A stretch of 25,394 nt of DNA from UHGV virus genome UHGV-1498341. The stretch is one strand, 5' to 3'. The notes under the pieces were generated by a model. That model saw only the letters and a list, made by a program, of their open reading frames with translations. It ran no database searches and was not told the DNA's origin. The stretch comes from a virus. Made by a program: the position numbers and the translations under genes. Every line of letters starts with the position of its first letter. The stretch's first letter is position 1. Of the stretch, positions 1 through 25,394 are shown one piece after another.

Positions 1-161
1 ATGTCAAGTCATATAATATATTTATATTAGCTAACTAATCTATAACCTAACAAATATTATACATAAACTAGACTAAATACTTAAAGTAATAAAAAAAATA
101 TTGGTCATCACCTTAAATAGGCAAAGACCGATATAACTACCACTAATACAACGAAATCATC

Positions 162-556
162 TTATTTGAAAATCATATTATATTTTTCAATATCTGGACT
201 ACTCATTTTAGCAGACTTTAAAGCACTACGAATATTACTCGCTTTATTTAATAGCTCAATAACTAGTTTATTATAATCAGCCTGAACAATGCTATCTGTA
301 GTCTTTAACTGCTCACTTAATCTCATCAGTTTACCAATACCGTCAGAAGTATCATCTTCAGCTTTATAATGCTCCTCTTTAGACTTCCAATATTCAATAT
401 TACAAATATCTTTGTAAATATCAATTAAAGCGCCAAGAGCATATAAGTTTCTTCATTGTAATACCTATATCTTTAAAATTTTCAAGCTCACTAATAACCA
501 TTGATTTAATATCATGTATAACTACCCCTGAAAGACTCAATAATGGATTCGACATA
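162..556 (-). pseudogene. hypothetical gene interrupted by an apparent +1 frameshift (not in the ORF track)
   Basis: ATG at 556 with RBS aggaggtg and a 7-nt spacer opens a 44-codon ORF that ends at a TGA at 421-423. The +1 frame is open from 452 to the stop at 162-164 (97 codons, ...YALGALIDIYKDICNIEYWKSKEEHYKAEDD...) with no start codon of its own. Confidence 0.3.
522..530 (-). repeat. motif copy (exact), in ORF-A of the frameshifted gene
   Basis: Plus-strand aaCTACCCCTGaa. Minus reading UCA GGG GUA gives S-G-V. Confidence 0.8.
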
Positions 557-573
557 TTACAACACCTCCTGAC

Positions 574-1074
574 TTAAAGAACCTCATCCAACTTACTTTG
601 TAATTCATTAACTTTAGACTCTAACTCACTAATTTTAGTTTTCATCTCATCATATAACTTTGTATTTTGTTCGCCGGTATCGCTCGGTTGACTTGCAGCT
701 ACAATTTCGACTGATAAATTTTTATCTTCAACAAAGCTATACGTTTGAATATTCGCAATACCAAGGTTATCTGTGCTTTTTACATAAAACTTAGAGTTGT
801 CAGAGTCCATTAGCAATACATTACTGTTCGGTCTAAGTCGAAAAGCCTTAGCCCCTTTCATACCATTTACAAAGGTTATATTTGTTTGTGCCTGAAAATT
901 TTGATTATTAAAGTTTGCATTTTTCTGAGCTAAATTGGCAGTATAACTATTATATGGAATGTAATTATTAAAACTCGGATTTTGCTGAAAATTATTAAAC
1001 ATTGAAAAATAACCTCCTAAGACCTCTTCATCTACCCCTAGTATAACAAAAATAGGAGAGTTAATCAATACCAC
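574..1074 (-). CDS. hypothetical protein with an N/Q-rich region and a C-terminal coiled coil
   Basis: 166 aa from a GTG start in the track. An alternative ATG at Met25 has an aggtgg RBS. Hydrophobic N-terminus, Asn/Gln-rich middle, heptad C-terminus (ISELESKVNELQSKLDEVL). Confidence 0.45.
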   Translation of the reverse strand: MVLINSPIFVILGVDEEVLGGYFSMFNNFQQNPSFNNYIPYNSYTANLAQKNANFNNQNFQAQTNITFVNGMKGAKAFRLRPNSNVLLMDSDNSKFYVKSTDNLGIANIQTYSFVEDKNLSVEIVAASQPSDTGEQNTKLYDEMKTKISELESKVNELQSKLDEVL

Positions 1075-1152
1075 TTAACTCTCCTATTTATACCAATATA
1101 TTCATACCTTAATACAAAATAAATACCAACAAACTACCAAAAAAGTATCATC

Positions 1153-1419
1153 CTAATGTGTATCCATATACAACTCAGCTGCACTCATTTTGCGGAGTGG
1201 TAAATCTTTACAGTATTTTTGGACATTATCATATTTCCATTTTAGTCTCTTAATAATTCTATTAACCTTACCTACTGAAATATTAAACTTTTCAGCTTGC
1301 TCTGATATTGTAAGACCTGCAACTCTTGTGCAGAGTATATCCTGCTCCTCTTTAGTTAAACAAGCTTCCTCAATAAAAGTCTCGACTATCTTTTTAGTCC
1401 AACATATTTGTTTTGCCAT
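1153..1419 (-). CDS. small HTH DNA-binding protein (sigma-70 region 4 / ArpU-like transcription regulator)
   Basis: 88 aa. LTKEEQDILCTRVAGLTISEQAEKFNISVGKVNRIIKRLKWK is a sigma-70 region-4 / LuxR-type helix-turn-helix. RBS taggagg. Confidence 0.55.
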   Translation of the reverse strand: MAKQICWTKKIVETFIEEACLTKEEQDILCTRVAGLTISEQAEKFNISVGKVNRIIKRLKWKYDNVQKYCKDLPLRKMSAAELYMDTH

Positions 1420-1440
1420 TATTTTTCCTCCTAACTAGAA

Positions 1441-1481
1441 AGAGGACAAAAGCTACCCCTGATTGGATGCCTTTATCCTCT
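1441..1481 (-). other. hairpin whose 21-nt loop displays the CAGGGGTAG motif, immediately upstream of the HTH-regulator RBS
   Basis: Arms agaggacaaa (1441-1450) and tttatcctct (1472-1481) pair on the minus-strand RNA with one G-U. The loop 1451-1471 holds an exact motif copy. Confidence 0.3.
1453..1461 (-). repeat. motif copy (exact), intergenic, in a hairpin loop
   Basis: Plus-strand agCTACCCCTGat in the non-coding spacer between the 67-aa and HTH genes. Confidence 0.8.
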
Positions 1482-1493
1482 GTTTAAACTAAA

Positions 1494-1697
1494 CTATTTA
1501 TTTTGCTTAAGTATATGAACTTTCCAATTGTAATCTACGTCATCAGTGAATACATTTAAACAGGTTTCGTAGTCATCCTCATAGTCAAGATTAAATCTGA
1601 CTTGAGGAGAACTACCCCTGATACGCTCAAAATCGTAAAAATTATTGAATTTGTAACCTACACTTTGAAAGTAGTTATTTAACTCCCAATTATACAT
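1494..1697 (-). CDS. small hypothetical protein
   Basis: 67 aa. Starts 10 nt after the endolysin stop. Confidence 0.45.
   Translation of the reverse strand: MYNWELNNYFQSVGYKFNNFYDFERIRGSSPQVRFNLDYEDDYETCLNVFTDDVDYNWKVHILKQNK
1612..1620 (-). repeat. motif copy (exact), in the 67-aa gene
   Basis: Reads AGG GGU AGU = R-G-S (frame 2). Confidence 0.8.
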
Positions 1698-1707
1698 AAG
1701 CTACTCA

Positions 1708-2796
1708 TCATTTAAGCAAAGCATTAACTCTTCGCTGAACCTCTTTGTAATTGTAACCAGCTGCCTCAAGACGAGATTTACGAGAACTACCATTTCCCCA
1801 TTTACCTTGGATAACTTCTCTGGCTATTGTATCGATAGACTTGCTAGGAGTCGAGCTTACTGAACCGCTATGACAAAGCCTATTAACTTCTGCCTGAACC
1901 TCTGAGTAATTGTATCCCTCAGCCTGAAGTCTATTCTTTCTATCTTCTCCATTTCCATAATCACCTCTCATTACAGCCTGAGCTACTTCAGTAATAGACT
2001 TGCTAGGTCTAGGTGCTGGTGCTGGCTGAGGTGCTGGTGCAGGTTTAGGTGCTGGTGCTGGAGCTGGCTTACTAGAAGAACCAAGTAACTCATTTACTTT
2101 TGCCTGAACAGATGAGTAAACGTAACCAGATGCCTCTAATCGTTCCTTTCGCTCTGAGCCATTTCCCCATTTACCATTGATAACTTCTCTGGCTACTTCA
2201 TCAAGCGATTTAACTGGAGCAGGATTGCTAGGAACTACCCCTGAAACGGAAGAACCACCTGAAGCACCAAGTAACTTATTTACCTCATCTGCTATATAAA
2301 ACATCTTTGACATTAAATATGCTCCTGGACAATCTTTATTTTTGAAATCCCTATGAACGGTCATGTTACAACCATTTCTATGATTGATACGGTCATCTTT
2401 ACTGTCAGACCATACTAACTTATTAATATTATTACGTTTACAAACATCTGCAACAAGTTTAATAAGAGAACTCATTGCTACCCCTGAAACATGCCAACCT
2501 GTATCAGCTCCACCGTCATTGGCTACTTCAATTGTAATAGCCCTCATATCATTAGCTTTATTAGAGCTACACCAACTTCTATCGGCTTCATCTACATAGC
2601 AACCTATACGTCCATCAGAACCTACTCCATAATTACTTGATGCCTTACGACTTGTAGGTGCGAAAACATTGGCACATGTCTCAATAGACAAGTTGCCTGC
2701 CATGCAATGTATCGTGATAGTATCAATAGCATGGTCTCTAGGTGAAGTCTTGTTAGGACTAATCTTTACATACTCTACTAAGCTTGAATAACTCAT
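1708..2796 (-). CDS. endolysin: N-acetylmuramoyl-L-alanine amidase (Amidase_2/PGRP) with three C-terminal CW_7 cell-wall-binding repeats
   Basis: 362 aa. The N-terminal domain has ITIHCMAG...CPG. A PAPAPAPKPAPAPQPAPAPRP linker follows. Three approximately 40-aa repeats (GKWGNGSERKERLEASGYVYSSVQAKVNELL, GDYGNGEDRKNRLQAEGYNYSEVQAEVNRL, GKWGNGSSRKSRLEAAGYNYKEVQRRVNALL) match the Cpl-7 CW_7 repeat. Confidence 0.9.
   Translation of the reverse strand: MSYSSLVEYVKISPNKTSPRDHAIDTITIHCMAGNLSIETCANVFAPTSRKASSNYGVGSDGRIGCYVDEADRSWCSSNKANDMRAITIEVANDGGADTGWHVSGVAMSSLIKLVADVCKRNNINKLVWSDSKDDRINHRNGCNMTVHRDFKNKDCPGAYLMSKMFYIADEVNKLLGASGGSSVSGVVPSNPAPVKSLDEVAREVINGKWGNGSERKERLEASGYVYSSVQAKVNELLGSSSKPAPAPAPKPAPAPQPAPAPRPSKSITEVAQAVMRGDYGNGEDRKNRLQAEGYNYSEVQAEVNRLCHSGSVSSTPSKSIDTIAREVIQGKWGNGSSRKSRLEAAGYNYKEVQRRVNALLK
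2011..2068 (-). repeat. hexanucleotide (ggtgct-type) microsatellite encoding the Pro-Ala endolysin linker
   Basis: aggtgctggtgctggctgaggtgctggtgcaggtttaggtgctggtgctggagctggc encodes PAPAPAPKPAPAPQPAPAPRP. Slippage-prone. Confidence 0.7.
2235..2243 (-). repeat. motif copy (exact), in the endolysin
   Basis: Reads S-G-V in SVSGVVPS (frame 1). Confidence 0.8.
2478..2486 (-). repeat. motif copy (exact), in the endolysin
   Basis: Reads S-G-V in HVSGVAMS (frame 1). Confidence 0.8.
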
Positions 2797-2832
2797 GATT
2801 TAATCCTCCTTGTGATAATTATTAAATATATT

Positions 2833-3117
2833 TTATATATATGTAAACAAGTATCCATACGTCTTATTTGAAATCATATGGTATGAATACTCGATTACTA
2901 CTCCTAATACGTTTCCTATCCTCGTATCATCGCCAACTACTACATTGTTTTCATTAGCTAACTGTGTTGTAACATTATTGACTAGACATTTAAAAAATGT
3001 ATCTAGCTCATCCTCATCTAGTAGACTCAACCAATTACTAGGATAGGACTTTAGATTGGTAACTATCCATGATTTTACATGTCTTTTAAATCGTGATAAC
3101 TTAAAACTTTCAAACAT
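2833..3117 (-). CDS. hypothetical protein upstream of the endolysin
   Basis: The ORF track starts at a GTG at 3126. The ATG at 3117 has a better RBS (taggaggtg, 6 nt spacer). A consensus sigma-A promoter lies just upstream. Confidence 0.5.
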   Translation of the reverse strand: MFESFKLSRFKRHVKSWIVTNLKSYPSNWLSLLDEDELDTFFKCLVNNVTTQLANENNVVVGDDTRIGNVLGVVIEYSYHMISNKTYGYLFTYI

Positions 3118-3141
3118 TATGGTCACCTCCTAATATGTAGT

Positions 3142-3170
3142 ATTATACCATAATTATTAGTTAAAGTCAA
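3142..3170 (-). promoter_or_regulatory. near-consensus sigma-A promoter: TTGACT-N17-TATAAT
   Basis: Minus strand. TTGACT at 3165-3170, spacer ttaactaataattatgg (17 nt), TATAAT at 3142-3147. Predicted start near 3135. Drives the small gene plus the endolysin. Confidence 0.7.
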
Positions 3171-3232
3171 TAACCATATTACTATTTAATTATTGGTTAC
3201 GAAGTGCTATAATTCATCTTATTGTTAAACTT

Positions 3233-3262
3233 AAAAAGACCAGCAACTTAACATTGCTGGTC
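3233..3262 (-). terminator. rho-independent terminator after accessory island gene 4
   Basis: Minus-strand RNA: gaccagca-auguuaagu-ugcugguc (8-bp GC-rich stem) followed by UUUUU (plus-strand A-run 3233-3237). Confidence 0.65.
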
Positions 3263-3294
3263 AAACTAGAATAGTTTATTATAAAACTTATACA

Positions 3295-3837
3295 TTATTT
3301 TGTCTTAATATCTAATACAACGCTGTAATCATCGTCTTTATTTATACAGCTTTTACCAAAAAGATGAACATCGTTAAATTTCAACTGATGGGCTACACCA
3401 TCTACATTTATAATGATTTTAGCATTACCAAAATCATAACCTATAGAAGCTACCCCTAAAGTTCTGGCATAAGCAAGCAACTCTCGTAAAGTTGTGTAAT
3501 CTTCTGTTTTAGGTGTGTAATCCTTTAAAATAAAAGCTAGGTTACCAGACATAAAAAATTCTCTAATTGGTATCTCAGAAAAGTCATAAAGCTTATCATC
3601 AATTTCAAAGAGTAACTCGTAGCAGAAATTTTCTTTCAAATTATTTATACAATATTGACTGAAATCTTTCATACTTGTAAAATCATAATCTTCATGTAGT
3701 CCTAGTATAATAACATTAGCAGTGTTAATCACTCCTAAAGGCTTTATACTATCTAAAACATAAGTCTTATCGTTTAAATTAAACTGCATTCCACCCTTAC
3801 GACACTGTATCATTTCAACAAAATCAAATAACTTCAT
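3295..3837 (-). CDS. hypothetical protein (accessory island gene 4)
   Basis: 180 aa. RBS aaaaggagg. Followed by an intrinsic terminator. Confidence 0.5.
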   Translation of the reverse strand: MKLFDFVEMIQCRKGGMQFNLNDKTYVLDSIKPLGVINTANVIILGLHEDYDFTSMKDFSQYCINNLKENFCYELLFEIDDKLYDFSEIPIREFFMSGNLAFILKDYTPKTEDYTTLRELLAYARTLGVASIGYDFGNAKIIINVDGVAHQLKFNDVHLFGKSCINKDDDYSVVLDIKTK

Positions 3838-3860
3838 ATTAATATCCTCCTTTTAATTGT

Positions 3861-3882
3861 TAGAGGGGAAAAATCCCCTCTA
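3861..3882 (-). other. perfect 9-bp hairpin between island genes 3 and 4, with no U-tract
   Basis: tagagggga-aaaa-tcccctcta lies between the stop at 3880 and the next RBS. It may be a processing or stability element or a partial attenuator. Confidence 0.4.
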
Positions 3883-4533
3883 AAACAATATCCTCTGCTC
3901 TACCCCTTTATTACGATAGAATTCCTCAACCTTTAATTTATTTGATTCAATCCAATCATCTTTAACTTCTTCTATGCATGAATCATATGGTATAAGCTGT
4001 TTTCTTAATTCATCAATATCATGAGCTGAAACATAAGTATCATACAAAGAAAACTCTTTAACAAATTTACCATGCTTTACGTTTTCACTTCTAGTGCAAA
4101 ACTCTAAGTAATTAGGGTCTGCACTTAGCTTCTTTAAAGGAGCTGTATCAATGACTACTCCTTTGTAGTAAGCATTATCACAACCTATATTCAACAACTT
4201 TGGTTGCATCTTACTTATAACACAATGATTGATTTCTAACCCTGACTGATACTTTTCAAAGGCTATTTTATCGGTTGCAAGCATTGTTAGCGCATACAAC
4301 TTAATCGGCATCCCTGAAATATAAACTTCAGGGTAAATACCTCCCTTACAAAAATGAACTGGGAGTTTCTGCATGTCACCTGCATTATTCATTTTATGCA
4401 CTACAAAAGTATTATCTACTTTATAAGTGCCATCAGATAACTCAAAAGTTGCTGATTTGAACGAGCCATCTGACTCAAACTCACGATGCATATTTGCATC
4501 GATTACTCCTAGCATTCTTAAAGTCTCACTCAT
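3880..4533 (-). CDS. hypothetical protein (accessory island gene 3)
   Basis: 217 aa. RBS aaggagg sits inside the upstream gene's 3' end, suggesting translational coupling. No motif recognised. Confidence 0.5.
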   Translation of the reverse strand: MSETLRMLGVIDANMHREFESDGSFKSATFELSDGTYKVDNTFVVHKMNNAGDMQKLPVHFCKGGIYPEVYISGMPIKLYALTMLATDKIAFEKYQSGLEINHCVISKMQPKLLNIGCDNAYYKGVVIDTAPLKKLSADPNYLEFCTRSENVKHGKFVKEFSLYDTYVSAHDIDELRKQLIPYDSCIEEVKDDWIESNKLKVEEFYRNKGVEQRILF

Positions 4534-4534
4534 T

Positions 4535-4828
4535 TTATTTGTCCTCCTTATTGATTAAATCTAAACTGTAACCTGCACTGATTGTTGATGCTAAAACCAT
4601 CAACTCATTCAACTCCTTCTTCAAACCCTTTATAAGGTCTGAAGATGCAACATCATGCTCACGCATAACATTATAAACTTCATCTTTATCATCTGACCAA
4701 AACAGGTCTTCAGATAATACCTTTTCTCTTGAGGTATTATACTTATCCTCAAGCTTTTCAACCTTTTGAACAAGAGGTTGTAACTGGCTTAAACCACTTA
4801 AAAATAACTCAACATTTTTGTTTAACAT
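4535..4828 (-). CDS. hypothetical helical protein (accessory island gene 2)
   Basis: 97 aa. Strong RBS aaaggagg. Its stop lies 1 nt from the next start. Confidence 0.5.
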   Translation of the reverse strand: MLNKNVELFLSGLSQLQPLVQKVEKLEDKYNTSREKVLSEDLFWSDDKDEVYNVMREHDVASSDLIKGLKKELNELMVLASTISAGYSLDLINKEDK

Positions 4829-4941
4829 TTTATTTTCCTCCTTTAATTGTTTAATAAATATATTTTTATATTAAATGCTAGAAGAAACACCTTATAAAAG
4901 ATATTCATCTTGAGGTGATAATATGATTTTTACTCCTCTAG

Positions 4942-4963
4942 CATTTCATACACAATATATTTT
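4942..4963 (-). promoter_or_regulatory. conserved 22-bp box, copy 1 (aaaatatattgtgtatgaaatg on the minus strand)
   Basis: 21 of 22 positions identical to copy 2. Lies 114 nt upstream of the island gene 2 ATG. A possible weak promoter (TTGTGT-N17-TAAAAA) overlaps it. A 12-bp inverted repeat (aaatgctagaag at 4873-4884, cctctagcattt at 4935-4946) flanks it. Confidence 0.4.
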
Positions 4964-4987
4964 CATATCATGTTTATGAAAACAAAC

Positions 4988-5467
4988 CTAATATTTGCAA
5001 GGTTCATCCTCACGAACCTTAAAGTCTGTTAGGTCTAATAAAGACCTCATCAAACTCTCCTCTACTTCTTTCGTTGTAAAATGTTCATAATCTACCTCAT
5101 ATGTAAGATATGAAGATACCTGCTCTAACAACGACTCCTTGAGCCATACAAACTGAGCATATTCATCTGGACTGAATACATCCAGACCTAACACATCATC
5201 AAGTATACTACAACTATGGTAGTATACTTTATCTTCAGTAGCCTGAAGATAAATCTTAAGGACTAATACTACCCCTGAGATTGAAACCTCTTTGTAAAAA
5301 GATATTTCTGTTATACCTTGATAATTTGTATCACTTCCATATGCCAATACCATACCATTAACTTCTTCAAACTTAGTAACTAAATAATCCATGCTACTAA
5401 ACATATTAATACTTCTGTGCTCTTTCTTAAACTCCTTGCTCTCAACTACTTTACTTGATAATCTCAT
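4988..5467 (-). CDS. hypothetical acidic protein (accessory island gene 1)
   Basis: 159 aa. Preceded by a 460-nt leader that is driven by a consensus promoter. Confidence 0.5.
   Translation of the reverse strand: MRLSSKVVESKEFKKEHRSINMFSSMDYLVTKFEEVNGMVLAYGSDTNYQGITEISFYKEVSISGVVLVLKIYLQATEDKVYYHSCSILDDVLGLDVFSPDEYAQFVWLKESLLEQVSSYLTYEVDYEHFTTKEVEESLMRSLLDLTDFKVREDEPCKY
5269..5277 (-). repeat. motif copy (exact), in island gene 1
   Basis: Reads ISGVVLVL (frame 1). Confidence 0.8.
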
Positions 5468-5610
5468 TTTTTTGTCCTCCTATAAAGATAATATTGTAAT
5501 AAGTCTTTGTATAATATAAAATGATATTCACTTTGTGGTGTGGAGTCTCACATTTGTTCAATTTAATATTCGTGAGGGGTAAGATTAAAACCATCGCCAC
5601 ATTGTTTATT

Positions 5611-5632
5611 CATTTTATACACAATATATTTT
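5611..5632 (-). promoter_or_regulatory. conserved 22-bp box, copy 2 (aaaatatattgtgtataaaatg on the minus strand)
   Basis: Lies 144 nt upstream of the island gene 1 ATG, inside the long leader. Candidate operator shared by the two island transcription units. Confidence 0.4.
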
Positions 5633-5933
5633 GAACTCAAGTAAGTGAAAAATAAGCTGATAAAATATATTTTTCATACTTACTTTATTCAGTTATACAA
5701 AGTATATTTTCATCTCAGTTAGTAGTAAAAATACCTTACAAAACATAAAAGTAAATATTTACTACCCCTTGGTTATGTAAAACATATTTTGATATTACAA
5801 ATACATAAAAATACATTATAAAGACAAAAAATAAGTGAGGCACACTACAAACTTGTAATGCACCCCACCTATCTTAAAGAGGACAATAAAATGAGAAGAA
5901 CATAAGGCAAAACCCTAAACTTATTACTCACTT

Positions 5934-5962
5934 ATTATAACATAAAACTAAGAAAATGTCAA
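5934..5962 (-). promoter_or_regulatory. perfect consensus sigma-A promoter: TTGACA-N17-TATAAT
   Basis: Minus strand. TTGACA at 5957-5962, a 17-nt spacer, TATAAT at 5934-5939. Begins 10 bp after the holin stop and points into the 460-nt leader and accessory island. Confidence 0.7.
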
Positions 5963-5971
5963 TACATCTAC

Positions 5972-6469
5972 TTATTCATTCTTATCTTTTATATTGAATG
6001 TCTTTTTAATCCAATTAACTACCTCTCTTGGTGTTGATTTATCTACACAATCAGATACCTGAACTAATATCTCTTTAACCCATTTAGGGAAAGGAACTCC
6101 AATATTAGCTAAATTTTCTAAAAGACTTATAAGCTCCTCAATACAGAACCAAATAACAACTAAAGTCCTTATTGATAATGATATGCCCCAAAACGTAGGT
6201 GTTTTTCCTGCTAAGTCTAGCAAACACATATCAACCTTCAATGCTATGAAAATAGCTAGGAAAATAAAGACCTTTCTCATAATTCCATTACGTAACTCAG
6301 TTGAACTTAAAGTCTTCTTCATGATAGCGTATACTACCCCTGAAATCATATCAACCAATATTAATGAGATTAGCAACTCAAGTGCTGAATCAAATCCACC
6401 TAATGCTGCAACTACAGTAGATATTACAACTGTAAAACTAGACTTGATGATAAATAATGCTTTATCCAT
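5972..6469 (-). CDS. holin (phage_holin_4_1 / holin_tox_secr, TcdE-phi105 type)
   Basis: 165 aa with three or four hydrophobic helices (VVISTVVAALGG, LLISLILVDMISGVVYAI, VFIFLAIFIALKV, LVVIWFCIEELISLL) and a charged C-terminus. Lies directly after the tail genes. Confidence 0.75.
   Translation of the reverse strand: MDKALFIIKSSFTVVISTVVAALGGFDSALELLISLILVDMISGVVYAIMKKTLSSTELRNGIMRKVFIFLAIFIALKVDMCLLDLAGKTPTFWGISLSIRTLVVIWFCIEELISLLENLANIGVPFPKWVKEILVQVSDCVDKSTPREVVNWIKKTFNIKDKNE
6334..6342 (-). repeat. motif copy (exact), in the holin
   Basis: Reads MISGVVYA (frame 1). Confidence 0.8.
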
Positions 6470-6482
6470 AATTTTATGCCTC

Positions 6483-8054
6483 CTATGCCTGTGTTAATGT
6501 ATATATGATTTTCATAGTTTTATCTTCAGTTTTTGTTAATACTGTCTCCTGATTATTAATTGTGCCTAAGTATGCTGAAACTATTAAAGGAACATATAAC
6601 TTTAAATCTGAAGAGCTACTATGCATATTCATCTCAATATAAGGACTAGGTATTAAATCATTGTTATCAATTAAACAATGATTTAAATATAAATGTATGC
6701 TATTATTAATCATAAAAGGATGTGTCTGCATAGTTCCATCATCGTCTATTAAAAACCAAGCAAAACCTCCAGTTCCGTCTGGTGCTACGTAGCAAAGACT
6801 ACCCCTGTATTCCTTAAAAAATCCACCAAGACCTAAATCATAATATCCTCCTTTTCTATTAGTGCCTGCAAGTAAAGTAATCATCTTACTTGTAAGAGCT
6901 ATATCTTTAAAAGTATAAGTTCCATCAAAATTTACGACCCAAACTCTTAACTTATTTGGTCTTGTATTTAAATCAGAGAAATTAAACTGTCCAGTTATAA
7001 TATATAACTTATCATTATGAATTATTTTATCTTGACTATTTAAACAATTTAGCTTACCTGTTTTACCAAAATATGCAGTTATTGCAGAGTTAATATTACT
7101 TGCAGGTATTGTAATTCTTTCTGCTACTCCATTGCCTGAATACTTTACAATTTTAAACTCTGAGTAACTTCCATCACCATCTTGACAAAAAGCATGGTCT
7201 TTAGTTGTGTAAGGTATATCTCTATATACTTCTATACCTGTATTAATAACTTCTGATGATTTTATATTTCCGTAATTGAAGCCATCAACTAAGCCTAAGC
7301 CAAACTTCTCCTTTGCTAAAACCTTAGAAATATTTTGTTTGTTATCATTACCTCTGTAAACTACGTGTAAATAATCACCATCTAACCATGCACACTTTCC
7401 TTTATTACTATCCCAACCTTTAGCATTTACTAAAGCGCCATTAGTATGATAACTTAAGTCTGCTTCTATAGATGTATCCCAAAAATTATCAGAATAAAAA
7501 TCCCTTAAACTTAAACCTTTAAGAGAATCTTCCTTTGCGTCACAACCATAACCTACTGCTCCACCACAATCAGATGTTAGACAAATGCTAGCTATGTCTC
7601 CATTGCATTGGTCTGTATTAAAATCCCAAACAAATTTTACATAGTCTGTTCCAACCTCAGACTCTCCTGCATTTATACTACCCCTGAAAGTATTACCTGT
7701 ATTAGATGCCGACTGATTGGCACAACCAATAAAAGTCTTAATCTCTTCAATGCTAGGTAAACAATGGTCTACGTCCTCAGTAATAGGTTTTGAGAAAACT
7801 AAAACTCCACCATATAATGCTTGAGCAAAATTTTTACCTGTCGGTAACTGATATAAGCTTTCTACATACCCCATACTACCAGCCCACATATTGCCTGAGG
7901 CTAATTGATTAAATGCCCCACCTAAAGCATTTCTAACAGCATTAGTAACCAAGTTTGTCTTGGTTACCTCATCTGTCAATTTTCCAGTTTTTGCATCGAA
8001 TAACTGAATAGTTGTTTTTCCTTTTAACATATAATCACCTCTAACTTTGGTCAT
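6483..8054 (-). CDS. receptor-binding / tail fiber protein
   Basis: 523 aa. The last tail gene before the holin. Gly/Asn-rich, beta-rich composition. Confidence 0.45.
   Translation of the reverse strand: MTKVRGDYMLKGKTTIQLFDAKTGKLTDEVTKTNLVTNAVRNALGGAFNQLASGNMWAGSMGYVESLYQLPTGKNFAQALYGGVLVFSKPITEDVDHCLPSIEEIKTFIGCANQSASNTGNTFRGSINAGESEVGTDYVKFVWDFNTDQCNGDIASICLTSDCGGAVGYGCDAKEDSLKGLSLRDFYSDNFWDTSIEADLSYHTNGALVNAKGWDSNKGKCAWLDGDYLHVVYRGNDNKQNISKVLAKEKFGLGLVDGFNYGNIKSSEVINTGIEVYRDIPYTTKDHAFCQDGDGSYSEFKIVKYSGNGVAERITIPASNINSAITAYFGKTGKLNCLNSQDKIIHNDKLYIITGQFNFSDLNTRPNKLRVWVVNFDGTYTFKDIALTSKMITLLAGTNRKGGYYDLGLGGFFKEYRGSLCYVAPDGTGGFAWFLIDDDGTMQTHPFMINNSIHLYLNHCLIDNNDLIPSPYIEMNMHSSSSDLKLYVPLIVSAYLGTINNQETVLTKTEDKTMKIIYTLTQA
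6799..6807 (-). repeat. motif copy (exact), in the receptor-binding protein
   Basis: Reads EYRGSL (frame 2). Confidence 0.8.
7678..7686 (-). repeat. motif copy (exact), in the receptor-binding protein
   Basis: Reads TFRGSI (frame 2). Confidence 0.8.
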
Positions 8055-8055
8055 T

Positions 8056-9813
8056 TTACTCTTTATTTATAACTGAATTGAAACCTAATACATTAATAAC
8101 ATTTGGTAAACTTATAAGAGCAACCTCATCAGTTAACTCGTATCTACCTGTCCATTTAGGTTCAGAAGCTTTAACACCTGATGCATTGATAATTAACTCT
8201 GCATCTAATGTAGCAATATCTAATGTTGCAGTATCTAGTGACTTTACATAAATATTTAGTGAATGCTGCATGTCCTCTTCTACTGGGTCTAGACCAATGT
8301 CAAATGATGCAGTAAAGTAACCCTCATTGTGCAAAGTGTATCTGGGCTTAATAGGGTGTGCTACATTATCATAAACAATATTAAATTGTATATTACCTAC
8401 CCCTGTAATATTACAAACAGCTACAAAACTAGCCATAGCTCCAATACCACTATTTAACAATATAAGACTATTAAATAGTTTAACCTCTTTTCCTGCACCA
8501 ACAGAAACATCTTTAGTTAAAAACTGTGTATAATAAGAAGATACTAGAGCAGATGAACCACCTGTAGATGTCTTAAAACTAGAAGATGACTTATTACCAT
8601 AAGCTGACTCCAAATCATATTTATTGCAACTCATTGAATCGAAAGTATTAAAGCTACTTTCGATATTACATAGTATAACATTATTATACGATTTTGTCAA
8701 TATATTTTTCGTTTTGTTATCTACATAAGCTTTGGTAAACTTAATACAATCTCCTAAATCCAACTCAGGTCTATGGTCGATTTCAAAGTCACCACCGTCA
8801 AACTTAATGCCTTGGCAAGATAATAACATATTATTTATACATCTTGTTACTACTTTATCAAGCTCTTTTGAGTCTGCTGGCTGGATACCCCTGAGAAATG
8901 GATTTTCAGAAAAGAATAACTTAATCAAATTTTCACTAGCTGAGGTTTTATTTTTAACTGAGTAATCAAATCCAGCAACTGATGTAGATATTTCATTTAC
9001 TTCGTATTCAACCTCACCCATACTGTAATCGTAAACTCTGTTCTCATCTAGTGAAGCTACCAATGTGTTGTTGTAGTTTACAAGGTCAAGCTCACCATTT
9101 CTATTGATAATTACAAAACCACCAGCTAAAATTGAAAGGTAACCTAAAGCATTTCTATATGAATCCACAGAACCGTCATTACCTATAGAAAATAAAACAT
9201 CCTTATTGTAAATCCTGCTTTCTATATCACTTGCTACAGTTAGCTTATATAAATCAGTTGAACATGATTTACAGAACAATGTGAATAAGTCAAGTATGTT
9301 TCTATATCCTTGTGTTAAGATAATTCCATCGTTGTAAGAAATATCAGTAGAGAAAGCTAGCATAGAATCATACAACTCTAAATTACACGAATAGTCTGAG
9401 TTTTCAACATTACTCACATAGAAGTAACCATTTTTAACCTTACCAGTGAGATTTTCAGAGCCATCAGTATTAATTGAATAATCTAAATCACTTTGATTTA
9501 TATCATCTACTTTAAGCCATTCATTATACTCAAAACAAATATCTTTTCGCAACAGCCCTGCTTCTAGCAATCTATCTACCCCTGATGGAGTTAAAGACAT
9601 TGTAAGTTTTGAACTACATACACCACCTAAAGTAAAATAACTATTGCTTGTAGCCTGACGAGATAACTTTAAACTGTCGGACTCTACATCAGCAGGTGTA
9701 AGTGTAATTAGAGTAGTAGCATCTTTATTTAGTTTTACATTTAACTTAAATGTAAAGTCTTTTGTATCATCACTACTTATTTTATCAATATACTTTTGGT
9801 TTACACTATACAT
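8056..9813 (-). CDS. tail-associated / baseplate protein (Tal or prophage tail endopeptidase-like)
   Basis: 585 aa. Second gene after the tape measure gene. Assigned by synteny. Confidence 0.5.
   Translation of the reverse strand: MYSVNQKYIDKISSDDTKDFTFKLNVKLNKDATTLITLTPADVESDSLKLSRQATSNSYFTLGGVCSSKLTMSLTPSGVDRLLEAGLLRKDICFEYNEWLKVDDINQSDLDYSINTDGSENLTGKVKNGYFYVSNVENSDYSCNLELYDSMLAFSTDISYNDGIILTQGYRNILDLFTLFCKSCSTDLYKLTVASDIESRIYNKDVLFSIGNDGSVDSYRNALGYLSILAGGFVIINRNGELDLVNYNNTLVASLDENRVYDYSMGEVEYEVNEISTSVAGFDYSVKNKTSASENLIKLFFSENPFLRGIQPADSKELDKVVTRCINNMLLSCQGIKFDGGDFEIDHRPELDLGDCIKFTKAYVDNKTKNILTKSYNNVILCNIESSFNTFDSMSCNKYDLESAYGNKSSSSFKTSTGGSSALVSSYYTQFLTKDVSVGAGKEVKLFNSLILLNSGIGAMASFVAVCNITGVGNIQFNIVYDNVAHPIKPRYTLHNEGYFTASFDIGLDPVEEDMQHSLNIYVKSLDTATLDIATLDAELIINASGVKASEPKWTGRYELTDEVALISLPNVINVLGFNSVINKE
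8397..8405 (-). repeat. motif copy (exact), in the Tal-like gene
   Basis: Reads NITGVGN (frame 1). Confidence 0.8.
9576..9584 (-). repeat. motif copy (exact), in the Tal-like gene
   Basis: Reads TPSGVDR (frame 1). Confidence 0.8.
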
Positions 9814-9825
9814 CTAACCACCACC

Positions 9826-10230
9826 TTAAAACTCTACAAATGTCATCGTTGTAGTCCAAAAAGCTTCATCTTCGCCATCAATATTAATCATTGTATACTC
9901 CATATTAGCATCACGATACATAGTCTTTGTCGCAAAGCCACCCTTACTCTTAGGGTCTAGAAATTGTAAAGAAAAAGAATCATCCTCACCTGCTGCTATT
10001 AACTTTACTAATTCATCCCAAGAAATTCTATCCCAAGAAACTTCAACAGTATAAGCTGTTGTCTTACCACCACGAATACGATTACGAGTAAGATACCCAG
10101 CAGTTGAACGTTTTGAGTCTAAGTCTACATCACCAGTAGATACCTTGTAGGTTGATGGCGGAATAACTCCGCCACCATTACCTACAACTAAACCATTACC
10201 AAATTTAATAACTGTTCCATTGTAAGCCAT
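9826..10230 (-). CDS. minor tail protein (small Dit- or gpM-like)
   Basis: 134 aa immediately after the tape measure gene. Shorter than typical Dit proteins, hence the low confidence. Confidence 0.4.
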   Translation of the reverse strand: MAYNGTVIKFGNGLVVGNGGGVIPPSTYKVSTGDVDLDSKRSTAGYLTRNRIRGGKTTAYTVEVSWDRISWDELVKLIAAGEDDSFSLQFLDPKSKGGFATKTMYRDANMEYTMINIDGEDEAFWTTTMTFVEF

Positions 10231-10241
10231 ATCTATACCTC

Positions 10242-13200
10242 CTAAAAGTTACCTGTCTTTGTAGCATTACCATTAACAGTATTTATTATATAACTTGATA
10301 ACTTATTATTTTTATCAAGATATACATTAACCTGAATAGGTTTATTACTAGAACCTATGTTTCCAGTAGCTAACTTAGAATAAATGTTTCCGACTGAACG
10401 AACTACCCCTGAGACGTCAGAAGCACTAGCATATGCTGCTTCAAGATTAGCTCTACCAACTGATGGATTTACTACTAAACTAGACTGTAGGTTAATCATT
10501 TCTCTTAGGTTATCAAACTTACTAGCTACATAATCAAAAGCCATATCAGTTTGTCTCATCAAAGAATCATACATACCATCAAATTTACCTACTGGTATTA
10601 ATGAGTTTGCATCTAACTGGCTGTTTTCAAATTCACCTGAAAGTGATGAGCACATATTACCAATAGCATTAGTAGCGACTTTAGCGTTTGACTCTACCCC
10701 TAAAGCCACACCTTCAGGTATAAATGATGCAAGCGACTTAAATACTCTCGAAGGTGAATGAATACCTAAAGCATCTTTAAAGTTTGTAATCACATTATTT
10801 GCGAAACTACGAATACCAGTAAACACACCTGCCTGCTTTTTATCATCGCTAATACCAGCATTTATGCCATCAATAACATTAGCACCTGCTGATTTACCTG
10901 CCTCGTAAGCTTTAATAGTATTTTCGGCAGTAGACTTAGAAACTAAAGAAATCATAGCTTCCATTGTAGATGTATCTGTATTTAAAGCACTAGACATACT
11001 AGATGTTAAAGAACCACCAACAGCTAAACCTTTTGCAAATGCATTTGTATTTTCATCTGCTGTTGCTCGAGCAACTAGATTTGCCTCACTAGTTTGTAAA
11101 CTAGTATCTGTAGCTAATAATGAAGTAGCTCCTGATGTAATGTTACTAGCTACCCCTGCTCCTTTTGACTTTGCCAAAGTATTACTATCTGAAGTAGCAT
11201 CACTAACTAAACTACTTGTAGCAGTATCGACAGATGTATCAGCATTAAGTATCGATGCTACACCTGCTGTAAGGTTTGAACCAACTGTGCTACCTTTTGT
11301 CTTAGCACTTACATTTGTCTCACTTGTTGCATCAGTAACTAAACTGCTAGTAGCATTATCTACAGTAGAATCTGCAAATAAAGCTGCTGAAACTCCTGTG
11401 GTAAGGTTTGTAGCTACCCCTGAACCTTTCTCTGTAGCACCAGTATTTGCATCTGAAGTAGCATCACTTACTAAATTTGCGACAGACGTATCTACAGTAG
11501 TATCTGAACCTACAGTTTCATTTACCTTATCTAAAAGATTTTTAGATAACTGCTCACCTGCATTAGACCAAGTAAGAGTTAACTCATTTACTTCATCAGC
11601 ACTAAACTTTGTATTTTGCTTTAACTTAGAGAAGTTTTCATCTAATGCATTAAATTGAATATCATTTAGAGAATCTATTGTGTCTACAGTAGACTCAAAT
11701 TCAAGAGATAAATCCTGCGCTAAAGAATAAACATTATCAAATGCTGCACTCTTATCTTCAAATTCAGCATTATTATAATCATCAATAGCTTTCTTCAAAT
11801 TTTTAAACTGAGTAGAACCTCCTGCTCCAGCCTTTTCCAATCTATTCAGATATTCAGTTAAATCTTCAATAGAGGTCTTAGTATCTTCGCCAAAGCTAAT
11901 ATCATCTACTAATGTAGAAATATTATCGTAAGTTCCCTGCAATTGTTTAAGTTTATCTCTATATTCTTGTAAATTAGAATAAGCACTTGGGTCAACAGAT
12001 AAAGTTATTGTACCCTTTAAATCTTCTCTCATACCATCAAGAATATCTTCAGTAGCAACAGTTTGGTCTAGTCCATCTTTTACACCATCTACTAAAGTCT
12101 TACCTAATGATATAGCCATTGCTAAAATTGCACCTTTAAGTCCAAACTTTGCTGCATTTGCAACTGTAAATACACCACCAAGACCTCCAGTTCCTATAAT
12201 TGTAGGTGCTCCTCCTAATAGTGAACTAGCTAAACTACTTACAATACTACTACCTAATAAACCTATTCCTAATCTAGGGATATTACTCCGTAATCTAACA
12301 CCAAACAAAAGACCAAATGCCTTTATTAAGTATCCCTCACCCTCAGTAGAACTTAATCCGTCAGAAATACCCTTAATAATTGAAATGCCTAAATCCAACC
12401 GATTTATCTTACTAATAGTCTCACCTATTAAGTTAAAGATATTAGTTATTGCTGAAGTAATACCACTAGCTAAATTTTCAACACTACCATCATCAACTGC
12501 TCCATTAATAGCGTCTGCTATGTCAGTGGATAAAGTATCTGTATCAATATCTCCAATTGTATGGAATATTGTAGCAAATAAATTCAGTATTGCTGATACA
12601 GCCTTACTTAACTTAGAGCTATCAATACCTTGAATAGCTGTATTGATTGTTGTTACTACCCCTGATGCTATTGAGTCTAATGTATCCTCGTTACCAATAC
12701 TTGAAGCTATTACATCAAAAGCAAGATTGAGTAAACCTGCAATATTATTACCTATTTCCTCAGCACCACCGTTACCGAATAATCTTTCTACAGCTCCGTC
12801 AATGAAATCTTTTATAGCAGTTCCTATCTCATTTCCTAAATCCTGCTCCTTTGCTTTTTCAATGAAACCTGCAAGGATATCCATAGCAGACCTAAAGCCT
12901 GTAACGAAAGCCTTTCCTACTTCTTCCCATTTAGTTTCAGTAGCTAAACCGTAAAAGAAGTCTGAAATTTTTGCACCTGTCTTACTTAAAAGGTCCTTTT
13001 TAACTGCCTGTTCATATAAATCATTTATTGAGTAAGCAATAAGATTAATACCTGCTCCAAATGTCTGACCAAGTTTTTTAGTATCATAATCTAGCAAACC
13101 ATCATAGAAATCAGTTAAAGCATCATTGAAATTATGAATACCTGTCTTTAACTTTGGGTCAGTCAACTTATCATAAATAGTATCAGTTATATTATTTAAT

Positions 13201-15425
13201 TGTTTAGCTAAAGACTTACCAGCTTCATTCCATTTTTTATCTTTCAATAAATTGAAAAACTCATCAAACCATTTTTCAAGTGGTGTCTTTTCAATGTCTG
13301 GTGCTTTTGTTAAACTAGCCCAATCTAAAGGCTTTATGCCTGCTCCTACCCCTGAAGCTCCTCCACCAGCTCCTCCACCAGCTCCTGAGCCACTACTTGA
13401 AGATATATTATTAAGTTTATCAAAGCCTTGTAAGTTATCAGCTGCTTCTTTAGCTGCTTTTCCTGTCTTATCTAAAGCCTTAGACTCATTACCTAAAGCG
13501 TCAGCAGTATCGTCAATATATCCTGCGGCTGAGTCATCAAATATTGTTCCTTTAGCCCCACCTGTCAAGGCTTTAATAGAGTCTGAGTCAAAACCAAATA
13601 AACTAGCTAAAGCTGTAAAAGCATTAATAGCCGCACCAACAATCTGATTTAGAATCCTTACAACTGGCAATAAAGTCTTTACAAAGTATCCACCAACTAT
13701 TGATGCTAAAGACATAAACTGTGATTTTAATAATCTTATCTGGTTAGCCCATGTAAACTGTGTACGAGCAAAATCACCCTGAGCCTGTGAAGCTGACTCG
13801 ACAATATAATTGTATCTAAGAGTAATCCTAGAAGCCTGATCCATATCTTTGTATGCTGTTTGAATACCTTTAGACATACGATAAAGCTCAAGATTTGTAG
13901 CAGATACGTTTATACCGTAAGTCCTTAATGCTGCTGCATTACCTGCTAATCCTGCTTGTAGCTTCTTAAAGAATACATCCTGGTCTACATCATAGAATGA
14001 TGCTAAATCACCAGTCATTTTTGTAAGATTTTCAGAAAAGCTTGCTAACTCATTGCTTGCAATACCTGATGCGCTTAATATACCACCAAATGTAGCTGAA
14101 AACTTAGTAGCTGAATTTTCAGTTAAACCAAAGTCCCTTGCTGATGTTCGTGCAAACTCAGTTACAGCGTTTGCGCTCTCACCAAATACATATTGTAATC
14201 TATTTTGAGCCTCAGTCAATTCAGAACTTAAACCTATTGCAGTCTTAAAGCCCTTTGCTACCCCTGCTCCTAAAATCAAAGACCTTAACTGCTGAGCTAC
14301 CCCTGAAGATGATGAAGATGAAAATATTGACTTAAACTTTTCACCTATACCATTCAATACAGAAGTAAAAGCACTTTTCAGATAACTCGCAGATTTTGTA
14401 ATAACTGTCTTTGAGATATTATAAACGTCATTAAAAGACTTTTTAGCAATACTACCTAACTCTTTAAAGCCTGATTTAAGTCTATCAGCAATATTAGATT
14501 GTAACTGTTGACCTAACTGATTATACTGTCCTTGTAGTGCCGATATATCCTGCTGTAAACTTGGTGGCAATATGCTTGACTGCGAACTAACTCTGTTCTG
14601 TAAATCAGATATTTGTGAGCCTAAAGCTCTATATTCACCGACAAGAGTTGATGTCTTTGTAGCTGAATCATTAGTTTTTTCAACCAAACTATTAAAAGAA
14701 TTTGTTAATACATTTAACTCGTTTCTAAAACCATTCAGCTTATTAACATCAAATGCGTGTGCATTCGCATTACTTTGGTCTACTGCTGCTTTAGTAGTAT
14801 TTGTATATAATTTATAACCTTCAGCTAAATTTTTATTAAACTCTGCATCTGATGTTGCACTTTGTTTAATACTTTGACTCATCATATTGCTTAAAGGTAT
14901 AGTCCTTATATACGTTTTCTCTATTTCTGGTAGTGTCTTTACCATTGCATTTAATTCTGCAAATTGTCCTTTTGAAACTGAACCTGGTGAATATGTATTT
15001 AATATCTGTGCAAATGATTTATACCTATTAATTAATCCTTCAAGTTCAGAAGTAGCTGTCTTTATTCCATCTGGTAATACTGCTCCAGTTTTTGCTGTCG
15101 TCTGGAGACTTTCATACCCTGCCTTTATTTTACCAAAATATAGACTAGCTGTATCTAGCTTACTTAATTCATCGTATGCACCCTTAAATAAGTCCTTATT
15201 AACAGTATTTTTCAATGATAAAAATTTACCTTCTAACTCATTGACTTTTGATACTGCTTTATCTAGTTTACCCAAGTCAGTTGTATTTTGTGATAAATTA
15301 TATAAATACTTATAAGCTTGTTTAAGATTCAAAGCTGCTTTCTCAAACTCATAAGTAGCTTTATCAATTTTACCACTTTTAAAGTCTGTCTCTATATTTG
15401 CTCTAATGTCTACATTAACAGCCAT
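10242..15425 (-). CDS. tail tape measure protein
   Basis: 1727 aa. Coiled-coil N-terminus, a Gly-rich segment and 4 tandem 44-aa Ser/Thr/Ala-rich repeats. Size and position are unmistakable. Predicts a tail of roughly 250 nm. Confidence 0.9.
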   Translation of the reverse strand: MAVNVDIRANIETDFKSGKIDKATYEFEKAALNLKQAYKYLYNLSQNTTDLGKLDKAVSKVNELEGKFLSLKNTVNKDLFKGAYDELSKLDTASLYFGKIKAGYESLQTTAKTGAVLPDGIKTATSELEGLINRYKSFAQILNTYSPGSVSKGQFAELNAMVKTLPEIEKTYIRTIPLSNMMSQSIKQSATSDAEFNKNLAEGYKLYTNTTKAAVDQSNANAHAFDVNKLNGFRNELNVLTNSFNSLVEKTNDSATKTSTLVGEYRALGSQISDLQNRVSSQSSILPPSLQQDISALQGQYNQLGQQLQSNIADRLKSGFKELGSIAKKSFNDVYNISKTVITKSASYLKSAFTSVLNGIGEKFKSIFSSSSSSGVAQQLRSLILGAGVAKGFKTAIGLSSELTEAQNRLQYVFGESANAVTEFARTSARDFGLTENSATKFSATFGGILSASGIASNELASFSENLTKMTGDLASFYDVDQDVFFKKLQAGLAGNAAALRTYGINVSATNLELYRMSKGIQTAYKDMDQASRITLRYNYIVESASQAQGDFARTQFTWANQIRLLKSQFMSLASIVGGYFVKTLLPVVRILNQIVGAAINAFTALASLFGFDSDSIKALTGGAKGTIFDDSAAGYIDDTADALGNESKALDKTGKAAKEAADNLQGFDKLNNISSSSGSGAGGGAGGGASGVGAGIKPLDWASLTKAPDIEKTPLEKWFDEFFNLLKDKKWNEAGKSLAKQLNNITDTIYDKLTDPKLKTGIHNFNDALTDFYDGLLDYDTKKLGQTFGAGINLIAYSINDLYEQAVKKDLLSKTGAKISDFFYGLATETKWEEVGKAFVTGFRSAMDILAGFIEKAKEQDLGNEIGTAIKDFIDGAVERLFGNGGAEEIGNNIAGLLNLAFDVIASSIGNEDTLDSIASGVVTTINTAIQGIDSSKLSKAVSAILNLFATIFHTIGDIDTDTLSTDIADAINGAVDDGSVENLASGITSAITNIFNLIGETISKINRLDLGISIIKGISDGLSSTEGEGYLIKAFGLLFGVRLRSNIPRLGIGLLGSSIVSSLASSLLGGAPTIIGTGGLGGVFTVANAAKFGLKGAILAMAISLGKTLVDGVKDGLDQTVATEDILDGMREDLKGTITLSVDPSAYSNLQEYRDKLKQLQGTYDNISTLVDDISFGEDTKTSIEDLTEYLNRLEKAGAGGSTQFKNLKKAIDDYNNAEFEDKSAAFDNVYSLAQDLSLEFESTVDTIDSLNDIQFNALDENFSKLKQNTKFSADEVNELTLTWSNAGEQLSKNLLDKVNETVGSDTTVDTSVANLVSDATSDANTGATEKGSGVATNLTTGVSAALFADSTVDNATSSLVTDATSETNVSAKTKGSTVGSNLTAGVASILNADTSVDTATSSLVSDATSDSNTLAKSKGAGVASNITSGATSLLATDTSLQTSEANLVARATADENTNAFAKGLAVGGSLTSSMSSALNTDTSTMEAMISLVSKSTAENTIKAYEAGKSAGANVIDGINAGISDDKKQAGVFTGIRSFANNVITNFKDALGIHSPSRVFKSLASFIPEGVALGVESNAKVATNAIGNMCSSLSGEFENSQLDANSLIPVGKFDGMYDSLMRQTDMAFDYVASKFDNLREMINLQSSLVVNPSVGRANLEAAYASASDVSGVVRSVGNIYSKLATGNIGSSNKPIQVNVYLDKNNKLSSYIINTVNGNATKTGNF
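10404..10412 (-). repeat. motif copy (exact), in the tape measure gene
   Basis: Reads SGVVRSV (frame 1). Confidence 0.8.
11150..11158 (-). repeat. motif copy (exact), in tape measure repeat unit 3
   Basis: Reads KGAGVASN (frame 1). Confidence 0.8.
11414..11422 (-). repeat. motif copy (exact), in tape measure repeat unit 1
   Basis: Reads KGSGVATN (frame 1). Lies 264 bp, two repeat units, from the copy at 11150. Confidence 0.8.
12656..12664 (-). repeat. motif copy (exact), in the tape measure gene
   Basis: Reads IASGVVTT (frame 1). Confidence 0.8.
13346..13354 (-). repeat. motif copy (exact), in the tape measure gene
   Basis: Reads GASGVGAG (frame 1). Confidence 0.8.
13356..13385 (-). repeat. 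15-bp direct repeat (gctcctccaccagct x2) encoding the Gly-rich tape measure segment
   Basis: gctcctccaccagctcctccaccagctcct encodes GAGGGAGGGASG. Confidence 0.6.
14258..14266 (-). repeat. motif copy (exact), in the tape measure gene
   Basis: Reads GAGVAKG (frame 1). Confidence 0.8.
14297..14305 (-). repeat. motif copy (exact), in the tape measure gene
   Basis: Reads SSSGVAQQ (frame 1). Lies 39 bp from the previous copy. Confidence 0.8.
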
Positions 15426-15458
15426 ATATTAAACCTCCTAACTTATATTTAATATATT

Positions 15459-15485
15459 AAAAAAGGAGAGCAAATATGCTCCCCT
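15459..15485 (-). terminator. rho-independent terminator 30 bp upstream of the tape measure start codon
   Basis: Minus-strand RNA: aggggagca-uauu-ugcucuccu (9-bp stem with one G-U pair) followed by UUUUU, then RBS taggaggt and the tape measure ATG. Confidence 0.6.
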
Positions 15486-15627
15486 CTAGAATCTCACGAG
15501 TAATAAATTACTTCTTCAAAACTACCCCTTTATACTGCCTGAATGGAAATACAACTGAGTGCTTCATAATATTTACAGAAAGGGCATAATAACTACAATA
15601 TAAAAGTAATAAGTTTAAAAGATTTTA

Positions 15628-15855
15628 CTACTTAACAGTGTATTTTACCTTGAACTTTCTATTAGTATACTCTGCTACTTTTTTACGAAGTTCATCTTTA
15701 CTATCGAAATTTTCATTTATGAACTCTGCAAAGTTGTTTAATACTAAACAATATATTGAATAACTGCCTTTTTTCTGCTCAGCTATCGTATTGCATACAA
15801 TATCGAAAGCTTTATTGCTCATCTCATATGGTTTATTGTTTATAACACAAAGCAT
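15628..15855 (-). CDS. small hypothetical protein between the chaperone and tape measure genes
   Basis: 75 aa. Starts 2 nt after the upstream stop. Followed by a 200-bp spacer containing a terminator. Confidence 0.4.
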   Translation of the reverse strand: MLCVINNKPYEMSNKAFDIVCNTIAEQKKGSYSIYCLVLNNFAEFINENFDSKDELRKKVAEYTNRKFKVKYTVK

Positions 15856-15857
15856 AA

Positions 15858-16460
15858 CTACTTACCTCCCAACAATTTGTAATAATAAGAGCCAAACTTT
15901 TCCTTTTGCTCTGCAAGATAAGCATCACGCTCTTCCTTTGTAACTTGAGTTTTAATTTTAAACTTTGATTTTAAATCAATATAATACTTTTTAGTGTCAC
16001 CCTTCATTTTAGAAGTATCAGTAGCTCGGTAAGAAATTTTCTGACTCAAAGGACAATCACCAAGATTGTTTAAAAAAGCCATAAACTTAAACCAATGCAT
16101 ATTAGACTTATGTAGGTCTACCCCTGCTACAAGAAAAGCACCATAAATATCAAAAGCATCAAACTGAAAATCAAGATACTTTTCATTAGTCTCATTTATT
16201 TCATCTTCAAGATAGTATACCTCAGACTTACCACAAGATAAGAACCACATCATACCATTGAAAGCTGTTTCAAAGTCAGGAACTTTATCTTTATATAATA
16301 AATCAAAAGCCTTCAATAATTTAATGTCCTCTGGAAATCTTGTATCCTCAGTTAAAAGAGTAAGTGCAATACCAACTCGAAAGCTGGTATTGATAGCACT
16401 ACCCCTGTATTCGGTTGGAAACTGCTCAAGTAAGCAATTATACATCAACCTCACCACCAT
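15858..16460 (-). CDS. tail assembly chaperone T-like segment (possible G-T fusion by recoding, or a separately initiated protein)
   Basis: 200 aa ORF in the +1 frame relative to the G-like ORF. A TAG lies immediately upstream of its first ATG. A GGTGGTGAGG RBS-like sequence sits 8 nt upstream of the second Met (MYNCLL). Confidence 0.5.
   Translation of the reverse strand: MVVRLMYNCLLEQFPTEYRGSAINTSFRVGIALTLLTEDTRFPEDIKLLKAFDLLYKDKVPDFETAFNGMMWFLSCGKSEVYYLEDEINETNEKYLDFQFDAFDIYGAFLVAGVDLHKSNMHWFKFMAFLNNLGDCPLSQKISYRATDTSKMKGDTKKYYIDLKSKFKIKTQVTKEERDAYLAEQKEKFGSYYYKLLGGK
16118..16126 (-). repeat. motif copy (exact), in the T-like chaperone ORF
   Basis: Reads VAGVDLH (frame 1). Confidence 0.8.
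16399..16407 (-). repeat. motif copy (exact), in the T-like chaperone ORF
   Basis: Reads EYRGSAI (frame 2). Confidence 0.8.
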
Positions 16461-16890
16461 CTACAACAGTAAACTTATCTGTATTATATAGTTTATTTAA
16501 CTCTTCAATTGCTGCATTTTCCTCTTTCTTATAATCAGAAAGATATGGTAAAATTGTATTAAATAACTCAGCATAACGCTCTACCCCTGGTAAGGTATCA
16601 CCAAACATCTGCTCAGTAATATTCGTATTAAATGCCTTATCTACATCCTCTTTGAAAGTAGTAAGAACCTTCTCTTCAATTTCAGCATACGCAATAAGCT
16701 TTTCAAGGGCATCTTCAGTCTCAATAGACTCAAACTCTTTGTTCAAACTCTCATCAATATTTTGATACTTTTTCATAAGTCTAAGAATGTTACCAACTAA
16801 TCTCTTATCAGAGAAGTCAATTCTTACAACATTATCTGTTCCCTCTACATGTAATTCACAAATCTTTGATAAATTTTTGATAGTATTCAT
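16438..16890 (-). CDS. tail assembly chaperone (gpG-like)
   Basis: 150 aa acidic protein between the major tail and tape measure genes. Its 3' end overlaps the next ORF by 23 nt. Confidence 0.55.
   Translation of the reverse strand: MNTIKNLSKICELHVEGTDNVVRIDFSDKRLVGNILRLMKKYQNIDESLNKEFESIETEDALEKLIAYAEIEEKVLTTFKEDVDKAFNTNITEQMFGDTLPGVERYAELFNTILPYLSDYKKEENAAIEELNKLYNTDKFTVVDGGEVDV
16581..16589 (-). repeat. motif copy (exact), in the G-like chaperone
   Basis: Reads LPGVERY (frame 1). Confidence 0.8.
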
Positions 16891-16912
16891 TTTAAATCCT
16901 CCTAGAACTTTT

Positions 16913-16949
16913 AAAAAGATAGGATACCCCTAGATAACTAGAGGTATCC
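16913..16949 (-). terminator. terminator/attenuator hairpin between the major tail and chaperone genes
   Basis: Minus-strand RNA: ggauaccucuag-uuau-cuagggguaucc (12-bp stem with one G-U pair), then uauc and UUUUU. The stem contains a variant copy of the motif (GGGGTATCC). Confidence 0.5.
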
Positions 16950-16955
16950 AAAATG

Positions 16956-17483
16956 TTATAAACTACTCTTAGGTGTGAAAGTAGCTACTCCAGTCTCCTT
17001 ATCGTATGAAGCAGTTCCCTCAACAGCCTCACCTACAATAGTGTAAGTAGCCTCTACCTTGATTTTATCCTGAGCGTCTCCACCAAATGAAGAAACTTCA
17101 CAGACTGCTGGATATTTATAAGCTACATTGCCACCAGTAGCATATGTCTTAATCTGAACAAGCTCACAGTTAGCTTTGCTATCTGTAACCTCATGGTCAA
17201 AAAGATACTCTTCATACTTACAAACTGGGTCTTCTTTAAGATAAACACCTGAATGTGAAAAACTCTTCTTATACGCTTTAATAACGTGATTAGCTACTTT
17301 AGAAGTAACGTCTGCTGGGTCATCAGTCTCAACACCTGAATCCATACTATTTGACTCAGCCATTAAGAGAGCCATATGAAATGCTTTTGTCTCAAATGTA
17401 GATAAATCTTCTGGAACGTTTACAAAATACAAAAGTTCCTCAGAACCTACAGTTGACTGTCTTATTTCTGTTAGATTAGCCAT
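16956..17483 (-). CDS. major tail protein (TP901-1/phi13-type)
   Basis: 175 aa acidic protein. Followed by a terminator-like hairpin and then the chaperone pair, the classic siphovirus layout. Confidence 0.6.
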   Translation of the reverse strand: MANLTEIRQSTVGSEELLYFVNVPEDLSTFETKAFHMALLMAESNSMDSGVETDDPADVTSKVANHVIKAYKKSFSHSGVYLKEDPVCKYEEYLFDHEVTDSKANCELVQIKTYATGGNVAYKYPAVCEVSSFGGDAQDKIKVEATYTIVGEAVEGTASYDKETGVATFTPKSSL

Positions 17484-17485
17484 GA

Positions 17486-17920
17486 CTATAATCTCCTTCC
17501 ATAATTGATAGAAAATTTACTAATAAAATCTTTTGCACCATTTGCATAGACTGCTGAAAGCTTGGTGGAAGCCTTAGTAACTACCCCTGATACATAGAAA
17601 TCATCAGTTTTGATTGATTTATAGTTAGACTTGATAAAAGATACCAAATCATCAACTATCTTGATTGAATCTAAATCGGCAAATCCATTATCGTTTGCCA
17701 TAATACGATAATAACATTGTAATGATATTTCTCCATCAACAAACATACCAGTGATGTCCTTTTTCTCAACTACAGTATTATCATCAGCAAGTGAAAACAT
17801 TATACTATCTTTATCAGGCTTTAACTCATCAAATGATAGTTTCAATTTAGTGCCTGACCTGATTGTATAGTTACTATTTATATAAGAAATAATAAACTCA
17901 ATAATTTCAGATATACTCAT
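17486..17920 (-). CDS. tail completion / tail terminator protein
   Basis: 144 aa. Immediately upstream of the major tail gene. Assigned by synteny. Confidence 0.4.
   Translation of the reverse strand: MSISEIIEFIISYINSNYTIRSGTKLKLSFDELKPDKDSIMFSLADDNTVVEKKDITGMFVDGEISLQCYYRIMANDNGFADLDSIKIVDDLVSFIKSNYKSIKTDDFYVSGVVTKASTKLSAVYANGAKDFISKFSINYGRRL
17581..17589 (-). repeat. motif copy (exact), in the tail completion gene
   Basis: Reads SGVVTKA (frame 1). Confidence 0.8.
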
Positions 17921-18309
17921 TATTTAGCCTCCAAACCTTGTAATAAGTCCTTCGCATATTGGTCAGCCCATTTCTTAGCATACTCACGTTCAGAAACATC
18001 GACTGGATTACCTTGAGCTTGTATATGAACATCTTTTGTATAATTTTTTGGAATACCTGATGGGGCTATTGGATTGAAAGCATAGCTTGCATAACTCTCC
18101 GCATACATGTAACCCTTTGGAGTATCTGGCACATTTTTTGCTAGATTACCATGTTTATAAGGAACAAATTGGTCGGTATCTTTTTTGATATTATTGACCA
18201 GATTGCGATAAGCTTGCTCTTTATTTTTATCTATTGTCTTTTGAACCTCTTCTATAATAAGACTAGATATATCTAAGTTAGGTGAAATTGTAACAACTTT
18301 ATTTGCCAT
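17920..18309 (-). CDS. head-tail joining / tail-component protein (HK97 gp10-like)
   Basis: 129 aa. Its stop overlaps the next gene's start (ATGA). Assigned by synteny. Confidence 0.4.
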   Translation of the reverse strand: MANKVVTISPNLDISSLIIEEVQKTIDKNKEQAYRNLVNNIKKDTDQFVPYKHGNLAKNVPDTPKGYMYAESYASYAFNPIAPSGIPKNYTKDVHIQAQGNPVDVSEREYAKKWADQYAKDLLQGLEAK

Positions 18310-18324
18310 ATGAAATCACCTCAT

Positions 18325-18744
18325 TTACTTAGCAACTATAACTTTATTATCTAAATTACTGCCAAATTGATAATCAGATATAGCAGTAATCTCATATAAG
18401 CTACCCCTATTGTTTCGGTAATCATTTATTGTTAAACCATCTAAGTCAATAACTCCAAAACCAATTAAATCTTCTTTGGATATTGTATATGTAGTATCTA
18501 TATTAACTGTCTCGTCATTTTTAAAGGTAAATGAATCGACATAACTTTTATTTGCTTTAACATCTCTTGGAATGTAACAAGTAACTTTATCATCTTTGCT
18601 ACTACCAGTAGTTTTTCGTGCATTTACCTCATCCAAAACAAACTGAACACCTGATAATATAACCCTTGAGTAATATACTTTATTATCTCGTTCATACTTA
18701 TTGAAAATTGTAATAGTATGTGGAAATAACGACATAATACTCAA
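18325..18744 (-). CDS. head closure / head-tail adaptor protein
   Basis: 139 aa. Assigned by synteny. Confidence 0.4.
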   Translation of the reverse strand: MSIMSLFPHTITIFNKYERDNKVYYSRVILSGVQFVLDEVNARKTTGSSKDDKVTCYIPRDVKANKSYVDSFTFKNDETVNIDTTYTISKEDLIGFGVIDLDGLTINDYRNNRGSLYEITAISDYQFGSNLDNKVIVAK

Positions 18745-18768
18745 ACCTCCTTTAATAACATCAAAGTT

Positions 18769-19152
18769 TTAAATCCAACTACAAGTAAGTGGTGTTCCTC
18801 CAAGATATGAATTTACAACTGAATGTAAACTAGACATTACTGATTTAGGTAATGTATCTGAAGCATAGTTTACAGACCAACTACCAACAGATTCAGAAGA
18901 TTTAATACCTACCCCGATAGACTCTGATTCAAGTCTATCACATATAGCACATACACAAGACTTAACTCGCATAAGTGTAAACTCATTTAAACTATCTTCG
19001 GTAAGATTTTGAAATCTACCAAAAGTAAAATTGTCTACAGTAATATAGCTAAGATTTAATAACCTATTAAAATCATCTTCACTGAGTTTGCCATGAAACT
19101 CATCTTTGTAGTAATTGTAATCTACAGTAATCATATAACAAACTCCTTTCAT
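18769..19152 (-). CDS. head-tail connector / DNA packaging (gp6- or gp15-like) protein
   Basis: 127 aa. First of four small genes between the capsid and major tail genes. Assigned by synteny and size only. Confidence 0.4.
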   Translation of the reverse strand: MKGVCYMITVDYNYYKDEFHGKLSEDDFNRLLNLSYITVDNFTFGRFQNLTEDSLNEFTLMRVKSCVCAICDRLESESIGVGIKSSESVGSWSVNYASDTLPKSVMSSLHSVVNSYLGGTPLTCSWI

Positions 19153-19205
19153 TTATGATAACTAATATAAACTAAATAACTTTAAATTATATTACTTATC
19201 ATAAC

Positions 19206-19228
19206 AGTGGGTGGACTAGCCACCCACT
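19206..19228 (-). terminator. GC-rich hairpin after the post-MCP gene (weak terminator or RNA stabiliser)
   Basis: agtgggtgg-actag-ccacccact is a perfect 9-bp stem. Downstream on the minus strand is U-rich but has no clean U-tract. Confidence 0.4.
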
Positions 19229-19231
19229 AGA

Positions 19232-19792
19232 CTACTGAATAGTTGAACAGTCTAATAATATCTTATTATCCTTAGATAAATCAATAGATGCTGTTAATGT
19301 TATATCGCCACTATTTGCGCCAATTACAACAGAATACTCTAAAGTTTTAATATTTCTATAACTCATATAATCTTGTGTATAACTTGCAAGATTATATCTA
19401 CTTAGATTTTTTATAAATTCATTAGGTCTTTCAACAGTAACTCCATTTATAGATATAGATTTAATAGTAAATGCTTTACCTTCAGTATTAATCAAATATG
19501 CTGCATACATAGGAAGTCTATCAAGCTTTAAACTATATTTTACTACACCATTAGATACTGTAATTCTATCTATAGAAGAGTAAAGATAATCTGAATTGTA
19601 AGCTTCACCATCTATATCTAAACCTCTTCCCCAATATAAACCTGTTGGATTAGTAAGTGGATATTCAGTGTAGAAACTAACTACGTCATTATCTCTAGCC
19701 TCTATAAAACATTTACCATCACTAAATGCTAAGTGTCGAGTAATAGAATCACCTTCTGATAATAATGTATATCCGATTTGCTTTGTATTCAT
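19232..19792 (-). CDS. hypothetical protein after MCP (possible capsid decoration or Ig-like protein)
   Basis: The ORF track starts at a TTG at 19801. An ATG three codons in (MNTKQIGY) is the more likely start. Function unknown. Followed by a GC-rich hairpin. Confidence 0.45.
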   Translation of the reverse strand: MNTKQIGYTLLSEGDSITRHLAFSDGKCFIEARDNDVVSFYTEYPLTNPTGLYWGRGLDIDGEAYNSDYLYSSIDRITVSNGVVKYSLKLDRLPMYAAYLINTEGKAFTIKSISINGVTVERPNEFIKNLSRYNLASYTQDYMSYRNIKTLEYSVVIGANSGDITLTASIDLSKDNKILLDCSTIQ

Positions 19793-19847
19793 AGAATTCA
19801 AACCATAAATAGGTTTGCCCTTATAACTTAAGTTTATCTGAATCTTT

Positions 19848-20714
19848 TTAGACTATAAGATTTTTTTTAACAGTTACACAAGCTGGATTTGTAACCTTGA
19901 AACCAGTGTCAACCTCTTCCTGAACGAGTGCACCTGCTGCATTAGGGTTATCAATAGTTCTCAGCATAACAAGCTTATCGATGATTGAATAAGCCATATG
20001 GTCATACATGATAAGCTCTACTTTAGAAGTATCTGCTGTCTGAGATACCCCTGAAGCGTTTCTGTATTTGAAAGAACCACCAAGCAAAGTAGCTTCAACC
20101 CAAAGCATACCCATCCAATAACCTACACGTCCAGTAGCAACAACTGAATCATTTGCAACTGGTGTATAATCTTTTCCAGCTGTCTCAAGCATAGCAGAAT
20201 AAGCATCTACTGATGCAATAACAACATCTGGTCTAGCATGTTTCTTTCTTAAATCTTTACGAAGAGCTAAAACCTTCTCCTTAATATTAGCTGATGTGAT
20301 AGCATCAGTATCAGATGAAGCAGTTCCCTCTGTAACTAATACAGCAAGACCTGTCTTCTGACGAGCAATACGAATATCCTCTGTTACTGCCCAAGTCTTA
20401 TTTAAAAGAACTGATGTTGGCATTGTAGCCTGAACATAAGCTGGAACCTTCTGACTCTTCTGGAAAGAGTTATTAGTGTTGATATCAATAACTGTATTAG
20501 CATACTCGCTATTTACGAAATCAGCACCTGGAACCTTTGGTTCAATACTATTATCTGGTGAATAAACCTCAACCTGAATCTGACCTGCATTACCTACATC
20601 ATGCTCAGATGTGAAAGTTACACCATCCTGAAAAATCTCATCTGCATATAAGCCACCTTCAACTACAGGTGACATACCAGTGGCTACAGTAGCCTGACCT
20701 ACAACTAAAGCCAT
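19848..20714 (-). CDS. major capsid protein
   Basis: 288 aa. Immediately follows the scaffold gene with a tight RBS aggagg. SPP1-like order portal-scaffold-MCP. No prohead protease gene is present. Confidence 0.6.
   Translation of the reverse strand: MALVVGQATVATGMSPVVEGGLYADEIFQDGVTFTSEHDVGNAGQIQVEVYSPDNSIEPKVPGADFVNSEYANTVIDINTNNSFQKSQKVPAYVQATMPTSVLLNKTWAVTEDIRIARQKTGLAVLVTEGTASSDTDAITSANIKEKVLALRKDLRKKHARPDVVIASVDAYSAMLETAGKDYTPVANDSVVATGRVGYWMGMLWVEATLLGGSFKYRNASGVSQTADTSKVELIMYDHMAYSIIDKLVMLRTIDNPNAAGALVQEEVDTGFKVTNPACVTVKKNLIV
20047..20054 (-). repeat. motif copy (8-mer TACCCCTG; TAT replaces TAG), in the MCP
   Basis: Reads NASGVSQT. Confidence 0.7.
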
Positions 20715-20727
20715 AATTGTTTACCTC

Positions 20728-21459
20728 CTATTTTCGTATACCTTTGTTACGAAGAAATGTATCGACTGCACTGTCGACATCATTAACTCCGTTTGGATTA
20801 ACTACCCCTGTAAAGGAAGTAGCACCTTGTGCTACTTGACCTGTCTGAACTGTAGACTGAACAGCAACACTAGGATTTTGAGCAACACCCTGAACCTGTG
20901 CAACAGCACTAGGCTGGTTTGTATTTACCTGCTGATTTTGAGCGACACTCGTATTCTGCATAGCAGTCTGAGAAGATACCTGACCTGCAGATGGAATAGT
21001 CTGTGGTGTAGGCTGAGTGTTCTGAATGCTCTGACTGATATTGAATAATTGAGCATTTGCCTGAGTGTATTCCTTCACTGCATCTGCAAAGCTTTTTCCA
21101 TTAACAGCAAGCTTCTGAGCTTCAAAAGCAACAAACTCTTGCATATAAGCAGGAACTCCTGCATTAGCAACAATTTCTTTGTTTTTGTAACCCTGTAACT
21201 CTGCAAGGTAACTCTGTGATAACTGCTGTGCCTGAGCTAACTGATTTGTTAAATCCTGAACATGCTGATTAAGCGGATTTACTCTGCCCTGAATGATACT
21301 ATTCAACTGCTCCTGAGTAAACAGTGCCTGACTGTTTTGAGCTGACTGAGTAGGCTGAGTAGGATACCCCTGATTGACTACTTGAGTCTGAGTAGGCTGA
21401 CTCTGCACATTTTGCTGGGTGATAGGCACATTGGCTGTCGCATTAGTTAAATTATCCAT
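20728..21459 (-). CDS. scaffolding protein (Q-rich, coiled-coil)
   Basis: 243 aa with a Gln/Ala-rich low-complexity N-terminus, a predicted coiled coil and a basic C-terminus. Lies between portal and capsid genes. Driven by its own consensus promoter. Confidence 0.6.
   Translation of the reverse strand: MDNLTNATANVPITQQNVQSQPTQTQVVNQGYPTQPTQSAQNSQALFTQEQLNSIIQGRVNPLNQHVQDLTNQLAQAQQLSQSYLAELQGYKNKEIVANAGVPAYMQEFVAFEAQKLAVNGKSFADAVKEYTQANAQLFNISQSIQNTQPTPQTIPSAGQVSSQTAMQNTSVAQNQQVNTNQPSAVAQVQGVAQNPSVAVQSTVQTGQVAQGATSFTGVVNPNGVNDVDSAVDTFLRNKGIRK
20802..20810 (-). repeat. motif copy (exact), in the scaffold gene
   Basis: Reads FTGVVNP (frame 1). Confidence 0.8.
21365..21372 (-). repeat. motif copy in the forbidden frame, realised as CAG GGG TAT
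   Basis: Scaffold reads VNQGYP. The frame in which TAG would be a stop carries TAT instead. Confidence 0.7.
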
Positions 21460-21505
21460 AATATCAATCCTCCACGATTTTACGTCTCTCGACTACTTTA
21501 AATGT

Positions 21506-21534
21506 ATTATAGCATGCTTTTTATTTTTTGTCAA
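21506..21534 (-). promoter_or_regulatory. perfect consensus sigma-A promoter: TTGACA-N17-TATAAT, upstream of the scaffold and MCP genes
   Basis: Minus strand. TTGACA at 21529-21534, spacer aaaaataaaaagcatgc (17 nt), TATAAT at 21506-21511. A GGAGG RBS lies 9 nt before the scaffold ATG at 21459. Confidence 0.7.
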
Positions 21535-21645
21535 GAGGAGTTATAGAAAAATATTAACATAATAAAAAATACATAACAAAACATACTTTAAACTAAATAA
21601 AAAGCCTATATTGTATAAACAATACAAGCTCTTTATAGTTACAAG

Positions 21646-23085
21646 TTATTCAGCTGATTGTGCAGTGTCTGATGAAATAGCATTGATTTTTGTTTGAGCA
21701 TCTTCAATAGTTTCACCATACCACTTTGCTCTATACTCAGCTTTAGACATAATACCATCTCTAACATCCTGTCTATCCTGCTCTCTCTCTTTATCATCAG
21801 CCTCAACAATATTATCTTGAGCAGTTACAGTAACCTTAGCGTCAGCATTAACTGCTACCCCTAGAACATTTTGACCTAACCAAAGTATCTCAGATACTAA
21901 AGACTTAATAGCTACACATACCATATTAGTCATTTTACCAGAGTTACGAACAAAATCCTGTCTCTCACCTGCATACTCAGTAGCTGTAACACCATTACTC
22001 ATTGAGAAATTATAAAACTTTGTTCCAAAACCTACAAGACTACTAAACATATTTAACTGATTTTGTAGTTCAGCGTCAAGCTCAGTAGAACGTAAACTTG
22101 GTGCAAAGTCCTTAATATATTCATTGATAGAAGTATCTGCATCATCACCAAAGAACTGCATTAAAGACTGTCTCATATCTTGAGGTGCAATAGGTTTACC
22201 TTGGTCATCACAAGTAAGTAAACACTTATTCATCATGATAATTCTTCTACCATTAATAACCTCTACTACACAATTATCATATACCTGGTCAATACCCTTA
22301 AGAGTATCAATAGCATTGTAATAAATGGATACCCCAAGAGGACTGTCTAAATCAACATTATTTGCAATATTAGTTTTCATTATAACAAAAAGAGGTTTAA
22401 TACTCTTTGTTCGTATAATACTCAATACTGGAATATCTAAATTAACTTTTTGATAGTTAGCATTATAAATATCATTGTAGATTACATAACCATCAGACTC
22501 CTTGATATGTGAACTAACTGTATAATAAGTCTTGCCTTTTATATTAGTCTCTGAAACAAAAGCGACCTCGGTGATTATACCGTTATCATAAGAGATAGGT
22601 ATAATCCTTGTAGCATTGTAAGACTTAATCTTGATAGTAGCATTAGCTCCACTAACAATATTACCATTAGTATCAACAGTTATACCGTCCAAATCAAGAG
22701 CAAGAGCAGATGTTCCAAGAGCAAACATTTTCTCAAGATTGTCAGATAATATTGTAGAAAAGTTATTACTGCCTAAGACTCCACCATTTTCTTTACTGCC
22801 CTGAACAAAGATACTAGACTTATTGTTTGATGAGCTAACTACAATACTTAAATCCTCACTTAATACTGATGAAACCCAATCTTCACAAGCTCGTTTAGCC
22901 ATATTCAAATGAAACATCTCACGACTAGGAGTAGTAATACCATTGCTATATGATACTGTATGATAACTTTTAACGAAGCCTTTATACCAATCAAGCCACT
23001 CACCTATTTTAGTGTAGTAGCTGGCAACGTTATAGCAGTGACCAAATCTACCCCTGATACATTTTAACATTGAACCATAATCCAT
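21646..23085 (-). CDS. portal protein
   Basis: 479 aa ORF directly downstream of terL, of typical portal size. Acidic C-terminus. Assigned by synteny only; no motif recognised. Confidence 0.65.
   Translation of the reverse strand: MDYGSMLKCIRGRFGHCYNVASYYTKIGEWLDWYKGFVKSYHTVSYSNGITTPSREMFHLNMAKRACEDWVSSVLSEDLSIVVSSSNNKSSIFVQGSKENGGVLGSNNFSTILSDNLEKMFALGTSALALDLDGITVDTNGNIVSGANATIKIKSYNATRIIPISYDNGIITEVAFVSETNIKGKTYYTVSSHIKESDGYVIYNDIYNANYQKVNLDIPVLSIIRTKSIKPLFVIMKTNIANNVDLDSPLGVSIYYNAIDTLKGIDQVYDNCVVEVINGRRIIMMNKCLLTCDDQGKPIAPQDMRQSLMQFFGDDADTSINEYIKDFAPSLRSTELDAELQNQLNMFSSLVGFGTKFYNFSMSNGVTATEYAGERQDFVRNSGKMTNMVCVAIKSLVSEILWLGQNVLGVAVNADAKVTVTAQDNIVEADDKEREQDRQDVRDGIMSKAEYRAKWYGETIEDAQTKINAISSDTAQSAE
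23048..23056 (-). repeat. motif copy (exact), in the portal gene
   Basis: Reads CIRGRFG (frame 2). Confidence 0.8.
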
Positions 23086-23096
23086 TATTAGACCTC

Positions 23097-24446
23097 CTAA
23101 CTACAAAACTTAATTATCTTATCCAAAAATGCTGACCAACTATACTCTTCAGCATCGGCAATATCAATATCAACAGAACCATTATCAAGTCTTTCATCTT
23201 CATGTCCTGGTCTACTATCCCAAACTTGATGTTCAGTAGAGCCAATAACAAACTTACAAGACTTATTAACAAGCCAATGTCGTCTAGCAAGCATAGATTG
23301 TTTAGCTGTAATACGCTTCTTAATAGTATGCTTTTGACAATTCAAAACTCTAATCTGATTATACATAGATAACTCTTTGATTACAGACCTAATCTCATTA
23401 ATCATAACTGGGTCTGCTGAGTCACCATAGATGTATCTGATTACCCCTAAATTCATTGAAATAACTGTCAATAGAAAACTCTTAAAACGTTCATGAAACT
23501 CTACAACGTCAGAGTTACCACCTTTCATATCTATCTCATCATCAAAGAAAGGAATAATCAAATGATAGTTATTACAGATAAGTGTAGCACAGAAAGCAGT
23601 ATTAGAACCATTACCACCAAAGTCTACACCAATACTTATAAACTGAACAGTAACACCTTTCAAAGACTCATTCAAATCATTTAATACCCAAGGACTACTA
23701 TCTTTAGCAAATAGAGTAAATATCAATCCGTCAGAACAAGCACGATTACCAAGGATACCCCTTTGATATTCAACGCTATTTTTATCTGGATAAGTATTCA
23801 GCAACTCCTGCTTTTGATATTCAGTTAGTGCAGTATTGTCAAACAAACTACAACGCATAAAGTTCATCTTTACTTTTTCATTTTCACAAAACCTATCAAT
23901 ATATTTTGTATAAACTTTATGAGTAGGATAAACTGGGTTTAAATCCCACCAAACTTTTTTATCATGTGACTGGGTAAGACGAGAGAGTGCCATAGCTACA
24001 AAGTCTTTTTCATCATCAGATATATAAAGGTTAGCTAACTCAACAGATAACCAAGAACCAAAAGAAAGACCTTGTATTCGTTTATAACTATCAGATTGAC
24101 CACCACCAACAAAGATTACAATTTTAATACCTGTCTTTGTTTTTATTTTAAGACACTCATTACCTTCGTATTTACCTGACTTACATCTACCCCTGAAGAT
24201 AGCAGTAAGACCTAGACCATTACAATCAGCTACATTTAATCTAGCAGTTGTAGATGAAGCACCAGATACTAGATGTATCCTATCTTTGCAATACTCAAGA
24301 TAATTAGCAAAGCTATAAATATTGATAACTGTTTTACCTGCACGATAAGCCCCCTCAAGACAATTATAAGTATTGGAGAGGCAACGATAATAGTAATCAA
24401 TATACCTCTTGCTGAAAGGTTTTATTTCAACTGTTTGTGTATACAT
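23097..24446 (-). CDS. terL: terminase large subunit (PBSX/phage_term_2-like ATPase plus nuclease)
   Basis: 449 aa. Walker A-like LEGAYRAGKT near the N-terminus. A C-terminal VDFGGNGSNTAF acidic-residue nuclease motif. Canonical position between terS and portal. Confidence 0.85.
   Translation of the reverse strand: MYTQTVEIKPFSKRYIDYYYRCLSNTYNCLEGAYRAGKTVINIYSFANYLEYCKDRIHLVSGASSTTARLNVADCNGLGLTAIFRGRCKSGKYEGNECLKIKTKTGIKIVIFVGGGQSDSYKRIQGLSFGSWLSVELANLYISDDEKDFVAMALSRLTQSHDKKVWWDLNPVYPTHKVYTKYIDRFCENEKVKMNFMRCSLFDNTALTEYQKQELLNTYPDKNSVEYQRGILGNRACSDGLIFTLFAKDSSPWVLNDLNESLKGVTVQFISIGVDFGGNGSNTAFCATLICNNYHLIIPFFDDEIDMKGGNSDVVEFHERFKSFLLTVISMNLGVIRYIYGDSADPVMINEIRSVIKELSMYNQIRVLNCQKHTIKKRITAKQSMLARRHWLVNKSCKFVIGSTEHQVWDSRPGHEDERLDNGSVDIDIADAEEYSWSAFLDKIIKFCS
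24187..24195 (-). repeat. motif copy (exact), in the large terminase gene
   Basis: Reads IFRGRCK (frame 2). Confidence 0.8.
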
Positions 24447-24534
24447 TTCTCATCATCATCCTCTCCAGAATTATCCTTAGAGTCTTCACTATTAATTTTA
24501 TCCTTCATTAAAAGTAATAGCTCTACTAGACTCA

Positions 24535-25182
24535 TTACTCATCATCTCCAAAATCATCTAAATCGTCAAAGTCATCATCTTCGTCAGTTGACTCATCAGA
24601 CTCTTGTAACATAGCCTGAACATCCTCAGGTTTACCAAGTCTCAATCCTGCTGATGTAAAGAGTGAAAGAATATCCTGAATGTCTACCCCTTTATCAGAA
24701 CCATCAAGCTGAAGAATCTTAAGTAACTTTTCAAATGCCCATTTCTTATCCATAAATACAGGGTTTCCAGTCCTACTATCAAAATGGTCTATCATAGACA
24801 AATCATCTTCATCCCATTTTGTAAAGTCTGTAAAATCTTTTTTGATTATTGTATCCTGGACAGTTCTACCATTTTCAAGACAAGTCTGATATACCTGCAT
24901 ATATTTAGCTGGATTGTAATTGATGATTTTATACAAACGCTCAATCATAGTTTCACGTTTATCTTTCTCCTCAATACAAACTCCGTCTCGTATCTCCTGA
25001 ATACGAAATACTACATCTTTACGACACATTAATCTTGAACCCTGCATAGCATGATATGAGTCACAACGAGGATGAGCATCTACCCCGTAACCTGCCTTAA
25101 AACAAGCCTCTGATGGGTCACAACCTTCTCTAGCCATAAACTGGCAAAACTTTTCCATTCGAGCATTTCTTAATTTAGCCAT
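24535..25182 (-). CDS. terS: terminase small subunit (Terminase_2-like), acidic C-terminal tail
   Basis: 215 aa. The N-terminus (LRNARMEKFCQFMAREG...KAGYGVDAHP...AMQGSRLMCRKDVVFRIQEI) matches the HTH pattern of small terminases (ERFCQEY...AGYS...QGSRLL...V..RI.EL). It lies immediately upstream of the large terminase. RBS aaaggag sits 10 nt upstream. Confidence 0.8.
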   Translation of the reverse strand: MAKLRNARMEKFCQFMAREGCDPSEACFKAGYGVDAHPRCDSYHAMQGSRLMCRKDVVFRIQEIRDGVCIEEKDKRETMIERLYKIINYNPAKYMQVYQTCLENGRTVQDTIIKKDFTDFTKWDEDDLSMIDHFDSRTGNPVFMDKKWAFEKLLKILQLDGSDKGVDIQDILSLFTSAGLRLGKPEDVQAMLQESDESTDEDDDFDDLDDFGDDE

Positions 25183-25394
25183 ACTATATTTACTCCTTTC
25201 ATAAGTAACTTCAATATCTACATATAATGTTCGTAGTTTAATATGATATTACTGAAAAGTCATATTGAAATACAATAACAGTATCGGTCAAAAACGAACA
25301 ATATTTAACAAAATAAGACATATTGATACAATTCGATATAACTCAAAGACATTTAGTCTTATTTCAACTCGTATTATACACTAAAACTTGAGAG

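What the first reader, a model, noticed from the sequence alone, without database searches (positions are those of the whole stretch)
522..24692. Strand-specific decamer tCAGGGGTAGt, about one copy per 600 bp across the whole window
The 9-mer CTACCCCTG occurs 25 times on the plus strand, that is CAGGGGTAG on the coding strand. The 7-mer core TACCCCT occurs 39 times. The reverse-complement core occurs once, at 5576. At roughly 30% GC a random 9-mer of this composition is expected about 0.02 times in 25 kb, which is my rough estimate rather than a computed value. Of roughly 50 C4 runs on the plus strand, about 40 belong to this motif, while G4 runs on the plus strand number two. Flanking positions are biased, with A before and A after in most copies, so the element is 10-11 nt long. 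Copies occur in every gene class (terminase, portal, capsid, tail, tape measure, holin, lysin, island genes) and in four intergenic spacers. I know no described phage element with this sequence. Density and polarity resemble Chi-type anti-exonuclease or recombination hotspots, uptake sequences, or T5/phiKMV-style strand-specific nick or modification sites.
Basis: seen in the sequence. Interest (0 to 1): 0.92.

Follow-up and report, generated by a model that had tools for sequence, protein, structure and literature searches.

The report
Evenly spaced one-strand GGGGTA word
A small gut or rumen phage carries about 44 copies of the short word (C)AGGGGTA(G), all on the coding strand and spaced roughly every 450-550 bases; unrelated mobile elements carry the same word but neighbouring host DNA does not, so it is a selected directional signal, most likely a Chi-type signal, that has not been described before.

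Summary
CTACCCCTG occurs 25 times on the + strand and never on the - strand (0.08 expected). The core GGGGTA occurs 44:1. A shuffle that preserves the proteins gives 1.4 AGGGGTAG against 30 observed in genes. Copies use every reading frame that avoids an in-frame TAG, and they also occur between genes.

The window is a complete circular 25.4-kb siphophage genome ('Siphoviridae sp. ctoSr5'). All genes are on one strand, and no replication or recombination genes are recognisable.

New findings:
- Spacing is far more regular than chance (CV 0.33-0.6; mode 400-500 bp).
- Copies are conserved among close relatives at 78-91%, against 34-55% for background 8-mers.
- The core is constant, but the flanking bases differ by lineage (A, T or C before the core) and travel with recombined modules.
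- The same word, with the same polarity and density, fills unrelated elements on contigs of 20-352 kb, one type of which is integrated in a host chromosome.
- In that integrated type the word stops at the junction with host DNA (0 GGGGTAG in 12.75 kb of flank).
- Another prophage at the same host site lacks the word.

My best guess is a Chi-type signal for AddAB/RecBCD (about 0.35). Rivals are lagging-strand priming sites, nick sites and an RNA-level signal. The function remains unproven.

The parts
523..529 (-). motif copy CAGGGGTAG (inside a 45-aa ORF)
1033..1039 (-). motif copy TAGGGGTAG
1454..1460 (-). motif copy CAGGGGTAG, intergenic
1613..1619 (-). motif copy CAGGGGTAG
2236..2242 (-). 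motif copy CAGGGGTAG (endolysin)
2479..2485 (-). motif copy CAGGGGTAG (endolysin)
3451..3457 (-). motif copy TAGGGGTAG
3901..3907 (-). motif copy AAGGGGTAG
5270..5276 (-). motif copy CAGGGGTAG
5763..5769 (-). motif copy AAGGGGTAG, intergenic leader
6335..6341 (-). motif copy CAGGGGTAG (holin)
6800..6806 (-). motif copy CAGGGGTAG
7679..7685 (-). motif copy CAGGGGTAG
7867..7872 (-). core-only copy GGGGTA with a non-A base before it
8398..8404 (-). motif copy CAGGGGTAG
8886..8892 (-). motif copy CAGGGGTAT
9577..9583 (-). motif copy CAGGGGTAG
10404..10410 (-). motif copy CAGGGGTAG (tape measure)
10695..10701 (-). motif copy TAGGGGTAG (tape measure)
11151..11157 (-). motif copy CAGGGGTAG (tape measure)
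11415..11421 (-). motif copy CAGGGGTAG (tape measure)
12657..12663 (-). motif copy CAGGGGTAG (tape measure)
13347..13353 (-). motif copy CAGGGGTAG (tape measure)
14259..14265 (-). motif copy CAGGGGTAG (tape measure)
14298..14304 (-). motif copy CAGGGGTAG (tape measure; the only gap under 150 bp)
15523..15529 (-). motif copy AAGGGGTAG, intergenic
16119..16125 (-). motif copy CAGGGGTAG
16400..16406 (-). motif copy CAGGGGTAG
16582..16588 (-). motif copy CAGGGGTAG
16925..16931 (-). motif copy TAGGGGTAT, intergenic
17582..17588 (-). motif copy CAGGGGTAG
18402..18408 (-). motif copy TAGGGGTAG
18910..18915 (-). core-only copy CGGGGTA
   Evidence: D18
20046..20052 (-). motif copy CAGGGGTAT (capsid gene)
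20803..20809 (-). motif copy CAGGGGTAG
21365..21371 (-). motif copy CAGGGGTAT (only copy in the third frame; it ends TAT, not TAG)
21856..21862 (-). motif copy TAGGGGTAG (portal)
22330..22335 (-). core-only copy GGGGTA with a non-A base before it (portal)
23049..23055 (-). motif copy CAGGGGTAG (portal)
23442..23448 (-). motif copy TAGGGGTAA (TerL; AGGGGTAG in six close relatives)
23756..23762 (-). motif copy AAGGGGTAT (TerL)
24188..24194 (-). motif copy CAGGGGTAG (TerL; codes the conserved F-R-G-R-C and is also kept in distant relatives)
24685..24691 (-). motif copy AAGGGGTAG (TerS)
25081..25086 (-). core-only copy GGGGTA with a non-A base before it (TerS)
5575..5581 (+). the single reverse-oriented core (AGGGGTA on the + strand), in the intergenic leader of the early operon

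Best explanation
The word [C][A/T/C]GGGGTA[G/T] is a directional DNA signal kept by selection at about one copy per 450-550 bp on one strand of this phage and of other mobile elements of the same low-GC Gram-positive host group. It is read by a host-encoded machine that moves along DNA in one direction.

Proposed mechanism (inferred). The phage has no recombination, anti-nuclease or replication genes of its own. Its linear DNA enters the cell with the last-packaged (right) end first. The nuclease loads on that end and travels leftward, reading the strand that ends 3' there, which is the coding strand. At one of the first few copies it stops degrading and loads RecA. This protects the genome and provides the host recombination needed to circularise terminally redundant DNA and to build concatemers. 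If packaging is headful, ends can fall anywhere in the genome, so every stretch of about 1-2 kb must hold several copies. That requirement would produce the even, genome-wide spacing.

Shown: over-representation, strict polarity, nucleotide-level selection, purifying selection on copies, regular spacing, sharing of the word among unrelated elements, and absence from host flanks.

For: Nucleotide-level selection. Copies are conserved at 78-91% against 34-55% for background 8-mers. The word is the most frequent octamer and lies wholly on the terminase-to-tail strand. This is the pattern published for the Chi-rich, Rec-less phages LLS (23 Chi, 20 in the active orientation), MD8 (32, all on the top strand) and P1 (50). 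No recombinase, nuclease inhibitor, replication or integrase gene was found among the window's ORFs.

The same word, polarity and density occur in elements that share no detectable protein with the window. These are the 76-kb contig, contigs of 64, 134, 187 and 352 kb, and contigs of 20-274 kb from the metagenome scan. This points to a host reader. Flank variants A, T and C change by lineage in both the small phages and the large elements, as Chi differs between host species. A phage with its own Sak/SSB/exonuclease module and primase-helicase lacks the word.

In the integrated element the word strand is the strand on which the flanking host genes are coded and which has positive G-C skew. That is the orientation Chi has on chromosomes. 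The PBSX-type TerL and SPP1-type portal, together with circularly permuted contigs, fit headful packaging.
Against: The host has not been identified. No AddAB or RecBCD protein, and no Chi activity, has been tested. The 12.75 kb of host DNA next to the integrated element has 0 GGGGTAG. At E. coli-like Chi density (1 per 4.6 kb) about 3 copies would be expected, so this is mildly unfavourable. The density (1 per 0.45-0.6 kb) is 2-4 times higher than in any published Chi-rich phage, and the spacing is regular rather than clustered at the right end. The word resembles no known Chi. The 187-kb carrier encodes DnaB-like and topoisomerase II-like replication proteins, so the word is not limited to elements that lack replication genes; whether the large carriers have recombination genes was not determined. 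All carriers have every gene on the word strand, so an RNA- or transcription-level reading is not excluded.
Confidence: 0.35

Rival explanations
1. Start sites for lagging-strand primers. Each copy is a preferred entry or initiation site for a primase (host DnaG or a resident element's enzyme) on the strand displaced during rolling-circle or unidirectional replication. The roughly 450-bp spacing would then be the Okazaki-fragment length. There are two versions. In (a), the coding strand 5'-GGGGTA-3' is the template and gives pppACCCC, analogous to the T7 site 5'-GGGTC-3' giving pppACCC (own knowledge). In (b), the complementary strand 5'-CTACCCCTG-3' is the template, with CCCC as the start site.
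For: Regular spacing, with short and long gaps both depleted, is what priming predicts. The C. difficile DnaG primase starts preferentially at template 5'-d(CCC), and works best with a C or T on the 5' side. CCC is rare in AT-rich clostridial DNA (PMC5204125). In the window CCCC is 56:3 in favour of the non-coding strand, and 44 of those lie in the word. Bacilli DnaG uses d(CTA)/d(TTA) and starts at the middle T, and the word ends in TA. The element-specific occurrence fits a replication mode that host DNA does not use. IS605-type TnpB genes are always co-oriented with the word strand; from own knowledge this is the orientation expected if that strand is the lagging-strand template.
Against: Known DnaG primases read three bases, not the 8-9 conserved here. 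No DnaG is reported to use GTA. Version (b) requires replication head-on to all transcription, and opposite to host replication through the integrated element. The 187-kb carrier has its own DnaB-like helicase yet the same word. No primase was found in the window.
Confidence: 0.2
2. Strand-specific nick (or modification) sites, as in T5, the phiKMV-like phages and phage tf. A site-specific nickase would cut the coding or the non-coding strand at each copy in virion or replicating DNA.
For: Phage tf has 14 copies of the 9-mer TACTRTGMC, all on one strand and all nicked. Its relatives carry a one-base variant, which the authors interpret as co-evolution of enzyme and site (PMC3517423). The parallels here are one-strand 9-mers with lineage-specific single-base variants.
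Against: No HNH, GIY-YIG or other nuclease was detected in the window. The conserved 217-aa early protein gave no Pfam, PDB-sequence or fold match. Carriers share no detectable protein, so the enzyme would have to be host-encoded, yet the host flanks lack the sites. 44 nicks in 25 kb is about six times denser than any published case (tf has 14 in 46 kb). Nicking does not explain the even spacing.
Confidence: 0.1
3. A signal read on the non-template strand during transcription, or on the mRNA (CAGGGGUAG). Examples would be repeated loading or pause sites for an elongation or anti-termination factor (the 3' half resembles the RfaH ops element GGCGGTAG, from memory), or binding sites for an RNA-binding protein along very long one-directional operons.
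For: In every carrier examined the word is on the sense strand, and every gene is on that strand. The word occurs in several transcription units of the window. Carriers depend on host sigma-70-type promoters.
Against: Known ops-type elements act once per operon, in the leader, not every 450 bp. No NusG paralogue was found in the window. Host genes transcribed in the same direction lack the word. The ops resemblance is recalled, not tested. The even spacing has no obvious transcriptional rationale.
Confidence: 0.12
4. A new kind of mobile-element-specific mark, read by an undescribed host defence system or by a factor encoded by a resident element. One example is a translocating nuclease that spares DNA carrying the word at short intervals. 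Another is a replication or packaging factor of the large resident element that the small, gene-poor phage exploits.
For: The word is dense in some elements but absent from host flanks and from another prophage at the same host site. The identical 9-mer is found in the 25-kb phage and in the integrated 76-kb element from the same metagenome. The small phage lacks replication genes.
Against: No candidate reader protein has been identified. Only 39 of the 76 kb were inspected. This reading has no precedent.
Confidence: 0.2

Closest known systems
Chi-rich phages without a recombination module (LLS, MD8 and relatives, P1; Zheng et al. 2025, PMC12315714)
   Same: The word is the most frequent octamer of the genome. 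Nearly all copies lie on the strand of the terminase-to-tail genes. The phage has no recognisable recombination or anti-RecBCD genes. Selection acts beyond codon usage.
   Different: The sequence is unrelated to any known Chi. The density is 2-4 times higher. Copies are evenly spaced across the genome rather than clustered near the right end. Neither a host enzyme nor host-genome enrichment has been shown, and 12.75 kb of host flank has none.
Chi-type words of Gram-positive bacteria that protect rolling-circle DNA from AddAB (B. subtilis AGCGG, L. lactis GCGCGTG, S. aureus GAAGCGG)
   Same: Short G-rich oriented words that differ between host species. They are co-oriented with replication (S. 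aureus 89.7%). They are relevant to rolling-circle replicons with a free double-stranded end.
   Different: The known words are 5-7 nt long and are defined on host chromosomes or plasmids. Here the word is 8-9 nt long and so far has been seen only on mobile elements.
Localized single-strand interruptions of phages tf/LUZ24-like, phiKMV-like and T5 (PMC3517423)
   Same: 9-mer sites confined to one strand, with one-base variants between related phages.
   Different: The published cases have 4-14 sites per genome, unevenly placed, and presumably a phage-encoded nickase. Here there are 44 evenly spaced sites, no nickase was found, and the sites are shared by unrelated elements.
Primase recognition sites (C. 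difficile DnaG d(CCC), Bacilli DnaG d(CTA)/d(TTA), T7 gp4 GGGTC)
   Same: Strand-specific function on the lagging-strand template. The word contains CCCC, CTA and CTG on one strand and GGGGTA on the other. The spacing has the order of magnitude of short Okazaki fragments.
   Different: Primase sites are 3-5 nt long and are not known to be maintained as conserved 8-9-mers or to be strongly over-represented.
Chromosomal polar octamers for DNA translocases (FtsK KOPS GGGNAGGG, SpoIIIE SRS GAGAAGGG; own knowledge)
   Same: G-rich 8-mers with extreme strand skew, on the leading strand.
   Different: Those are chromosomal, occur about once per several kb, and serve segregation. No role in phage DNA is known, and the host flanks here lack the word.

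Membership tests
Chi sites (RecBCD/AddAB) | Recognised by the host RecBCD/AddAB enzyme, with orientation-dependent attenuation of the nuclease and loading of RecA | not testable with these tools
Chi sites (RecBCD/AddAB) | Single active orientation relative to the entering DNA end; in phages, on the strand of the packaging-proximal late genes | tested here: met
   44:1 on the terminase-to-tail coding strand. This is the same orientation as in LLS and MD8. The packaging direction itself is inferred.
Chi sites (RecBCD/AddAB) | Over-represented in the host chromosome and co-oriented with replication | tested here: inconclusive
   Only 12.75 kb of host flank of an integrated carrier was available. 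It holds 0 GGGGTAG, and GGGGTA once forward and once reverse. This is too little DNA to exclude a density of 1 per 5-8 kb.
Chi sites (RecBCD/AddAB) | In Chi-rich phages: absence of a phage recombination module and RecBCD inhibitor | tested here: met
   No such family was found by Pfam or PHROGs among the 20 window ORFs scanned, which cover the early, lysis, tail-tip and part of the tail modules. Eight ORFs between 18325 and 24446, including TerL and the tape measure at 10242-15425, were not scanned against these libraries. Nine small ORFs remain of unknown function.
Chi sites (RecBCD/AddAB) | Sequence identical or similar to a characterised Chi | tested here: not met
   The known Chi words are GCTGGTGG, GNTGGTGG, GCTGGCGC, AGCGG, GCGCGTG and GAAGCGG. 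None resembles AGGGGTAG.
Phage localized nick sites (T5, phiKMV, tf) | A physical nick at the site in virion DNA | not testable with these tools
   Only sequence is available.
Phage localized nick sites (T5, phiKMV, tf) | All consensus sites on one strand | tested here: met
Phage localized nick sites (T5, phiKMV, tf) | A phage-encoded nicking function | tested here: not met
   No nuclease domain was found. The 217-aa conserved early protein gave no Pfam hit at E<=5 and no significant hit in the PDB, by sequence or by fold. Carriers share no detectable protein.
Primase initiation sites | Contains the template trinucleotide of the relevant primase | tested here: inconclusive
   CCCC, CTA and CTG are present on the non-coding strand, and GTA on the coding strand (sequence). 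The relevant primase is unknown.
Primase initiation sites | Lies on the lagging-strand template and coincides with the 5' ends of primers | not testable with these tools
   The replication origin and direction are unknown. The co-orientation of TnpB genes is only an indirect hint.
DNA uptake sequences (USS/DUS) | Abundant throughout the host chromosome on both strands | tested here: not met
   Strictly on one strand (44:1), and absent from 12.75 kb of host flank.
RfaH/NusG-paralogue ops-type elements | One or a few copies in the leader of a long operon, with a cognate NusG paralogue | tested here: not met
   44 copies, mostly inside genes. No NusG-like protein was detected in the window. The sequence resemblance is from memory only.
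Tandem or domain repeats (artefact) | Copies confined to repeated protein domains or local arrays | tested here: not met
   Copies lie in at least 20 different genes, in two frames, and between genes. The repeat families found consist only of the word plus chance flanks. Local arrays do exist in unrelated contigs and were set aside.

The most novel reading that the evidence does not exclude
The word marks a previously undescribed directional process specific to a set of mobile elements of an uncultured low-GC Firmicute. A host- or resident-element-encoded machine reads GGGGTA-core words at intervals of about 450 bp. The machine could be a dedicated priming or nicking system, or a self-marking system that spares marked DNA. 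The gene-poor 25-kb phage would have adopted the same code as large integrated elements in order to use that machine or to evade it.
Probability: 0.3. Interest if true: 0.9.

Novelty: new variant of a known kind. Interest (0 to 1): 0.78.

Why it matters
If the word is a Chi, it would be the first Chi defined for this uncultured host group. It would have been found from phage sequence alone, and it would be the most extreme case of Chi accumulation known. It would show that minimal phages can replace recombination and replication genes with a dense, evenly spaced host signal. If it is a priming, nicking or self-marking signal, it would be a new kind of genome-wide punctuation shared by unrelated mobile elements. 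In either case the word gives practical handles:
- a sequence signature that links phages and other mobile elements to a common host;
- a marker of module exchange, because flank type travels with recombined modules;
- a directly testable question, because the word, its orientation and the control sequences are now defined.

Tried and rejected
- Codon usage or protein motif as the cause. Rejected by the frame analysis and the synonymous and codon-order shuffles.
- Inheritance by homology or from a duplicated domain. Rejected: copies are in at least 20 genes; L001 keeps the density in a foreign tail module; unrelated elements carry the word.
- GTCTGCCG in L010/L011 as a sequence variant of the word. 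Rejected: it is a local tandem cluster.
- Other pattern hits (L180, L224, L251, L258, L272, L281, L330, L345/L317, L346, L370/L390, L371). Rejected as local repeats or palindromic elements.
- Finding the host through relatives in species genomes. The only hit above 60% is a 15.8-kb contig binned in an 'Anaeroplasma sp.' MAG, which has no flanks and no extended word.
- Finding the host through endolysin or holin similarity. Only generic CW_7 and holin similarity was seen.
- Finding the host through the topoisomerase or lysozyme of the large elements in the phage and plasmid collections. No informative hit.
- The CRISPR spacer beside the integrated element.
- A phage-encoded reader. No protein is shared between the window and the large elements. 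The 217-aa early protein gave a moderate model (pLDDT 66.7) with no fold, PDB-sequence or Pfam match. My impression of an HNH_3-like 'EINH...LEFCTRSENVRHGK' segment was not confirmed.
- The opposite-strand-gene test to separate DNA polarity from mRNA polarity. No carrier with real opposite-strand genes was found.
- Rfam and tRNA scans of the window. Nothing found.
- Literature searches for the word and for evenly spaced strand-specific phage motifs. Nothing found.

Full report
**1. The observation.** TACCCCT occurs 40 times on + and once on - (5575-5581), against 1.76 expected. Every ORF that tiles the window lies on the - strand, so the word reads CAGGGGTAG on the coding strand.

Aligning the copies gives GGGGTA invariant in 44 copies. 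C is at -2 in 28 copies, A at -1 in 40, and G after TA in 36. On the coding strand GGGG starts outnumber CCCC starts 56 to 3.

**2. It is not chance, codon usage or a peptide.** A third-order Markov model expects 1.34 AGGGGTAG against 34 observed (z=28). Shuffling synonymous codons within each gene gives 1.43 +/- 1.16 (maximum 6 in 300 shuffles) against 30 in genes. Shuffling codon order gives 0.23.

Copies occupy both reading frames that avoid an in-frame TAG: 25 as xCA-GGG-GTA-G and 9 as AGG-GGT-AG. The single copy in the third frame ends TAT instead of TAG. Five copies lie outside ORFs of 60 aa or more. 28 of the genome's 39 GGG codons lie in GGG-GTA, and the Gly-Val dipeptide is 64 against 35 expected, so the word has shaped even protein sequences.

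In about 150 control loci (2.28 Mb) of distantly related PBSX-terminase phages and prophages, GGGGTAG occurs only 26+11 times. The strongest octamer there usually reaches z of 5-10, with a few exceptions at 12.7-23.3 (L078, L139/L141, L155).

**3. What the window is.** TerL and the 217-aa protein are identical to proteins of 'Siphoviridae sp. ctoSr5', an uncultivated-virus record. Relatives are numerous. Their contigs are always 23-30 kb, are circularly permuted with respect to one another, and are never embedded in host contigs.

The two ends of the window join to form a perfect TTGACA-17-TATAAT promoter (positions 7-2 and 25378-25373), so the sequence is a closed, complete genome.

In coding order it encodes TerS, a PBSX-type TerL, portal, capsid and tail genes, a 1727-aa tape measure, tail-tip proteins and a holin. 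Then come small ORFs of unknown function, an Amidase_2+CW_7 endolysin, a small HTH protein and a 166-aa protein. No replication, recombination, integration or nuclease gene was recognised. Two further consensus promoters and two terminator-like hairpins divide the genome into at least three transcription units, all of which carry the word.

**4. New properties of the word.**

(a) Regular spacing. The gaps between the 44 copies have a CV of 0.52, against 0.97 for random placement (P<0.0003). The largest gap is 1369 bp, against a random median of about 2400. Only 2% of gaps are under 150 bp, against 23% expected. Relatives are even more regular: L009 0.33, L001 0.40, L002 0.44. Pooled gaps peak at 400-500 bp, and both short and long gaps are depleted.

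(b) Purifying selection. In alignments with six close relatives, 78-91% of copies are intact, against 34-55% of all 8-mers in the same alignments.

(c) Turnover and variants. Relatives with 65-68% TerL identity carry the same core with other flanks: TGGGGTA[T/G] in L007, L014 and L097-99, and CGGGGTAG in L006. Some sit at the same alignment column as each other but at columns different from the window's copies. Three relatives show only a GGGTA strand bias: L008 (76:2), L100 (42:1) and L017 (23:0).

(d) Module behaviour. L001 shares head and lysis genes with the window at more than 90% identity, but has a foreign tail module. That module carries T-type copies while the rest of the genome carries A-type copies.

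**5. The word is not private to this phage family.** A pattern scan of viral contigs found a 76-kb contig from the same metagenome as the window's closest relatives. In the 39 kb I could read it has about 95 GGGGTA copies, mostly CAGGGGTAG, all on one strand. All of its genes are on that strand, and it has no protein match to the window even at E<=1.

Using its IS605-type TnpB as bait brought in other carriers:
- a 64-kb contig (T-type flanks);
- a 134-kb contig;
- a 187-kb contig encoding topoisomerase II-like proteins and a DnaB-like helicase;
- related contigs of 352, 67 and 38 kb with 46-50 copies per 21 kb.

None of these has a single reverse copy. A phage with its own Sak/SSB/exonuclease module and primase-helicase lacks the word. 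A metagenome scan with a pair of 11-mers returned 31 stretches from contigs of 20-274 kb, and most show the same picture.

**6. Element-host junctions.** In two contigs the word-dense DNA carries the same genes as the end of the 76-kb element, including a tail-lysozyme-domain protein and a small tyrosine recombinase. That DNA abuts word-free DNA.
- In L372 the word-free part encodes ThiT, an ABC-transporter fragment, GreA and UvrD/PcrA.
- In L394 it encodes a type I-C cas operon with a two-repeat CRISPR array.

The element parts hold 27 GGGGTAG in 15.8 kb. The host flanks hold none in 12.75 kb, although GC content, gene direction and G-C skew are alike.

In a third contig the same host locus (97.9% nucleotide identity; PcrA 98%) carries a different prophage end, with a holin and a glucosaminidase-CW_7 lysin, and no copy at all.

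The large carrier is therefore an integrated element. The word is a property of certain mobile elements, not of the host genome in general and not of every element of that host.

**7. Interpretation.** A word that is selected at the nucleotide level, strictly polar, evenly spread and shared by elements with no common protein is most simply read by a host machine that moves directionally along DNA.

The closest documented case is Chi accumulation in phages that lack recombination genes. LLS has 23 Chi sites, 20 of them in the active orientation. MD8 has 32, all on the top strand. P1 has 50. [quoted passage not shown] Oriented 5-7-nt words also protect rolling-circle DNA from AddAB in Gram-positive bacteria, and they differ by species.

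The orientation here matches. An enzyme entering at the last-packaged, first-injected end reads the coding strand from its 3' side. In the integrated element the word lies on the strand that has the leading-strand signature of the flanking host DNA.

Headful packaging is suggested by the PBSX-type TerL, the SPP1-type portal in a relative, and the permuted contigs. It would make every position a potential end, and this gives a reason for even coverage.

Points against:
- there is no host evidence at all;
- no copies occur in the small sample of host DNA;
- the density and regularity exceed every published case;
- the word has no similarity to known Chi words.

I therefore give this reading about 0.35.

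**8. Rivals.**

Priming sites (0.2) explain the regular spacing best. The complementary strand reads 5'-CTA-CCCC-TG-3'. The C. difficile primase starts at d(CCC), preferably preceded by C or T, and CCC is rare in AT-rich clostridial DNA. Bacilli primases use d(CTA)/d(TTA). The coding-strand GGGGTA parallels the T7 site GGGTC (own knowledge). Against this reading, primases read 3-5 bases rather than 8-9, the CCCC version requires replication head-on to all transcription, and a carrier with its own helicase has the same word.

Nick sites (0.1) have a close formal precedent in phage tf: 14 one-strand 9-mers, with a one-base variant in relatives. Here no nickase was found and the carriers share no protein.

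A transcription- or RNA-level signal (0.12) cannot be excluded, because no carrier has opposite-strand genes. However, co-directional host genes lack the word.

A new element-specific marking or exploitation system (0.2) remains open.

**9. Verdict.** Its category, a polar over-represented word on phage DNA, is known. Its sequence, density, regular spacing, lineage-specific flanks and restriction to a set of unrelated mobile elements are new. The function is unresolved and testable.

Noticed in passing
window 7-2 joined to 25378-25373; 5962-5934; 3170-3142 (all - strand): There are three perfect or near-perfect sigma-70 promoters (TTGACA-17-TATAAT). One forms only when the two ends of the window are joined, which shows that the contig is a closed circle. 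The phage appears to rely wholly on host RNA polymerase.
   Followed up: partly
window 5874-5829 and 3262-3238 (- strand): There are two terminator-like hairpins. The first lies only about 55 nt downstream of the 5934 promoter, so it may be a leader or attenuator, or the end of a small RNA. Rfam finds nothing there.
   Followed up: partly
window 4845-4896, 4942-4993, 5611-5662, 5689-5740: Four copies of a roughly 52-nt AT-rich repeat flank the first early ORF. The only reverse-oriented motif copy (5575-5581) lies between them. They are candidates for an operator or a replication origin.
   Followed up: no
window 3880-4533 (- strand): This 217-aa early protein is the best-conserved non-structural protein of the family, with hundreds of relatives at 70-82% identity. 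Its N-terminal beta-rich domain is predicted with confidence, but it has no Pfam hit and no significant PDB hit by sequence or fold. An HNH_3-like look by eye was not confirmed.
   Followed up: yes
whole window: This complete 25.4-kb tailed-phage genome has no recognisable replication, recombination or lysogeny gene. Relatives are abundant in rumen and gut metagenomes, always as contigs of 23-30 kb.
   Followed up: partly
L010/L011 (TerL 54% to the window), around locus 6900-8900: A tandem cluster of CGTCTGC[CT]G (11 copies, period about 13-14) lies on one strand. It is a local array (iterons or a pac site?), not the dispersed word.
   Followed up: partly
L014 2820-4732: Three consecutive ORFs with EcoRI_methylase Pfam hits occur in a relative of the phage.
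   Followed up: no
L295 889-2927: A 2-kb word-free gap in the 76-kb element covers a 523-aa ORF. It may be a recently acquired gene that has not yet accumulated the word.
   Followed up: no
L295 3521-4687; L348, L351, L352, L357-L362: IS605-type TnpB genes, often with a MerR-resolvase partner, are frequent in the large carriers. They are always co-oriented with the word strand, and the copy in L295 itself holds 3 copies of the word.
   Followed up: partly
L394 9714-9813 and 10270-13811: A type I-C cas operon (Cas8c, Cas7, Cas4, Cas1) with only two repeats and one spacer lies next to the integrated element.
   Followed up: partly
L395 1-6552: A different prophage end (holin, glucosaminidase+CW_7 lysin) occupies the same thiT-proximal site in the same host species and has no GGGGTA at all. 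The site looks like an integration hotspot.
   Followed up: partly
L346 (79-kb contig, 47% GC): A repeated intergenic element TTGACA...CCAGGGGTAGCCCTGG (a palindrome around GTAG) occurs about every 400-650 bp. It contains the 9-mer by coincidence and is a different phenomenon.
   Followed up: partly
L360 (170-kb contig) and L362 (256-kb contig): All genes are on one strand, including ORFs of 3213, 3373 and 11,602 aa. GGGTA is 61:9 and 60:2, but there is no extended word. The nature of these contigs (giant mobile element or chromosome) is unclear.
   Followed up: no

What the first reader, a model, noticed from the sequence alone, without database searches (positions are those of the whole stretch)
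1612..24195. The motif is written in both stop-free reading frames, in a TAG-avoiding variant in the third, and in non-coding DNA
Frame 1 reads xCA GGG GTA Gxx, giving (S/T/A/P)-G-V, in about 17 copies. Frame 2 reads AGG GGT AGx, giving R-G-S/R, in about 7 copies (67-aa gene, receptor-binding protein twice, T-like chaperone, portal, large terminase). In frame 3 an exact copy would create a CAG GGG TAG stop. The scaffold gene at 21365 carries CAG GGG TAT (Q-G-Y) instead, one base from the motif. Four copies are intergenic (1453, 5762, 15522, 16924). The peptides encoded differ, so this is not a protein repeat. It indicates selection on the DNA or RNA sequence itself.
Basis: seen in the sequence. 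Interest (0 to 1): 0.8.

Follow-up and report, generated by a model that had tools for sequence, protein, structure and literature searches.

The report
Polar octamer marking gut mobile elements
The eight-base word AGGGGTAG occurs about every 750 bases, on one strand only, in this small gut phage, overriding codon and even amino-acid choice; an unrelated island integrated in Lachnospira hominis carries the same word at the same density, yet that bacterium's own chromosome lacks it, so it is a selected DNA/RNA signal of mobile elements whose reader is unknown and which fits no described system.

Summary
AGGGGTAG occurs 34 times in 25.4 kb, always on the coding strand (about 0.3-0.6 expected). 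It sits in two reading frames and in non-coding DNA. It is evenly spaced and conserved in relatives (89% of sites, against 35-56% for background 8-mers). Codon bias does not explain it: none of 77 Gly-Val and 22 Arg-Gly dipeptides in Lachnospira hominis genes uses this codon string.

The window is a complete, circularly permuted siphovirus genome. The same word, with the same flanks (ttC-AGGGGTAG-tt) and the same minor variant (GGGGTATCC), occurs at 2-2.6 copies per kb in an unrelated integrative island of L. hominis spanning at least 57 kb (441 copies against 1 on the other strand). No gene is shared between phage and island. The word stops at the integration junction. It is absent from about 50 kb of L. 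hominis chromosome, 57 kb of related species with 81-88% identical GlmS, and other prophages at the same site. Transposase genes resident in the island gained copies through amino-acid replacements.

It is therefore not a host Chi/KOPS-type word. It is a polar cis-signal specific to some mobile elements. The mechanism is unresolved. My leading model is an ops-like non-template-strand elongation signal (about 0.3). The main rival is a T5/tf-type nick site (about 0.2).

The parts
522..529 (-). AGGGGTAG copy (tcAGGGGTAG), in a possible 44-aa ORF (421-555) or intergenic
1032..1039 (-). AGGGGTAG copy, frame xxA GGG GTA G, ORF 574-1074
1453..1460 (-). AGGGGTAG copy, intergenic, 34 nt upstream of the start of ORF 1153-1419
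1612..1619 (-). AGGGGTAG copy, frame AGG GGT AGT, 67-aa ORF
2235..2242 (-). AGGGGTAG copy, frame 1, endolysin
2478..2485 (-). AGGGGTAG copy, frame 1, endolysin
3450..3457 (-). AGGGGTAG copy, frame 1, 180-aa ORF
3900..3907 (-). AGGGGTAG copy, frame 1, 217-aa HNH-like ORF
5269..5276 (-). AGGGGTAG copy, frame 1, 159-aa ORF
5762..5769 (-). AGGGGTAG copy, non-coding; in the 5' leader about 165 nt downstream of the perfect sigma-70-type promoter (5962-5934) and after hairpin 5874-5829
6334..6341 (-). AGGGGTAG copy, frame 1, holin
6799..6806 (-). AGGGGTAG copy, frame 2, tail/RBP ORF 6483-8054
7678..7685 (-). AGGGGTAG copy, frame 2, tail/RBP ORF 6483-8054
8397..8404 (-). AGGGGTAG copy, frame 1, tail ORF 8056-9813
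9576..9583 (-). AGGGGTAG copy, frame 1, tail ORF 8056-9813
10403..10410 (-). AGGGGTAG copy, frame 1, tape measure
10694..10701 (-). AGGGGTAG copy, frame 1, tape measure
11150..11157 (-). AGGGGTAG copy, frame 1, tape measure
11414..11421 (-). AGGGGTAG copy, frame 1, tape measure
12656..12663 (-). AGGGGTAG copy, frame 1, tape measure
13346..13353 (-). AGGGGTAG copy, frame 1, tape measure
14258..14265 (-). AGGGGTAG copy, frame 1, tape measure
14297..14304 (-). AGGGGTAG copy, frame 1, tape measure
15522..15529 (-). AGGGGTAG copy, intergenic, 35 nt upstream of terminator-like hairpin 15487-15462
16118..16125 (-). AGGGGTAG copy, frame 1, ORF 15858-16460
16399..16406 (-). AGGGGTAG copy, frame 2, ORF 15858-16460
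16581..16588 (-). AGGGGTAG copy, frame 1, ORF 16438-16890
17581..17588 (-). AGGGGTAG copy, frame 1, ORF 17486-17920
18401..18408 (-). AGGGGTAG copy, frame 2, ORF 18325-18744
20802..20809 (-). AGGGGTAG copy, frame 1, ORF 20728-21459
21855..21862 (-). AGGGGTAG copy, frame 1, portal
23048..23055 (-). AGGGGTAG copy, frame 2, portal
24187..24194 (-). AGGGGTAG copy, frame 2, large terminase
24684..24691 (-). AGGGGTAG copy, frame 1, small terminase
8884..8891 (-). Variant GGGGTATCC
16923..16930 (-).
20044..20051 (-). Variant GGGGTATCT; fills the largest gap between exact copies
21363..21370 (-). Variant CAG GGG TAT CC (frame where TAG would be a stop)
23754..23761 (-). Variant GGGGTATCC (frame xGG GGT ATC)
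18908..18915 (-). Variant CGGGGTAG; fills the largest gap
25079..25086 (-). Variant CGGGGTAG
3880..4533 (-). 217-aa core gene of the lineage; tentative I-HmuI-like HNH (nicking-type) endonuclease. The only candidate element-encoded reader, and it is not shared with the island.

Best explanation
SHOWN. AGGGGTAG is a positively selected, orientation-locked cis-acting word. Its extended form is ttC-AGGGGTAG-tt and its minor form is GGGGTATCC. At least two unrelated mobile elements of Lachnospira-type gut Firmicutes carry it: this complete 25.4-kb siphovirus lineage, and an integrative island of Lachnospira hominis spanning at least 57 kb. The host chromosome does not carry it, nor do other prophages at the same integration site.

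INFERRED. The two elements have identical primary and secondary specificity but no detectable common gene. One common reader is therefore the simplest explanation, either host-encoded or supplied in trans.

PROPOSED MECHANISM (not shown). The word acts on the non-template strand of the transcription bubble as an ops-like signal. Every 0.4-0.75 kb it re-recruits or re-licenses an elongation/antitermination factor (NusG-paralog type), or imposes a programmed pause. This would let RNA polymerase traverse tens of kilobases of strictly co-directional foreign genes, and their internal terminators, without premature termination.
For: Reality and selection:
- 34 copies against 0 on the other strand, 0.3-0.6 expected.
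- 89% of sites conserved in relatives, against 35-56% for background 8-mers.
- Spacing more even than random in the phage (CV 0.63, P=0.002) and in 6 of 7 island loci (CV 0.43-0.63, P<=0.003).
- Host genes never use the codon string.
- TnpB genes in the island gained 2-3 copies each through amino-acid replacements; nine chromosomal homologs have none.

Common reader:
- An unrelated island carries 441 copies against 1 in 220 kb of partly redundant loci.
- Its flank logo is identical to the phage's, and TCC is its commonest alternative ending too.
- No shared protein was found (tblastx/tblastn/HMM).

Restricted to mobile elements, as ops is restricted to horizontally acquired operons:
- The word starts inside the integrase gene at the junction: 15 copies in 7.1 kb of island against 0 in 14.6 kb of adjoining host DNA.
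- 0 copies in about 50 kb of L. hominis chromosome and 57 kb of related species (81-88% identical GlmS).
- 0 copies in other prophages at the same site; the one with gene calls on both strands (L362) has bidirectional gene modules.

Fit to transcription:
- Every copy lies on the non-template (coding) strand.
- Both carriers are strictly unidirectional gene arrays, whereas about 23% of host genes nearby are on the other strand.
- One non-coding copy sits in the 5' leader of a perfect promoter. Another sits 35 nt before a terminator-like hairpin.
- The word shares G2 and G4-G5-T6-A7-G8 with ops (GGCGGTAG). G5 and T6 are the bases RfaH reads (PMC5995543).
Against: - No known ops-type signal is repeated 1.3-2.6 times per kb inside ORFs. 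Known ones occur once or twice, in leaders.
- The C3:G8 closing pair that RfaH needs is absent. The equivalent of C3 is G, and the C3G change reduces recruitment in E. coli.
- No NusG/KOW-like protein was found in the window or among the sampled island genes. Whether L. hominis has a NusG paralog could not be checked.
- The known Firmicute paralog LoaP is reported to use an RNA hairpin (my own knowledge).
- All genes are co-oriented in both elements, so transcription polarity cannot be separated from replication or packaging polarity.
- The host of the window phage itself is not established: only RBP similarity to Lachnospiraceae phages and weak similarity to L. hominis prophage lysis genes.
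- The 6/8 match to ops is only suggestive, given the number of known motifs I compared against.
Confidence: 0.3

Rival explanations
1. Recognition site of a strand-specific nickase. Virion or replicating DNA would carry site-specific single-strand interruptions on the G-rich strand, as in T5/BF23, phiKMV-like and tf/LUZ24-like phages. The candidate enzyme is the I-HmuI-like HNH protein (3880-4533).
For: - The phenomenology has a precedent. Phage tf has 14 copies of TACTRTGMC on the top strand only, all nicked, at positions conserved in relatives; a few substitutions are tolerated (PMC3517423).
- Here too there is an exact asymmetric word with a limited set of variants, conserved positions and restriction to mobile elements.
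- Distant relatives that lack the motif also lack this gene.
Against: - The HNH assignment is weak: no Pfam hit, no Foldseek hit, and low pLDDT in the catalytic segment.
- The island has the same word and the same variant but no homolog of this protein in 353 kb of loci.
- Density is 4-8 times higher than in any known nicked phage.
- In the roughly 65 kb of unique coding sequence sampled, the island shows no phage structural genes.
- Nicks have no known function, so they do not explain strong per-site selection or even spacing.
Confidence: 0.2
2. Chi-like signal. The word attenuates a processive helicase-nuclease (AddAB/RecBCD-type, or a defence nuclease) that enters at DNA ends. It would protect rolling-circle tails and injected, circularly permuted DNA.
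For: - It is a G-rich, polar 8-mer.
- The orientation places the word on the 3'-ended strand for an enzyme entering from the last-packaged end. This is an inference that depends on packaging running in the direction of late transcription.
- Even spacing suits a rule of 'any end soon meets a site'.
- The phage has no recognisable anti-nuclease or recombination genes.
Against: - A host Chi should be over-represented on the host leading strand.
- AGGGGTAG occurs 0 times in about 50 kb of L. hominis and 57 kb of related species, against roughly 10-20 expected at one per 5 kb (P about 4e-5 for the 50 kb).
- Other prophages of the same host lack it.
Confidence: 0.08
3. Priming sites on the lagging-strand template for a sequence-specific primase, analogous to T7 gp4 sites such as 5'-GGGTC-3'. 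The spacing would match Okazaki-fragment length.
For: - The core GGGGTA resembles T7-type sites (my own knowledge).
- The word lies on the G-rich strand, which is the expected lagging-strand template if replication runs with transcription.
- Spacing is 0.4-0.75 kb and even.
Against: - No primase, helicase or polymerase is recognisable in the 25.4-kb genome or in the sampled island genes.
- Host DnaG does not need an 8-mer, and the host chromosome lacks the word.
Confidence: 0.07
4. Stoperator-like sites. An asymmetric DNA-binding repressor would bind the word and block elongating RNA polymerase, silencing the whole element.
For: - Cluster A mycobacteriophages have more than 20 asymmetric 13-mers whose orientation follows transcription (PMC9283540).
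- The island is integrated and could need global silencing. It is co-oriented with upstream host genes.
Against: - Stoperators lie in promoters and short intergenic gaps. Here 30 of 34 copies lie inside ORFs.
- The phage has no repressor or integrase and never appears on contigs longer than about 28 kb.
- A lytic phage should lose sites for another element's repressor, yet these sites are conserved.
Confidence: 0.07
5. RNA-level signal in the mRNA (UCAGGGGUAG). It would be a binding site for a protein or for the 30S subunit (Shine-Dalgarno-like AGGGG), for example to block 5'-3' exonucleolytic decay or to titrate a regulator.
For: - All copies are in the sense transcript.
- AGGGG can pair with the anti-SD with one wobble (by inspection).
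- Flanks are U-rich and poor in G, as expected for a single-stranded site.
Against: - The invariant UAG and the 5' C are not explained by anti-SD pairing.
- Host genes almost never contain GGGGTA (5 copies in 69 kb), so it is not the host's SD.
- The word lacks the GGA that CsrA requires (my own knowledge).
- There is no associated structure and no Rfam family.
Confidence: 0.08
6. No function: a by-product of codon preference, a protein repeat, or a mutational/repair drive.
For: - The strong G>C skew of the coding strand favours G-rich words.
- A biased-repair drive cannot be strictly excluded.
Against: - The host shows the same skew (0.19-0.24) but has no copies, and no GV or RG dipeptide is encoded this way.
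- Frames and peptides differ between copies, and flanks are unrelated.
- The other over-represented 8-mers in 228 loci are tandem domain repeats with conserved flanks, unlike this word.
- One-mismatch variants are neither depleted nor enriched.
- Even spacing and site conservation indicate selection.
Confidence: 0.03

Closest known systems
ops element / RfaH (NusG-paralog recruitment signal; plasmid variants such as the PrfaH ops-like site)
   Same: - Read in one orientation on the non-template strand.
- Confined to long, horizontally acquired, co-directional operons on unrelated elements, and absent from core genes.
- Shares G2 and GGTAG with GGCGGTAG.
   Different: - ops occurs once or twice per operon, in the leader. 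Here there are 1.3-2.6 copies per kb, mostly inside ORFs.
- The C3:G8 hairpin pair is missing.
- The host is a Firmicute and no cognate factor has been identified.
Localized nick motifs of phages (T5/BF23, phiKMV-like, tf/LUZ24-like)
   Same: - An exact asymmetric word found on one strand only.
- Heavily over-represented, with positions conserved among relatives and limited variants tolerated.
- Specific to phages, with unknown function.
   Different: - Those phages have 4-14 sites per genome; here there are 34-40 per 20-25 kb.
- Here the word is shared with an unrelated integrated island that lacks the candidate nickase.
- Nicks have not been demonstrated.
Chi (RecBCD/AddAB) and KOPS/SRS (FtsK/SpoIIIE) polar chromosomal words
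   Same: - G-rich 5-8-mers with strict functional polarity.
- Read by a processive DNA motor, with a dispersed distribution.
   Different: - Those words are properties of the host chromosome: one per few kb, skewed with replication.
- This word is absent from about 107 kb of Lachnospira chromosome and present only in certain mobile elements, at 5-10 times higher density.
Stoperators of cluster A mycobacteriophages
   Same: - Dozens of asymmetric sites per genome whose orientation follows transcription.
- Element-specific.
   Different: - Stoperators are 13-mers in promoters and short intergenic gaps, bound by the phage's own immunity repressor and confined to one phage cluster.
- Here the sites lie inside ORFs, in a phage without a repressor, and in an unrelated island.
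DNA uptake sequences (DUS/USS)
   Same: A short exact word at about one per kb that distorts coding sequences.
   Different: DUS/USS fill the host chromosome in both orientations. This word is on one strand only and absent from the host chromosome.

Membership tests
Chi (RecBCD/AddAB) | Over-represented on the host chromosome (about one per few kb) and biased to the leading strand | tested here: not met
   0 copies on either strand in about 50 kb of L. hominis and 57 kb of related species; about 1-1.6 expected from composition
Chi (RecBCD/AddAB) | Attenuates the helicase-nuclease when met from the 3' side | not testable with these tools
   Needs biochemistry or genetics
KOPS/SRS (FtsK/SpoIIIE) | Skewed octamer distributed along the host chromosome towards dif | tested here: not met
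   Absent from host chromosomal DNA
ops / RfaH-type signal | Lies on the non-template strand of transcribed DNA, in one orientation only | tested here: met
   34 of 34 copies (window) and 441 of 442 (island loci) lie on the coding strand
ops / RfaH-type signal | Confined to horizontally acquired long operons and absent from core genes | tested here: met
   Present in two unrelated mobile elements. Sharp boundary at the integration junction. 0 copies in host DNA
ops / RfaH-type signal | Sequence GGCGGTAGnnTG, with G5/T6 presented by a C3:G8-closed loop | tested here: not met
   G2 and GGTAG are shared (6 of 8), but position 3 is G, and C3G reduces RfaH recruitment. The conserved C at -1 (73-76%) could pair with G8, but that would be a different geometry.
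ops / RfaH-type signal | One or two copies, in the 5' leader of the operon | tested here: not met
   1.3-2.6 copies per kb; 30 of 34 inside ORFs
ops / RfaH-type signal | A cognate NusG paralog is present | not tested
   None in the window or the sampled island genes. The L. hominis proteome could not be searched.
Phage localized-nick motifs (T5, phiKMV-like, tf) | Exact asymmetric word on one strand only, at positions conserved among relatives | tested here: met
   precedent
Phage localized-nick motifs (T5, phiKMV-like, tf) | Ligase-repairable nicks at the word in virion DNA | not testable with these tools
   Needs virion DNA or raw read-end data
Phage localized-nick motifs (T5, phiKMV-like, tf) | An element-encoded nicking enzyme | tested here: inconclusive
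   [not shown]
Stoperators (cluster A mycobacteriophages) | Many asymmetric sites oriented with transcription | tested here: met
   definition
Stoperators (cluster A mycobacteriophages) | Located in promoters and short intergenic spaces | tested here: not met
   30 of 34 copies inside ORFs
Stoperators (cluster A mycobacteriophages) | A cognate immunity repressor encoded by the same element | tested here: inconclusive
   No repressor or integrase recognised in the window. The only HTH candidate is an 88-aa protein resembling sigma region 4 (1153-1419).
DNA uptake sequences (DUS/USS) | Abundant throughout the host chromosome, in both orientations | tested here: not met
Primase recognition sites (T7-type) | An element-encoded primase of matching specificity | tested here: not met
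   No primase or helicase domain in any window ORF
Protein repeat / codon bias | Same peptide and frame, or the same codon string used by host genes | tested here: not met
   Two frames plus non-coding copies, with differing peptides. None of 77 GV or 22 RG dipeptides in host genes uses the string.

The most novel reading that the evidence does not exclude
AGGGGTAG is the cis-element of a previously undescribed system specific to mobile elements in Lachnospiraceae. It would act as a dense, polar 'licence' or 'self' tag that unrelated phages and islands converge on, because a single trans-acting reader runs co-directionally along foreign DNA or its transcript and needs the word every 0.5 kb or so. 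Selection would be strong enough to rewrite protein sequences, including those of newly acquired genes. This would be a new class of genome-wide signal alongside Chi, KOPS, DUS and ops.
Probability: 0.4. Interest if true: 0.9.

Novelty: new variant of a known kind. Interest (0 to 1): 0.8.

Why it matters
The known genome-wide polar words (Chi, KOPS/SRS, DUS/USS) belong to chromosomes. Element-specific ones (ops, stoperators, nick motifs) are sparse or confined to one lineage. This word differs on both counts: it is hyper-dense and strictly single-stranded, it is shared by unrelated mobile elements, and it is absent from the one identified host's chromosome (L. hominis, host of the island; the phage's own host is unproven). 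Selection for it is strong enough to change amino acids, including in transposase genes that entered the island.

Three consequences would follow if this holds.
- It gives a sequence-only marker for a set of gut mobile elements and for their host linkage.
- It points to an unknown trans-acting reader (an elongation factor, nickase or nuclease) in an abundant human gut commensal.
- It offers a tractable case for measuring how strongly a DNA-level signal can constrain protein evolution.

All three are directly testable with oligonucleotide pull-downs, nick or 3'-end mapping, and recoding.

Tried and rejected
- **Codon bias or protein repeat.** Rejected.
- **Host Chi/KOPS-type word.** Rejected by host DNA counts.
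- **Trait inherited within the phage lineage.** Portal relatives at 30-35% identity lack the word and show no comparable word, while an unrelated island has it.
- **Melainabacteria as host.** The only evidence was a binned contig. That contig is a fragment of the Lachnospira island.
- **Host identification through a shared IS.** TnpB had no near-identical chromosomal copy; the best was 53%. The scan still gave 1.3 Mb of control DNA holding only 17 copies outside L129.
- **Shared reader gene.** tblastx, tblastn and an HMM of the HNH family against 353 kb of island loci found nothing.
- **Separating transcription polarity from DNA polarity.** I looked for opposite-strand genes in the island, but the only such ORFs are low-complexity antisense artefacts.
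- **Structure around the sites.** No local RNA/DNA structure, no Rfam family, no tRNA.
- **Other dense single-strand 8-mers in 228 loci.** All were tandem protein-domain repeats.
- **Independent support for the HNH fold.** Foldseek gave none, and a PDB sequence-profile search found nothing.
- **Inspection only.** A sigma-B-type -10 (GGGTAT) with an upstream GTTT, anti-SD pairing, and a CsrA site do not fit the invariant positions.
- **Literature.** Searches for the word in either orientation found no description.
- **First pattern scan of viral contigs.** It mostly returned collagen-like tandem repeats.

Full report
**1. The observation**

CAGGGGTAG occurs 25 times and its core AGGGGTAG 34 times in the 25,394-base window. 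Every copy is on the '-' strand. Dinucleotide shuffles give 0.09 and 0.61. An unbiased k-mer ranking puts this word and its extensions first at every k from 7 to 10: TCAGGGGTAG occurs 17 times and GGGGTA 44 times, against 1 on the other strand.

All predicted genes lie on the '-' strand. Against the ORF map:
- 23 copies read xxA GGG GTA Gxx (17 with the 5' C)
- 7 copies read AGG GGT AGx
- none lies in the frame where TAG would be a stop
- 4 lie outside ORFs of at least 60 aa; one of these, at 522, falls in a possible 44-aa ORF

Three corrections are needed. Copies also exist at 522, 1032, 1453 and 24684. GGGGTATC is itself enriched (6 copies against 0.2 expected) and occurs in all three frames, so it is a true secondary form rather than only a way of avoiding a stop.

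**2. Selection acts on the nucleic acid**

- GGG supplies 39 of 504 Gly codons, and 23 of those lie in the motif. Even so, 28 of 64 Gly-Val dipeptides are GGGGTA and 9 of 14 Arg-Gly dipeptides are AGGGGT. GGGG occurs 56 times on the coding strand against 3 on the other.
- Flanking sequences of the copies are unrelated.
- Spacing on the circular genome is more even than random (CV 0.63 against 0.97; P=0.002). The variant forms fill the largest gaps.
- In six relatives from IMG/VR (portal 93-97% identical), the word is equally dense and confined to one strand. 106 of 119 aligned sites are identical. Only 35-56% of background 8-mers in the same alignments are fully conserved.

**3. What the window is**

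The genes are small and large terminase, portal, head and tail genes, a 1,727-aa tape measure, tail/RBP genes, a holin, a block of small ORFs of unknown function, and an endolysin.

In the relatives, window base 1 directly abuts base 25394. Homologs occur only on contigs of 22-28 kb. The window is therefore a complete, circularly permuted genome of about 25.4 kb. It belongs to an abundant human-gut siphovirus lineage; one source names a member 'Siphoviridae sp. ctoSr5'. No recognisable replication, integration or repressor genes were found. GenBank holds no close phage. GC skew has the same sign around the whole circle.

**4. The word is not a lineage heirloom**

More distant portal relatives (30-35% identity) have neither this word nor any comparable one.

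A pattern scan of IMG/VR found a 76-kb contig from the same metagenome. Its fetched segments carry 39/0, 21/0, 15/0 and 37/0 copies on the two strands. It shows no tblastx similarity to the window.

A metagenome scan returned 36 loci with GC of 31-39%, 0.9-4.2 copies per kb (typically 2-2.6) on one strand, all genes on that strand, and GC skew of 0.2-0.25. About 30 of them are relatives of the 76-kb element. None is related to the window.

Across 220 kb of these partly redundant loci the tally is 441 copies against 1. The position-specific logo around the word is the same in both families: T-rich with G avoided at -4 to -1 and at +1/+2, and C at -1 in 73-76% of sites. In the island, as in the phage, the commonest alternative to GGGGTAG is GGGGTATCC. 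A tblastn search of all window proteins and an HMM of the 217-aa family found no shared protein in 353 kb of island loci.

**5. Host and boundaries**

Several island loci lie on contigs of 130-307 kb. One of them, L255, ends in chromosomal genes including glmS. There the word stops immediately after a tyrosine-integrase gene.

The GlmS protein is 100% identical to a Lachnospira sp. MAG protein. The neighbouring AgrB, PfkB and GltD proteins are exact matches to Lachnospira hominis or Lachnospira.

- In an occupied site (L359), 14.6 kb of host DNA has 0 copies. The 7.1 kb of island that follows has 15, all on one strand, and the first lies inside the integrase gene.
- Empty sites have 0 copies in 21.8 kb.
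- Two other prophages inserted at the same hotspot have 0 copies (L362, 7.2 kb; L350/L351, 3.2 kb).
- A non-redundant chromosomal path of about 50 kb of L. hominis has 0 copies on either strand. So do 57 kb from three related species whose GlmS is 81-88% identical.
- Composition predicts about 1-1.6 copies. A Chi-like density of one per 5 kb would predict about 10 in the 50 kb (P about 4e-5).
- 1.29 Mb of unrelated, mostly Firmicute genome loci contain 17 copies in all.

A contig binned in a 'Melainabacteria' MAG that carries 33/0 copies is a fragment of the same island, so it was probably mis-binned.

**6. The host control rules out composition and codon style**

The host chromosome has the same G>C skew (0.19-0.24) and mostly co-oriented genes. 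In 14,477 L. hominis codons, GGG is 2% of Gly codons. None of 77 Gly-Val or 22 Arg-Gly dipeptides uses the motif string. Gly-Val occurs at 5.3 per 1000 codons, against 8.4 in the phage.

Three different TnpB (IS605-type) genes resident in the island carry 2-3 copies each, whereas nine chromosomal homologs (10 kb) carry none. The copies were made by amino-acid replacements at otherwise conserved positions: SNNVA to SSGVV, FYGIE to FSGVE, and GID to GVD. Spacing is also under-dispersed in 6 of 7 island loci (CV 0.43-0.63, P<=0.003).

In an incidental survey of 228 loci of at least 8 kb, only AGGGGTAG-bearing loci show a dispersed single-strand 8-mer of this strength. The other top words are tandem protein-domain repeats with conserved flanks.

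**7. What the island is**

The sampled genes amount to about 65 kb of unique coding sequence. They include an integrase, MerR-type excisionase-like proteins, a 687-aa D12-class methyltransferase-like protein, TnpB elements, a sortase and giant surface proteins. They also include a chemoreceptor, GGDEF/PilZ/HD proteins, an RF-1-domain protein, PARG, a GmrSD_N protein and many ORFans. No phage structural or conjugation genes have been seen so far.

The island spans at least 44 kb in the IMG/VR contig and at least 57 kb in a 93-kb metagenome contig. No real opposite-strand gene was found, so the word's polarity cannot be assigned to transcription rather than to replication or packaging.

**8. Mechanism**

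What is shown: this is a positively selected, polar cis-word shared by unrelated mobile elements and absent from the host chromosome. Identical primary and secondary specificity without a shared gene argues for one common reader, host-encoded or supplied in trans. That is an inference.

*Leading model: ops-like signal (about 0.3).* The word would act on the non-template strand to recruit or re-license an elongation factor. This matches the logic of ops/RfaH, in which unrelated horizontally acquired long operons share a non-template-strand word that core genes lack. It also fits three local observations:
- Both carriers are strictly unidirectional, whereas about 23% of neighbouring host genes and the motif-less prophage L362 run both ways.
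- One non-coding copy lies in a promoter leader, and another lies just before a terminator-like hairpin.
- The word shares G2 and GGTAG with GGCGGTAG, including the G5/T6 that RfaH reads.

Against the model:
- Density inside ORFs has no precedent.
- The C3:G8 pair is missing, and C3G weakens RfaH recruitment.
- No NusG paralog has been identified.

*Weaker alternatives.* Chi-like protection, primase sites, stoperator-like silencing and an mRNA-level site each fail at least one tested feature. Details are in the rivals and membership tables.

**9. Novelty**

I found no description of this word, or of a comparable element-restricted hyper-dense polar word. It belongs to the general kind 'polar genomic words read by processive machinery', but it fails the defining tests of Chi/KOPS, DUS, stoperators and canonical ops. 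Membership of the nick-motif class cannot be tested here. I therefore file it as a new variant of a known kind. There is a substantial chance (about 0.4) that it represents a new system.

**Limits**
- The host of the window phage itself is not proven. The evidence is only RBP similarity to Lachnospiraceae phages and weak similarity to L. hominis prophage lysis genes.
- Only about 50 kb of L. hominis chromosome, from one region, was sampled.
- The island is incompletely sampled and its loci are partly redundant.

Noticed in passing
window 1-25394: The window is a complete, circularly permuted siphovirus genome of about 25.4 kb. Every gene is on one strand, and no replication, integration or repressor gene is recognisable. 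How it replicates is unknown.
   Followed up: partly
window 4845-5971: Regulatory region containing a perfect sigma-70-type promoter with a TG extension (5962-5934, '-'), a hairpin with a 20-bp stem plus T-run (5874-5829), and four direct repeats of about 52 nt (4845-4896, 4942-4993, 5611-5662, 5689-5740). The repeats flank the 159-aa ORF and could be promoters or iterons.
   Followed up: no
[not shown]
   Followed up: partly
window 1153-1419 (-): An 88-aa protein with a weak sigma-70 region-4/HTH match lies a few small ORFs upstream of the packaging and late genes. It may be a late-gene regulator.
   Followed up: no
window 1708-2796 and 10242-15425: The endolysin has an Amidase_2 domain, three CW_7 repeats and a PAPAP-type linker repeat (2005-2061). 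The tape-measure gene has internal 132-nt repeats (11194-11508).
   Followed up: no
L359, L360-L364, L350, L351 (L. hominis, downstream of glmS and the GGGtGRT-domain gene): This is an integration hotspot. The same site is empty, or occupied by the motif island, or occupied by different prophages. One of those prophages (L362) encodes a tubulin (PhuZ-like) protein and a T5orf172 protein.
   Followed up: partly
L346-L355, about 7950-8600: A 192-aa Phage_integrase-family gene next to CsrA and flagellin is on the '+' strand in some L. hominis contigs and on the '-' strand in others. This suggests an invertible segment, possibly a flagellar phase switch.
   Followed up: no
L129 (CAKVIN010000029.1): A contig assigned to a 'Candidatus Melainabacteria' MAG is a fragment of the Lachnospira island (66-84% aa identity to L113; 33/0 motif copies). 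It was probably mis-binned.
   Followed up: yes
L113 16808-18166; L211 11513-13300; L310 1-2280; island loci generally: The island carries host-type cargo: a GGDEF cyclase, a Cache-MCP chemoreceptor, an ADP-ribosyltransferase domain protein, a sortase, surface proteins of 1,200-1,900 aa, an RF-1-domain protein and PARG. All are seeded with the word at the usual density.
   Followed up: partly
L305 3023-3763; L316 652-1392: Two short, very motif-dense contigs (3.7 and 2.5 copies per kb) are unrelated to the sampled parts of both elements. They encode a 246-aa HNH-type endonuclease that my reading of the sequence suggests also has an AP2-like region. They may be another carrier lineage or an unsampled part of the island.
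   Followed up: no

What the first reader, a model, noticed from the sequence alone, without database searches (positions are those of the whole stretch)
3295..5971. A 2.7-kb accessory island with its own consensus promoter and terminator splits the holin from the endolysin
Holin (5972-6469) and endolysin (1708-2796) are normally adjacent. Here four genes of no recognisable family (159, 97, 217 and 180 aa) sit between them. The last three form a tight operon, with stop and start 1 nt apart and an internal RBS. The island is bounded by a perfect TTGACA-N17-TATAAT promoter at 5934-5962 and a clean intrinsic terminator at 3233-3262. It also contains a long leader and a duplicated 22-bp box. Modules of this shape usually carry prophage-expressed cargo (defence, superinfection exclusion, anti-defence or lysis-timing functions). 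None of the four proteins shows a motif I recognise, so this could be an undescribed system.
Basis: partly seen in the sequence, partly recalled or inferred. Interest (0 to 1): 0.7.

Follow-up and report, generated by a model that had tools for sequence, protein, structure and literature searches.

The report
Core early module, not accessory island
The stretch between the holin and the endolysin is mostly a conserved core module of a family of very small gut phages (a short RNA unit, two unknown proteins and an HNH nuclease); only its last gene is swappable cargo, and the whole genome also carries a one-strand-only GGGGTA motif that may tie in with the nuclease.

Summary
The ORFs, the perfect promoter, the terminator and the repeated boxes are all real. 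The "accessory island" reading mostly fails.

- **Source.** The window is almost the whole ~25.4-kb genome of the uncultivated gut phage Siphoviridae sp. ctoSr5. No integrase, replication or recombination gene was recognised.
- **Core genes.** The 159-, 97- and 217-aa genes lie between holin and endolysin in every relative examined, including lineages whose 217-aa homolog is only 30-51% identical. They evolve under purifying selection.
- **Cargo.** Only the 180-aa gene is dispensable. Its slot has conserved flanks and in relatives holds other genes, a methylase, a deletion remnant or nothing.
- **Promoter.** The consensus promoter runs into a strong terminator about 100 nt downstream. This gives a conserved short non-coding RNA. 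Its single-stranded segment is complementary to the ribosome-binding sites of the 217- and 159-aa genes.
- **Extra finding.** GGGGTA occurs 44 times on the coding strand and once on the other (about 5 expected in total), in all lineages. It could be the nuclease's site or a Chi-like site.

Function remains inferred. My best guess is a nuclease-based DNA replication or processing module.

The parts
5934..5962 (-). Perfect sigma-A-type promoter (TTGACA-N17-TATAAT, with TG before the -10), directly after the holin stop codon
   Evidence: Nearly invariant in 8 relatives. An equivalent 12/12 promoter lies directly after the holin in L021 (8274-8302) and L025 (9088-9116).
5826..5927 (-). Predicted ~100-nt non-coding RNA: 5' hairpin 5903-5917, single-stranded segment 5876-5902, terminator hairpin 5828-5875 plus U-run
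   Evidence: MFE -32.6 kcal/mol, z -5.3, 0 of 200 shuffles fold as well. 81-95% identical across relatives; frame-breaking indels argue against an ORF. All three stem substitutions keep pairing, and the 5' hairpin has a G-C to A-U double change in L108. No Rfam match.
5879..5895 (-). Anti-RBS segment CUCAUUUUAUUGUCCUC within the short RNA
   Evidence: Inverted repeat with 5462-5479, 94% complementary. The two best duplex sites in the whole sense transcriptome are the translation start regions of the 217-aa gene (-29.2 kcal/mol) and the 159-aa gene (-26.7). 0 of 1000 shuffled segments do as well.
5480..5825 (-). AT-rich control region with two copies of the box GAAAATATAYTKTGTAT (5695-5711, 5617-5633; 78 nt apart) and one GGGGTAG copy (5763-5769)
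   Evidence: The counterpart in L021 is a 77-bp tandem array (TRF 4.1 copies; about 6 box copies by eye). About 4 and 3 box copies seen by eye in L025 and L024. Candidate origin of replication and/or array of early promoters.
4988..5467 (-). 159-aa core protein of unknown fold class (five-strand antiparallel sheet plus two long helices)
4829..4987 (-). Second control region: third box copy (4948-4964) and the 22-nt box (4896-4917), paralogous to the region upstream of the 159-aa gene
   Evidence: In several relatives a 49-51-aa membrane-protein gene is inserted here.
4535..4828 (-). 97-aa helical protein, the conserved upstream partner of the nuclease
   Evidence: Stop codon is 1 nt before the 217-aa start. 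Homologs sit directly upstream of the HNH-like gene in L021 (E 2e-12) and L020 (E 3.5e-13); the alignment shows the motif LSEDLFW most clearly in L026. dN/dS 0.25-0.35.
3880..4533 (-). 217-aa I-HmuI-like HNH (beta-beta-alpha-metal) nuclease; a family without a Pfam model
3863..3880 (-). Hairpin GAGGGG-loop-CCCCTC overlapping the 217-aa stop codon; the 5' boundary of the cargo slot
   Evidence: Read from the sequence. Conserved in the 7 close relatives checked, absent in L021.
3295..3837 (-). 180-aa cargo gene, function unknown
   Evidence: Only 11 homolog clusters. The slot is variable among relatives, including a 50-aa in-frame deletion remnant in L011 and a 52-aa gene plus EcoRI-like methylase in L018/L019.
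3238..3262 (-). Intrinsic terminator; the 3' boundary of the cargo slot
   Evidence: Conserved in relatives, with a compensatory stem change in L015 and L018.
3142..3170 (-). Promoter TTGACT-N17-TATAAT (with TG) for the 94-aa gene and the endolysin
   Evidence: Conserved in 7 genomes.

Best explanation
The 2.7 kb contain two different things.

**(A) A control region plus a conserved core early module.** Every member of a clade of ~20-27-kb gut siphoviruses carries it between holin and endolysin. It consists of:
- a constitutive promoter-terminator unit that makes a ~100-nt non-coding RNA;
- an AT-rich array of repeated boxes;
- the 159-aa protein;
- a gene pair, apparently translationally coupled, made of the 97-aa helical protein and the 217-aa I-HmuI-like HNH nuclease.

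**(B) A cargo slot** downstream of the nuclease gene, bounded by a conserved hairpin and a conserved terminator. In this phage it holds the 180-aa gene.

*Shown:* synteny and core status of the three genes, purifying selection on them, the HNH fold with invariant catalytic-type residues, the variability of the slot, the conservation of the RNA unit, and the complementarity of that RNA to two translation start regions.

*Inferred mechanism:*
- These phages encode no recognisable replication or recombination protein. I therefore propose that the nuclease, probably a nickase controlled or targeted by its 97-aa partner, cuts phage DNA. The cut would start host-dependent rolling-circle or recombination-dependent replication at or near the AT-rich repeat region.
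- The short RNA would hold down translation of the 217- and 159-aa genes by pairing with their ribosome-binding sites. It could do so in trans, or in cis on read-through late transcripts.
- The strand-polar GGGGTA motif would be either the nuclease's site or a Chi-like site that channels such breaks into recombination.
For: **Core status**
- The three genes are present in the same order in L004, L007, L008, L010, L011, L013, L015 and L018 and in L021, where the HNH homolog is 51% identical.
- The pair of a ~100-aa gene and the HNH-like gene is found in L020, L025 and L026.
- In L021 the only called genes besides structural, lysis and terminase genes are p153, p57, p56, p106 and p222.
- dN/dS is 0.10-0.35, with dS of 0.8-2 for the 159- and 217-aa genes against 0.2-0.4 for terminase and tail genes.
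- GGGGTA density in the stretch (4 copies in 2.7 kb) equals the genome average.

**Nuclease:**

**RNA unit:**. In L025 the single-stranded segment contains UACCAUUGCGAU, which is complementary to the start region of the gene after the HNH gene.

**Cargo slot:**

**Lifestyle**
- No integrase among the precomputed Pfam hits.
- No relative of the 217-aa protein in bacterial genomes.

**Repeat array:**
Against: - No protein in the module has a demonstrated activity.
- The 159-aa fold is uninformative.
- RNA-target complementarity is strong only in the window's own clade. In L021 the best site lies inside the portal gene, and the endolysin start region ranks second.
- The box repeats lack a consistent -35 element and could be neither promoters nor iterons.
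- High dS shows that the module is exchanged among lineages, which also fits a swappable non-essential module.
- The absence of replication genes rests on failed homology searches. One of the unknown proteins (the 159- or 166-aa protein, or the 787-aa protein in L025) could be a novel initiator.
Confidence: 0.55

Rival explanations
1. The whole stretch is an accessory (moron-type) island carrying prophage-expressed cargo, such as a novel defence, superinfection-exclusion, anti-defence or lysis-timing system, driven by the consensus promoter.
For: - The proteins are unannotated.
- A consensus promoter and a terminator flank the stretch.
- The island proteins are less conserved than the structural proteins: 61-89% against 92-100% identity.
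- The 180-aa slot is truly variable and holds a methylase in relatives.
Against: - Three of the four genes are universal and syntenic across deep lineages.
- dN/dS is 0.1-0.35.
- A strong terminator follows the promoter after about 100 nt.
- There is no integrase, and no prophage copies turned up in 185,579 genomes.
- No PADLOC hit.
- Composition and motif density are native to the genome.
Confidence: 0.06
2. The 217-aa protein is an ordinary selfish, free-standing HNH homing endonuclease, and its neighbours are unrelated small early genes.
For: Its closest structural relatives are homing endonucleases (I-HmuI and phage HNH/NUMOD proteins).
Against: - Homing endonucleases are sporadically distributed. 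This gene is present at the same position in every relative.
- The protein phylogeny spans 23-82% identity, and the ~100-aa upstream partner travels with it.
- Strong purifying selection, dN/dS about 0.12-0.14.
Confidence: 0.08
3. The HNH protein is a packaging accessory that helps the terminase cut concatemers, like HK97 gp74 and the HNH genes found next to cos sites and terminase genes.
For: - On the circular map the gene lies close upstream of the terminase genes. In L021 only the endolysin and an 850-nt non-coding region separate them.
- HNH genes next to cos and terminase are common (abstract of PMC3592412, listed).
Against: - The fold matches the I-HmuI type, not the zinc-binding PF01844 type described for those enzymes.
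- No PF01844 hit.
- The gene is embedded in a separately controlled module with the 97- and 159-aa genes rather than in the late operon.
- The terminase large subunit is of the PBSX family.
Confidence: 0.12
4. The module is a host-takeover unit. The nuclease degrades or nicks host DNA to shut the host down and supply nucleotides. The 97-aa protein acts as its inhibitor or timer, and the short RNA limits its toxicity.
For: - Tight RNA-level control of a nuclease gene.
- The nuclease is coupled to a small partner.
- I-HmuI-like nickases are used against foreign replication elsewhere: NixI of the PLE satellite (abstract of PMC9410903, listed).
Against: - It does not explain how a phage with no replication genes copies its DNA.
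- It does not explain the adjacent AT-rich repeat array.
- There is no evidence about the nuclease's target.
Confidence: 0.15

Closest known systems
I-HmuI (PDB 1u3e), the HNH nicking homing endonuclease of Bacillus phage SPO1
   Different: - 18% sequence identity, and no HNH Pfam model matches.
- A 40-residue beta-hairpin insert lies between the two core strands, and the N-terminal beta domain is unrelated.
- Asn-His replaces what I recall to be Asp-His in I-HmuI (from memory).
- The gene is a fixed core gene with a conserved partner, not an intron-borne mobile gene.
NixI, the I-HmuI-like nicking nuclease of the Vibrio PLE satellite (PMC9410903; abstract only)
   Same: An I-HmuI-type nuclease recruited for a non-homing role in the DNA replication biology of a phage-related element.
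   Different: NixI attacks another phage's replication. Here the nuclease is a core gene of the phage itself. No sequence or structure comparison with NixI was made.
Phage morons and cargo hot-spots (a gene cassette between conserved flanks, ending in a terminator)
   Same: The 180-aa slot has conserved flanks (hairpin 3863-3880; terminator 3238-3262 plus promoter 3142-3170), and its content differs among near-identical phages.
   Different: This applies to only about 0.6 kb of the 2.7 kb. The cassette has no promoter of its own and is read from the upstream operon.
Trans-acting antisense sRNAs that block ribosome-binding sites; also lambda PR'-6S RNA-tR' and the non-coding origin transcript of lactococcal phage c2 (the last two from memory)
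   Same: A strong constitutive promoter, a short structured non-coding transcript, an intrinsic terminator, a C/U-rich single-stranded segment complementary to SD and AUG, and a position at the junction of the late and early regions next to AT-rich repeats.
   Different: No Rfam family matches. Expression is unproven. Whether it acts as a regulator, a replication primer or an antitermination substrate is unknown.
Chi-rich lambdoid phages that lack a recombination module (LLS, P1; PMC12315714)
   Same: A phage with no recombination genes or RecBCD inhibitor carries a G-rich short motif as its most over-represented word, almost all copies in one orientation.
   Different: - LLS has 23 Chi sites in its genome (1 per 1.86 kb), 20 of them co-oriented. 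Here there are 44 copies in 25.4 kb (1 per 577 bp), 44:1.
- The motif is not a known Chi sequence.
- It is not enriched in 1.2 Mb of Clostridia DNA: GGGGTAG is seen 54 times against 64 expected.
- It is shared by lineages with GC content from 30 to 42%.
Phages with localised single-strand nicks at a consensus sequence (T5, from memory; Pseudomonas phage tf, PMC3517423, abstract)
   Same: A strand-specific consensus sequence, together with a candidate phage-encoded nickase.
   Different: As far as I recall, those phages have far fewer nick sites than the 44 copies here (not checked in the papers). Nicks have not been shown for this phage.

Membership tests
HNH (beta-beta-alpha-metal) endonucleases, I-HmuI type | beta-beta-alpha-metal fold | tested here: met
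HNH (beta-beta-alpha-metal) endonucleases, I-HmuI type | Conserved general-base His and metal-ligand Asn/His | tested here: met
   N102, H103, E144 and N151 are invariant, and H154 is over 90% conserved, in 48 homologs. Their placement on strand 1 and the helix comes from the DSSP string. No residue-level superposition was done.
HNH (beta-beta-alpha-metal) endonucleases, I-HmuI type | Match to curated HNH sequence models (PF01844, PF13392 and others) | tested here: not met
   No Pfam hit for the query at E up to 10 or for any of 48 family members at E up to 0.1. No PDB sequence hit with the profile.
HNH (beta-beta-alpha-metal) endonucleases, I-HmuI type | Nuclease or nicking activity | not testable with these tools
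   Needs biochemistry.
Free-standing homing endonuclease | Sporadic presence or absence among close relatives | tested here: not met
   Present at the same position in all relatives.
Moron / accessory island | Variable presence among closely related phages | tested here: not met
   Not met for the 159-, 97- and 217-aa genes. Met only for the 180-aa slot.
Moron / accessory island | Own promoter that drives the cargo, and own terminator | tested here: inconclusive
   The terminator is present and conserved. The consensus promoter is followed by a strong terminator before any gene.
Moron / accessory island | Atypical composition | tested here: not met
   GC content is like the rest of the genome. 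Density of the genome-wide motif is normal.
Known anti-phage defence systems (PADLOC-DB 2.0) | Match to a defence-protein model | tested here: not met
   No hit at E up to 1 for any of the four proteins.
Antisense sRNA regulator | Promoter, no ORF, intrinsic terminator, conservation | tested here: met
   The same architecture occurs in L021 and L025.
Antisense sRNA regulator | Single-stranded segment complementary to its targets beyond chance | tested here: met
   Window clade: the top two sites genome-wide are the start regions of the 217- and 159-aa genes, and 0 of 1000 shuffles match this. Weaker or partial in L021 and L025.
Antisense sRNA regulator | Expression and regulatory effect | not testable with these tools
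   Needs RNA-seq or Northern blots and reporter assays.
Chi sites (for the GGGGTA motif) | Short, G-rich, strongly over-represented and co-oriented | tested here: met
   45 copies against 5.0 expected, 44 of them on one strand. Codon-level selection: 29 GGG-GTA dipeptide codons against 2.2 expected.
Chi sites (for the GGGGTA motif) | Over-represented in the host genome and recognised by host AddAB/RecBCD | tested here: inconclusive
   The host is unknown. No enrichment of the 7-mer GGGGTAG in 1.2 Mb of Clostridia/Lachnospiraceae loci, nor of GGGGTA in phage phiCD146.

The most novel reading that the evidence does not exclude
A clade of minimal siphoviruses with no replication or recombination genes replicates through a dedicated I-HmuI-like nickase and its 97-aa partner. 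The nickase reads a strand-polar GGGGTA(G/T) word that is written about every 300-700 bp (one per 301-683 bp across lineages) along one strand of the genome. This creates nick-primed or recombination-primed replication intermediates. Nuclease dosage is set by a conserved anti-RBS small RNA transcribed from a consensus promoter. That would be a previously undescribed phage replication strategy and a new enzyme/site pair.
Probability: 0.2. Interest if true: 0.85.

Novelty: new variant of a known kind. Interest (0 to 1): 0.6.

Why it matters
- **Annotation.** In this widespread group of ~25-kb human-gut phages, a gap between holin and endolysin is not an insertion. It is the phage's only early module, so gene-order rules of thumb can mislabel core genes as cargo.
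- **An open question made testable.** How does a tailed phage with no recognisable replication, recombination or regulatory genes copy its DNA? The module offers a short list of candidates: an uncatalogued HNH nuclease family with an obligate partner, a conserved small RNA, and an AT-rich repeat array.
- **A candidate recognition site.** The genome-wide one-strand GGGGTA motif gives a concrete site to test, either as a nickase target or as the Chi sequence of an unidentified host, probably a Clostridia (lysin hits point to Lachnospiraceae).
- **Where to look for anti-defence genes.** The cargo slot, with its conserved flanks, is a defined place to search for them in these phages.

Tried and rejected
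**Searches that found nothing**
- DNA similarity to 50,697 GenBank phage records, near and distant modes, and tblastn with the 217-aa protein.
- Pfam, PHROGs, NCBIfam and PADLOC for the four proteins. The only result was a faint RepB_C hit for the 180-aa protein (E 0.08), judged to be chance.
- Profile searches against PDB sequences for the 217- and 159-aa families.
- Rfam on the whole window: no hit in the region.
- A relative of the 217-aa protein in bacterial genomes: none.
- Literature search for the motif string: nothing relevant.

**Checks that came out negative**
- The leaders upstream of the 159- and 97-aa genes are not significantly structured (z +0.5 and -2.0).
- Most of the 159-aa leader is deleted in L010.

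**Ideas considered and dropped**
- *DnaA boxes.* TGTGTATAA in the window's boxes fits TTATNCACA. I dropped the idea because the boxes in L021, L024 and L025 lack it.
- *ops/RfaH-like element.* GGGGTAG resembles GGCGGTAG at 6 of 8 positions. I dropped the idea because there are 44 copies, and the C3-G8 hairpin pair that I recall from the RfaH-ops structure would be lost.
- *Internal Shine-Dalgarno-like sites.* Such sites are normally depleted in coding sequence, not enriched.
- *A polarity switch.* The single inverted motif copy at 5576-5581 is not conserved in relatives.

**Technical failures**
- The afdb50 structure library was unavailable.
- A first dN/dS script failed and was rewritten.
- Merging L108 with L014 failed. 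Only the 159-aa start region from L108 was used.


Full report
**1. What the window is**

All ORFs of any length lie on the minus strand. The 217-aa protein is identical to a UniRef/BFVD entry from 'Siphoviridae sp. ctoSr5'. The contigs that carry it are 25.4-25.5 kb long and are circular permutations of one another: L001 runs from the 44-aa gene straight into the terminase genes. So the window is nearly a whole phage genome from human-gut metagenomes.

The gene order on the circle is: terminase small and large subunits (TerL is 35-38% identical to C. difficile phage TerL), portal, capsid, tail, holin, the finding's region, a 94-aa gene, the endolysin, genes of 67, 88 (sigma region-4-like), 166 and 44 aa plus a further 54-aa ORF, a non-coding stretch, and back to the terminase small subunit.

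No integrase, repressor, replication or recombination domain is on record for any gene. No GenBank phage is similar at the DNA level.

**2. Checking the observation**

The holin, the endolysin, the four ORFs, the 12/12 promoter at 5962-5934, the terminator at 3262-3238 and the repeated boxes are all present. None of the four proteins hits Pfam, PHROGs, NCBIfam or PADLOC.

Three details differ from the description:
- A 22-bp hairpin followed by a U-run (5875-5826) lies about 55 nt downstream of the predicted transcription start. The 'long leader' is therefore interrupted by a strong terminator.
- The 217- and 180-aa genes are separated by 42 nt that contain a hairpin.
- A fifth gene (94 aa), with its own 11/12 promoter, sits between the terminator and the endolysin.

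**3. Core or accessory?**

The 217-aa protein has 213 homolog clusters, the listed ones (best 120) at 69-82% identity and many on 24-27-kb contigs. The 159-aa protein has 117 clusters. The 180-aa protein has only 11.

In eight close relatives the order holin, 159, 97, 217 is kept. A full HMMER search gave 49 more distant homologs of the 217-aa protein, and their genomic contexts show the same layout:
- L021 (23.9 kb; HNH homolog 51% identical) has holin, a 600-nt gap, p153 (homolog of the 159-aa protein, E 3e-10), two genes of 56-57 aa, p106 (homolog of the 97-aa protein, E 2e-12), p222, the endolysin, an 850-nt gap and the terminase small subunit. No other non-structural gene is called.
- L020, L024, L025 and L026 (homologs 30-41% identical) again place a ~100-aa gene and the HNH-like gene between a Phage_holin_4_1 holin and an endolysin of varying domain make-up.

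The split between holin and endolysin is therefore the ancestral architecture of a broad clade, not an insertion.

dN/dS is 0.10-0.21 for the 159-aa gene, 0.12-0.14 for the 217-aa gene and 0.25-0.35 for the 97-aa gene. These are functional genes under purifying selection. Their dS of 0.8-2 far exceeds the 0.2-0.4 of terminase, holin and tail genes. This points to exchange of diverged alleles of the module between otherwise near-identical phages.

**4. The cargo slot**

Downstream of the 217-aa gene the content varies:
- a 180-aa gene in the window;
- 35%-identical homologs in L015 and L008;
- an unrelated 182-aa gene in L004;
- three genes in L008;
- a 128-aa gene in L013;
- a truncated 55-aa ORF in L010;
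- a 50-aa in-frame deletion remnant of the 180-aa gene in L011;
- no room for a gene in L014 (about 280 nt between the 217-aa homolog and the endolysin);
- a 52-aa gene plus a 383-aa EcoRI-like methylase in the common variant L018/L019.

The flanks are conserved. On one side is the hairpin GAGGGG-loop-CCCCTC at the 217-aa stop codon. On the other are the terminator, which shows a compensatory C-G to T-A change in L015 and L018, and the TTGACT-N17-TATAAT promoter.

The methylase in relatives hints at anti-restriction content.

**5. The 217-aa protein**

An alignment of 48 homologs (23-69% identical to the window protein) has Y67, N102, H103, E144 and N151 invariant and H154 over 90% conserved, in the pattern NH...YLE...N..HG. 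AlphaFold2 gave pLDDT 95.7 and pTM 0.89.

It is therefore an uncatalogued family within the HNH superfamily. Its fixed position, its conserved upstream partner (stop and start 1 nt apart or overlapping in several lineages) and its purifying selection all argue against a selfish homing element.

**6. The 159- and 97-aa proteins**

**7. The promoter-terminator unit**

From the -10 element to the U-run, the unit is 81-95% identical across relatives whose neighbouring 159-aa gene has dS near 1. Indels break any reading frame.

The predicted RNA of about 100 nt folds into a 5' hairpin, a 27-nt open segment and a 22-bp terminator (-32.6 kcal/mol, z -5.3). All three substitutions in the terminator stem keep pairing, and the 5' hairpin shows one double change.

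A 12/12 promoter followed by a terminator directly after the holin also occurs, with unrelated sequence, in L021 and L025. L024 has a hairpin with an AAUCCUCC loop plus a terminator but no promoter of its own.

In the window, the open segment CUCAUUUUAUUGUCCUC is the reverse complement of the SD-spacer-AUG regions of the 159- and 217-aa genes:
- Among 30 start regions, the four island genes rank 1, 2, 4 and 5.
- Across the whole sense strand, the two best duplex sites are exactly those of the 217-aa gene (-29.2 kcal/mol) and the 159-aa gene (-26.7).
- None of 1000 shuffled segments does as well.

In L025 the open segment contains a 12-nt complement of the start region of the gene that follows the HNH gene. 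In L021 the signal is weak. In L108 the segment and the 159-aa start region share a changed 7-mer, GUAAAAC.

I read this as a likely anti-RBS regulator. It could act in trans, or in cis on late transcripts that read through the terminator. The confidence is moderate. A role as an origin transcript or an antitermination substrate is not excluded.

**8. The repeat boxes**

GAAAATATAYTKTGTAT occurs three times, only upstream of the 159- and 97-aa genes. The core TGAAAATATA recurs in a 77-bp tandem array in L021 (TRF 4.1 copies; about six box copies by eye), and by eye about four times in L025 and three times in L024.

In the window each box overlaps a weak promoter-like site of the form TTTwCw-N17-TATAyT. 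No consistent -35 element exists in the other lineages. They may be early promoters, origin iterons or binding sites. This is unresolved.

**9. An unexpected genome-wide signal**

While reading the leaders I saw GGGGTAG recur.
- GGGGTA occurs 45 times in the window against 5.0 expected. 44 copies are on the coding strand.
- The consensus is (T)CAGGGGTAG. AGGGGTAG occurs 34 times on the sense strand and never on the antisense, against 0.48 expected.
- Copies lie in three reading frames and in four intergenic positions, in most of the larger genes.
- 29 of 65 Gly-Val dipeptides are encoded GGG-GTA, against 2.2 expected.
- Every lineage shows it: L021 47:0, L025 49:0, L026 25:0, across GC contents of 30-42%.
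- There is no enrichment of the 7-mer GGGGTAG in 1.2 Mb of Clostridia/Lachnospiraceae loci fetched through the endolysin, and none of GGGGTA in phage phiCD146.

Known analogues are the co-oriented Chi sites accumulated by lambdoid phages that lack recombination modules (PMC12315714) and the strand-specific nick consensus sites of phages such as tf (PMC3517423, abstract).

The motif is clade-wide across hosts of different GC content, and the clade's hallmark gene is an I-HmuI-type, potentially nicking, nuclease. I therefore slightly favour a phage-encoded reader over a host Chi site. An RNA-level role cannot be excluded, because all genes share one orientation.

**10. Synthesis**

The stretch is the control region and core early module of a minimal phage, with a cargo slot at its end.

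The shown facts are synteny, selection, the nuclease fold, the RNA unit and the slot variability.

The mechanism is inferred and untested: a nuclease-initiated, host-dependent replication or recombination process, damped by an anti-RBS RNA and possibly reading GGGGTA. I give the overall reading a confidence of 0.55, and the full nickase-motif model about 0.2.

Noticed in passing
whole window, minus strand (e.g. 523-528, 5763-5768, 6335-6340, 25081-25086); also L004, L013, L018, L020, L021, L024, L025, L026: GGGGTA (consensus (T)CAGGGGTAG) occurs 44 times on the coding strand and once on the other, against about 5 expected in total. It appears in all reading frames and in intergenic DNA, and shows codon-level selection (29 GGG-GTA against 2.2 expected). 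It is present in every lineage of the clade but is not enriched in Clostridia loci (7-mer GGGGTAG) or in phage phiCD146. Candidates: nickase site, Chi-like site, or an RNA-level signal.
   Followed up: partly
window ends: 1-6 joined to 25372-25394 (minus strand); L001 14527-14555: A third perfect TTGACA-N17-TATAAT promoter spans the window's ends, about 190 nt upstream of the terminase small-subunit gene. L021 has the equivalent at 13037-13065. The late operon therefore appears to be driven by a consensus host-type promoter.
   Followed up: partly
window 2833-3170: A fifth gene (94 aa, no family) with its own 11/12 promoter (3170-3142) lies between the island's terminator and the endolysin. 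The endolysin would thus be transcribed separately from the holin. The gene is conserved in most close relatives but absent in L013, L014 and L021.
   Followed up: partly
L008 6546-6695; L010 6556-6705; L011 6553-6702; L013 6500-6655; L021 9360-9533: Several relatives carry a 49-57-aa predicted membrane protein gene directly upstream of the 97-aa gene. The window, L004 and L015 lack it and have only the box-containing spacer there.
   Followed up: no
L018 and L019 11750-13294: In a common variant (its 159-aa protein was seen on 59 contigs) the cargo slot holds a 52-aa gene and a 383-aa EcoRI-like DNA methylase (PF13651). This suggests the slot carries anti-restriction cargo.
   Followed up: partly
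L011 7696-7848: A 50-aa ORF that joins the first 6 and about the last 44 residues of the 180-aa protein. It is an in-frame deletion remnant and shows that this gene is dispensable.
   Followed up: partly
window 1153-1419: An 88-aa protein with weak sigma-70 region-4/HTH matches (E about 1e-4). It is 80-98% identical in seven close relatives (no match in L008) but absent from L021. It may be a late-gene activator that is not universal in the clade.
   Followed up: no
window 15369-15489 (minus strand): Sub-threshold Rfam match to the ribosomal S15 leader (30.2 bits against a gathering score of 39.5, E 0.0019) at the junction before the tape-measure gene. Probably chance.
   Followed up: no
L017 (80.6-kb contig), 13295-20480: After the methylase, the contig continues into unrelated genes (GmrSD/HNH, DNA ligase, ParB-HNH) instead of the endolysin. 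This is probably a chimeric assembly or a recombinant with another element.
   Followed up: no
window 5576-5581 (plus strand): The only inverted GGGGTA copy lies in the leader of the 159-aa gene, about 185 nt from the direct copy at 5763-5768. The two flank the two box repeats. It is not conserved in most relatives, so it is probably chance.
   Followed up: partly
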